Assembly: GCF_037042905.1 (NCBI RefSeq)
Contig: NC_087245.1
Span: forward strand, 28,894,001 to 28,958,000
Source of the DNA: Lytechinus pictus
Lineage: Eukaryota
Length of the DNA stretch: 64,000 nt
Direction of reading: 5' to 3'
The notes beneath the pieces were generated by a model. It ran no database searches. It was not told the DNA's origin and worked only from the letters and a program-made list of their open reading frames with translations. This document shows, piece by piece, positions 1 through 64,000 of the stretch. The stretch's first letter is position 1. Each line of letters starts with the position of its first letter. A program made the translations under genes and the position numbers.

Positions 1-400
1 TATATAAATATGGATTATGATATATATTTATGTTGATTTATAAGAATAAAGCGAAGAAGTAACTATTACGACTACCCCTTCAAAGAAAAAAATCATGTTC
101 GAGCGGCCGATCGGGGAAAATATGACTGAATTTTTTTTTCAGGATAACAAACATTGGCAGAATGTCCAAATGTTAGGAAAAATAAAAAATAAAAAATAAA
201 TTGGCGCGCTTCGCGCTCGCATTATATATATAAGGATTATGAAGTATATTTATGATGATTTATAAGAATAAAGCGAAGAAGTAACTATTACGACTACTCC
301 TTCAAAGAAAAAAAATCATGTTCGAGCGGCCGATCTATGAAAATATGGCTGAAAAAAAATTCCGCCCCCCCCCTATTGGCGAAGGCTGGATCCGCCCCTG
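1..400. mobile_element. Right part of a non-autonomous DNA element with ~220-bp internal duplication
   Basis: 1-140 is repeated at ~225-360; ends ggctggatccgcccctg, a terminus similar to the other CAG...CTG MITEs in the window. Confidence 0.55.
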
Positions 401-660
401 ATTATCATATATTGAGCATGCATTTTGAGACTACTATGTAACTATGATCAAACTGTTGCAACATGGGTAGATGGTAATGCATACGGTGTTGGGATTTCCC
501 GTTATTGTTCATGAATTTTGCTTTGTGATATATCTTTGACGTGCAGTCCTTGTTGAAAGATACCGTTTAAATGTCAGACGCCATATTTATAATTCGTGTA
601 ATCACTGATATTATTTGATGAACAGAACCGAATGTGAATATCAGCAGAATTAGTACCAAA

Positions 661-739
661 ATGGCGGATTTGATGTTAACTTCTCTCCATATTTATCTAC
701 CAGTACTACTGATGTTGTGTACCCTAGCAACGTGTAAAT
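661..739 (+). CDS. Exon 1: signal peptide MADLMLTSLHIYLPVLLMLCTLATCK
   Basis: ATG in good context (accaaaATGG); hydrophobic core; phase-1 donor t|gtaagt at 740 is compatible with the Ig exon. Confidence 0.75.
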
Positions 740-1247
740 GTAAGTTCGCTGGCTCGTTGGCTGGCAAAACAAACATGAATGTGAATTATGAACGTATTTG
801 TGTAATTTGTGCACATAAGTATTTAACGGTTTGGTATTCCTAGCAGTAAATGAATCTTGAAAAATTGTATTTTTATTAACCCCATTTATCAAAAAGCTAA
901 ATGTTTTCTTCTTTTTCTTCTTTATCAGATCTTATAGGTAGTATAATAAATAATATCTTTTGTATTGATGATGGTGATGAAAATAGTGATGATGACAATG
1001 ACGACGACGACGATGATGATGAAAATGGTGATGGTGGTGGCGGTGATGATAATGATAATGCTGACGACAGTGGCGTACCTAGGATTTTCCACAGGGGGGG
1101 CAAAACCGTCCGCCCAAAAATTTGACAAGCAAGGTCTTCGATCATAAATAAAGGATTTCGTTCCAGAAAAAAATTGACAAGCAAAAAAAAAAAAAAAAAA
1201 AAAAATCGATCATAAATAAAGGATTTCGTTCCAGAAAAAAATTGACA

Positions 1248-1284
<37 letters not shown>

Positions 1285-1329
1285 TCTTCGATCATAAATA
1301 AAGGATTTCGTTCCAGAAAAAAATTGACA

Positions 1330-1364
<35 letters not shown>

Positions 1365-4300
1365 TCTTCAAGCTCGTCAAGGGGGGCAAAAAAGGTTTTT
1401 CAAGTCCGTCAGGGGGGGGCAAAGATACGTTTTTGCATGGGTTGTGACTCGTCAGGGGGGGCAGAGTGCCCCCCCTGCCCCCCCCCCGTAGGTACGCTAG
1501 TGGCTGACGATGGTGATGATGATGGTGGTGGTGATGACGACGACGACGATGATGATGGTGGTGGGGATGATGATAATGATTTGTTGATGAGGGTGGTGAT
1601 GATGATAGAGATGATGATGGTGACGATGGTGAAAAGTAAAAAAAAAAACTTTAAAAGTAAAAAGAAAAAAAAAAACCTAATTCAGATATTGGTGGGTATT
1701 ATACCCGACTGGTCACAGCCACCAGCTGAACGGCTTTCAATCATCTCCGAGGCATCGGTATATGTGTAACTTCATGCGTTACGCATCCCAAACCCACCGT
1801 GCCCATGGAGTGTAAGATATCAACTTAGCTATCTCGCATCCTATAATCATAACCACGATATAATAACATCATTAGTTATAGTCAAAACATCAGCTGCATT
1901 GAAAATAATTATTATAATAATGAGTGATAAAGAATTAAAGATAATAATGATAGAGAAAACGATGATGATGATGATGATGATGATGATAACGACGATACTG
2001 GGTTACGTACCCCTCGGGTCCTCGGTGGAGCAGGTGGAGCAAGGTTGCTTCACAATGACGTCATGCCTAAATCCGGATATGACATCATCATGACTATGCA
2101 CGATGTAATTGTGACGTCATACCTAAAAACGAATATGACATCATCATGACTATGCAAAATGTCATTGTGACGTTTCGGCTGCAAGCTGCTAGACTTCGTC
2201 AGGCAATGAACAAAGACTGTGTGTGTGTGTGTGTAATTGAGTTTTGTCAGACGTGTATCAATCAGATATGATTATTTACGTCTGGGACCGACCTTTAACG
2301 TCACCATCCGAAAGACCAGGGCTCGAACCTCTGCATCAATTTGTAACATCCCCATATAGCTTGGATTACAGGCGCACGCCACAACGCCCACGCCCACGAC
2401 GCTATTATCTGGCTCCACTCGGGCGTGAGCCGCGCTGTGATTGGCCGATGCCGCTGGCCAATCAGGGTCCGCGCTGGTGCTTGGTGCCCGCTGGAGCGTG
2501 CACCGTGCGCTGTGACTGGCCGATGCAGCCGGCCAATCAGCATCCGCGCTGGTGTCAGGCACCCGCTGGTGCGGGCGCCGCGCGCTGTGAACGGTGGATG
2601 CAGTATGCCGTCGGATGGTAGGTAACCATTCATCAGGGATCTCAATGCCGCTGTCCCTGTTGATATTACTCGGGTGCAAACGATTCTGAATCGCTTCCTT
2701 AATGCGCCGCGTACACCAATGCTTATCATTAGCAATGCAGCTGACCTCATCCCAGTTAGGTGGATGATCGGAGTCCCAAGCATGTTCTGCAACAGCAGAG
2801 CTATCAGTGCGCCTCAGCCGAACATCACGGCGATGTTCCTTCATGCGTTCCCCCACAGGTCTACCAGTCTCACCGATGTAGACTTTGTCGCAAGTCGAGC
2901 ATGGGATCTTATAAACAACCCCATCGCGTCTGTCGGGGATCGGGCGGTCTTTCGGACGGACCAGCTGGCTGCGGATGCTGTCGGACTTGAATATAACTCG
3001 GATGCCATGCTTCTCCAAGCGCCGGCGGAGAAGATGCGCGATACCATTAACAAACGGAATTACTATAGCGGATTTAAATTGCGTAGGCTGTTCGGACGGA
3101 GCGCTCTTCTTCTTAGCGACGCGGTTAACGAAGGAGCGCGGGTAACCGTTAGAAATAAGAGCCGAGGTGATGTGTTGCTTCTCTGTAGCTGTGCAATGGG
3201 GCTTAGTAACGATGCGTGAAGCTCTGTCATAAAGACACTTCACTACCCCGCGCTTAACGGACTTCGGGTGATGCGAATCATAAGCAATGTACTGATCGGT
3301 GTGCGTGGGCTTCCTGTATACGGTGGTGTACAATCGGCCGCTGGTGTCACGGTGCACCATAGTGTCTAGAAAGGCAATGCGCTCGTTGCACTCCATCTCC
3401 ATGGTGAAACGGATGGATGGCTGCTGCGAATTCATGTGGCTCAAAAGGTCATTGGCGGCGGATCTATGCGTGATAATAAACGTGTCATCTACATATCGCT
3501 TCCAAACTCTAGGGGCGCAGTCGGGCGGGCAAATAATCAGTGCGCGTTCCTCAAAGGCTTCCATGAACAGGTTAGCGATCACTGCGGAAACAGGGCAGCC
3601 CATGGCGGCTCCTTCTTGCTGTTCGTAGAAATTGCCGGCAAACATGAAAAAAGTAGATTGCAAAACAAAACTCAAAAGCTCAGTTACCTGGGCCGGAGAT
3701 AACTGTGTGCGCTCGGGTAGACTCTCATCACGTTCGAGTCTGGTAAGTGCGACCTTGCATGCGGCGTCAATGGGTACATTGGTAAACAATGACACCACAT
3801 CAAATGAAACCATGTCCTCATGTTCCTGTATGGTTTCGCTGCGCAGGAAATCAACAAACGATGCGGAGTTATGGACAGCATGTCCATTGGAACCGACTAA
3901 GGGAGCAAGAATATCAGCGAGATACTTAGACGTGTTGTAAGCAAACGAACTCACACATGATACAATTGGACGGAGCGGAATGTCAGCTTTATGGATTTTA
4001 GGTAGTCCATAGATCCTGGGCGGTTGCTTCTGCGACGGTCTTAGCTTACGGTAGGTAGAATCATCGATGTCACCATTCTTGTGAAAGCCGCGAAGAATAG
4101 TGGAAAGCTTGCGGGAGAGGCGATCGGTCGGGTCCTTCCCAATAGCGCGATAGGGGCCGGATTCAATTAACTCGGACATCTTGATGCGGTAGACATCGGT
4201 GTCCAGAATAACACTGGCGCGGCCTTTTTCTGCTGGTAAAATCATAATAGACTCGTCTTCCTTGAGCGATTTCAAGGCTTTGCGCATGCCGGGAGTAATG

Positions 4301-7300
4301 TTAGGTTTAGGCGGTTCGGCGGAGGAGAGGATAGCATTTATCTCTCTTCTTACGGAGCCGATGGTCTCGGCATCAAGCGAACGGATGGGAGATTCCACCT
4401 TTGCAACAATCTCGGTAGCGGGAACACGCTTCGGGGCTACTGAAAAGTCCCTTGGCGAGCAGCGCACTTTCATCAGAAGTCAGTTTGCGTTTAGACAAAT
4501 TGACGACCCGAGAGTTAGTATCGGCACATACGGAAACATCCTTACCCTCTAAACTAATCTTGCGATACTTATCCTGTTGTCGGGACTTGCACTTCTCAAA
4601 TTCGTAGCGGTAGATATATTATATCGTCGAAAAGCTGTAGAGCACTGTTGTAGTGCTCTTCAGCGAGCGCGGAACGGACAAGGGTATAGTCCAGGATAGA
4701 AGGGGTCGAACCTTGTTTTTTTTATATATACAATGTTTTTTTATGGTTTCTTGTCAATTCGAGGGTGCTGATTCCGAATCTGAATGATGCCACTCGTGTA
4801 ACCTTGAGCATTTTCTGCAAATTGGCAAAATCCAACATGGCCGCCAAAACATTCAAATTACCCATGAAAATCATAAAATTGTCCACACATTGGCTATAAA
4901 GTACATGCAATTGTGCTGCCGGAGTGAAATAATATCTGAAAAAAATGATTTTTCTCAAAATATTTATTTTCTTGATATCAAAATGGCCGCCATCATAGAC
5001 CCCTGTACAATATGAATGGGGAAAATTAATTTTTACAAAATTGAGCACTGAAATGCAAGTAATTATGATCTATGAGTGAAGCAATGTCTGACAACATGAT
5101 TGCTAACGATATATATCATTTGTTATGTCAGTAATATGTGATAAATCCTGTATTTTGATATTCAAAATGGCATCCAAAAGCCCTAAAACTATTATGTACA
5201 ATGTGAATGGTGACACAAAAAAATCACAAGAGTGAGCACTAAAATGCATTTTGTTTAGATAAACGAGTGGAATACTGACTAAAAGCATTATTGTTAAGGA
5301 AATTTATTATTTAACATGCCATGTATGTGATAAACCCTGTATTTTGATATTTAATATGGCCGCCAAAGGCCCTAAAATTATGATCTACGATGTGAGAGAG
5401 GACAAAAACAATCACAAGGTGAGCACTAAAACGTTTATTTTTTGTGGTAAATTAATGGAATACTGTCTTCAAATATAATTTGCAACGAAATATATTATTC
5501 GGGTTTCATATTTGTGTTAAATAATGTATTTTTACTTTCAAAATGGCCGCCAAAAGACATTGACTATATTATATACAATCGATCTGGGAAACCAATTTTC
5601 ACAGGAGTCAGCACCATAACATGCATATAATTGTGATTTAAGAGTAAAATATTGTCTGAAAACATAATTTCTAACAAGATATATCATTCATTCTGCCAGG
5701 TAGGTGATAAATAATGTATTTTGAAAGTCAAAATGGCCGCTACAGGCCCTAGCGGTAGGCCTATTATGTACTTTGTGAATGGGAACATATAATTTTAACA
5801 GAATTTGGCTTTGCTTGACTAAATGGTGTTGCATGTATGAGTGAAATATCGTCTGAAAATATGATTTTGTAACCAAATAGATAATTTCTTATGTTATTTA
5901 GGTGATAAATGCTATATTTAAATTTCAAAATGGCTGCAATATGTTTCTTTGTGGAAATTATCTTTCCCCATTCAAATTGTACATATTAAGATAAGGGACT
6001 ATGGCGGCCATTTTTCATTTTTAAAAGGCTGCATTCATCACCTTTATGACACAAGCTATGATATATTTCGTTAGAAATCATTGGGTTTAGACAATACTTA
6101 ACACTTACATCAAAATAAGCCATTTTCATAGTAAAAATTTTGTCAAAATTATCTGTCCCCAGTTACAATGTACATACTACTTTGGGCTATGGCAGCAATT
6201 TTGAATTTCAAAGTAAGGCCTTTATTACCTTCTCAACCATTATGTGATGCATTTAGTCAGAAATCATGTTCAAGACAAAATTTTACCTATACATCACATA
6301 GTTACGTGCGTTTTTGGTTCTCATTCTGGTGATGATTAGTTTCCCTATACGCATGTTACAGAATTTGTAGGGGCTTGTGCGGCCGTTTTGAAAGTCAAAA
6401 TACAGTATTTATCACCTACATGGGAGAGGAAATGTTATATTTCATTTAAAAAATCACGTTTTCAAACAATATTTTCCTTATACAACAGAATTATATGGAT
6501 TTCATAGTCAGGCAAATCTTAATTCTTTCAAAAGTATTTATCCCCATTTACATTGTAGATAATACTGTAAGGGCCCATATGGGCCATTTTGAATTTTACA
6601 ATACAGCATTTATCTCATGCATGAAAAAGGAAATGATATGTTTCGCCAGAAAACATGTTTTTAGACAATATTTCACTCGTAGATTACAATTACATTCATT
6701 TTATTGTTTTTACTCTTGTGAAAATTAGTTTCTTCATTCGCTTTGTTCATAATACAGATAGGGCCTATGGCAGCCATTTTGAATGTCAACATGCAGCATA
6801 ATTACCGAAATTGCAAGGGAAATGATATGTTTCGTTATAAATCCTTGTTGTCAGACAGTGTTACACCAATATTTCGCAGTTATTGGCATTTTAAAGTCAA
6901 ACAAATTCAAAGGTTGTGAAAATTGTTTGTCCCCTTTTATATATTGTACACAGTATAATGGGTCTATGACAGCCATTTTGAATATCATAATACAGCATTT
7001 ATCACATTAGATAGTATACAAATGACATAGTTTTGTTAATAGTCATGTTTTCAGACAGTAGTCCACTCGCAGGTCACAATCACATGCAATAATAGTGCTC
7101 TTGTTTGAAAAAATATTTTTCCCCATTCATATTCTACATAATTAAGTATACAGGGGTTATGGTGGCCATTTTGAATATCAATAAAATAAATATTTTGTCA
7201 AATATTGCTTTTCCAAGTGGGATTTCACTTCTGCACAACAACTACATGCATTTTATAGCTAATGTGTGGGTAATTTTATGATTTTCATGGGTAATTTGCA

Positions 7301-10300
7301 TATTTTGGCGGCCATATTGGATTTTGCCAATTTGCGGAAAATGCTCAAGGTTACAAGAGTGGCATCATTCAGATTCGGAATCAGCACCCTCGAATTGACA
7401 AGAAATCATCCAAAAACATTGTATATCTAAAAAAACAAGGTTCGACCCCTTGTCTATGGGGCCTATCCTGGACTAGTAGTACTGGACTCAATCTCGGCGC
7501 GGATAGACTTAAGAGTCATGCGGGTGAGGCGGATTCTTTCGCGAAGGAAAAGGCGGGAGGTCCTCTCGGCGATGATGCGTGCTGACTTGGTGGGTACTGG
7601 CGGGCGAACTCTAAGATCTTTCGGGATAACGGTGTTCTTGATGCAACGGGTTAGGAAGGTGAGATGGTTGGAAAATCTCGCGAGTTTCTTCGAGCAGCGT
7701 TTTATGATTATCATAAAAAGTAATGATTAATTATTAATAGTAATTTCAAATAAACAACTACGAAAAAAAAATTCCAACCTTTGTATTGATATGTTTATTA
7801 AGTTGATCGTCAGACATTCGTTATGTTTTCATAGCAATTTTGTTTGGACTGATAATAATAAAGATAATGATAATAATTAAAATCATAGCAACGATATTAC
7901 TAATGCTACTACGACTTATATTATTAATAAAGAAGTAAAATTCACTATTGAATATTGATAGTTCTGATGACTAAAATAGTGTTAAAGATAATAATAAAAA
8001 TAACGAAAATAGTAAGTATAAATATTGTTAATTCTGATGAAGAAAATAGTGTCGAAGATAATAGTATTGAAATAACGACAATGATTATATAATTAATGGT
8101 AATGATGATAACAGTATTGCTAGATAGCAGCGACTATTATGATATACATACCTTTGCCATCCCTGGGTCTTGCAGGTGAGGTTGATGAACAGAACATAAA
8201 TGGCTGGCTTGGGCAAGATAATGTACGACTACCTTGTAACTTTCATCAAGATGTAATAGTTGCGCAACTATTACATCAAGATGTAATAAGTGCGTTGTAC
8301 TGGTCTAAAATGAGAGACCCAACCAAGGCTGAAGAGGAAGACTCAACCAAGGCATCCTATTTTAAAAAGCAGCTGAATAGCTTGGAGGACCGGTTTACTT
8401 TGAACGAGGATTTTTCTCTCTCCATCAGTGACCTTCAAGTAGCGGATGAAGGGAGATACCTTTGTCAAGTTGAGTTCGAATCAGACAAGAGTCTGTTAAT
8501 GTACCAGACACTGACCGTGTACGGTAAGAATGCATTTTTTCCAATCATCAAAATAAAAAATTCTTGTTGGAATGTTTAATCAAACGTTGATGAATACAAC
8601 AGAATGCGAATAAAGCACACCAACAGTTAGATGTATGCTTACACCCTCGCCAACATTCACAAACATTATAAATATACAGTGTGTCCCACAAAAAACGAAA
8701 CCGAGATTTAGCGATGATTTATCATAACTTAATCATAAATACAATAGACAAATGACCTACCATTGTAAAGCTTAGAATCTCCTCTTTCATCTGAAATTAC
8801 ATTGATTATTCCTCATTCACGCATGAGTGAGCAAAAACAATTTGAAGAAAGGATACCAAAAAATCATTTGGCAGGGGGTATTTGAATTTCAAAAAGAAAA
8901 TCCCATGCCTAAAAAGTTCAATATCTGCTCTGTTATTTGATACCTTAATCACAGAAAACGGTCAAGAAGTAAAAAAGTTATGTTCCCTCGAAACAATGCT
9001 TGTATTTCCATAATTTCATTAAATAAACGTGTTTTCACCAGTTTCCCACAGAAGCTATCGCACGGTTAACAAAAGACTTAAAGGTATTGTTTGACTTAGT
9101 GAGCAGCCGATTAAAAAAATTCTTAAACCTAGATAAAACATGTGTACAAGTGCATGTATTAGAACTAATAAACCCTGAAAACAACCATTATTGAGAATGA
9201 AAAGCTAAAACTACAAGGCAAACCCCGATTTTGTAAATAGGTGTCTTATCCTAAATAGTACACATAAGTGTATGGGATGAAATTAAGATGGTGTTTTCGG
9301 TCACTTTATATTTCGATTTTTGAAGCACTAAATAATTATTTTCGAACGCAATTTTTTCTGGGCTTCATTTTTGTAACATATCACAGACACAGGTGACAAG
9401 TGTGACCTTCTAGCTCAGATTTTTTAAAAGTCAAACCAATGTTAACCAATCACTTTAATGCATGGAGCTATTAATAGCTCTATGCTTAATGCATGGCTGA
9501 TCGTCAACAAAACGGAGTGTCGAGTGAGTCTGAACGCTCTCCTGTAAAACCTCTTCATTTTATGAAATTATTGAAAATCAAGCCTTATTTCAAATAACCA
9601 AAACTTTGTTATTTGTTGACCATTTTCTAAAAATGAGGTATCAAATTAAAGAGCAGATATTGAACTTTTTAAAAATGTGGTTTTCGTTTTGAAACCCAGA
9701 TACAGCCCGCCAAGTGACTTTTTGATATCCCCTCTTCAAATTGTTTTTGCTCACTCATGCGTTAATGAGAAATAATCTAAGTAATTTCAGATGAAAGAGG
9801 AGATTCTACACTTTACAATGGTAGGTCATTTGTCTATAGTATTTGTGATTAATTTATGCTAAATCATCGATAAATCTCGGTTTCGTTTTTTGTGGGACGC
9901 ACTGTATATATATATATATATATATATACATATATACATACATATATACATATTGATTTAAGCCGCACGCCTACCATAGTTCTCTTCATTAATTTTCTTT
10001 CACAACACATCTAGATACAAGAGTTGCCAAATGTACTTGTATTTAGTTGCTGATGTACATATTATATTTTATCTTATATAATACAGTCAGATAAATCGTT
10101 CGAAATCGTCACCTTTGAAATAGACCTGAGGATAATCCATAGTCCAGATTTTGACTGCAGAATGGTGGTAGTGGTGACCTTTCTGCCCATCCAGTTACTC
10201 GGTTAACCTCTGATATTAAACGTACACGTCGACCCAATTGAAGCAACTACCCCACTGGAATGGATAGTGTCCCACAGTGTGTGTCACAATGTGTTCACAG

Positions 10301-13300
10301 TGTGGAACACAATGTGAAATCACCTTCACACTTGAATTTGAGAATTTTAATTACAGTGTGAGTAATATCACATAGTCCATTATGTGAACAAACTGTTATC
10401 ACACTGTGGTCTTTCTAGCAGGAAAATTGTTAAACAGGCATTATTCATGAACACTGCAAAAATGGGAATATTAAACAAGTCAGCTATATGTTGCGAGAAG
10501 AACTGGCAAAAATTAAATATCAATATGATCGATGTGTGTGTGTATACACAAATACACAGCAAGTCGAGGAAAAGCGTAAAAGGTGGCCATTCCTTGTAAA
10601 GACGGACGCGATACGACAAAAAGACGCCATCGCGCTAGTTTTGGACTGCTTTTACCGTGACTACATCTGTCCAGTTTGGTCTGGGTGCTTTATCAGTTAA
10701 TCACTCCTCCAGTTTTTCGAGGCTGAACTTTTTTTCTCTCAATTATTCCCTGGGATGTGGACATTGGTTTCAAGTCAGGGTTTGACTTGGAGCTTATCGG
10801 TGCTAGAGGCTGTTTTTTCTGAGAGCATGTCTGATCCAGCCCCACTTCACAAAACCTGTTTTGCTTCTGGTTCTCGAGGCGCTCATTCTTAATTCCTAAT
10901 ATTCCCAGGAGAATGGATGCTGTAAGTTCACCACAGTCAATTATTATCGAAAAACGCATTGACCCTTCTCTTATTTTCTCATCATCTCTGTTACACAGAT
11001 CAATTTTTGTCATCGCATTGAGATTAACATTCGAAGCTTGCATTGGCTCCTCTGCATACAGTATCTTGCTCGAAGTTCAGATGCTTTTCAGTGTGATGAA
11101 GGCCGACCTTGGCTTACCTATCTTTTCTCCACACGATCCAACCACACTTCCCCAGTTAGTGCGTACATTGTTTCAAATCACTAATTGGTCTCAGACGACT
11201 ATCAATGGCGTGGTATAGCCGTGGCATTGATATTTATCACCTCGGTTTTCTTCATGTTGATTCTCAGTCCCGTATAGATTGTACCTTTTAGACGATTGGC
11301 ATATCATGTTTCATCTGGTTATTATAGTGTGACTGGCGAGGACAAGGTCTTTCAGATGTGTCCGGAGCGTTCCTCTCGCTTGTCGTCGTAGTCTTCATAA
11401 TCTTGTCAATGGATAAGAGCTAGAAGACGAACGGTGACAGGAAGCACCCTTGACGTACTCCGGTCTTCAACATGTTCAACTCGAAGTTTCCGACACCTGG
11501 GGCCCGTAACACAAAGGTTAGCAATGATCGTAGAACATTGTAGCCAATGGAATCAATCGTAGAAATCAAGCTTACGATTAATCACTAACCTTTGTGTTAC
11601 GGGACCCTAGTCAGCATGATCAATCTTGCATGTCAAGTTTTGAAAGGTGTTCCTGTTGAGTGAAATGATTTATCCTCAGCTTCGTATTTCCTCAGCCTCA
11701 TTCCACAGGACGGACTTTTAAGACCACCGAAAGAGCGAATACTGGCAAGGATTTTAGCCATTGGCAAGACTCCAATACATGGAATTTGTGATATATGTGG
11801 AATGGCTTAAAGAAAAAAAAACCTACCAGGGGCGTTGATCATTGGGATTGGGTGGGGCCCGTGGGGGTACAGTGCCCCACAGTTTGAAGCACTAAAAGTG
11901 TCCCTTTTAATTCACCCAGGACAAACTGCCCCTTACAAACATGTTCAATGCCCCTTTCATCCTACAAGGACCCGTTGTATGTGTTCATGAGTGCACCACT
12001 GCCTTCTTCTTATAAGTGTCCGTTCTCGTATCTCAGTGATAACCATCCTCTAAAACCACTCTTTCCATGCCCGGTCAGCGCCCTTTTTCCTTATTAAGTG
12101 CTCTGCTCCCTTCTGCAACTCCATTTTTTGATTGATAAATCCCCTTCAAAAGGTTACACTTTTTTAATCTGCACTTTTTTAAATCTGAATAAAATTTGGT
12201 ATAAAAGTATTCATACTCATATCAGTGATTAAAACAATTATTCCAGTCTAAGACCAATATCTTCACCACCTCATGTGCAAATTGTAATTACAAAATGGCT
12301 TATGAAAAAGAAGCGATTCACAGATTGGCCAGTTATTCTCTCTTTCTCTCTTTCTACCCACTATTAAAAGAACAAGGGATGTTTCCATCGCAATATATCA
12401 TCATATTTAGCGTACTCGGGTTCTTCATTCTGATCGCTCTCGTAGCCATCATAACTGTTCTTTGCAGAGGAGCTACAACTCGCACTATCAAAGGTACAAT
12501 AATTAGCTACTATAACATTTTAGATAAATTTTTACTTAGCTACATTGCGTAAAGATCGTTGAGACATAGTGCGACGAGCCAATGAATATATATGTCTTCT
12601 CATTTTCTGCTTCAAGAATGTAAATAAAAAGACTTTTGATTTTAATATCTATCAATCTATTATTGCTTCAACTCTGCAATTTTGTATGGGAAAAAAATAT
12701 TTTTTTTACAGATTTCTCAAGAAAAATGAAAAGGGGAACGTGGCATCATCGTTTCATTCATCGCATTTTCATGATTGGGTATTTTTCATTCCATTTTGTT
12801 TGCCATTGTTTTGGTCTTTAAATTAGATTTCTTTAAATCATACAACTTTTTCAAGATTTGGGCAATTCTATAAATTTTGTCATATCAAAACCTAGTTTAC
12901 AAGGTGTGTTGCCTATGGCGCAACACCATGACATCCCCATAAAAATCTTGAGATGCCACCAGTCTACAAAGTGTGCAGCATTTTTAATGGTTTAATTTCC
13001 ATTGTACTAAAATGAAAGTAAAATGTGTTTCATGGCACACGATATGAAAACAAAGTTTTCATGTCGTGCATTATGGACACGGAAATAAAACGAATAGGCA
13101 CAGGTTAGAATGGTAAGAAGTAAAGGTATTTCGAAAGTACAAAGCAAGTTCTTTATGGTAATACAATCACTGAATTATCATATTCACGTGTTTATTGTAG
13201 CTCTGATATCATTAAAAACCAGGGACCTGTAAACGAATTTTAACAGGAGGTGCTGGTTTGAATTAGGCAAGCAAAAAAATTCAATAGAAAATTAATGCCA

Positions 13301-16300
13301 TTTTGGTCTCTAGAAATTTGACAAGCCCCCCCCCCCCCCCAAGAGAGAAGGTTATTTTATTATTTACCACACCTACCATATTTCCAGGGCGTGCTGCTTA
13401 TGATGAATAATACTACACAGCATCTCTGCTTTCCAGGGCCATGTTAAAAACACAGTATAGGCATAATGCTCTTTGTCTTAAGCACATTTTTGAGTTACTT
13501 TCATCGTTCACTTTAACATGTTTAATAGAACTGCGAAAAAGTATCAGGGACTATACCTTCAAGATACCGGACAGTGATGACAAAGCAACGGCAAAAATTG
13601 GCTTGTATGGTGAGATGGGAGCAGGCAAATCTACTTTCATCAATTCCATCGAGTTTGCGTACAACGGTGAGAGAATTGAATTTTGAATAATTTTCTTTGA
13701 ATGCATCTTTGTTAAAAATGTAGATATGGTAGAACTGCAGATTTAGTATAACAAATTTATATTCTAGATGTTTGTTCGGATTATTTTGTTCTAAAAAAGA
13801 TCGGCTATTTATCAAATTGTCTATGACCCCATTTACACATACGAGTGAAGAAATATGTGAACGTACGTATGTGTAAACACACAAGCGGACTGATATGGTT
13901 GGCCATCGTGGTCATAATCCGCATTATACGTATCCATATAGTCCAGGATAGGCCCCATAACAAATTGACCAAACCTTGTTTTTTCATATATACAATATTT
14001 TTCTATGGTTTCTTGTCAATTTGAGGGTGCTGATTACGAATCTGAATGGTGCCACTCGTGTAATTTTGAGCATTTTCCGCAAATTGGCAAAATCCAATAT
14101 GGCCGCCAAAATATGCAAATTACCCATGAAAATCATAAAATTGCCCGCACATTGCTTATAAAATGTATGTATTTGTATTGCAGGAGTGAAATACTCTGTG
14201 AAAAAAAAAACGATTTTTGCCAAAAAAAGTATTTTCTAGATATTGAAAATGGCCGCCATAGACCCCTGTATTCTATACTATGTACAATATGAATGGGGAA
14301 AACTAAATTTCACAAAAGTGAGCACTAAATGCAAGTAATTGTGATTTCTTAGTGAAATAATGGGTGAAAACATGATTGCCAATGAAATGTATCATTTGTT
14401 ATGTCATGTATGTAATAAAATGAAGCATTTTAATATTCAAAAAGCCACCAAATGCCCTGACAGTATTATGTACAATGTTAATGGGGACAAGAGAAATCAC
14501 AAGAGTGAGTACTAAAATGCATATTACTAGTAAGATAAGCGAGTACTGGCTAAAGAACATAATTTTTAACGAAATATAAATGCAATTTATGTGATAAATG
14601 CTGTATTTGACATTCAAAATGGCCGCCATAGGCCCATTATATGTACACTTCGATTGGAGAAATTAATTTTCACAAGAGTAAGAACTATAAAATGCATGGA
14701 ATTGTGATCACCGAGTAAAATAATGTCTGAAAACATGTTTTCTAGCGAAACATATCATTTCTTGTGTCATGCATGAGATAAATGCTGCATTGTGAAATTC
14801 AAAATGGCCCCTATAGGCCCTAACAGTATTATCTACAATGTAAATTGGGACATGTAATTTTGTAAGAATTTGGATTTACTTGACTATGAAATCCATAAAA
14901 CCCTGTTGTATGATAAAACATTATTTGAAAACATGCTTTTTATGAAATTTACATTAAAAATAGCTGATGCAAGCCCTAACTAAATTATGTTACATGCGTA
15001 TAGGGAATCTACTTTTTACAAGAGTGGGAATCATAAAATGCATGTAACTGTGATGTATGAGTAAAAATATTGTCTTAAACATGATTTCTAAATAAATACA
15101 TCACATATTGGTCATGGAGGTGATAAATGCTGTACTTTGAAATTCAAAATGGCTGCCATAGGTCCTAAAAGTATTATGTACATTGTAATTTAGGACATAT
15201 AATTTTGACAGAATTTGGCTTTGCTTGACTATAAGTATTGCGATGTAAGAGTGAAATATTGTCTAAAACCATGGTTCCTAACGAGGTGTATGATATCTGG
15301 TGCATTTAAGGTGATAAATGCTGCATTCTGAAATGGAAAATGGCCGCCATTGGCCCTTATTGTATTATGTACAATTTGAATGAGGAAAGATAATTTTCAT
15401 TTTCTTTGAAGATTTGTTTTTTTCCGAGTTTTTGCACCATTCTTGCCAAATGAGGGCGCTGCTGACTCCAAATGGATATAGTTTTACCAATAAGCCAGTT
15501 CGTAGTTCCACTCTGCGCATGATCAGAAGATTCTGCGCATGATCAGAGGAAGATCATTTGTACTAAAGTGACATGGTGGTTTAAAATTTATTGAGATAAG
15601 CACCAACTTCGATGTCTTGATTATTCATATATTCTTTTGAATTGTGTTTTTCGTTCACATCCACAAAAAACAATGCGTCCACCATTGACTGGTATACTTC
15701 ACAGTTTGCCAAGTACATCGTACAACATCCGCTAATATGCATTCAAAGTAGAAATGCAACAAATACCTTCATAGAGTGTTTATTGATGTGCTATTCTCGT
15801 CTCCTGGTCTATTCAATTTCTTCATCTCGCTATGTAAGGCATGCATACGTAATATTTTGCTTTGAAATCTTAATGAAAGAAATGCAAGGTCATTTAACCA
15901 ATATTGCCCATGAAGTAACTACGAATTGGTCTATTAAAACACTTGTTCTTACTTTGGTATACACTTAGTTGTATATCTTGAAAATTTGATGAAGTTTGAT
16001 GCGGTATTCACTGAGTAAAGATGATTTAAACTCATTTGGTGAATTCGTGTGGCCTAAGAGAGGCATAATTCTCTTGATTGCGCGAAATTGCATATCATGC
16101 AAATACGGCGACTTTGAAGACCCGTAGAAACAAATAAGCACATGAACCTATATTATTTTTTGCATTTTTATAATGCACAGATACCAAAGTAACTCTCTGC
16201 AAAATTTGGTGAAAATGACATGGACTTCATTTTAACTGTGGAACGTCCTTAATCGGCTTTTTCATAGCGTGTAAACGCGATTAATTTGCATCGGCTCGCG

Positions 16301-19300
16301 GTTCAGAACCGGCAAATTTGCTCTACCAAAGTAGTAGGTTCAGAACCGCGAGCCGATGCAGAATCGGCTTTTTTACTACGTGTAAACAGAAAGCCGATTC
16401 TGCATCGGCAATTGGTGCGCATTTCATTTACTTTTTTGACAGGCGAGCCGATTCTGAACCGCGAGCTGTAACAGCGTGTAAGCCAACGAACGTAGAGAGC
16501 AGCAACACACAAAGCGTGTTGCTATTGCCGTGGAGGTGCCGTGGCCGAGTGGTCTAAGGCCTAGGTGCCGCGGCCTGGGATCGAACCCCGGACTTTCTAT
16601 ATAAAGCCAGGCGCCTTAGACCACTCGGCCACGGCACCTCCTCCTACTTCCTAATTTGTAACGACTTCAATTAACTAGTAAAGGCTCGCTTGGCAATCGG
16701 ATGTTTATTTTCACTTTTTTTTCCATAAAGGCTCGTTCACTACGTTGAATTGATATTGGATTTAGTATTATTTAAAGGTTTTTCAGTTTTTTACACTGGC
16801 AATCTTTTCACCAGATTGGACACCCAAAACCATGCACTCTCACAGGTCCTGGAAATAATAAACTCGCTTTGCTTGCTCACACATTGATATAAATCGGCCC
16901 TGAAACCCAACTGTAATGGTGCTTTTGTAGTAATTCACATTAAAATATTGACCGAGTAACATAGTTCAACACTAGCCTTTACCTGCACGTCAATTTGAAT
17001 ATAGCTGATTTACGCCAATGATGAGCATACGAATTTTACTCACAACTTCCGTATAAACTTCTTGATTGTAAAGGGCAACGAAGCCAGCCTACTAGGCGAA
17101 GAAGATATGCAGGTGGAGGTCATAGTATGATTCGAAGTTGCCTTCCTCTCACTGACTATATTAGTCTGTTCGACAATCGTGGCATGAGCGACTTTTCTCA
17201 CTCATACGTTGACAAGTATATGAAAGAAATAAGTAAGTACATGCTATTTACATTCGAAGCAGGGGCGGCGATCCAAGGGGGGGGGGTGGGGGCGGTTGCT
17301 CCTTCGCTTTTGAATTTCTCCAAAAAGTTTACGCGTACTGCCCCTCCCCTCCTCCAGCGAAAAATGTCTGCATACTGCCATGTTTAAGACAGTGCCCTTT
17401 TCGAAAGAAAGGGTGCACTTTTCCTTGTGCCCCCCCCCCACTTTCAACTTTGCCGCCCCTGATTCGAAGCTATTGGATAGCTACTGAATATTTTCCCACT
17501 GATGCTGGATCGTAAAAAGCGTGAGAATAAGATCTAGAATATAAAACAAAACAGAAATTAAAGGATAGTACAAAAAGAGTTTTCTTTTCTAAGGCTTTCG
17601 ATACAATAAATCATGTTATATCCTACCTAGAGTAAATCCTGTATAGTGATTGGTTCAAGTAGCATCATGTGACCTAATATATTTCAACTATGATGTTGCG
17701 TGACGTCAGACCTCGATATATTTTTGGATATATCGAGGTGTGACGTCATTATTTCGAAAAACTGGATATCTAGCTAAACTCTCGGGCGCACCGGCCAGCG
17801 CGCTCTCTCTCCCGGGCAAGTCCAGCGATGCGTCGGCGCAGGCACTAATCTGCGTTCCGCTGAGCGCGGTGGCTCGGAGAAAAGTAGGTAATACAACTCA
17901 AGTAACCGGACTTTGCAAGCTCAACACATATATTTTGGTTGTTAATTATCAAAAGTAGGATATAAAACAAATATACCAGGCGTTTCATTCGAAAGCATAG
18001 TGGGAATTATTAATCCTCGGTTGGACTGGCAAAACTACTATATTTCCCTCGGGGCTTCGCCCCTCGGAAAAAATAGTAATTGCCAGACCAACCTCGGATA
18101 AATAATTCCACTATACTTTCTCAAAGCCTGATATATTTGTTTAATATACTATTATACAATATTAATTATTAAATAATCAGGGGATAGTCTTGGAGTGGTT
18201 CCGGGAAATACCTCAACAAGGTAGCAGCATGTTCCATTTGCAGTGCATAATAACCAAACCAATTTCATGTGGAGTCTCACAAGGCTCAGTATTGCCTCCG
18301 CTACTTTTTCTTGTTTACGTATTATGGTTTTTGGAAATACTTTTTCTTTTTGCAGACGACTCAAATATATTCTTTACCCATAAGGACCCAAAACATTTAC
18401 TTCATACATTCAACCAAGAATTGACAGAGGTCTTGGAATGGATCAAAGCCAATAATAAAATTATCGCTCAATTTACCCCACCCCCCCCCCCGCAGTAATA
18501 GTAATATCATAGATTGGAAAGAACATGTTGATTATACTTCTAAAATAACTTCACGAAACATTATAACTATAAATAAGGATTAGTCTTATACAGGCCCGGT
18601 CTTACAAAGAGTTACAATATTGGTCCAATCAATCTCAACTGTATGGAAATCCACCCATACCATAATTTTTTCTACAGGAAATTTGCACAAATCTCCTTAG
18701 TAAACATGGTAAACAGAGAATCACACTGAATTTTCAAGAGAACAATGAATATACATCATACCTAGAAAATATTGTGAACAAATTTGCATTTTAGATGTTG
18801 ACGCTGCTGGCCATCCATAGTTGTGATTGATCAGATCAATCGCAACTCTTTGTAAGACGGGGTCCTTATCTTGAATCGTTTTGTTATGACATGCTCTTGT
18901 ATCGTTTTGTGTCTTGTTCTTGTAACGAAAATACACGATGTTGCTTAAACATTAATGGTATGTATGTCACAAACAGTGGATTTATTTTAGCTTTAACGAC
19001 GGGATGAATATTTTCTTTGATATGGGACACTATCGTCTCTTTTTGAAATAAAAGTTATTCTCTTTTTGATATCTAGGTGATGAAAAAGAAGCCGGAACAC
19101 AAACTCGTCTACTTGATGAAGAGATTCAATGCGTCGTATTTGTATACAGACATAGGTGAGATGGAGCATGACATGGCGGGGGGGGGGGGGGGGACCACCT
19201 CATCGGATTTCCAGCTACTTGAAAAGTTATACCTAATTACAATGCCTGTGAAAGAGGATTCTTTTGAATCACATTTTCCCCGATCGGCCGCTAAAAGCTG

Positions 19301-21076
19301 ATTTGTGTTGTTTTCCTTTGTTTTAGAGGGTACTCCGAATTGAAGTCTCAAGTTTTAAGTACATCTTAACGTTCATCTTACAAACAAGAAAAGGTTTTTC
19401 ACAAAATCTACAAATGATACGAGCGCGAAGCGCGAGCTCAAATTTTTTGGGATAATTCATGTATTTAAACCTGAAAATCGAATATTCTAACAAATTATGA
19501 TATAAAACACGACGCGTATTGATAGCTACTATGTGTAATCTTTTACAGTGGTGATAACACGAAGCAGGATGCTAAGAGGTTCCTAGATAAATTCGCAACA
19601 GAACTTCGCCGGTATTTTGGTAGGTACCAATAAAGGTGACACGACATTATACTCCTACATTTGCTCCGGTCTTAATATCTCAAAGGGGATTGGGATAGAG
19701 TTAGGATTGTAATATATTATTTTATTTAGAATGATAGATAAAGATTAGGGCAACGAACGTAAAGGGCAGCAACAAACTTCAGTGTGTTGCTGCCCTCTAC
19801 GTTCGTTTGATTAGGGTTTATTTAGTTTTGGAGGTCAGGTATTATGTTTGACTTGACATGCAGATTTTTACATCGGAGCAATTGTTGCCGGAGCAAATGT
19901 CATGGAACCATGCAGTTCGTAGAAAAAATCTGCGCATGTGCAGATTAATGTAATTTCCTCTGACATGACACTCGTAGATTACCCGACGTAGCAACATTGA
20001 ATTCATGAAGAATGGTACTGAAATCATCAAGCATCACTGATCATTGAACTGAAGTGGGTGGTAGGATAGCTACATTCTTGAAAGTTGCTTGCATAAATTG
20101 GAATGCCCTACATGACCAGTCTATAGTTCATTATGGTGCATTCCATGATAACCATATGGAGGTATTCATTTGTCCAATTGGAATCAAAAGCTATTTAATA
20201 ACAAAGCACCTTTTTTATTGTGATTTTCTGATCAAATTTCTCACCCCCACACAAAAAAGAGGATAAATTGAGCGATGCACCTCGTCATTGATATTCATTA
20301 GGTAGGCTAATGATGTCCCATCCCCACTTTCCTTTTTCTTATGTTATAAAATGAAATAATAAATGTTTTTTTCATTCATGTGTGTCTTCATTATGATGAA
20401 ATAAGTTGTGGCTATAAATAAATAATGCCCTTAATCAGTTGTCAATCCAGTTGTTTTATTTCTTGGTAGAAAATTTTTGAATAAACCTAATTTCATATAA
20501 TAAAATACAAAAGAATAAGTGGGGATATGACATCATCAGCCCACCTAATGAATATTCATAAATACATTCCTAGAACTGTTTTATCGGAATAATGCAAATC
20601 TTTAAAATTTAATAACTTCGTTATTTTTTATCCGATTTTGATCAAATTTTTAGCATTTTGCTTTGTGAATTTTACTCTATTTATTGAGATATAAATATTT
20701 CCAGCCTGGACCATCCCTTTAAAGTGATGCGTATTAAAAAATGTGTTGACAGTGATCTAACATACTGGCCTTAATCATTACGTACTAATACTTTCTTTAA
20801 TTTACAGGCTACTCTGCATTTGTTGTCGTGACCCATGCTGATAGCTTGTCGAAAGAAGCAAAGGCAGACCTAAAGGAAACATTCTCCCCGATTTGCGATA
20901 AGTTGTGGTTCCTTGAAAATTACACAGACGACATCGAAGATAAAGAGAAGAGTATCAGATTTTTGAAGTTTCTGAAAGCAGCTCTTCATCGCTGTGACGT
21001 TGCCATAGTAAACATTGAGAGGCGGAAGACACAAAGGAAGAAAAAGTGGTTTTGGCAAAGGTGGTTGGGTTGGTGA
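661..21076 (+). CDS. Spliced 8-exon gene: signal peptide-IgV-TM-IFI44-like P-loop GTPase (421 aa); exons 661-739, 8176-8523, 12371-12493, 13529-13666, 17074-17232, 19077-19155, 19549-19619, 20808-21076
   Basis: All introns are GT-AG. Intron phases 1,1,1,1,1,2,1 join without a frameshift or internal stop (79+348+123+138+159+79+71+269=1266 nt). Domain order is coherent for a type I membrane protein. Confidence 0.85.
960..1630. repeat. (GAT/GGT/GAC)n low-complexity trinucleotide region
   Basis: Visible microsatellite; it is the source of the spurious poly-Asp/poly-Met ORFs. Confidence 0.85.
1068..1502. mobile_element. hAT-type MITE with 8-bp TSD
   Basis: Imperfect TIR cagtggcgtacct...aggtacgctagtg; TSD gctgacga at 1060-1067 and 1503-1510; three internal poly-A-containing tandem units. 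Confidence 0.8.
2162..2209 (-). ncRNA. Minimal type I hammerhead ribozyme (degenerate) of the Penelope-like element
   Basis: Minus strand reads tcattgc-CTGACGA-agtctagcagcttgcagcc-GAAACGTC-acaatga. Core boxes are present, stem I is tcattg/caatga and stem II is imperfect. Confidence 0.65.
2272..4473 (-). CDS. Penelope-like reverse transcriptase + GIY-YIG endonuclease (true start is upstream, lost to frameshifts)
   Basis: RT motifs PRIYGLPKIHK..PLRPIVS, SFDVVSLFTNVP, GAAMGCPVS, RYVDD and IAFLD; endonuclease motif GVVYKIPC..C..VYIGETGR....RMKEH. Confidence 0.95.
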   Translation of the reverse strand: MKVRCSPRDFSVAPKRVPATEIVAKVESPIRSLDAETIGSVRREINAILSSAEPPKPNITPGMRKALKSLKEDESIMILPAEKGRASVILDTDVYRIKMSELIESGPYRAIGKDPTDRLSRKLSTILRGFHKNGDIDDSTYRKLRPSQKQPPRIYGLPKIHKADIPLRPIVSCVSSFAYNTSKYLADILAPLVGSNGHAVHNSASFVDFLRSETIQEHEDMVSFDVVSLFTNVPIDAACKVALTRLERDESLPERTQLSPAQVTELLSFVLQSTFFMFAGNFYEQQEGAAMGCPVSAVIANLFMEAFEERALIICPPDCAPRVWKRYVDDTFIITHRSAANDLLSHMNSQQPSIRFTMEMECNERIAFLDTMVHRDTSGRLYTTVYRKPTHTDQYIAYDSHHPKSVKRGVVKCLYDRASRIVTKPHCTATEKQHITSALISNGYPRSFVNRVAKKKSAPSEQPTQFKSAIVIPFVNGIAHLLRRRLEKHGIRVIFKSDSIRSQLVRPKDRPIPDRRDGVVYKIPCSTCDKVYIGETGRPVGERMKEHRRDVRLRRTDSSAVAEHAWDSDHPPNWDEVSCIANDKHWCTRRIKEAIQNRLHPSNINRDSGIEIPDEWLPTIRRHTASTVHSARRPHQRVPDTSADADWPAASASHSARCTLQRAPSTSADPDWPAASANHSAAHARVEPDNSVVGVGVVACACNPSYMGMLQIDAEVRALVFRMVTLKVGPRRK
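4687..7475. mobile_element. 2.8-kb foldback-type non-autonomous DNA transposon (Academ-like TAG...CTA ends, probable 3-bp TSD GTA)
   Basis: TIRs >300 bp (tagtccaggatag...ctatcctggacta); ~190-bp internal units flip orientation near 5960; flanks are gta (4684-4686) and gta (7476-7478). Confidence 0.85.
8176..8523 (+). CDS. Exon 2: immunoglobulin V-set domain
   Basis: Acceptor cttgcag and donor g|gtaag. Motifs VRLPC..., LYWSK, RFTL..FSLSISDLQVADEGRYLCQV..., LTVY give the canonical Ig Cys-Trp-Cys and DxGxYxC pattern. Confidence 0.92.
8677..9904. mobile_element. Tc1/mariner-type MITE with long TIRs and TA TSD
   Basis: ta|cagtgtgtcccacaaaaaacgaaaccgag ... ctcggtttcgttttttgtgggacgcactg|ta. Confidence 0.85.
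9082..9454 (+). mobile_element. TTAA-flanked (Kolobok/piggyBac-like) MITE, copy 1, nested in the Tc1-like MITE
   Basis: ttaa|aggtattg...caatcact|ttaa; near-identical copies at 33024-33400 and 41096-41473. Confidence 0.85.
10560..11800 (-). mobile_element. Decayed RTE-clade LINE fragment
   Basis: Minus-strand remnants KTGVRQGCFLSPFVF (~11420-11470) and IGKPRSAFITLKSI*TSSKI (~11060-11120), with many stops and frameshifts. Confidence 0.7.
11500..11608. mobile_element. Short PIF/Harbinger-like MITE
   Basis: TIR gggcccgtaacacaaaggttag ... ctaacctttgtgttacgggaccc. Confidence 0.65.
12371..12493 (+). CDS. Exon 3: transmembrane helix (YIIIFSVLGFFILIALVAIITVLC) followed by RGATTRTIK
   Basis: CT-rich tract plus aag acceptor; donor g|gtac; phase 1-1; 24-residue hydrophobic run followed by basic residues. 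Confidence 0.85.
13529..13666 (+). CDS. Exon 4: P-loop/G1 (ELRKSIRDY...KIGLYGEMGAGKSTFINSI)
   Basis: Acceptor tttaatag and donor g|gtgag. Walker A GxxGxGKS/T in a context resembling IFI44/IFI44L (IRxY...ILLxGPxGAGKSSFxNS). Confidence 0.9.
13939..15400 (+). mobile_element. Second, left-arm-only copy of the foldback element
   Basis: Begins tagtccaggataggccccata, aligns to the 4687/7475 TIRs and carries the same aaaatggccgcc units. Confidence 0.85.
16532..16641 (-). other. tRNA-like/SINE head with inverted duplication of its 5' end
   Basis: Minus strand has A box tggccgagtgg, B box ggttcgatcc and acceptor-like stem ggtgccg/cggcacc; perfect 29-bp IR at 16532-16560 and 16613-16641. Confidence 0.65.
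17074..17232 (+). CDS. Exon 5: GTPase G3 region (LTDYISLFDNRGM)
   Basis: Acceptor taaag (weak) and donor a|gtaagt; open in the expected phase; DxxG motif after a hydrophobic strand. Confidence 0.8.
17260..17461. mobile_element. hAT-type MITE with 8-bp TSD
   Basis: caggggcggc...gccgcccctg flanked by attcgaag on both sides. Confidence 0.8.
17585..18470 (+). mobile_element. Decayed Crack/L2-like LINE RT fragment interrupted by a hairpin element (~17617-18147)
   Basis: SKAFDTINH at ~17590; GVSQGSVLPPLLF and FADDSNIFF at 18270-18375. Confidence 0.7.
18593..18865. mobile_element. Harbinger-like MITE (related copies at 46525-46668 and 60118-60255)
   Basis: TIR gtcttacaaagagttac ... gcaactctttgtaagac. 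Confidence 0.65.
19077..19155 (+). CDS. Exon 6: DEEIQCVVFVY strand
   Basis: Acceptor tctttttgatatctag and donor ag|gtgag. Read in phase 1 (not the ORF-track frame), it resembles the IFI44-family D-x-IHCVxFV motif. Confidence 0.85.
19549..19619 (+). CDS. Exon 7: helix SGDNTKQDAKRFLDKFATELRRYFG
   Basis: Acceptor ttttacag and donor g|gtaggt; a phase 2-to-1 exon that exactly bridges exons 6 and 8. Confidence 0.8.
20808..21076 (+). CDS. Exon 8: G4-like THAD, LENY motif, C-terminal helix, basic/Trp tail, stop
   Basis: Acceptor ttctttaatttacag; reads GYSAFVVVTHADSL...WFLENY...FLKFLKAALHRCD...; TGA at 21074-21076. Confidence 0.88.
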
Positions 21077-21767
21077 GCATCGATGGATGATATGTCTCGA
21101 GAGAAAATCTGAAGCACGTAGGAAAAATGCTTTTAAGTACCAATGCGCAAATACGTGGTAAAATTTGTCCCATTTGCGTGGAATATGGCCACTGCAGTGA
21201 TGCGAATACACTTACCACATGCTACTTATACTAACAAGTGCGATCTGTAAACACATTTAATTCTTTTTCTGTTATATAATTTTATTAATGAAATTTATTG
21301 AAAAACAACATTATCAAGCCAAATTACCACCCCCCCTCCAAAAAGGTGAATTACAGCCATACATACTTAATTCTTTGTGAAACCATGGAGATAGTGTCGG
21401 TCTATCATTTCTTGGATGTCATGGATGTAATCAGAGGCTGTTCTTCACGCCATGTACATGTACATAAAAAAGGGGAAAAAAAGGAAAATAAGCAAAAGTG
21501 TATACATTTTCATTATGTAAAAAATAATGTTTTATATTGTACATAATCGGTGTTTGCATTAAAATAATGGTAGAGCTGACTTATTAGTATAAAAAACAAA
21601 AATGGTAAAACGTATGTTCGTCTTGTACTATATTTTAAATGTGTACATTATAGGTTTCGAAAGGGGAGTTAGCTCTGGGGAACCTTGATCTAAGGTACGC
21701 CTATATTTTCTTTCACAACACATACATTCACCCACCCTCCTACACACATATGTATGTGTAAATGTAT

Positions 21768-23495
21768 GTAACTATAGACCGATAGCTTTATTACCTACTT
21801 TGTCTAAAGTTATGGAAAGGGTGATCTACATAAGATTATTAAATTTTTTGAATAAATATAATATAATCTCTGATTTTCAATTCGGATTTCGCCAAAAACA
21901 TAGTACATCTCATGCCACTCTCTCATTTATTGACAAAATCACAAAAGCTATTGACAACTTTGAACATACAATAGGTGTTTTTCTGGACCTCTCCAAGGCC
22001 TTTGACACTATAAATCATGAAATACTGCTCTACAAACTTGAAAATTACGGAGTTCGTGGGAAGGCCTTGGAGTGGTTCAGAAACTACCTCGTAAATCGTA
22101 AACAATTCGTAAGCATAAATGAACAAAATTCTTCTCTACAAAATGTTAACTGGGGTGTTCCCCAAGGCAGCCTCCTGGGCCCTCTTTTATTTATAATCTA
22201 TATAAATGACATCCAGAACTCCTCTGAAATATTATCTTATGTCCTTTTTGCAGATGATTCAAATGTACTATACTCTCATCCTAACCCCGATATTTTAATA
22301 AATGTACTGAACACTGAACTGGATAAATTGATAAATGGATTAGGGCTAACAAATTGTCAATTAATGTACAAAAAACGAAATGCATGCTTTTTAGCAATTC
22401 TTTAGAACAATTGCCATTTAATATCAAATTGGACAACTACAACAAAATTTTTAGGTCTCATAATAGACAACAAATTATCTTGGAAAACACACATTGACTT
22501 TATATGTCGTACAATTTCACGCAATATTGGTGTTATCAACAAAGTTAAGTTTTTTCTTCCAACTTCCTCCCTAAAAATGCTTTATTCAACATTGATTTTA
22601 CCATATTTAAATTATGGAGCAATTGTTTGGGGAAATACACACTCAACCTACCTTGATAGAATATTACTTTTACAAAAGAAGGCATTGCGTGTTATTTTCA
22701 ACTTGTCCTGGAGATCTCACATAGATGAGTTGTTTTTTAAAAATAACATTCTAAAAATAAAAACACTGTACCAATATAACTTAGGTCAATTTATGTATCA
22801 GCTAAACAATAATATGTTACCATTCATATTTAATTCTTCATTTAACAAAAACAAAACTCTTCACAAATATCCCACACGTCAATCAGATGAATTCCATTTA
22901 CCACTACCCCGGACCATCCTTGCAAAATCTATTTTTACTTTTGAAGGCTCTAGACTCTGGGGAACTATTAATAAAAACATCAAAGAATCACCTAGCCTTA
23001 ATTCTTTCAAATATAAGTTCAAAAAATTTCTCCAAGATAACCATTGAATTCAACTCTTCATCACTCAAACTCTTGTATTTTTTTTAAAAATCAAACATGA
23101 TTATCATGTCACGTACGCTTTTCCATCTCTTTCGTTTTCCTGTTGATCAACGAGGTCCGTCTGTGAGTGCTGGGGCTGGATTCTGGAGACCTTTAATCTC
23201 TCTTTTTCTTATTTCCTTTTCTATTTTAATTTCCCCTATTTCCTTTTAATTTAACTGGTTCATGCTCAAGTTGTTATTTTGATTTTTATATGCTATGCAA
23301 CTACAAGAATATTTATTAGGAGGCTGCACTCTACAAGCTCCGCTTTTTAGCAGCCTCCTCCATTTCCAACCTGATATGTAATAATCTTGAATATAATTTT
23401 TGTAAAGGAATACTTGAAATATGTTTTGTTATTTATATGTTAAAATGTACAAAATAAATTGTTGAAAATGGAAATAAACGAAATGAAATGAAAAA
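21768..23495 (+). mobile_element. 5'-truncated Crack/L2-like non-LTR retrotransposon (RT, C-terminal region, 3' UTR)
   Basis: NYRPIALLPTLSKVMER, QFGFR, FLDLSKAFDTINH, GVPQGSLLGPLLF and LFADD; frameshift at ~22330; ends aataaa-(gaaat)n. Confidence 0.9.
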
Positions 23496-23536
23496 TATAA
23501 TACATATTTATTTATTTATATTTAAATCTATATATA

Positions 23537-24903
23537 CAGTGCGTATCAAAAAAACGGGACATATTTGAAAAGTCTATAAAATTTTTGTTTCAAATTATGA
23601 TCTCTATATTTTGGTGTCAATAGGTGCTCTGAAGTCCTATCCTTCAAATACCATTAAAATAATTTAGTTTCGTTCATGCTTGAGCAAACACGGATTGTTT
23701 TTGTCTGGGGTTAAAAAGGAGGCTTGCGCCAAAATGGCATAAAATGATAAATATGATGGTTGGACTTCTTGCTAATCAGCAGACTTCCTCTTAACCTTTT
23801 CATTATCTTTGCCATAATTTTCGAATTATGCGGTCAAATTCATTTCCAAATCTACTTATTTACTTGAATTGTTCTGTTCCTTTTTAATATGTTCTCTTTT
23901 AGCTTTGAATATTCCTGGCTTCTTTAGGCAAGAACAAATTTTTTCAAACCGAAGTATGGGAGAGCGTGTTTTTTTCCCTTCAAATCCTTTGACTGTGTGC
24001 TACAGAGGTTATGGTTCCTTTGAACAGTGGCATACTGATGGGTGGGGGCTTGGGGTGTCCCCCCCCCCCCCCCCCCCCCCCGATAGAAAAAAAAATCATG
24101 ACCAAGAAAAAAAAGTGGAAAGGAAACTAACAGAAAACATAGAAAGTGAAATATGATATCATTTTCTGAATATTATGTCAAAATCACACAATTTTATATT
24201 TTAATAAAGAAAGTAGAAAATTTTTGCTTGATGGCTTCACAACTTTTCAATACATTTTACCCGATCTGCCATATCTTGCTCCCTCAAAATTGACTCAATA
24301 CACCATTGCCGTTAAAAGACATGAATCCTTTCTTGTTTGTCCTGTCAAGCACATAAACTTGGTGAAGGATTCAATAACCCCTTGAAGATAGGATTCATGT
24401 CTTTTATAGGTACCATAACATAATTTGTTTCACATAATAAAAGAATTTTAATAATTACATATTCTCTCAATTAATAATGCAAATCTTCTTACTTGGATTG
24501 AAGAAAAGTCTCCTTTTCTTGCTTCTGAATGAAAATTCAAAGATAAAAGAAGTTTAAATGAAAAACTAAATAATTCAGGTAAATAAATAAATTTGTAAAC
24601 GAAATTTGACAGCATAATTCGAAAAGTATAGCAAAGACAATGAAAAGATTAAGATGAAGTCTGCTGATAAGCCAAAAGTCTAATCATCGAATGTCTCATT
24701 TCTGCCATTTTGGCGCAAGCCTTTTTTTGAACCCCCGACAAAAACGTCACATGTTCGCTCAAGCATGAACAAAATTTATTTTTTTAAATGGCATTTCAAA
24801 GATAACATCTCAGAGCATCTATTAACATCAAAACATAGATATAATAATTTGAAACAAATTTTTTATAGACTTCAAATCTGTCCCTTTTATTTTATACGCA
24901 CTG
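23537..24903. mobile_element. Tc1/mariner-type MITE with ~300-bp TIRs and TA TSD (related right end at 36600-36929)
   Basis: ta|cagtgcgtatcaaaaaaacgggaca ... tttatacgcactg|ta. Confidence 0.8.
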
Positions 24904-25169
24904 TATATGTGTGTCGGGGGTGTGCGTGCGTGTGATATTGGAAGATGCTTCATTATTTTGTAAGAAAAAAATTGCAGATAAAATCATACCTTGATATTTC
25001 ATGGATGTGAATGACCGATATTAGCACACACATAAACATGATAAGATGCCAGTCTATTTCAGCCTATAACTATGACAAGCCATCTCTGTCATACTTATAA
25101 AAGGCTGACAGAGAGGAAACTGGGGATCAAAGCGAGGTTATTCCATCTTTAGCCATAAATCTTTCAATC

Positions 25170-25425
25170 AGAGGGACGTGAGTTCGAATCCCATTCATCG
25201 CGTGTTTTCCTTCAGCAAGAAATTTACCCACATTGTGCTGCACTCGACCCAGGCGAGCTGAATGGATTCCCGGTAGGATTAATTCCTTGAATGCTTTAGT
25301 ACCTATATGGCGGCCCAGCTACACCCGGGATAATAATATGATACCAAGTATTAAGCGCAGTAGAGTACTTCAATTATAGTAGCTGAGCTATATAAATGGA
25401 CCATATTTTTATTATTATTATTATA
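25170..25425 (+). mobile_element. tRNA-derived SINE, copy 1
   Basis: B box gttcgaatccc; body shared with 48920-49155; (tta)n tail. Confidence 0.75.
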
Positions 25426-25559
25426 AATTCTGAATACTTGTAAAAAAACACGCACACACACAAAGTATTCAAAATATCTTATTCAAATGTGCAATATATT
25501 TTTATGTAGTTCTAGTTTAGTGAGTTCTAAGAACTGATTTGTATTGTATAGATAATTTT

Positions 25560-27725
25560 CTAGTTTTTTTGGAGGACTAATTTCAAATAAGCATGTTTCT
25601 TTTGTGATGAGGATTAATTTGTAATTAGCATTAGTTTGTCGTGAGCACGTATTTGTGATATAGCATTACTCATTTGAGGTGAGCGCTTATTTGTAATTAG
25701 AATATTTATTTATGATGAGGACTAATTTTGAATGACGATTATAGTGTGTAGTGAGAATTAATTTGTAATTCTCATTTCTAGTTTGTGATGAGGACTAATT
25801 TGTAATGACGATTCTAGTTTGTGGTGAGGACTAATTTGTAATTAGCATTTCAAGTTTGTGATGAGTGCTAATTTGTAACTAGTATTTCTAGTTTGTCATG
25901 AGCGCTAATTTGTAATAAGCATTTCTAGTTTGTGATGAGGACAAATTTTTAAATTAGCATTTCTAGTTTGTGATGAGGACTAATTTGTAATTAGCATTTC
26001 TAGTTTGTGATGAGGACTAGTTTGTAATTGGCATTTCAAGTTTGTGATGAGGACTAATTTGTAATTATCATTTCTAGTTTGTGATGAGGACTAATTTTTA
26101 ATGACGATTCTGGTGTGTAGTGAGAATTAATTTGTAATTGGAATTTCTAGTTTGTGGTGAGGACTATATTGTAATTAGAATTTCAAGTTTGTGATAAGGA
26201 CTAATTTGTAATTAGTATTTCTACTTTATCGTGAGCACTAATTTGTATTTAGCATTTCTAGTTTGTGATGAGGACTAATTTGTAATTGCCATTTCAAGTT
26301 TGTGATGAGGACTAATTTGTAATTAGCATTTTTAGTTTGTGATGAGGACTAATTTGTAATTAGCATTTCTAGTTTGCGATGAGGACTAATTGGTAATAAG
26401 CATTTCTAGTTTGTGATGAGGACTAACTTGTAATTAGCCTTTCTAGTTTGTGAGAGGACTAATTTGTAATTGGCATTTCAAGTTTGTGATGAGGACTGAT
26501 TTGTAATTATCATTTTTAGTTTGTGATGAGGACTAATTTTGAATGACGATTCTAGTGTGTAGTGAGAATTAATTTGTAATTAGAATTTCTAGTTTGTGAT
26601 GAGCAGTAATTTGCGATTATCATTTCTAGTTTGTGATGAGGACTAATTTGTAATGACGATTCTAGTTTGTGGTGAGGACTAATTTGTAATTAGCATTTCA
26701 AGTTTGTGATGAGTGCTAATTTGTAACTAGTATTTCTAGTTTGTCATGAGCGCTAATTTGTAATAAGCATTTCTAGTTTGTGATGAGGATTAATTTGTAA
26801 TTAGTATTTCTAGTTTGTGATGAGGACTAATTTGTAATTAGCATTTCTAGTTTGTGATGAGGATTAATTTGTAATTAGTATTTCTAGTTTGTGATGAGGA
26901 CTAATTGGTAATAAGCATTTCAAGTTTATGATGAGAACTAATTTGTAATTAGTATTTCTAGTTTGTGATGAGCAGTAATTTGCAATTACCATTTCAAGTT
27001 TGTGATGAGGACTAATTTTTAATTAGAATTTCAAGTTTGTGATGAGTGCTAATTTGTAATTAGCATTTCTAGTTTATGGTGAGCGCTGATTTGTAATTAG
27101 CATTTCTAGTTTGTGATGAGGACTAATTTGTAATTAACATTTCTAGTTTGTGATGAGGACTAATTTGTAATTAGCATTTCTAGTTTGTGATGAGGATTAA
27201 TTTGTAATTAGCATTTCTAGTTTGTGACGAGGACAAATTTGTAATTAGCATTTCTGGTTTGTGATGAGGACTAATTGGTAATAAGCATTTCAAGTTTATG
27301 ATGAGAACTAATTTGTCATTAGTATTTCTAGTTTGTGATGAGCAGTAATTTGCAATTATCATTTCTAGTTTGTGGTGAGGACTAATTTGTAATTAGAATT
27401 TCAAGTTTGTGATGAGTGCTAATTTGTAACTAGTATTTCTAGTTTATCGTGAGCGCTAATTTGTAATTAGCATTTCTAGTTTGTGATGAGGACTAATTTG
27501 TAATTAGCATTTCTAGTTTGTGATGAGGATTAATTTGTTATTAGTATTTCTAGTTTGTGATGAGCAATAATTTTCAATTATTATTTCTAGTTTGTGATGA
27601 GGATTAATTAGTAATTAGCATTTCTAGTTTGTGATGAGGATTAATTTGTAATTAGTGTTTCTAGTTTGTGATGTGCACTAATTTGCAATTATCATTTTCA
27701 GTTTGTTGTAAGCACTAATTTGCAT
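25560..27725. repeat. 37-bp tandem satellite (~58 units); remnants resume at 32920-33020 and 33401-33470
   Basis: Unit tttctagtttgtgatgaggactaatttgtaattagca; period 37 (e.g. 26012, 26049, 26086). Confidence 0.95.
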
Positions 27726-28689
27726 AGGAGAGCAAGACTATAGGTGCCGCTTTTTCGATGGAGACGGCGACGTCGTCAACATTGAAATCTTTATGAAGGG
27801 TAGGTTTCGAAATGTCATCATAACTTACAAAGTATAGGGACCTAGTTCATGAAACTTATAGTCCAGTCAATCTAGCCAGAATAGGGGGGTAACCCACCAC
27901 TAATTGCAACACGAGATATTCCACTGAAATGCTTTCCAGGAAGGTCCCCTAAACAACATACTAAAAGTCCCAAAAAATCCAAGCAGTGGAAATTTATGAA
28001 ATTTGCATATTATGCAAATTAGCCATGAAAAATTAGCAAAAGAAGGGAAACAATCCAAAGATTACTAATTAAATGTCCAAAACAATTTAATTTGAATGGA
28101 AAATCATGATAAATTACCGAATTCAATGTTTTTAATCAAAAGTGCACAAATTTCTACCTCATTTACATATTATGCAAATATTAAGCATCCTTATATGGAA
28201 AAAATGTCAAGATATTGTGATTTTTATCATATAGACTACTTGAAAACATTTCATTAATGTTGACATTAAATATGCTACTATATCACTAAGCATGAGAATT
28301 CATCCCAATGCCTGAAAATTAATTTGCATATTATGCAAATTAGCCATTTAAAAAATAGAAAATGAGGAATTTAATCCAAAGATTACAAATTAAATGTCCA
28401 CAGCAAGTAATTCTGAACAAAAGTTCATGATGAATAAATAAGTTCAATGTCTTTATTTAAAAAAGCTAGCAAATCTGCCTCATTTGCATATTATGCAAAT
28501 AAGTATCCTTATATGGAAAATGTCAAGAAATCTTGATTTTTATCACATTGACTGCAGTGAAAACATTTCAGTTTTTCAAATGAATATGCTGCTATCACTA
28601 AGCATCCAAATCTATCCTAATATGATTTATATTCAAGGAAAAATACTGGAAATATGTTCTTCGCTTCCTAAGCGTTAGTCTGACAAGAT

Positions 28690-29500
28690 GATGGGATTGG
28701 CAAGAACAAAGCACATTATTTGTATTGGTGTGTAGTTTGTTAGAGTTGACAACCCTTTCTTGTATGGATGGGAATGACTTAGACTTTCTTGAAATTTCAC
28801 CGCATAAACATGATAAAGGGAGGCCAGGAAAAGCAAACTTATGGCAGGTAAGATCTGATGAGTAGTCTCATTAAGAAGTGCAGCAGAGATTCCATCTGGC
28901 CTAGTAGCTTCATGTAGGTTGTTTTCTTTAACAATTTCTTCAGTAGTCTGGCTACACCTGCTTGACTAAACAATATGTTATCTGGCCATATCTGGGTCAG
29001 GACTGGGTCCTAGGACTTCAGCGTCATCATCACCATGATCAGTGGTAAATACTAAGACTAAAAATATTTGCCTTCCTTTAATAATGATATTCCAATGTAG
29101 TCATAGCATTTGATATCAAGGGCTCCCAACATGCTAATTGTTACAGCCGGGATCATTGTCAATCCGGTCAACAAATTATGTATTATAGGCTTGTCTACAA
29201 ACCATATTATGGTCCTCTTTAATGCATTGTAGCAATTCTGAGCTTTACCTTACTGATGCTTTTGGAGCTCTAAAATGTGCAAGCCTTCCTAGCCTTTCTC
29301 TAAAACTCTTGACACCTTCCGACACAACTTATGTCCATTGTCTCATTGAGGCAACTTGTGTCGGAAGAAGACATGGTTAACGGTGTGTTCTTGTTAAAGT
29401 CCTCTTGATTGGCATTCAGTCTCCTATGCTCGACTTGTCGGATTTCAGTACAGAGAGTTGTATGATTGTCCAAAGTACATCTGCATGACACTATTAAAGT
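28690..29500 (-). mobile_element. Highly decayed LINE fragment (region preceding RT)
   Basis: Minus-strand remnants ATRPDGISAALLNET and VIPIHTRKG...NYTPI resemble the LINE motifs GPDGI..LLKE and V.PI.KKG...NYRPI. Confidence 0.6.
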
Positions 29501-29865
29501 CAGCATTCCTCCAGAAGAACATCCTTATAAGTAGGACACGCCCACTTTTTCACATACCTCTTAAATATAACTTTCATATTTTACGAAATAAACATGTCAT
29601 GTTTGGTATTAAATTAAAGCTAATGAAAAATCAAATGCAAATATATGGATCACTAGGCAAAAACATTACGCGTATGACAGTTAAAGGTCATTTGAATCAC
29701 AAGGCATTTTGATTGAGTTCAGACCAATTAAATTTCATTTAAGGTCATGAAAGTTCAGGTTAGGTCACAAAAATTAATGGAAACAATGCAACAACATGTA
29801 GTGCGGACTATCTCATGTTTGGAATACAAACTATTTTAGCATTAAATTTAGTTTTGGCTGATAGT

Positions 29866-32058
29866 TATGTTTAGGATGTGTATATTAAGAATCTGACAGG
29901 TGCAACGTCATTTTGTGACGTCATAATCCACACCATCCTTTTCACATACACTAGTTCAACCTCTTAATTATGATTTATCTCTTATCTAGTGTACGGAATA
30001 AACATATCATGTGGTATGAAACTAACGCTTATGGAAAATGGAATGTACATTTATACAAAAATAAAACACATGCCAAGGTCACCTTTAGGTCATTTACGCT
30101 CATGAAAAGTCTAATGAAGGCGGGAGTTTATCAGTACTTAAAAAGTGTAACATTTTTATATCAAATCAATGCATGTGATTCCAAATAATCTACACAAGTG
30201 TAATATTTTACACCATATCCTGTTATATTCCTCTCTCAACTGTCCTCTGTCCCATTCCTCTTCGACCAGATGCTCGTCGGATTCCCCTTCCTCAACAATC
30301 TCGACTGCATGTCTCTAGCTGCTTTAGATGTATACTTCTTTTCACACTGACAGTATGAATTGTGAAATATATGATTCGACGGCCTCATAGAACAGGGTGA
30401 CACTTCTTCCATCGACAAGCAAGTTAATTCATGGGGAGCAACCACTGTGTCATGAACAAGTACGGACAGGCCTTATGTCCTGTTCCACGTACTATCAGTT
30501 ATCTTCTGAAAATGTCATGGGATTAGAAGCATATATAATTTTTCTCTGACAACACTGACAATTTTGTTCTACCAGACTGTTCTTCTTTTAGGATTTACAA
30601 GTCTTCTGCATACTGATGAAAAAGTGATCGATATTAAAGTTATGGTATTGAATAAGGCTTAGTATTGAAACTATGAAAAAAAGCTGGCTGTGCACAGAGA
30701 ATATTAGGTTGGGATACCATGTCAATTTGGCAAGGGTCAGACTTCCACTGTGAACTTGCTTAATCCTCTTCCAGTCTGATTTCAATCTACATTGCATGTT
30801 AAGTTATACTTGTGTTTAGAATGGGACAATATTTACATACGATACACCAAAGTGGCAAACGCTACCCCTAGAATGTGCATATGGTGGCCCCGATATTAAT
30901 CCACATGGAACAAGCCCTGATAATTCCATGATGGGAGTATCCACTGTGCTATGAACAGGTACAGGAATGTCCTCTTAACTTATACTTCCATCCATACCTG
31001 AAAGGGAAGTTGCAGGGGAGTCTTTCGGACTCTCTCCAGATAAAGATCCTGAAGAAGAGCACATTTGACACCGTGGCTCTTTTGCTGACTTCTTAGTTGG
31101 GGTAGGCTGTTAATCTTTACATTTATTATTAGTTAAGAAAGAGATAAAGTATAAATACTACTGCTTTAATTGATCCTGATTCCTGTCCACTTCTTCTCCA
31201 TCAGGCTCTCTATAGTAAGAAGTAAGTTCAGAGTGGAAGTCTGTCCCTTGCCAAATTAACACAACATGGTATCCCAACCTAATTAAAGGAATTGTCTGTG
31301 CACAGCCAGCTTTTTTCTCCTAGTTTCAATACCATACCCTTATTAATATCGATTACCTTTTCATCAGTATGCAGAAGACTTGTAAACCCCAAAAGGAGAA
31401 CAGTCTGGTATAACAAAAATATCAGTGTCGTCAGAGAAAAATTATATATGCTGCTACTCCCATGACATCTTCAGAAGATAACTGATAGTACGTGGAACAG
31501 GACATTAGGCCTACCCGTACCTGTTTATGACACAGTGGTTGCTCCCCATAAATTACAAGAACTTACTTTTCGATGCCAGTCATAATGCATATTGCAAGTG
31601 TGAAACGAATTATACAGCTAAGTCGAGATTGCTGATCGAAGAGGAAAGAGACAAAGGAAAGTTGAGAGAGGAATATAACGGGACATGTTCTTAATGTTAC
31701 ATTTGTGTAGATTATTTGGAATCACATGGATTGATTTGATACAAAAATTTTACACTTTTTAAAGTATTGATAAACTCCCGCGTTCAGTTGACCTTTCATG
31801 AGCGTAAACGGCCTAAGGTGACCTTGGCATGTTATTATTTTTGTGTACATGTACATTCCATTTTCCATATAAGCTTCAATATGATACAGAACATTATATG
31901 TGTATTCCATACACTAGACAAGAGATAAGTCATCATTAGGAGGTTGACCTACATGTATGTGAAAAGGATGGTGTGGTTTATGACGTCAGAAAATGACGTT
32001 GACCCAAGTGTATCAAAGTGGCCCTTGTCAGATTCTTAATATACACATCCTCAACATA
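29866..32058. repeat. Long diverged inverted repeat (arms ~29866-30750 and ~31232-32058, spacer ~480 bp)
   Basis: For example ggatgtgtatattaagaatctgaca vs tgtcagattcttaatatacacatcc, and ttggcaagggtcagacttccact vs agtggaagtctgtcccttgccaa. Confidence 0.85.
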
Positions 32059-33023
32059 CTAGAAACCTAAAGCCCAAGTATTACTAAACATCTTGCCTGA
32101 GTTTCAGGTCACATGACCAAGGTCAAAAGTCATTTAGGGTCATTGAACCAAGTTGGGGGAAATTAATATCGAAATCTTCACCAAGGTTATTTTTTTTAAA
32201 TGTCAGAACTTCGAATGTATATGGACCTAGTATCGCTTAAGATCCTGCCTGAGTTTCAGGTTATATGATTAAGGTCAAAGGTCACTTAGGGTCAACGAAC
32301 TTAGGTCATGTTGGGGTTATTTAAGGAATTGTCATCATAACTTTAAAAGTTAATGGATCTTGTTCATGAAACTTGGACATAAGAGCAACCGTGTATCCCT
32401 GAATATCATGTGCGGGTTTCAGGTCACATGACCAAGGTCAAAGGTCACATAGGGTCAACGAACTGTGACCATGTTGGGGGTACTTGATGAATTGTCATCA
32501 TAACTTTAAAAGTTTACGGATCTAGTTCATGAAACTTGGACATAAGAGCAGTAATGAATCCCTGAATACCCTGTGCGCGAAGTTCAGGAACATGGCCAAA
32601 ATCAAAGGTCATTTAACGGTCAATGAGCCGTTTTGGGAGTGTGTGTTGAATTGGCATCATAGCTTAGAAAGTTTGTGGATCCAGCTCATGAAACATCGAC
32701 ATAAGGGTAATCAAGTATGAATGATTGTTTTGCACATGTCTCAGGTCACATAACCATGGTTCATGGTCAAAGTTCATGTTGGGTCAATGGACATTATTTT
32801 TTATTATCATATTAGTGTTTTCTTCTGTGAATAATTATTAGTTGGCTTTTTTTAAAGGCAGCACTGTTGCTATATCGAATTGCGTAATGCAGGCGAGACT
32901 GTCGGAGGCGTTCCACTTGTTAGTTTGTAGTGAAGAGTAAGTTGCAATGAGCATTTCAAGTTTGTTTGAGCACTAATTTGTACTAAGCGTTTCTGGTTTG
33001 TGGTGAGTTGTAATGAGCATTAA

Positions 33024-33400
33024 AGTGATTGGTTAACATTGGTTTGACTTTTAAAAAATCTGAGCTAAAAGGTCACACTTGTCACCTGTGTCTGTGATAT
33101 GTTACAAAAATGAAGCCCAGAAAAATTGCGTTCGAAAATAATTATTCAGTGCTTCAAAAATTGAAATATAAAGTGACCGAAAACACCATCTTAATTTTAT
33201 CCCATACACTTATGTGTACTATTTAGGCGTCTATAAGACGCCTTTTTACAAAATCGGGGTTTGCCTTGTAGTTTTAGCTTTTCATTCTCAATAATGGTTG
33301 TTTTCAGGGTTTATTAGTTCTAATACATGCACTTGTACACATGTTTCATCTTGGTTTGAGAATTTTTTAAATCGGCTGCTCACAAAGTTAAGCAATACCT
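33024..33400 (-). mobile_element. TTAA-flanked MITE, copy 2
   Basis: Reverse complement of 9082-9454, with TTAA on both sides. Confidence 0.85.
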
Positions 33401-35995
33401 TTAATTCTTAGTTTTGAGCAATTTTGTAATTAGCATTTCTAATTTTTTGTAATAATTTTTAATTAGCTTTTGTTGTGTGTCGGGAGTAGAAATTTTTAAA
33501 TTTTTGATAACTTGTAATAGTCTTTTTTCCGTCTTTTTTCTCTTGATTTCTTCCTTCCATTCTTTCTTTCCTTTTTTTATTGCTTGAAAATGGATTGTGT
33601 AATGGTGTGGTTGATGGAACTGTAAACTAAAATGCACATACATGCAAACCCAAGAAAATTGGACAATGGCTGAAAATAGGGGCATTGCAAAGTAAACGTA
33701 TATGTGAAGACAGGCATATTTCGCCCCCCAAAAGACAACAATATTAATAATAATAATGAATAAATAAATGAATAATGAATTAATATATAAAAAAATCAAT
33801 CAATCAATAAATCAATAAATGAAAAGGGATGAACCGGTTGAAGTTTGATATCAGGACTGTCCCTAGGGTGAAATCGGTCCATTATAGGAACTATTATGGG
33901 TGGTACGGTATTTACATAAAAAAATAAAATACACGGGGAAAGAGATATGAAGTTGAAAATGAAAAAGGGGATTAAAGGGAAATAAGCATGGGTGTCGATT
34001 CCGGGGGAGGGGGGTTGGGGAATATATCCCAAAAAAATTTGGTGGGTTGGATGGCCTGTACAATCTTCCCCCAACAATATTTTGAGGGCGTGAAAAAAAA
34101 AACCAGTATAACTCCGGAAAAAAAATCGAAAAATTGACAACACAGAAATAAAAAAAAAAGTTCCCCAAATCAGTTTTTTCGGAAGTTGACAAGTATGTTT
34201 TAAAAACAATTAACGCTCTCATGTATGTGATAAGTTAACTTGCCGATATGGGGTAATGTCATGAGCCATGAATTAATGCATATGTTTACGTCCTCTCTCA
34301 TTTCGATGGTGAATAAAAGCAAAATTGTTTTTAATACAAAAATGCATTGTATATGTTTTTATTAATTTACTAGAAATTCCACAGGTTCCGAATATAGCTT
34401 CATCATTTTCGAATAACGTAATTTGTCCCTTTGCTCACTATCCTATAGTATAGTGAGATCAATCAAGTATGGCAGGGTGGGCGATGAAATCAATGGCCAA
34501 TGCAATTTATATCACTTTTCAACTAAAAAAATATACACTCTAGATTACAAGGGTTTGTAAAACTAAATCCATTACGGCTATGAATATTAATCAGTCGATG
34601 TTAGTTTTTAAAATTAATCCTTAAAGATTTAAATATTGATAAATTTGGATTTAAAAAATCAATCTATAAGAGTTATATTTGAATCTTAAAGGACTAATTT
34701 TGAACACTAATATATTGTGGCCTAGAAAGAGATTTTATTATGCTCTAAAATGCGATTTTCGCATGTAAATTTCTTAAAAAGTCCTTAGTATACCGTTGGA
34801 GAGATATACGCCCCTCCGACACACTCAGTCGCTTCGCTCCCTCGCCGGGACTCGGACACCAATCATCACAAGAAATCGACACCTAGTATGGAAATAAGAG
34901 TCTCGAACGTTAAAGCTAGTGAATAATCATGTCATCTGATTGGTTTAAAGCATTTTTTTTTACATATATCTGTCTATTTTGCTAAAGTACATGTAATTCT
35001 CATCATTTGATAGGTAAACTTTTCGATGATTTCCCACATCTTTAAAAAAAGTTTTTGTTCATTCCTGTAACATCCCGAGCGTTTACACTGATTTAATCGA
35101 ATAATTACATGTACGTAATTTATATTTGAGTTTTTTTGTATTTTCAGCTATAAGGTATGTGATATAATTTATTGTACACTGTTTACATTTCAAGCCACAT
35201 TTTACTTCATCGAATTACTATCTACTTGAAAGATTCTGCTCTTCAAACATCTTTTCTTATGCTTTATATGCAAATGTAACACCATTTCTGTCAGTGTTGA
35301 CATTTATTTGCACGGTGAAACAAATTAAAACAATATACATATATATACAGCGTTTTATACTGTGCGTTCATTTGTGCGTGTGCGTGTTTGAAATCGCCAA
35401 TTATGTCATGGGTAATACTACATGTGCATCCATGGGGATGGTGGGGTCAAAGGTCGTCTAAGGGTCAAAAGATTATATTTTACAATTGAATTATCGTGAA
35501 ATCAGGCGAGACTTATGGTTCGCAACCCACCTTGTTTTATTTAAATATGTTATCTTTTAGCATTAAATATTCTTTCATAAGTAAGAAAAAAAATTGTCAA
35601 CCTAAGCAAGGAGATATCCATTATTAATGGAAGAGCTTGTAATTTCCTTTTATTATGTGTAACAAAGGTTATGGTGTATTAAGACATGAATATTGTCAAG
35701 GGGACATTGATTCCTTGAACAAGTCAAATTGTGTGCTTGACAGAAAAAATGTTAATTCTAACAGAAGGATTTATGTCTTTCAAAGGCACCAAAACCTTAG
35801 CAGCCCACAATAAAAGGATTTGATCAAACGACAAGCTATCCCATCACTAATACCCTTACTATAATATCCTTACTATTGGACTGACAATTTCTTGTTTTTA
35901 CTTATGAAAAAACCATAAAGATATATACATCTTTATGGGGAAAAAACAATCATGCTAAAAGTTAACATATAGAAAACACAAACAAAACAATTTAA

Positions 35996-36596
35996 AGGTC
36001 AAGTCCATCCCAGAAAAATGTTGATGTGAATAAATAGAGAAAAATCAAACTAGCAGAACGCTGAAAATTTCATCAAAATCGGATGTAGAATAAGAAAGTT
36101 ATGGCATTTTAAAGGTTCCCTTACTTTTCACAAAACAGTGATATGCACAACTCAGTGACATACAGATGAGTCTGTCGATGATGTCCATCACTCACTATTT
36201 CTTTTGTTTTTTTATTGTTTGAATTATACAATATTTCATTTTTTTTACAGATTTGATAATAAGGACCAACTTGACTGAACCATATTAAACAATGCTAATT
36301 TCACATGTTCAGGGAGAAATTAATCGTTGTTTCACTTGACAATGAGGGGAAAATTAGAATATTTCAGATTTCATATAATACAATACAAAAGAAATAGTGA
36401 GTGGGTGACGTCATCAGTCTCCTCATTTGCATACCGACCAGGATGTGCATATAACTGTTTTGTGAAATTAAGTGAAACTTTAAATTGTCATAACTTTCAT
36501 ATTTTACATCCGATTTTGATAAAATTGTCAGTGTTATGCTTGTTGGATTTTTCTCTTTTTATTCAAATCAACTTTATGTTGGGGTGGACTTGTCCT
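35996..36596. mobile_element. TTAA-flanked Kolobok-like MITE of a second family (partial relatives at ~20270-20718 and ~46858-47010)
   Basis: ttaa|aggtcaagtccatccca ... tggggtggacttgtcct|ttaa. Confidence 0.75.
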
Positions 36597-37589
36597 TTAA
36601 GTAAATGAATAGATTTGTAAATGGAGTTTGACAGCATAATTCGAAAATTATGGCAGAGATAAGGAAAAGATTAAAAAGGAAGTTTGCTGATTAGCAAGAA
36701 GTCTGATGATCAGTATTTTCTCATTTACTGCCATTTGGCGCAAGCCTTTTTTTAACCCCTCACAAATGTGTTCCGTGTTCGCTCAAGCATGAACGAAACT
36801 GATACCTTTTAGTGGCATTTGATAGATAAGACTTCAGAACATCTTTTCACAACAAAATATAGACATCATAATTTGAAGAAAAAAAATTGATAGACTTTTC
36901 AAAACTGTCCCGTTTTTTCATACGCACTGTATAACACAACTTGATACGACAAAAATATTACGTATAGCAAAAGACAAACAAAATTATCAAAGATCATAAC
37001 ATATACAATATATGACGTCAATGAACATAACTTCAACAAAATCCGATAAAACGTGTAAAATACAATCACTAAGTAAAAAGTCCACACACAAAAAATGAAA
37101 ATATTGCGTACAATTTAAAATGTGGAAAGCGAGGCAGAATGTACAGTTGACAGGAATATTGGAAAAGAGGAATTGGATATCAATTTACACAAGAGGTGAA
37201 GGACGGAAGGAGAAAAGTATAGGAAGAATAATAACGAGAGCGAGAAGAACAAAATGAGAACTACATGTAAAGCGGAAGAGCAAGGAGAATCGGAAGACAG
37301 TAATAACACAAGAAGAGCATAACAAACGAGAGAGAGTTCATGGAGTTAGTAGTTAGTGCATGAATGAAAAGACAATAGATAATGGAAGAAATACGAAATA
37401 CAATGTAAATATACAACCATAAGTGGACAAGAGAAAAAAGACGGCGAAGAAGAAGAAGAAGGAGGAGGAGGAAGAGGGAAAAGGATGAAGTAGTTTTAGG
37501 GGGAGGGATAATAAAAGATTAAAAAAATATAATGTATTGGGGGAAAAAATAATATCCACAGCAATAATTGCATTTTTTCTTAGTGTTGC

Positions 37590-38100
37590 TGCCATCTACG
37601 TTCGAAAGTATGACGGTACCGGAAGCATGCATGAGGTAAGCGCCAGATTCAAGAAATTACAGGAACAGTTTTCGTAAGTTTGCTTGTAAAATACGGGAGT
37701 AATTTAGAGGTGAGTGCAGATTTCATACTCTTGAATAGTGCATGATCGGATTATGGAACTAATGAGGTGATGATAAGTGGCATGATAGGTTTATAATATA
37801 GTTGTAGTTTATGCCCGGGATCGAATCGCGGGACCCGGCCGGGTCGAGTCTGTCTGACTCTGACTCAGTCTCAGTTCAATGAGCTCGTCCCGGGCGGAGT
37901 CGGGGAGCACCGCCCCGTCGAAGACTGTGAAATCCGCGCGGTGCGTACGGTCAAGTCTCTCGAGAACTAGACAGGAATAACCGTCGTTTCTGGGGATTTA
38001 TTAAACAATTTCTGACATTTTACTATAATCCCCATTCACGGACAGTAGTGCGTGTGCCAGCTCGAGCCCACTCACACGTATTGCGAGGTTACTATTAGTT
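37590..38100 (+). promoter_or_regulatory. CpG-rich putative promoter/first exon
   Basis: Local GC/CpG enrichment at 37810-38090, ETS-like ccggaag at ~37619, followed by splice donors. Confidence 0.4.
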
Positions 38101-38157
38101 TATTAGTATACTAACAGTAGAGGCACACGGCCAATATGGGAGACTCTCTCCAATAGG

Positions 38158-39156
38158 CAAGGCTCGACATTAGCGGTGGCCCGGGGCCACCAGAAATTCA
38201 CCTCGGGCAACCATTATTGAAAAAATATTAAGTTTTGGTTGCCCGAATAGGGCAACCAATAATTTTCAGAAGAGCGCAATTTTTCTCCCCATTTTGCAAT
38301 TTGCACGCATTTATCAACTTTCTACAGTTCAAATTGCAAGCCAGTTCGTCATGCGCCCTTTTTGTTGATCTACACACAAAGATGGCCTACCGCTATAGCA
38401 TTACGTAGCTTTTATCCAGCCAGCCGCGCCGGCCGGCTGGCGTGAGCTTTGCATGCTTGAAGCAGCTGTGCGTTAGCAGCCTATTCAGACTCAGGGAGCT
38501 GCAATACGAAATGTTGCTGCTAAGAAATCTTCCACAGAACTGTGAAAATCCAAGTCAAAGTCACATTTTACACCAATTAAATGCCCTTCTACAGACCTTT
38601 TTGCTAATATCTGGTGTATCCTGATTATTTGCAAGCATTAAAAAGAGGAATCATGACCTCTCTTTTGACTCAAAAAGACCGATTTCCAAATGAAAATAAT
38701 ACACATAAATACACATAGGTGAGTACATTACAGTCCCACATGTGCATTTGTATGTATGTTGTTACTTGGTTTCTTTCGAAGCTGTGTCTTTTCCGGTCTT
38801 TTCTAGCCAAAAATAAACAGACAGTTACTTTCTTTCTTGTTTATAAATGACTTCTTAAACAACTCTTGAGAAAGTAAATACTTTGGGAAGGCATTTCATT
38901 AATGAAATGTGAATTTTTCCAACATTTTGGCAAATTTAGGGAAGGAATTTTCTCACACTTTTTTTGCTGTTTTATTATTTTCTTTCATTTTTTTTTTACA
39001 GTGGTTAAACCATTTATACCCATTTATTCATTTTTAATGTTTTTCTTTATATTTTTCGGGCCACCAAACTTTAATATCGGGCCACCAAAAAAAATTATTT
39101 GAAGGTTTTGGTGGCCCGAACGGGCCACCACCAAAAAAAGTTAATGTGGAGCCTTG
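38158..39156. mobile_element. Non-autonomous DNA transposon with 7-bp TSD (P-like or hATw-like)
   Basis: caatagg|caaggctcgacatta ... taatgtggagccttg|caatagg; subterminal ggtggcccg/cgggccacc repeats. Confidence 0.75.
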
Positions 39157-41095
39157 CAATAGGGGAGACAATCTCCCACATTGGAGACTTGCTTTGCAAA
39201 AGGACAAAAGAAACAACACCAACAAAAGTATGATTTTTTCCACCCAAAATTTTGTCTCACTGAGGTCAGAAGCCCATTTGTTTTGTGTGTGATTGACAAC
39301 AAAATTCCTTATCAAAATAAAAGTAGACGGTGAATTTTTAAAGTAGACGGTGAAAAGGGGTAATTTTTCATGAGGAATCTGCTTATCACATTTTTATTTG
39401 CCGCCAAGGTAATCCTTTTGCAACCAAATACAGAGACTGAAGCTTTTGGTCTAGAGAATTACCTCAAGTGATGTTCGTGCAGGCTCCACTCCACTTCACT
39501 ACCGCTACACTACGCTCCACCTACCCGAACATCAAGACAGTGAACTCATTCGGATACTCTGAGTGGCAAAGGTGGGAAAAAATGCACATTTATTGTTAAA
39601 AATATAAGAAAAGAAGACATCAACAATAAATAAAAGCTTAATTTCTTACTCTTCACCCTTATTTCACTCCGTGTCCATCCTCCAGTCATCCTCAAAATTG
39701 GTGATTTATGACCAGTATCTAATTCCTCACACGTATTATTCACGGCCGATTTCACAACATCGCACGCGAGGGTCGCAGCCTCAAACAGCATGTATATTTA
39801 TATTATATTGGATGGTTCAGAATGGAATACCAGAAATATTCCAAGAGTTTCGAAAAATATTCCACTGATCGTGGACTCAACTGTAAATATTTATATTACA
39901 GGGGTGCGAGAGTTAATGTAAGCTTTATACTGTAGCTGATTTGAGGTATTTTTGTTTTTCTCTCACCTGCATTAGCATAGCGGAGCGAGAATATAGGCAC
40001 CACATTGAAATCTAAGTTTTTGAACATAATTTTAAAGTTCATTTAGTTGATGAAGTGTGGACATTGGGTCACATGATCAAGGTCAAATGTCATATACATG
40101 TAGGGTCAGTGAACATAATGTTTGTTATCATGTTGTATGAATGTTTTTTATGAATAATTATTCTTTTCAATTTCAGCACTGCTGCTATATTGAATCGCGA
40201 AATATAGGCAAGACTGCCAGAGGTGCTCCACTTGTTTTATGTTCTTTGTCCAAAATTATAGTAGCGTATATTGCAATTTCAGTTATTGCAATTTGAAGTT
40301 ACTCACACCCTTGAGTTCTAATCCGGCCTGACTTCCAACATGACATCTCCCTTTTTTAAACATTCAGGATGGACTGCTGATGCCAGCTTTCAACTACCAG
40401 GAGCCTTCTATGATCTTTGAATGTAACAGTGCTGTACTACATGTAGGTGCTGAATGGACTGTCACAATGGCGTCATACAGAGCAGCCTCAAGAAAGACAT
40501 GCAGGTCTTCCATGGTCCTGTGATGGAATGAGCTGTACGGGTCGTGCAGGATGTTCCGAGAGGCTCTAATATGTGAGTAAGTACAATCAATTAGGCTTAG
40601 TAATTAATGGTTCCATGACATTTGCTCCGGTAACAATTGCTGAGCTATACATGTAAATGCCACTTTAAATTCACAACTTCAACCCTGGATTTAACAATAT
40701 ACCCTAACCTAAACCTAATCCTAAACCTAACATAGCACCTTATTGCAACCCTTACCCTACCTCTTAGACAAAATAAAGCCCAGAGGAATTGTTGCAGGAG
40801 CGAATTTTGTGTCACCTGGTAAACAGCTTTTAACTAAAGCATTAGCAGCTAATAAATGCAAGGGTTCTTATGAACTCCTATAAAAAGCGGCATACATTCA
40901 TCTTTTAATACTGACCCCATTCTGTGCCGCCAGGAAGAGATTGTAAGAACCCTTGCCTCATTCTAGTTCCTTATGATTTAAGTACCATAAGGGTTTTCCT
41001 TTGTAATTTGTCTCTGACCGGTCTGCTACAAGAGCTGTGACGTCACATTTCCCTTCACTCAGTCGCAGACCAGTCGTAGACCAGTCGGGTCTTAA

Positions 41096-41473
41096 AGGTA
41101 TTGTTTAACTTTGTGAGCAGCCGATTAAAAAAATTCTCAAACCAAGATGAAACATGTGTTCAAGTGCATGTATTAGAACTAATAAACCCCGAAAACAACC
41201 ATTATTGAGAATGAAAAGCTAAAACTACAAGGCAAACCCCGATTTTGTAAATAGGCGTCTTATAGACGCCTAAATAGTACACATAAGTGTATGGGATGAA
41301 ATTAAGATGGTGTTTTCGGTCACTTTATATTTCAATTTGTAAAGCACTAAATAATTATTTTCGAACGCAATTTTTTCTGGGCTTCCTTTTTGTAACATAT
41401 CACAGACACAGGTGACAAGTGTGACCTTCTAGCTCAGATTTTTAAAAAGTCAAACCAATGTTAACCAATCACT
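41096..41473 (+). mobile_element. TTAA-flanked MITE, copy 3
   Basis: Near-identical to 9082-9454, with TTAA flanks. Confidence 0.85.
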
Positions 41474-44159
41474 TTAAGGTGTGCAGTGGCCTTCAAGCAA
41501 CGATTACAATGTGAAAGCCCAAAAGCCAAGACAAAGTTTCTTCTGACAATTTTCAAATGATTTCATCCTATTTGTAGCAAGTACATGTTCTGCCAATCTT
41601 TAGATACATGTACAAAAGAAATGGTGAATGATGATACATTTTTTGTATACAAAAACAACTTCATATTTTGTTGGACAGGACATAGGCTAAAATCTAATCA
41701 GTTTGATGCATGTGCCAAAATGATGCAGCATTGAGATAGTCAACAGTGAGTACTCTGCAGATGATTTTAAGAAGTATCAGAGGTGTACCCCAAATGAAGT
41801 TTTGCTTGGAAAGTCTAGATTCATGGCAGAAGTTGCAGCACTGCTCTGAGAAGCAAGGTAACAAAGGGAATTATTTCATTTCTCCATGAACATTATATTC
41901 CTCCCTGTACTCTTTCTTTGAAACAGAACTGTAGGATCGCTGAAGCAGACTCAGCAGCCTAAAACCACACACACTGAGATTCAAGTTTGCCATCTGCCTG
42001 GTGACTGATCCCATGTACCAGGGGCAATGTAGCCCTGAGGGTGGATCTTAATATGATGGTTCTACACCTTGACATGAAGAAACAAGGGATAGAGCTGAAA
42101 AGAAGATTTCTAGGTACACAACTGCCTGTAAATTTTCTGTCTTATAAAGGGACAAGGGAATGTATGGTGCTCAAGGACAAACATGTATATGATGATGGAA
42201 AAAGAATGTCTTGTAATACCTTGCTCACAAAATAAAAAAGTAATCAGAAAAAAATGGAAATAAAGAAGAGGATGGTGCATATACGGTTATTTAATGTTTT
42301 TGATTGCATGTTGAACCTACATGTATATGGAATAAGTCAACTGGGAATTCTCATCTTTTGAAATGTATACATTGATCTCTGTGAAAAAAGACTATTGTAA
42401 ATAACTTGCCCACTTATGTCTCCAACCTTTTCAATGAAAAAAAAATCCTGATTCCTTTCTTTCAAGTTTGGCTTCCCATTATGAGATTAAATTCTACCCT
42501 AAGAATCTTGTTTTCAGTTGTGCAGTTATGTACATAGTATCAAGTTTTGCCTGGTTTCATGCATGTATTTGCAGGAATATAAGACATTCAGCAAAAGAAT
42601 CTTGGGGGCCCCAGAGAGATGCAAGACAACACACGCAGAGGGAGATCATCCAAAGAAATGAAAGCAGTTCTTTATGAAGCAAAACTCATACATCCTTCCT
42701 GTACATGCAGAGTCTCTGGAACATGTGCTCAGAAGATCTGGTCCTTGCCTCCAAAGAACTCGTCAATGATGAGAGGTAAGCAGAGTTTAACCATAAGTGG
42801 ATTGACAACTACTAAGTAATTGAGAAATAGGGAATGAACATTTTGTCAAGTATCACCATTCACCAATCAGTCCTCTATATATCACAGTTGATGACTTGAT
42901 TCAGTTGATGGGTTTCGGATGATAGGGTTACGGTTATGATATGGGATTAGGATTCGACAATGATTCAATATATTCATAAATATGACCTTGGCATTGAAAG
43001 TACATATTAAAAAAAAAACAATATATGTTTGCTATAATGAACTAAAAAAATGCCCCTAAATGCTAATTTTTGGTACACATACATGTACTCTTTATAGGGA
43101 TCTGATCAAACAAATTTTAAAAAGATTTCAACATCACCTTTATTTTCTTATGTATTTCTTTTTTTTTCGAAATTTCTAATGCATTTCTTTGTTTTTTTTT
43201 ACTTTTTGTTTTTTTATTGTTTTTTCAATGAAAAATGTCAAGGAGTTTATTTTGACCTTAAACAAGATGGAATTAATTGATTTTAATCAGTAAAATGGAA
43301 AATAATGATACACTTAATATGAATTTTGGCTAAAAACACTATTTGAATTAGATTTGTACACAAATTCACGTTTTGGAGCAATTTTGGGTCTGCATGCACT
43401 TACAAAATGTTGCGTAATTTCAGAACCGCGTACCCGGGGGTAACAATTTTGGTCTCGAAAGTTGCCCTGGGGAATCAGCCCCCCCCCCCCCGTAGGGTTA
43501 AATAATGGTTTTTACCCCGGTAAATTTGAACATGGTTTCAAAATGGGTTTCTCACAATGATAGAGTTACAAAAGTAAAACCAATGTAATTGTGTTCCAAT
43601 TTACTATGGCTTTTTCCATTTTGATACCATGGTTTTTGTCTCTCCTGAAAAGTAGAGTGGGACAGATGCATTGTTGTCATTGAAATCTTAATCAAGGTTA
43701 AGTTTTTTAAATGTCACAACTTTGAAAGTATGTGGATCTAGTGCATGAAACTTGAACATACTGTACATGTAAAGGTAATCAAGTATTACTGCTCATCTTG
43801 CACAAGTCTTAGGTTATATAATCAAGGTCAAAGGTTATTCATGGTCAGTACTTTATTATCATATTAATGGTGATTTTGTGAATAATTATTAATCTCAGTT
43901 GTTTTCAAAATCAGCACTGCTGTTATATTGAATCACGTTCATGGAATGCAGGCGAGACTGCCAGAGGCGTTCCACTTGTACATATTCATTACTGTTGAGA
44001 AGTAAATTATTTTCTTATATTTATGTTTCTTTCTGCAGGAAGCACAGACAGCTATCCAAGAGAGCAAAGCCCCGGAATCGAAGGTTCATCTGGCAGAAGT
44101 CACCCAACAGGAAGCATGCAATATGGAGCTAGATCTGGTAGAAGTCATCATGCTGGAGG

Positions 44160-44690
44160 AGTTTTGTAACATTTGCTTCTGCGACAATTGCTCCTCTATA
44201 AATTCCACACAAATGACTAATTTCAACCCTTGATTTCCAGGGTTCCTAGCCCATCAGGGAAAAATATTTAACTTTTTTTCCAGTCAGGGATAAATCGGAA
44301 TTTGACTTAAAAAATACCTCAAATCAGAAAAATGCCTTGAATGAGGGAAAAATCAGGAAATTTTTATCAGCCCAAAAGTCGAAAGCATGGTAGTCAGTCA
44401 GACTCTTTTATATTTTTTTGCATATCAAAACAACATCCATTGAATGACTGGTTATGGTGGTTTTTTAGTGTTTTTTTTACATCTTATTCCTGCAACAACT
44501 TAGAAAACGTGCGAAACTGGGAATGGGTTTGAATAATTTTCTTGAAAAGCTGGGAACCCTGGATTTGACAGTCCATGTATATGCTACCCTAATCCTATCA
44601 TAAAACCTGATTGTAACTCTAATCCTAACCCTACATCATAGACAAAATAAAGCTTGGAGCAATTGTCGCCGGAGCATATGTTGTGTCAAC
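44160..44690. mobile_element. MITE (relatives at 19636-19910, 40609-40817, 62776-62950) with a nested cagggttcc MITE at 44238-44561
   Basis: TIR acatttgct..gacaattgctcc / ggagcaattgtc..agcatatgt; flanks gctggagga and gctggatga. Confidence 0.6.
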
Positions 44691-44785
44691 GCTGGATGAT
44701 GGATCTACAAGCACATGTCAAAGGTCAAGAAAATGACCAGAATTATGCCATAAAATCCAGTGGTAAGTGTAATGATTATTATCTA

Positions 44786-45400
44786 CAGTTGAGGCCAAAA
44801 GTTTACAAACACCCATGGAATTCAGTGAAATTTGTTTGCTTGTCAAACATCGTAAAATTTACTATATCGTCAGAAATATAAATACTACCACAACGATTTT
44901 GGTATCAAATGAAAGAGAATATAAAGCTCTTTCACATGATTGGGATGCCGTTGGGATTAAAGTATATTTTAGGTGAAATTTTCTTTGAAGAAAAAAAAGT
45001 AATATTCGTGCCAAATGTATTCTGTTGTTATTATATTTTCAGACATCGTTTCCATAGAAATATATAAGTGTCAACTCTATGATTTATATTACATTTTCTA
45101 TCATGATATATCACCACTGAACAAAAAAGTGTAATCTGAAATGTTTGTGTTGAGAAGTAACTAGCACAAATATGACATGTTTTTGTCAATTTTTTAGGGG
45201 GGAAATGACACCTTAATATTTTTCAGCTCCTGATGACAAAGCAATGTGATGAATGGGCATGACATACTCATTTGTTTGATATTAAATTCGTCATGATAGC
45301 ACATAAATATCTTATAAGATACAGTAAATTTTATGATGTTTGGCAAGTGTCAACGTTTCTTCGAATTTCCTGGGTGTGTGTAAACTTCTGGCTTCAACTG
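44786..45400. mobile_element. Tc1-type MITE with Sleeping-Beauty-like ends, copy 1
   Basis: ta|cagttgaggccaaaagtttacaaacaccca ... tgggtgtgtgtaaacttctggcttcaactg|ta. Confidence 0.85.
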
Positions 45401-47258
45401 TAAATATGGCATTTTAGCAGTGTATTAAAACTGCTTATTTCGTTATGAGTGACTTGTTATTATTATTGTTATTTGTTTGGCGGCACCTGTGCCTGGGAGG
45501 CGAAAAGCGAACTAATTTACTATGACCCACAGATCTCTCCCGATAACTGAAGAGGGGGATGCAGGTGGACCACTACACGGGGGTTTCCCCTTTTATACGA
45601 ATAGTGCAGCGGGTTCTTAATGTGCAGAGGTGGTGCCTCTCCTCTACACAGGACCTATCTGTGCAATATAAGAGCATATTGCACGATGTGCCAAAATCTG
45701 ACGAATTTCCTATATTGGCAACCTGCTGTGTTTTCCCTCGGGTCACTTTGATAAAAATGATATTTTCTTCAATGTCTTTTGTGTGACATGGTTATTGGAT
45801 GTCACTAATGATAGGAAATAATAATGTATTTGCAAGTCATGGTCGAAGCTCATTTGAGTTCAATGAACTTTGGGACTCATCATTTTTTTTTTAAGTTTGA
45901 AAAATTATGCATCTACAGTCCTACGTATATTGAATGACATAATGCAGGCGAGACCGCCAAATGCATTCCACTTGTTTTTGTAAGGGACTGTAGTGAAAGA
46001 ATTAAAGGGGAAATAATCTGCCAACTTCCTATTTTACCTCTATTTCCATTTTTACAGAGCTCTATTGATGAACGCACAGCTACCAGATTGCAAGGATGGC
46101 AATGTCACATCGTTCTCGAGGCGACGGATGATGACAGATGCTATCGTCTATCAACAAGAAGCTGCGACAGATGACAAGGATTACCTGGAAGGTGCTCTAC
46201 CTCTGCTGTTGGCTACCAAGAGAATGTAACTTCCAGTACAGGGTTCAAGACCAGAAGGTATGAAAAATCATTGTTTTCAGCTCAAGATCAATAATGCAAG
46301 GTGCACACTACACAATCTTTTTGCGATCCAATTTTTTAGAAAAAAAAATTATAATACATTACAACCTATAGTTCCAAATTCAATCAATCGTGAACCCTCT
46401 TTTAAGATAATTTTACTTTTTGACCTTCCATATTTAATCCAAAATGTGATTTATAAAAAAAAAATGGCACATTTGGATCTAGTAGTGTGTGGCTGGCCTA
46501 ATAGACCATCAGAGATCAAGGTCAGGGGCCTCTTGCAGAAAGAGTTGCATTTAAACGTAACAAATATCAAGCTCAAGTGCCGAATACGGCTGCTTCATTG
46601 CCTGAAAATCAAGTTGTGCAAGATTTTTTGAGTTGCGTTTGATTGCAACTCTTTCTGCAATGGGCCCTTGGGCCCTTAAACATACATTGTAAAGCTTAGC
46701 GATTGATCTTGAGGCAATATCTATGATTGATTACATATATTATGGTGTATGATCACTCATACGAAACATCCCATGATCAATAATTAAGCTTTATGTTTAA
46801 TGGGCCATGATATGATCAAGATCAAGATTGAGACTACGAAACGACTTTTCATAATTAAAGTGCAAATCCACCCCAACAAAAACTTGATTTGAAGAAAAGG
46901 ACAAAAGTCAGACAAGGTCAATGCTGAAAAAAAATCATCAAAATGGGATGTCAAATAAAGATATGAAATTTTAAAGTTTTGCTTAATTTCACATAAGAGT
47001 TGAATGCACATTCAGTTACTTGTTTTTGATATGTCTACATATATATCAGAAATTGGAGGCTATGTGACTTCAATTCCTTGAGCATAAGGTAGAGCATTCA
47101 TAAAATATCCAAAGTCAAGAAATAAATATATTTTGAAAAAACCAAATCAGAGTTGCTTCCTTTTGTCAGTGGATGGCGGTATACAGCTTCAATTCAATAG
47201 AATCAGTATTGATCTAGAAATTGGTATTTAACATGAAGTTGTTCTTTGTGCAAATGGA

Positions 47259-47762
47259 CAGTTGAGGCCAAAAGTTTACATACACCCATGGAATTCAGTG
47301 AAATTTACATAATTGGGATGCCGTTGGGATTACAGTATATTTCAGGTGGAATTTTCTTTGAAAAAAAAAAGTAATATTCGTGCCCAATATGCCTATTGTT
47401 TGTTATATTTTCAAACATCCTTTCATAGAAATATATAAATGTCAAATCTGTGATTTATATTACATTTTCTAACATGATATGTCACCACTGAACAAAAAAA
47501 GTGTAATATGAAATGTTTTTGTCAAGTTTTTAATTTTGATTTGTCTAAATTATGAAGATTTTGGGGAAAGAAATGACACCTAAATGTTTTTCAGCTCCTG
47601 ATGACAAAACAATGTGATGAAGGGGCAAGACATGTATTGGTTTGATATCAAATTTGTCATGATCACACAAATATTTTACAAGATACAGTAAATTTTATGA
47701 TGTTTGGCAAGTGTCATTTTCTTTGAATTTCCTGGGTGTATGTAAACTTCTGGCCTCAACTG
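47259..47762. mobile_element. Tc1-type MITE, copy 2 (internal deletion)
   Basis: Same TIRs and body as 44786-45400. Confidence 0.85.
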
Positions 47763-48919
47763 TATATCATTTTATTTCATTTTGGTGTGATCCGATGGCT
47801 GCGGGTTATATCTTTCTTGTCAAGTTCAGTTTTCAAATGCATTTTAGTGATTTCGTCAGTGATTTTTGAAGCTGACATTGCCTTGAAGGTTTATTGTGAT
47901 CTTCCATTGGCGCTGTATGCTGGAATGGATGACCTTCCTGGTTTTGGTAATTTATAGTTTGCCTGGGCATTCCTGGAACTTCCATTACCATGGTATTAGC
48001 GTAGTATTGTGCAGTAGCCACATTTTCATAGGATTTTGCGGGAAAAAATACTACATTTGTTTTGGTTTCAGAGCCTTTTGGGGGGGGGGGTTATAGATAT
48101 GGACCTATCCATATATATCTCATCTGGGATAAATTTTTTTAATTGTATACTTCAATATGTCTTAGCCTTATTTCTGCAATGAAGGCATGCATGTAGCTAC
48201 ATATTCTTTTATTATGACTTCTATTGTATTTTTTTTTTTTGACAGGACATCTCAATGAAGGGGATCAGATCAAGAGTGTCAACAGTGAAAATCAACTGAA
48301 CATGGTTTCAAATGAAAGGTGAGTTTCATATGAACTCTTGTGGGGAATAGAATAAATCAAAATTTTGTATAGAACTAGGCCTCGGTCATAACATTTTGTT
48401 TTTTCTGGTGCTTGCCATTGATATTTCAGGAGAGACTGGTGGACTGATGGAAATTAACTTGAATAAAATATGAAAGAAATTCAGTGTTACCAAAGACTGA
48501 GATAAATTACCAATTTAAGAACTAAATTTCCTTTTGTATAAATGAAAAAACTTACCTTTTTGATCGACCAATAAAAAAACTATGGAATTGAGTTTATCAA
48601 TTTATCAATTTTCGTGCTTTAGTTTATTGGCATTATGTATCAGTTTGGCCAAATTAGGGGGTCTGTTTGCAACTCATATTTTACTCAACTGGAAAGCTGG
48701 AGGTATAGCACCGTCTGAGGGTGAGAATAGTCTTAAATAGAATATGATTTTAGCCCATTTTATAGATTAATACACAAATATACAGTGGGCTCATGATATA
48801 GAAATTAATGCGGGGATTATAACCCTGCATGTGGATTTACAGCCCTGTGATGAAAGAGTGCATTAGGGCCATTCTTGGTCACATGTGTGACCGAAATTAT
48901 GACAAATCTAGATTTTCAT

Positions 48920-49155
48920 AAGTTCGAATCCCAGCCATGGCGTAATTTCCTTCAGCAAGAAACTGATCCACAGTGTGCTGCACTCAACCCAGGTGAGGTA
49001 AATGGGTACCGGTAGGAAGTAATTCCTTAAAAAGCTGTGTGCGCTATGAACGCCTAGCTTAGCCGGGTAATATAGGAGCGCCTTGAGCACCTAACAAGGT
49101 GGATATGTGCGCAATATAAATACCCTATATTATTATTATTATTATTATTATTATA
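48920..49155 (+). mobile_element. tRNA-derived SINE, copy 2 (5' truncated)
   Basis: B box gttcgaatccc; gtgctgcactcaacccaggtgaggtaaatgggtaccgg; (tta)n tail. Confidence 0.8.
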
Positions 49156-50789
49156 AGTTAAAAATCTAAAAATTTTAGAGATTTACAACTAATTATTATT
49201 TTTTAAAGTTTAATTTCATTTTGAAATTCCTGTATGAAATAAGACTTTCAAAATAATGCTTCTGTGTGAGGTCACACTTGTGACCCACTTATATTGGCCT
49301 CTGACCTTAAACCTGCATATTGGAGACAGCAAAAAATATTTCTAAATGATAGCTGACTAAACATTTTAATGTTGTATAATAGCCTTTGAATTACTAAATC
49401 TCTAAAATGTCTTGATTTATAACTAATTAAAGTCGAGATTTGTCATAATTTTGGTCACACATGTGACAAAGAATGGACAATAAATTATTTAATTAATCAA
49501 ATCAACTACATGTAATGAATGAAATCTGCATAAACCATGATTTCAGACTACCACCTTTGTGCATTCACGGTGATATCTCTTGTCATGTGTAGCCTGTTAG
49601 AAAGTCCATTGAGCAATTCCAAGGTAGCAGTGTAAATATCTTTGACAACATATTCTGTGCTTTTAAATTCCACATAAAGAACCTTGCTTAGGATTGGTCT
49701 ATACTACATGTATAGTTAATAACATGATTATATGTTCCCTAGCAATCATCACTTGCGAGTTGCAATGTAGGATATTTTTTGCATATTATCATCTGAACTA
49801 TAATTATCCTTTATCCATAATATGTACACAACTTTGGTCTGAAACTACGAGATATTGATACTATTTTGTCAGAATGAAATGTCAAATAAAATTGGGTGTA
49901 TGTCAATTAAATATTGACAGTCAAAATTGATAAATTGTCTATTTTTAGTATACTATTTAGCTTAACTTGCAATTCATGCATTTGACCATTCAGGTCTATC
50001 AGCAATTAACTTTTTAACTAAAATCTGAAAAAACAGTCTAACTATTGAATTTGTAACCTTTTTTCTCCCTTCAATTTTAGCATTAAAGCTAATTAAATTT
50101 TCGGGAAAGTTGCAATTATCATTGTGAGATTTTTTTTTTTTTTTTTTTATTTTGGAAAAATTCCACTGCAAATGATTTCTTGTCTGCACATTACATGTAT
50201 ATCAAATAGCAACTGAAACTGTTGGGTCAGCAGTGTCTGTAGTCCCATACATACAGCCGCTTAAAAACATGTGACCCTCAAACTGAAGAATTTTTGTTTG
50301 TAATTTGGATAATTCTAACTCAGAGCAAATTCCATCCGATCTTAGGTGCATTTTGAGCATAATTTTACAATCACTTCGAGACATTACTTCCATTTTTCAA
50401 ATTTATTAACAAGAAATAAATTTTATCTTGAATTTATGTTTCTCTCTGCAGCAAGCAGAGTGCTATCCATGACAGCTTAACCCTAAAGGGTGGCTGAAAA
50501 TGAAGCATGGAACATGGAGCTAGATAGTCATCGTCATGATGGAGGATGACCTCAACCTACTCGGGTCAAAGGTCAAGAAAATGCCTATAGATATTCCACC
50601 ATAACAAGTGGTAAGTTGAGCAGTGTTTATGACTTATTTACAAAGGGCATTTTTGCGGTTCATTAAAAATGCTTAATGGTAACATGATTTGTCTGTGCAA
50701 TATCAGAGGGTATTGCACAATATATGCACCAAAATTTAATGAATTCCCCATATACAGTAATAGTAGATGTAACTTATGGAATGTTATAC

Positions 50790-51170
50790 CAGGGTTCCAA
50801 GCCCATCAGGGAAAACTATTTTACTTTTTTCCAGTCAGGGAAAAATCAGGGAATTTGATTTTAAGAATACCTCAGATCGGGGGAAAATGCCTCAAGTGAG
50901 GGAAAAATCAGGGAATTTTCATCAGCCCAAAAGATGAAAGCATGGTAGTCAGTCAGACTCTGTTATATTTTGTTGCATATCAAAACAACATCCATTAAAT
51001 GACTGGTTATGGTGATAGATACTGATTATTGTTTTTATACTGAAAATACATGTAATTCACTGCAACAACTTAGAAAATATGCAAAACTGGGAATGGGTCT
51101 TAATGATTATCAGTGAATTTTTAGACTTCATCAGGGAAAAATCGAGGAAATTTGTTTTCTGGGAAGCCTG
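50790..51170. mobile_element. MITE with 6-bp TSD ttatac (same family as 44238-44561)
   Basis: ttatac|cagggttcc...gggaagcctg|ttatac. Confidence 0.7.
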
Positions 51171-51299
51171 TTATACTAATCATGTGCATTTATGAATGTA
51201 TTATTTGGCTGCAGCGCATTTGGGGGTATTAACATTATGCGACAAGCATGAGGTGTTTGTGCCGAGTGCTTTAGTGAATACCCAAGATACCTGCATCAT

Positions 51300-53275
51300 C
51301 ATTAGGGCATTTTCACGGTAACTGACATTACACGGCACAATGTTTTCACACCTTTCATTGTGTGTATCTCTAAAACAACAAATGATGGGAGTTTGCTTTT
51401 GATAGAGTTAATAAAGTGAACCTTGCTGTATACTCTGATACTAAGTTTTCCTATGTAACCAAATTTTTGTACGCATCAGCAAGCAAAAATGTGTCGGTAA
51501 CTGACATTACGCAAAAGGACATGCAATTTTAGGGTGTTCATTAAAATTGAAATATCTCATGTCCCTGAGTAGATAGAGTAATAATTTGAATATGTAAATA
51601 TACCTTCGTTACTAGGTTAAGATGTGTCAAAATATTAAACATTTTGTTTTTGTCTTTTGGGGGCTATGATAATTTTTCCACAACCATGCTGGTAACTGAC
51701 ATTACGGTAACTGACATTACACTTAATTTGCCATAGAGATAACACATGGAAGTCAAATGTGTGGAATCATTGCATTGTATCTTCTGTGCAGGGCTTCACA
51801 TGAAAGTGAGCTTGATGTGGAAGTATACCCGAGTTTCTAGGAACATTTTAATGAAAAAACTTTTTATTTTTCTTAATTCCTTTCTTTGATTTGAACATTT
51901 TTATAATTACTTGTCGGTAACTGACAATACACATTAACATTTACCAGTGCTATATGATTTTCAAAGGCATAATTTTCTTGGTACTTATATGTAAGGCTTT
52001 TTAAAATCATAAAAGTTTCATAATACTTCACATTGTTAATTTATCAAAAGATAAGAAATGTATGTTTTACTTACTCGCGGGGGGTGGGGTTGGTGGGGTC
52101 ATAGCAGCTACATGTTTTCCTATTAGTAATTTAATATTGCATTGACTGTACACATAGATTTTTTCTGACTATATACCCATAATATATTCATCAGTTTTAT
52201 ATTGACTTTTTAAACCTTTTCCTTCTCCAACCTCCCCCTCCCCTCAAAAAAGGCAAAATGAATAAGGGTCTCCTCCCCTAGGCTACACATACCCCTCCCC
52301 CGAATCTCATGCAGCCATGTAGTTTTATTGATTTCTATTCTGGTCAGTGCAAGCAATGCTTGTTCATATCTGTCGGATTTCAATTCTCATCATAATTTGT
52401 TTAATCATTTTCTTTGCTAATATCTTTTTTAAGCTGTCAACAAAAAATAAACTCCAGCTTCTAAACTGAAACTGAACTATTTGTAAATTAGAAAAAAAAA
52501 ACACAGTTTTAGTAGATCCATGCAACATTGATCAGAACTGTCAAATTTCGCTTTTCATCTATACTTGTAAACCAAAAACAAAATTGTATCACACATCCAC
52601 ACTACTAACAGGTATAAAAACCAGGAATTTACTTTTAGCGAGGCAATGCTCAAAAGTATCCTAGAAACTAAAAATGGGACCCTGGAAATCCCCTTCATCA
52701 CAATGTTAAGCTTTAAAAATGTTGCAGATTTAGGCAATAGGTTGGGAAAAGTACCCCCTACCCCCCCCCCCCCTCCCGAAAACCAAACAAAAAATTGATA
52801 CAAACAATTAGGTACTTGGTAAGTGCATGTACAAAACAATTTCATAGTAATTTTTTTTGCACGATGGGAATGCAACTTTTCATAGAGTATTCCTTGTGAA
52901 CTATACCTTTTAAAAGTCAATAGCAAGCTCCTTCTGGTGTGACTTTTAAAGTGAAAGACTTAAATAACAAGTATACAATATTTCTTCACCATAAAATTGA
53001 CTGCATATTTGCATTTCAATATTGGTAACCAATGTTTTATCATGGTAACTGACATTACATCTCGGTAACTGACATTACATTTTCCACTTGGTAACTGACA
53101 TTACATATATTTAATGGTACCCTATGGCTTCATTGTTAATTGGTAATCTTTAATTTTGGTGTAGAAGGGAGGGGTGTTACCTAGAGAGGAAATCTACCAA
53201 GTTTCATATAATATATCCTCTTTTCCAGGAAATGAGAAAAAAAAGTTAATGTTTTCGGTAACTGACATTACATAC
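51300..53275 (+). mobile_element. Probable DNA-transposon end with a repeated 15-bp motif ggtaactgacattac
   Basis: About 9 same-orientation copies (51317, 51496, 51690, 51706, 51916, 53044, 53064, 53090, 53257). Confidence 0.5.
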
Positions 53276-56200
53276 CATATCACATACTTCATCAATGTTT
53301 TTTTATCAGATGAATGAATTACTGGTGTTTCTTTCTGTGGGATTTTAAAGAGTGTTATAATAGCAAGCTAAATCACAGGCGAAAACATCATGATCAAACC
53401 TGTTCTTTATAAATCTGTCAAAACAAAATATGTATCAATATACTATTTTCAACACTAATTTGTATCCATACTTTGGCAGCCATTTTGAAATAAAAAATGG
53501 CTGCCAGAGTCGGAAAAAATGTTTGTCTCAGAAACTTCAGGTCTTGTTTTATTAAAAAACATAAAGCATTTGACATGAATATCAACTTGATTTTTTTGCC
53601 TCTGTGTCCATCTGTGGTGAAAATGCCCATTAACATCACAGATTTGAAAATGTGCATTTTATGTTATAACAGGGTAAAGGATGTAGGCAATGGTGAACGC
53701 ATTCATGTATGCAATTGTATAATTCTTTCATTTATTTCCTCTTAAAGATTTAAAACCTTTCATACATACATATGATTTATAAACACAAATAACTACATAT
53801 TATATCTCTGGTAGGAGGATCATGATAAGCATATATAAAGTTGTTGGAAATATAATACAAAACATACAAAACAAATTGGAGTATAAATGTTATAAAATAA
53901 AAATACAACTTTAATGCACAAAATATACAATATTCATAAGAAGATGAAGAAGGGAACATAGAAAATGCATTTCATAGATCATTGCATTTGATAAAGAGAT
54001 ATTGTCTGTACTGTCTTTCATTAAAAAAATAATGAAGGTCGCGTTATTGAAATACAATGAAAACAAGGGTGAATATTATGGGCATTTCTAGTATTATAAT
54101 TATGATGCTATAATTCATTGTGAAATTTAAAAAAAACCTGAGGAAGCATTTTATTTTGTAAATTGAACATTAAACATTGCAGTTTCAAGAGTAATATATT
54201 AACTCATCAATATATTTTTGTTAATTGATAAAGTTTTACTTGAAGATGATGTGAAGAGTGGGTTTTTAATCGAATAGCTCGTTCTGTAATTTAAGAATCC
54301 TTGCAATATTTCATTTGCTGTGAAGCCTCACACAGTGACTCAATACTTTATATGGGATGATATAAGGGAATGGCCTAACAATCTTAGGATTTTGGGGAAA
54401 GAAACTGAAGTTTATATAACATACCAATACTTTTTAACACTGTTTTACATACACTGTCCTGCTGTAAGCTATCTACATGGTTTGTCCAATACACTTTTTT
54501 CATCTAAACGGATACCTAACAATTTAGTACAGTAAATCTCTATTATATTTTGTTTTCTATAATTTAATCATCCTGTGATGTCGGTTCGAATGCCAAACAA
54601 AATTTGATATGTTTGAAAATAGTTTATTCTCTTCAATTTAAGTACTTATACTCACAATTTGATTATATGTAAAATTGAAGAACTTTTCGGGATCTGAATT
54701 CTGTGCAACCTTTCAGCCGTACATTTTTTGTGCAGCACTGTGCATTTTGGGTGAAACATTTTTCCCATGGCGTGTATAGACTGGGACTCAAACTGAAATA
54801 TGCATTATTTTCAAGAAAATGCTTATCTATTCTGAAAAGTACCCCCTTCAAATTTTGTTTCTTTCCAACTCACTGTGTAATGTTCATAATGTTTTTGGTC
54901 CAATGTTTATTCAAGAAAAGCAAAGCTGAAATGTGATATCACAAAACATATCCAGAGAATTTTTTGATACCATTATTCTTTGCATTTAACATGGACATAA
55001 CACATTTGTAGCACAAAGACAAAGATCGACAAACTTTCTTTGTGTACAATAGAGAAGAAGAAGGATCATTTGTGGAATATAGCCAAAGCACATCACTGCT
55101 GCCCATTCCTACAATGGATAACAGAAACCATAGCTACATCCATTTGATGTGGAAGCACAATAAATGACGTGTCTGAAGACAGTTTTCTGACACACACATA
55201 TCAAGGCTGCATGTACAGTGTATAAAAGATTGTAAATACAACAAACTGTTAAAAGGGAAATAAATCTATTTTGGTCTTTTTCATTTTGCACATGCAGACA
55301 TGTCACTCAGTGTACAACATGGATCCACCCCCTGTCTGGTGCTAACCATCTTCGAAGCAGAAATCAGAGAGATAGTCTACCAGAGACAAGGAGATGACAG
55401 CAATCTTCAAGTTTTCATCTTCACGGAATGTCTGATGTGAACAGTTATTGGTCTTTGCCTGAAGTATGATCAACATAAGAATAGCTTGGACACCAAACTC
55501 TTCATATTCACCTTCCATCTTGTTTTGTGGATCATTACTTCCATGAATATCTAGAACATGGTTAAACCTTTATAAGGTGATTGGGAGGGGGGGGGGGTGT
55601 CATCAGACTGAATGAACTAATTTATTTAATAATTGAAATCATTTTTAGTATCAAATATGTGTCTTGCATATATGCATTCACTACTAATGAACCCATTTTA
55701 ATTTTTTATATGTATTTACCGTAACCTTTATGTAGCTTTAAGGAGCAGGTCCAAGCTTTTATTCTGGTAGTTCAGAGATAGTATTAGGAGATATTTGTGG
55801 AGTTAATAGCTTACAACTTTATTTTAATGAAGTTTGTATTTGTGTATATATTGAGCTGACTTATCTGCAAAAGTGGATCCAAAGGTTTTCCATAATTTTC
55901 CCCCGGTGAATTTTATATGTAGTTTTTCACCCTGGATCTACTTGTCGTAGAAGTGGTCAGGGGGGGGGGGGGGGGTTGGGGAGTGGATAGGGTTGGGCTG
56001 ACTATTCTGCAAAAGTGGATCCAAAGGTTTTCCAGAGTTTTTCCCTTCTGTGTTTTATCTCTGGTTTTTTACCCTGGATCTACTTGTCGTAGAACTAGTC
56101 GGGGGGATGGGTTGGGGTTGGGGTATCTTAGATAATATGTTTAGAGGAATAAAAATGTTCTTTACCTGTGTTTAAATACGGCAAAGGACAATGTATACTT

Positions 56201-59200
56201 CTTTGTAGAACATTGTATCTTATGGGTAGAATATGAGATTTAACATCATATTCCAAAATAATAGAAAAAAACTGTTCCCGATCGAAGAGTCAATTTTCAA
56301 ACCATTCATGTGCAAAACACCTGATGCAGTGATGTCTTAGTTCTGAAGCTTGTATAACGTTAGGTGAATCAAGCTTTGTTTAGGTTAGCAAATCTGTATT
56401 GGTATATTGAGTCACATATGGGTTAAATTTATTTATATTGGCATTATACAGAGCTGCCAAATAGTACTGATTTTCACTAACTAGTACTGAAAAATGAGAA
56501 GAATAATGATGGTTTTATGCAAAATACTGATTATTAAGTTCATTTTAATGTGTTATTCTCTGGTATTTCTTTGAAAATACAGATTTCCATACCAAAATAC
56601 TGGTTGTCAACTTTTAAAATACTGAAATATTCTTGTTCAGGTTGGCGGCTCTGATTATGAAGTCAGTTTTGCAGTGCCTGACAAAATGATTTTTACTCAC
56701 GGTAGAGGGAATTAATGCTTAAATACACATTACAATGAGGGTAATTAATGATTGAATATACATGACAATATTTTGGAAATTTTTGTTCGGGAATATATTA
56801 ACCTCCATTGACTTTAAGTGGTTTCTGAAGGCGTTAAGTTTTCAGGTTGCCTGTCTGTCCTGTTTTTATACTTGCAATAACTGAAGATTCGTGTGACAGT
56901 TCACTTTCAAACTTGCTCCAAGTTTGCATATATTGTAGGAGGCATACATTTTTAAAGCGTAGGCATAAATTTCTGAAGCGTGTAGTAGAGAATCCCATCT
57001 GTTTATATCAAATTTTGCAGTCCCACTAATATACATTCATGGTTCCAGTCACATGTTCCAGTCCAGGGGGGGGGAGTCTTTAGTGATGTATTAGTTTCTG
57101 AATAGTTATTACAAATGTCAGATCATTTTGAATTAATGAAAAGTTTATGAAATTAACAAAAGAAGTCTGGGAAGTGTTTTACAAATACTTAAAACTGACT
57201 GAAACTCATGCTCAAGTATAAATGTGAACATGATAATTTGCAGTCTCATGGATTAATACATGTATACAGTAGAGTGTATCCTCTGATTCTGATCCGACCA
57301 ATATGGAGATCTTTTATTTTCCACACACAAGTTGAAATGTAAGGGCAATTTCTTTAGTCACACTTAAATATTCGTGAAGCACCGCTTTGATTTGTCTCTT
57401 ATATCACATTTCTATGTCATATAGCTTGGACCTGCTCTACTTTTGTAAATTAGGGACAGCGATATTCTGTTTACCAGTAAATCAAAATATTAAATCAGTT
57501 TTGGTTCTTTACTTACTTTACTTTTCATGTAAAACTTCAATGAATTTACTTATGAAAAATGGAATTCATGTTTTTGCAGTATACATTTTCTATGACAAAA
57601 TGAAATTTCCATTTTAGATCAAGTTTTAAGCAGAGTTACTGGCTTCCAGAAACAGAAATGATTTTTTTAAAACTAAAAATCACTGTCCCTAATTTTATCA
57701 TGTCAGGTAGCTTGGACCTGCCTTATTTTTGTATATGCATTTATGTAGTGTATGATTGTCTGTACTGTATACTTGCTTTGTATTCACAATTTGTAAGACC
57801 GGCAGCCGAGAAGATTCATTCAGGTTGGAGGACCAGAGCAGCTGACCTTCTTGATTGCTGGGGTAGGCCCTAGACCTCACAAACATGGCTTCCTGTCTGG
57901 TTTGAGCTGGGATCTTCCTGCCAGAATCACACAATATGTGACATCACTACCAAGAGATCTATTTTTCAGTGTGCAGAGGAGGGCACTAGACGCTGCTGTG
58001 CATGGTATACAACCTCTTTAATGTAAGTGCTATATTGACAATTTTAATGATATTTTTTGTAGCCTAGTGTATGTGAGACAATACAATTGGTTTTCCAGCA
58101 ATTATTACTGAGGGCAATAATTAATTTGGAAATATTGGGCAGCAATTTTACCCACATTGGGCTTTTCATGTATGTTTTGCCTCAATTGCACTTATAAAAT
58201 TCAGGGCATTCTCTTTAATCTTTGGACCGATATTCTTTTCATTAAAATCTATCAAAAACAATTCCATTCCTAAAGGTAATTTGGGTAAATTTATAGGGAC
58301 TTCAAAAATTCCCATCGATCTTTTCCCATTTCTATATTATTTTTTGGCTATGTGTCTCAGTCTGTTGATCTTTATTGTAGTCTTTTATTCTCCCTAGTAT
58401 CTAGCCATTCCTTTCTTATTCCATAATCTCTTTCTTTCTCATTACTCCACCCTCTTCCTCTCATGGTTCACATCCCCCTCTCCTCTTCTACTTTATCTGT
58501 TGATCCATTGATTGCCGTCTGCTCTTTACCTCCCTGTACTATCTGCGCTACCCTTAAATTCATCTTTGTTTCACATCGTTGCAACATAATCGCCATGACT
58601 GGTATGATAAGAAGACATTAAAAAATTCTTTTACAATTTATAAGTATCTACATAATTTGATCTCATTATGAGAAAGTATCGTAAATTATTTTGCAATATA
58701 CGTATTCCCTTTTTCTGTACATGTACATGTTAAATTTTTTGACAAACCCAATAGAGTAACTATTCCAAGATTTTATCTTGGTCCTTTCCCCATTCGCCAT
58801 AAAATTCATGTTTGTGACGTTTGCTGAGTGTGTATCCATCATGAAATCAAAGAAATGTGTAGAGATTTATTGGCCTGCATTGGAATGACATGGTGATGAA
58901 GGTGGCTTCTCAATATCGGTTCGTCTGCCAAAATAAAAATTGTATTTACTCCATTTCGGATATCAAGTTTTTACTCATTTTTTTTTTTGGGGGGGGGGGG
59001 TCTGCCAAAACAAAAATTGTATTTACTCAATTTGTAATATCAAATTTTAACACATTTTCATGGGGACTGTGTGCTTCAATGGTTTTTCCACATTGTTAAA
59101 AAAAAATGCTCCTTCGATAAAAGCAATACGTGTTAGTCTGAAATCTAGTTTCAGAAGTGCAATGTCAGATTTTGATTTCTTTCCTGCAATCAGTTGTCAT

Positions 59201-59570
59201 TTAGTTTTCAATCCATTTCACAAGAGCCTTGCCATTGTTGTTGTTTCTATTAGACCCTTACCGATATTTGTAATGGGAATTTAGCGCGTTTGTCAAAGTT
59301 CATCAATAGCACTGTTTAGCTATGATGGCTTTGGGGCTTTGTGGCACTTTTGAAGATGACCAAGGTAACCATTAGTGTCTTCTGGAAATTTGGTTCAGTT
59401 GCATGTGACATCTTTGTTTTTGGTGTTTGGAAATCTTGTACTGTTGTGATACCAAAGTGTTGTCTGACCAAGAAGAATGATGTCTTTGAGTTTACTTGTG
59501 ATATCTGGAGATCTTCAATACATGCAACTTGCACATTTTTTGTTGGGCATTCAAATGCTGATATCTTATG

Positions 59571-59907
59571 CAGAGCTGCCAACCAGTATGTTTTTGTTGA
59601 ATTAAGTACATTTTTGCAACCAAAATATGGCACTACATTTTTTCTTTATAAAATACAATCTTCTTTAAAAAAAGATTAGATTATTATATTTTATTTAAAA
59701 TTTTTTCATAAAACTCACACAAGAATTGCTAATTGGATAAATGTCATTTCCAGTAACTTTCAACTTTCAAGTATTAAAAAACCTTTTTTTCATTCATAGA
59801 AATTGATCCAATATCTTTATTTTATCATAGAATACAGTGTTTTGGGAGAAAATACAGTTTTGGGGATCTAAAGATACAATTTTTTATCCTAGAGGTTGGC
59901 AGGTCTG
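59571..59907. mobile_element. MITE with 6-bp TSD cttatg (relative at ~56449-56653)
   Basis: cttatg|cagagctgccaacc...ggttggcaggtctg|cttatg. Confidence 0.75.
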
Positions 59908-62900
59908 CTTATGAAATGTCTGCAACTTTGTTTTGCCAGTGCATGATGCCATACAGATGGTCTGATGATGATATTCATTGCTTCATTTTGCTTGACATGA
60001 TATCACTCTGATATGCATTGCCCCAGCCATCTAAACTTATTGCCATCTAGAATTGTATTTTTCTGATGTTCTACGAGAGTGTTGGTTTCTTTGTGGTGGC
60101 ATTTGAATAGAGACCCCAGGGCCCGTCTTACAAAGAGTTACGATTGATCCAATCAATTGTAATTCTATGGAAATCAATCAGTGCCATAACTTTGCTGGCT
60201 TTCCATAGTTGCGATTGATAGGATCAATCGCAACTCTTTGTAAGACAGTGTCCAGTTTTCCACTTTCCAAATGCCAATTCTGTGTTCTTTGCTGTGTTCT
60301 TCTAAGCCTCACATTGTGTGTTCATCACAGTGACGTGTCCCTGGGTCTTGTACCATCCACAGTCTTTCCTGGGAATCGCTGGAGCTTCACTACCATGTAA
60401 AATCTTTCAAGTCTTACAATGCCTTTATGATAACATACAAAGCAGACAGTCACAGAGCCTGTTCCTTCTTTGTTATGGTCCCTCTGATCAGTCTCAGGGA
60501 AGTTGACGTTGCTCGGCCAGTTCCTCGGGTTGACGTTAGGTGGTGTAGGGCTGTTCTTCTACCTTCTGGACTGAGTAGGGCAATGATCCATGTAGTCATC
60601 AGCCATCTGAATTCTCCAACAACCACTGAATCGTCTGGTAGATTTTCCTAAGGGAATAGTTTAAGTTGTATCCTGTTTAGAACAAGAAGTGTGTTTATTC
60701 ACTTGGCTGGAGAGGGGTTGCTACGTTCAGGAAGGCATTTGATGGAAATTGGCATATTTGATTTGGTCAATCATGTTGTCTTTCACAGTTACATCAATAG
60801 CTCTCTACTGGGCTTAACAAAATTAATTGGTTTTTAACCAAAGCTGCTTCATGGCCTACAAGGAGACCTGAGTATCTTGACTATGGTGATTGATGAAAGA
60901 GGCTAAAAAGGAGATTACTTCTATTTAATTTGTTCCAACTGTCATTGCCCCTTGTCTGGAATGAGTTTTGGAGATTTCAGTGGATGCCATCAGTGTAGAT
61001 TGACATTGCTTCCTTAGACCCGGTGGCTAAAGAATTGCTTTCTGCGTCCAGTCTAGAATGAGTTTTGGAAGTTTTATTGGATGCTGTCTGTGAAATTTGA
61101 CTTTGCTTCTCACTGACCATTTGGCTAATTCTTTTTCATCCAGCCCGGAATGAATTTTGAAAATCTTGTTGGATGCCTTTTATGAAATTTGACATTGCGC
61201 TTCATTACTAGGGTTCATGCATTGTACTGTAATGATTGGTGGGGTATTATAAACCATTGTGGAATATAGGTGCACTTCCTCAGGATTAGCCGATGTTGAG
61301 GGCTCGATAAATAGATCTAGATTCACTTGTCGTTTCATTGCCTTGCCTTGTCTCTCAGAGTTCATGGTGGAGTGATGGAGAAGTAGCAATCACAAACATT
61401 TGATTCTTGTATGGTGGTGAATGAATGTATAGGGGAAAATAAAAACAAAGAAAAAGAAGCAAAACAATCCCCCTCACCCCCCCCCAAAAAAAAAAAAAGA
61501 ATCAAAGAAACAAAACAAAACCAAAATTAAAAAAAACCCAATGTTTTATTGTTGGTTTCTCTCGAAATATTTGACCAACATGTGCATTTCAATTCATAGA
61601 AACATTTCATGTACAGAAAAGGGTGTATTTATTTGCGAAATTTGAAGAAAAAAGCCCCCCACCAAAAAAGAAAAGAAAATAAGATTGAATATAAAACAAA
61701 TTTAAAAACAAATGGAAATACGAAATTTATAAAAATTATGAATGGAATAATAAGTTAATATTTACTTCATTAAGGTATATGAAATAATACTTTCACATAG
61801 ATGAATAAAAATATGAAAGATTATTTAAGTAATTAGTAATACTACTCAAAATCTTTTAAAAATTCAAAGATACAGCTAAAAATATCAGTCATGGCAAGTA
61901 AATGTTGAAAGGATGTGAAATGAAGGAAAGCTGGCAGAAATGGGGAGCATTTCATGGAGAGGTTTGTCAGTGATTTTCACTAATTAGCTCTCAGCCAATC
62001 AGATGCAAGAATTTTCAGTAGCTTATAACATCAGTTTGTGAAAATTGCTGACAGAAATCTTCATGAAAGGCTCCGCAAGATGGATAGTACAAGGAGGGAT
62101 GGAGCGAGACCACAATTAGTGGATTAACTGGTAAACCTGTAGAAAGAAGAGAGGGGGGGGTAAGAGGAGGAGGGATCATGGTAATGAGGGAGGGAGCAGA
62201 TGAAAGGAAATTAGGTGGCTTTGTTCTAGGGTGAATAAAGAGACTACAAAGGAGATTTAACAGACTGATTCATATGTTAAACAAAGAGAAAAGGGGTGGG
62301 GAGAAGGGGGAGGGGTTGGAAAATCAATGCATTGTCTCTCATACAGCTGGCTACATAAAACATCATTGAACTTGAAAATAAAGCACCTTGATGAGGTACA
62401 TCATGCACGGCAGTGTCCAGTGCCCCACCCTGTACACTGAAAAATAGGTTGATTGGTAGTGATGTCATGTATTGTGTGATTTTGTCTGGGAGACCCCAGC
62501 TCAGATCAGGCTGCTGGCCATTTTGTGGGGATTAGGGTTTGCTCCATTGTATCAAGAGGTCATTTGCTTTGGCAACCTCTGCACTTGAATGAATCTTCTT
62601 GGCTGTCGGTCATTTTTTTTTGCAAAATAAATTTATTAGAAAATGAACATTTCTCTTGTCAGTAATACTTTATTTGTATACCTGTATCTTGTGTCTTGCC
62701 CCGCCCTTTTTTTTATCCATCGTGATCCTCCTTTTTTTATCTGTTATGATCTCCCCTACTCCTTTTTTTACGGTAAGGTGACCTTTGCTCCTGCGTCAAT
62801 TGCTCCTCCACCAATTTCTCTGAACTTTTATGGTTAGGGTTGTGATAGGATATTATTTAGAGGGGTTAGGATTACAATTAGGGTTTATGGTGGTATTAAT

Positions 62901-64000
62901 TTGCTTGTTTTGGGTAGGAGCAATTGTCGCAGGAGCAATTCTGCCGTCCAATGACAAAAGGAAGCAACCAAGTTTTTATATTTGAGATATTTTATATTGC
63001 TCTACATGATACAAAATGGATTTGAGTCACATAACCCCCCCCCCCCTCCTTTCTGGAACATAGGCTTTTCAAAAGCAATGAACCATTTCCACATAAATCA
63101 ATTCTCATTTTATTCTCTAGAGGTGCTTCCTTTTGTCATGGGATGGCAGAAAGGTCACAAAACCTTTTTTTGCAAGCCAAAAGTGACATTGTTCCAGAAA
63201 TCTCCAGGTTTAATGGTTTCTCATGGGCACTGTACAATGTGTAGAAGCTAACCCAAATTTGAACGGCCAATGTTTATCATACATTTTTCATTTAAAAAAA
63301 AATTATATTTTTAAGTTTGAGAAGCAAGGCCAATATAAAAATTTTATTTTGTTTTTCATTTTTTTTGTGGCAATTTTGTGGATGATTCGACTTGCAAAAA
63401 GTTGGTGAAATGCAAAACCAAGATATTTTCAGCTTGTTAATGTTATAGAGTACTTTCAAGAACAATGTCAAATTTTGGCTTGCAGCAGGTCAAGTTTATT
63501 AATGCCCTTTGAGGTTTGCACATTATCCACAAAAATCACATATAAATTTTCAGAGTTGATGAGATTTATTGCAGCCTTTGCAGACAATGTGCAACCCTCA
63601 ATTTTCCATCCATCCCCCTCCCCTCCAATTTTTTTTTGGGTGAAATGTTGCAAAACGGATTGATATCGATGGTAAAATTGTCCTTTCTGGAGAATTTTTT
63701 TTTTATGATCAAGCATCCACCACTGCATAATTTTTTTTTTTAGATGAGCTTATTCAATATCCAGCCAAATGAAAGTAAGCACTGCCAAGTTTTTCATAAT
63801 CAAATTAAAAAAATCATCAATACTGTTTTTTTTTTTAAATAAATCATTAACAATCCATTTTGCAACATAATATGTATAATTTCATCTTGTTTTATATTGT
63901 AAAGAGTGAACTTCATAAAACGAACATAATTTTGTTGAACAGATTTTGATTATAGATTTGTTTGAATACTATTTTCAAACAATGTGTGGTATGTATTGTC

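Follow-up and report, generated by a model that had tools for sequence, protein, structure and literature searches.

An echinoid family of single-pass immunoglobulin proteins with a cytosolic GTPase-fold domain as a possible new type of innate immune receptor

Whether a gene of the urchin Lytechinus pictus encodes an immunoglobulin (Ig) receptor with a GTPase of its own, and how such a protein might work, is the question raised by the window analyzed here, that is, the whole stretch of 64,000 nucleotides from NC_087245.1. When a single-pass receptor carries an enzyme domain of its own, it is in most cases a kinase, a phosphatase, a cyclase or a TIR protein. To our knowledge, no Ig receptor with an intrinsic GTPase has been characterized, and none was found in the open literature. 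An original prediction, made from the letters of the window, proposed that eight exons join in frame to encode a signal peptide, an IgV domain, a transmembrane (TM) helix and an IFI44-like P-loop GTPase, in that order.

Every motif named in that prediction was present on the + strand of the window. In-silico splicing of the eight exons gave 1266 nt, or 421 aa, in the predicted order and with the sole stop at the end, and a GT donor and an AG acceptor were found at all seven introns. The product was identical, letter for letter, to P0002, which is isoform X1 of L. pictus LOC129265391; this gene is already modelled in public databases, as "uncharacterized". The features are as follows.

661..739, + strand: exon 1, start codon and signal peptide, aa 1-26; hydropathy 1.95 over aa 4-22
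8176..8523, + strand: exon 2, Ig V-set, aa 27-142, with Cys47 and Cys123; Pfam PF07686, E 1.1e-10
12371..12493, + strand: exon 3, TM helix aa 152-170, then a short basic juxtamembrane stretch; skipped in isoform X2
13529..13666, + strand: exon 4, GTPase domain: its first helix, and the G1/P-loop GEMGAGKST at aa 211-219
17074..17232, + strand: exon 5, switch I with Ser247; G3 DNRG, aa 263-266
19077..19155, + strand: exon 6, loop and core strand IQCVVFV, aa 299-305
19549..19619, + strand: exon 7, helix of the GTPase domain
20808..21076, + strand: exon 8, coding part, G4-like THAD 341-344, ENY 369-371, then tail and stop
21077..21400 at least, + strand: 3' UTR, from record 8 of run X1, the RNA status of the run being guessed

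By hydropathy alone, aa 152-170 form the TM candidate (mean 3.27, compared with 1.95 for the N-terminal aa 4-22). The C-terminus encoded by exon 8 consists of a long helix followed by a basic and Trp-rich tail. Exon 2 carries a 27-nt internal duplication (self-match 8241-8294) that is absent from relatives, and P0011 lacks the nine extra IgV residues that this duplication encodes. Each coding exon occurred once within the window, and no IgC exon was found in or near it. Isoform X2 (P0001) equals P0002 minus the 41 residues of exon 3. Another database model, P0003 (501 aa), was rejected; it uses an opposite-strand exon of the intron-1 retroelement and omits the TM exon.

A gene of this kind could arise as an annotation artefact, if prediction had fused an Ig-TM gene to an adjoining soluble GTPase gene. 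The database models P0004, P0009, P0011 and P0105 are indeed split or partial, and no exon-exon junction, including 8523/12371 and 12493/13529, was seen among the 15 joints displayed of 595. These came from contigs of four runs, of guessed RNA status, placed on 8100-21400, with much intronic repeat. Contigs from the presumed RNA runs give indirect support for transcription, in that they begin or end exactly at exon edges: X1, X3 and X11 contigs each have an edge at 20807, and X11 record 9 coincides with 8176-8523 from end to end but has 27 gaps, which corresponds to exon 2 without the duplication. Exon 8 and the UTR are covered by contigs identical to the window, among them X1 record 8, which runs over 20807-21400 with no other letters and continues beyond 21400. 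Against the artefact, P0005 and P0007 (528 aa) show the full Ig-TM-GTPase layout in an unbroken frame on two Logan contigs, 1741 and 1950 nt long, which leave no room for genomic introns, so that the receptor-GTPase is not two merged genes. The exon order is kept at five loci and in five species, and exon 4, with phase 1 at both ends, has no upstream start of its own, the only pre-P-loop start codon lying inside the motif itself. In addition, an intron separates G1 and G3 in the receptor types, whereas soluble relatives carry both in one exon. Artificial fusion is thus very improbable, and we are nearly certain that the window gene and its architecture are real and belong to one gene, as originally proposed.

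The predicted recurrence and paralogue expansion of this architecture were also borne out. Named members occur in five urchin species (L. pictus, L. variegatus, S. purpuratus, Diadema antillarum and D. setosum), and the L. pictus genome contains at least seven loci, five where Ig, TM and G exons follow one another in that order and two others where Ig and G exons were found. For the two Diadema species, chimeric models are conceivable. The family shows tandem, lineage-specific expansion with a varying number of Ig domains, and its usual layout is IgV-IgC-TM-GTPase; the one-Ig receptor that had been put forward as the architecture therefore holds for the window copy, which is the exception, and not for the family norm. 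Two paralogues 4.6 Mb away, close to P0012 (whose G domain is 41% identical to that of the window gene), have four G-domain introns at matching sites and in the same phases, as compared by eye, which argues that the window gene is not a chance assembly. In a tree built from 24 of the 28 candidate domains, with P0057, P0097, P0052, P0112 and near-duplicates excluded, the window protein clustered with P0008 and P0005 at 100/99 support, and the receptor-type rows formed no single clean clade (5 changes). Both P0011, with an IgV 90% identical to that of the window gene, and the S. purpuratus orthologue carry an IgC exon; its absence here, together with the IgV duplication, Ser247 and an Arg-rich switch I, marks the window copy as derived. 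A profile search of 7998 crowded candidates found no longer proteins (556-2000 aa), known members of that size being missed as well, and a metagenome scan with P0008 gave 64 pattern matches, none of them confirmed. No report of the Ig-TM-GTPase family was found in the open literature, and this multi-copy family is now hidden under database names such as "uncharacterized" or "Ig-like".

Judging from its predicted structure, the inner domain has a TRAFAC-class GTPase fold. The single-sequence fold of the whole protein reached a pLDDT of 41, too low to use; the predicted G domain reached 89.6. A VIA fold search with the G domain gave Z 13.0-11.2, and all 50 of 50 rows were GTPases or chains containing one, including Toc33 (2j3e; Z 12.9, rmsd 3.8, 184 aligned), a septin (5irr; Z 12.3, rmsd 4.0, 187 aligned) and GIMAP4 (3lxx; Z 11.2, rmsd 3.9, 158 aligned). 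Because scores were tied across Toc33, septins, Arf-like proteins, G-alpha, EngA/EngB and GIMAP, an analogy with septins or GIMAP is not singled out by fold; in a profile search of solved structures, septins were best (E 2e-7) and GIMAP4 followed with E 0.0025. Together with the hydropathy, the pLDDT and these Z scores support the type I layout with a cytoplasmic P-loop GTPase-fold domain that had been anticipated. Pfam matches to AAA_23 and KAP_NTPase were rejected as P-loop cross-matches, since the fold is a G domain.

G1 (GxxxxGK[ST]) is matched by GEMGAGKS at 211-218 and G3 (DxxG) by DNRG at 263-266, and the G1 Lys is invariant across a 16-row alignment. In switch I, a loop of pLDDT 57-65, the window protein has Ser247 where nine of ten receptor-type rows have Thr. 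The G4 position ([NT]KxD) reads THAD, with Asp retained and His in place of Lys, and this Asp is kept in five of the ten receptor-type rows and absent from the other five; guanine specificity is therefore not assured. Positions of G2-G4 differ among paralogues, and G3 is lost in P0108.

The proposed homology of the G domain to IFI44-like proteins was upheld. P0071, an "IFI44-like" protein of Branchiostoma belcheri, scored 83.9 bits (E 1e-18, positions 25-229) with a profile of ten receptor-type domains, P0071 being in the guide alignment but outside the profile. The Atlas cluster "interferon-induced protein 44-like" scored 0.95, and P0097, which we take to be a carrier of the classic IFI44-type motifs, aligned with an hhalign probability of 98.3 (E 1.8e-14). 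The nearest relatives, however, are unnamed soluble GTPases without TLDc, from urchins, from frogs and from the hydrozoan Clytia, which outscored both P0071 and P0097 (97-120 bits with the receptor-type profile, compared with 36 bits for P0097). P0002 gave no match to TLDc (PF07534) at E up to 1, its residues 1-183 being signal peptide, V-set and TM, and a TLDc search of the genome gave seven matches at four places, none near G-domain matches. By sequence comparison, then, the G domain is related to IFI44-like proteins but the protein is not an IFI44 member, because TLDc is missing and the closest matches are the unnamed soluble GTPases; the notion that an Ig domain replaced the TLDc N-terminus of IFI44 was not sustained. 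IFI44 and IFI44L share with the receptor family a homologous G domain and the same motif order, as compared through P0071 and P0097; they are soluble and intracellular, whereas the receptors are membrane-spanning and TLDc-less with G3 DxRG, and the window protein is hydrophobic near its N-terminus and again in its TM helix. The enzymology of IFI44-type domains is poorly known, and no solved structure of one was found among the profile and fold matches. For human IFI44, the accessible text of one source describes the N-terminal TLDc domain as putative (PMC5614904), and IFI44 homologues are described as up in cnidarian antiviral cells in that of another (PMC13319465).

The outer half of the family has relatives of a different kind. 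Across IgV-IgC-TM-juxtamembrane, P0108 (GTPase) and P0078 (NACHT) are identical at 165 of 279 positions, and P0013 (GTPase) and P0073 (NACHT) at 148 of 263 over the Ig-TM cassette, which amounts to 56-59% identity between GTPase- and NACHT-bearing V-set proteins. That one cassette carries both GTPase and NACHT domains suggests that innate receptors exchange modules. P0002 itself had no match to NACHT (PF05729) at E up to 1, and its fold is that of a G domain. AjNLRC4, a sea-cucumber membrane NLR, is described in the accessible text as binding microbes through Ig, dimerizing on Vibrio infection and driving phagocytosis (PMC8699970). It is likewise an echinoderm membrane protein with outer Ig and inner P-loop NTPase, as compared by domain layout; it differs in carrying a NACHT ATPase instead of a TRAFAC-fold GTPase, and in having two reported TM helices instead of one.

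Ig and GTPase domains also meet in chordates: ESM Atlas clusters labelled I-set Ig + IFI44-like and V-set + AIG1 have 75, 72 and 63 members (scores 0.88, 0.87 and 0.83), a likeness read from the cluster labels. In P0057, of the Ig + IFI44-like type, no segment exceeds a hydropathy of 1.1, and the protein looks cytosolic. Hence, novelty stood in part: the pairing as such is not unique, whereas the combination with signal peptide and TM topology may be, and the family is undescribed in the open literature. The septin/GIMAP/Toc34 group supplied the best profile matches of solved structure, recurs among the fold matches that tied and is membrane-attached, but identity is 15-17%, G4 here is THxD, and dimerization would be assumed here by analogy; we know of no member with a signal peptide and an Ig ectodomain. 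GIMAP/AIG1 proteins are described as membrane scaffolds in the accessible text of PMC3417536.

We tentatively propose that the window gene encodes a type I innate receptor of an expanded echinoid family, in which ligand clustering would lead to GTP-dependent assembly. The family may have originated when the Ig-TM cassette of echinoderm membrane NLRs was joined to a membrane-associated GTPase module, and the receptor would sit at the cell surface or at phagosome/endosome membranes, acting in innate recognition. A multivalent ligand bound by IgV would cluster the chains, which is the weakest step. The G domains, membrane-anchored through the TM helix and the basic, Trp-rich tail (by a loose pattern, CaaX-like ends occur in P0107, P0048, P0017 and several soluble relatives), could then pair or polymerize in the GTP-dependent manner of the septin/GIMAP/Toc34 group and provide a scaffold for uptake or a downstream signal. 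A homodimer prediction with GTP and Mg, in which the alignment was unused, scored 0.00 and carries no weight either way. An immune role as such, argued by analogy like the ligand-driven dimerization of the original prediction, is fairly probable. More speculatively, sea urchins would possess "receptor GTPases" as a class, in which the cytosolic GTPase of a single-pass Ig receptor is switched by ligand clustering, with IFI44-related G and NACHT domains swapped behind one cassette. If true, the mechanism would add a new signaling layout to the innate immunity of deuterostomes, with the sea-cucumber membrane NLRs as its sister design, and receptor GTPases would take their place beside receptor kinases, phosphatases and guanylyl cyclases as the counterpart that uses a GTPase, with a ligand-controllable handle on the biochemistry of IFI44-type domains. 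With this natural receptor fusion in L. pictus, a laboratory urchin, the effect of membrane clustering on the GTPase is directly testable.

Substitution patterns bear on the direction of signaling. In the paralogue pair C1:24.26/24.31 Mb, which does not include the window gene, IgV showed 1 replacement and 7 silent changes (dN/dS 0.04) and the G domain 31 and 14 (dN/dS 0.57; Fisher p 0.004), although this is one pair with small counts and gene conversion could yield the same pattern. Such constraint on IgV is the opposite of a diversifying sensor surface; between the window protein and S. purpuratus P0008, IgV was no more divergent (60 of 93 identical) than the G domain (143 of 237). Butyrophilins work by inside-out signaling, and most family members resemble B7/butyrophilins in having an IgV-IgC-TM ectodomain and a globular cytosolic domain; the old S. 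purpuratus model P0009 was even auto-named butyrophilin 3A1. On such a scheme, the cytosolic G domain, variable in G2-G4, would be a sensor of nucleotide state, pathogen product or membrane damage, or a pathogen-contacting effector, and the IgV(-IgC) would display its state outward to another cell or a fixed host partner. Yet a GTPase replaces B30.2, of which none was found in Pfam scans of the window protein and relatives, the window copy has no IgC, no urchin counter-receptor is known, and the cassette common to AjNLRC4-type receptors, with Ig microbe-binding, favors outside-in signaling; the inside-out scheme seems unlikely to us.

The constrained IgV, whose best solved relatives are, weakly, the adhesion molecules MXRA8, CD166 and JAML, would also suit a non-immune role in adhesion, trafficking or membrane shaping, in which Ig binds like-to-like or a host partner at cell contacts, gamete or organelle membranes and the GTPase tethers or remodels membranes, as double anchoring by TM and tail would allow. 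We consider this improbable, since tandem lineage-specific expansion, variable Ig number and a NACHT-shared cassette are more typical of immune families. It is similarly doubtful that the G domain is a pseudo-GTPase scaffold in many members, or that the window copy is a derived, weakened or decoy allele. The G4 Asp and G3 losses noted above, the missing IgC exon, the X11 exon 2 without duplication and the TM-skipped isoform X2, which would be secreted, fit such a reading, but the frame, splice sites, G1, G3 and G4 Asp of the window copy are intact, its exon 8 and UTR have identical contigs, and the G1 Lys never varies. Upstream of the window lies a 1.72-kb tandem repeat with four more near-identical copies of exon 1, the GT donors of which are intact.

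The window's gene is a real, publicly modelled and unstudied gene, and a novel version of the echinoderm Ig-TM-NTPase receptor design. The eight-exon, 421-aa frame of the original prediction was borne out, with GT-AG borders at all seven introns and a sole, terminal stop.

661-739, + strand, coding exon 1
8176-8523, + strand, coding exon 2
12371-12493, + strand, coding exon 3
13529-13666, + strand, coding exon 4
17074-17232, + strand, coding exon 5
19077-19155, + strand, coding exon 6
19549-19619, + strand, coding exon 7
20808-21076, + strand, coding exon 8

By database comparison the spliced product is P0002, isoform X1 of Lytechinus pictus LOC129265391, labelled 'uncharacterized'; isoform X2 (P0001) is P0002 minus the transmembrane (TM) exon. 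All the motifs named in the prediction were located in the window, and the predicted order of signal peptide, IgV and TM was recovered: exon 2 encodes a V-set domain (E 1.1e-10), a strong TM helix lies at 152-170, and residues 4-22 are signal-peptide-like. Because exons 2-5 are in phase 1 at each end, any one of them could be skipped in frame. A Pfam and frame scan of the remainder of the window (25 frames) recognized no further protein-coding gene.

In contigs from sequencing runs presumed to be RNA, edges were found at exon borders: X1 record 8 starts at 20807 with 0 mismatches, preceded by 7 letters not placed there; X3 record 32 likewise starts at 20807, with 173 unplaced letters ahead of it; one edge of X11 record 16 falls at 20807; and X11 record 9 covers exactly 8176-8523. 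No splice junction was present among the 15 joints listed of 595 in the run contigs, the table being filled by intronic repeats. Stronger support for one transcript comes from P0005 and P0007, two 528-aa proteins with signal peptide, IgV, IgC, TM and G domain in a single frame. Their Logan contigs are short (1741 and 1950 nt) and genomic copies of the family have many introns, and hence these contigs are most simply read as spliced mRNA. Both proteins are 72% identical to P0008, the S. purpuratus orthologue, and the tree joins them with P0008 and the window's protein at 100/99. We regard it as very improbable that the gene is an annotation artefact.

The inner domain is, as modelled, a TRAFAC G domain with no near solved relative. 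AlphaFold2 (45 sequences) gave the G domain a pLDDT of 89.6, and Foldseek and a wide VIA search returned only GTPases with tied scores (VIA Z: Arf-like 9edr_G 13.0, G-alpha 13.0, Toc33 12.9, EngA 12.5, septin 12.3, GIMAP4 11.2). In a profile search of solved sequences, septins were best (33.7 bits), followed by YsxC/EngB, IRG and GIMAP4. For relative ranking, a profile built from ten receptor-type domains gave 99-120 bits for unnamed soluble urchin GTPases, 109 for Clytia, 97 for the frog type, 84 for P0071 ('interferon-induced protein 44-like', B. belcheri) and 36 for P0097, which carries motifs that we take to be those of classic IFI44. A wider G-domain profile, A1, gave P0097 58.6 bits vs 33.7 for the best septin, and the Atlas placed the G domain beside chordate clusters, one of them named IFI44-like (0.95). 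The predicted IFI44-like GTPase therefore stands as IFI44-related, with septins more distant than IFI44-type domains, but it forms a separate branch, lacks TLDc and is not an IFI44/IFI44L member. With the urchin receptor profile, IFI44-named proteins are outscored by unnamed soluble GTPases from frogs (Pelobates, Pelodytes; P0034, P0065 and similar), some of which have two G domains.

G1 and G3 are intact in the window's G domain, and DxRG is present in nine of the ten receptor-type rows. Switch-I Thr, present in nine of ten, is Ser in the window; the G4 Asp is kept in the window and in five of the ten rows. The window's tail is basic and Trp-rich, resembling the aromatic ends of P0005, P0008 and the GTPase receptor P0013, and several relatives have CaaX-like ends or Met-Gly starts, which together suggest a module that would work on membranes throughout.

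A protein search of 1.84 billion representatives found 95 proteins at E <= 0.001. Among the 26 proteins looked up, those combining Ig, TM and G domain carried the species names L. pictus, L. variegatus, S. purpuratus, Diadema antillarum and D. setosum, and no name from outside sea urchins occurred; the entry for P0025 gave no complete species name. The commonest ectodomain is IgV-IgC, with extra Ig domains in some. In the L. pictus genome, where locus counts are lower bounds, at least five loci have Ig, TM and G exons in that order.

Window locus, C1:24.31 Mb, C1:24.26 Mb, C8:14.97 Mb and C8:1.70 Mb: Ig, TM and G exons in order
C8:4.24 Mb and C8:4.28 Mb: Ig and G exons

Ten last-exon matches of related type, at 31.05-31.43 Mb (+) and 35.70-36.07 Mb (-) of C8, mark two mirror-image GTPase gene arrays of about ten genes, a segmental inverted duplication or a haplotype duplication. 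The array genes are of the P0017 type, which ends in a CaaX-like motif; P0040 lacks Ig and has a hydrophobic stretch at its N-terminus, and no Ig match was found within 20 kb upstream of the one array copy examined. Soluble GTPase types lie on C8, C10 and C13, with G1 and G3 within one exon. In the tree, nine of the ten receptor-type rows and three partial models fell into one weakly supported group (81/90), a topology compatible with the receptor-type genes having a single origin or not having one. Big tandem arrays of related IgV/IgC exons were seen at C9:1.32-1.53 Mb and at C8 5.2-5.6, 8.3-8.5 and 13.7-14.0 Mb.

Among 31 hits scanned, mostly Ig-only, NACHT was found in three, two of them with a TM helix. 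In a comparison resting on gene models, the NACHT protein P0078 was identical to the GTPase receptor P0108 at 165 of 279 positions across IgV-IgC-TM and the juxtamembrane part, and P0073 (NACHT) to P0013 at 148 of 263, with no significant similarity past this cassette in either alignment. One cassette ahead of two kinds of P-loop module is the best argument that Ig-TM-GTPase receptors may have an immune role. The Ig-TM-NACHT models P0073 and P0078 share their layout with sea cucumber AjNLRC4, a membrane receptor reported to bind microbes through its Ig domain, to dimerize upon Vibrio infection and to drive phagocytosis that is actin-based (PMC8699970). In P0072 the IgV type of P0073 and P0078 is joined to NACHT without TM, and in P0066 to a multi-pass 'rolling stone' domain.

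The window's copy is a derived family member, as it lacks the IgC exon, carries a 27-nt IgV duplication and has an altered switch I. The IgC exon is present in P0008 and in P0011 (IgV 95/106 identical to the window's); the duplication is in neither P0011 nor the X11 contig; and switch I reads RRRRYAG in the window vs GARGDTA in P0010 (G domains 91% identical). Since no locus of the P0011 type with IgC was found in this assembly, P0011, P0010 and P0004 may represent another allele, or a copy absent here. Exon 1 and its upstream DNA are part of a 1.72-kb tandem repeat with units 92-96% alike.

G000:C1:28885604-28890856 (L016, this assembly) and window 1-895: exon-1 repeat, four extra copies just 5' of the window, donors intact, one base difference each

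These copies are possible alternative promoters or copy-number variation. A broken exon-1 copy (L017) lies farther 5'.

Our tentative preference, for the whole chain a little short of an even chance, is an outside-in receptor: engagement of a putative ligand outside would cluster receptor chains, and clustering would drive GTP-dependent pairing or scaffolding of the membrane-tethered G domains, with presumed GTP turnover and dimerization. If GTPase switching holds, this is possibly a new receptor class. Against the outside-in receptor counts a near-frozen IgV in the one paralogue pair measured, which does not include the window's own gene (C1:24.26/24.31 Mb; dN/dS 0.04 vs 0.57 in the G domain, p 0.004). 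This contrast fits an inside-out device, which we consider unlikely, and the constrained IgV fits adhesion by a non-immune tether, to which we give somewhat less weight; gene conversion would also give the pattern. A pseudo-GTPase or weakened allele seems about as improbable as the tether, and the motif decay in paralogues, a further point against the outside-in receptor, fits a scaffold.

Ig tables in the original urchin immune-gene catalogues may, we presume, include these genes. The chief threat to novelty is posed by chordate Atlas clusters of I-set Ig + IFI44-like (75 and 72 members) and V-set + AIG1 (63), with scores of 0.83-0.88. P0057, the one protein of this kind that was analysed, with three Ig domains and an IFI44-like-type G domain and without signal peptide or TM, is apparently a separately arisen cytosolic Ig-GTPase fusion. 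The view that the architecture is not a described family agrees with the accessible text of the open literature on IFI44, GIMAP/AIG1, and echinoderm and sea-urchin Ig and NLR receptors, in which we found no paper on an Ig-TM-GTPase protein (including PMC5094078, PMC3417536, PMC8143464, PMC5614904 and PMC13319465); subscription literature, outside this search, may list these genes. For zebrafish, 19 ifi44 genes are reported, with no Ig fusion mentioned in the available part of the source (10.1101/693333), and the Aplysia TLR-like proteins with ROC-COR are a receptor-GTPase pairing of a different kind (PMC9334734).

The window also contains mobile elements and a minisatellite.

2272-4479 and 7463-7726, - strand: retroelement in intron 1, 735-aa frame, Pfam RVT_1 E 3.4e-6
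21689-23047, + strand: young LINE-type fragment directly 3' of the gene, RVT_1 E 3e-30
25557-27722: minisatellite, 37-bp unit, ~59 copies

The C-terminal motif of the intron-1 retroelement resembles the GIY-YIG nuclease of Penelope-like elements, and the 5' part of the retroelement seems to have been displaced by an insert of ~2.8 kb that has inverted ends (about 4680-7475). The LINE-type fragment has at least 39 further sites at 94-97% identity (40 of 3992 candidates scored). An older gene model drew one exon from the opposite strand of the intron-1 retroelement.
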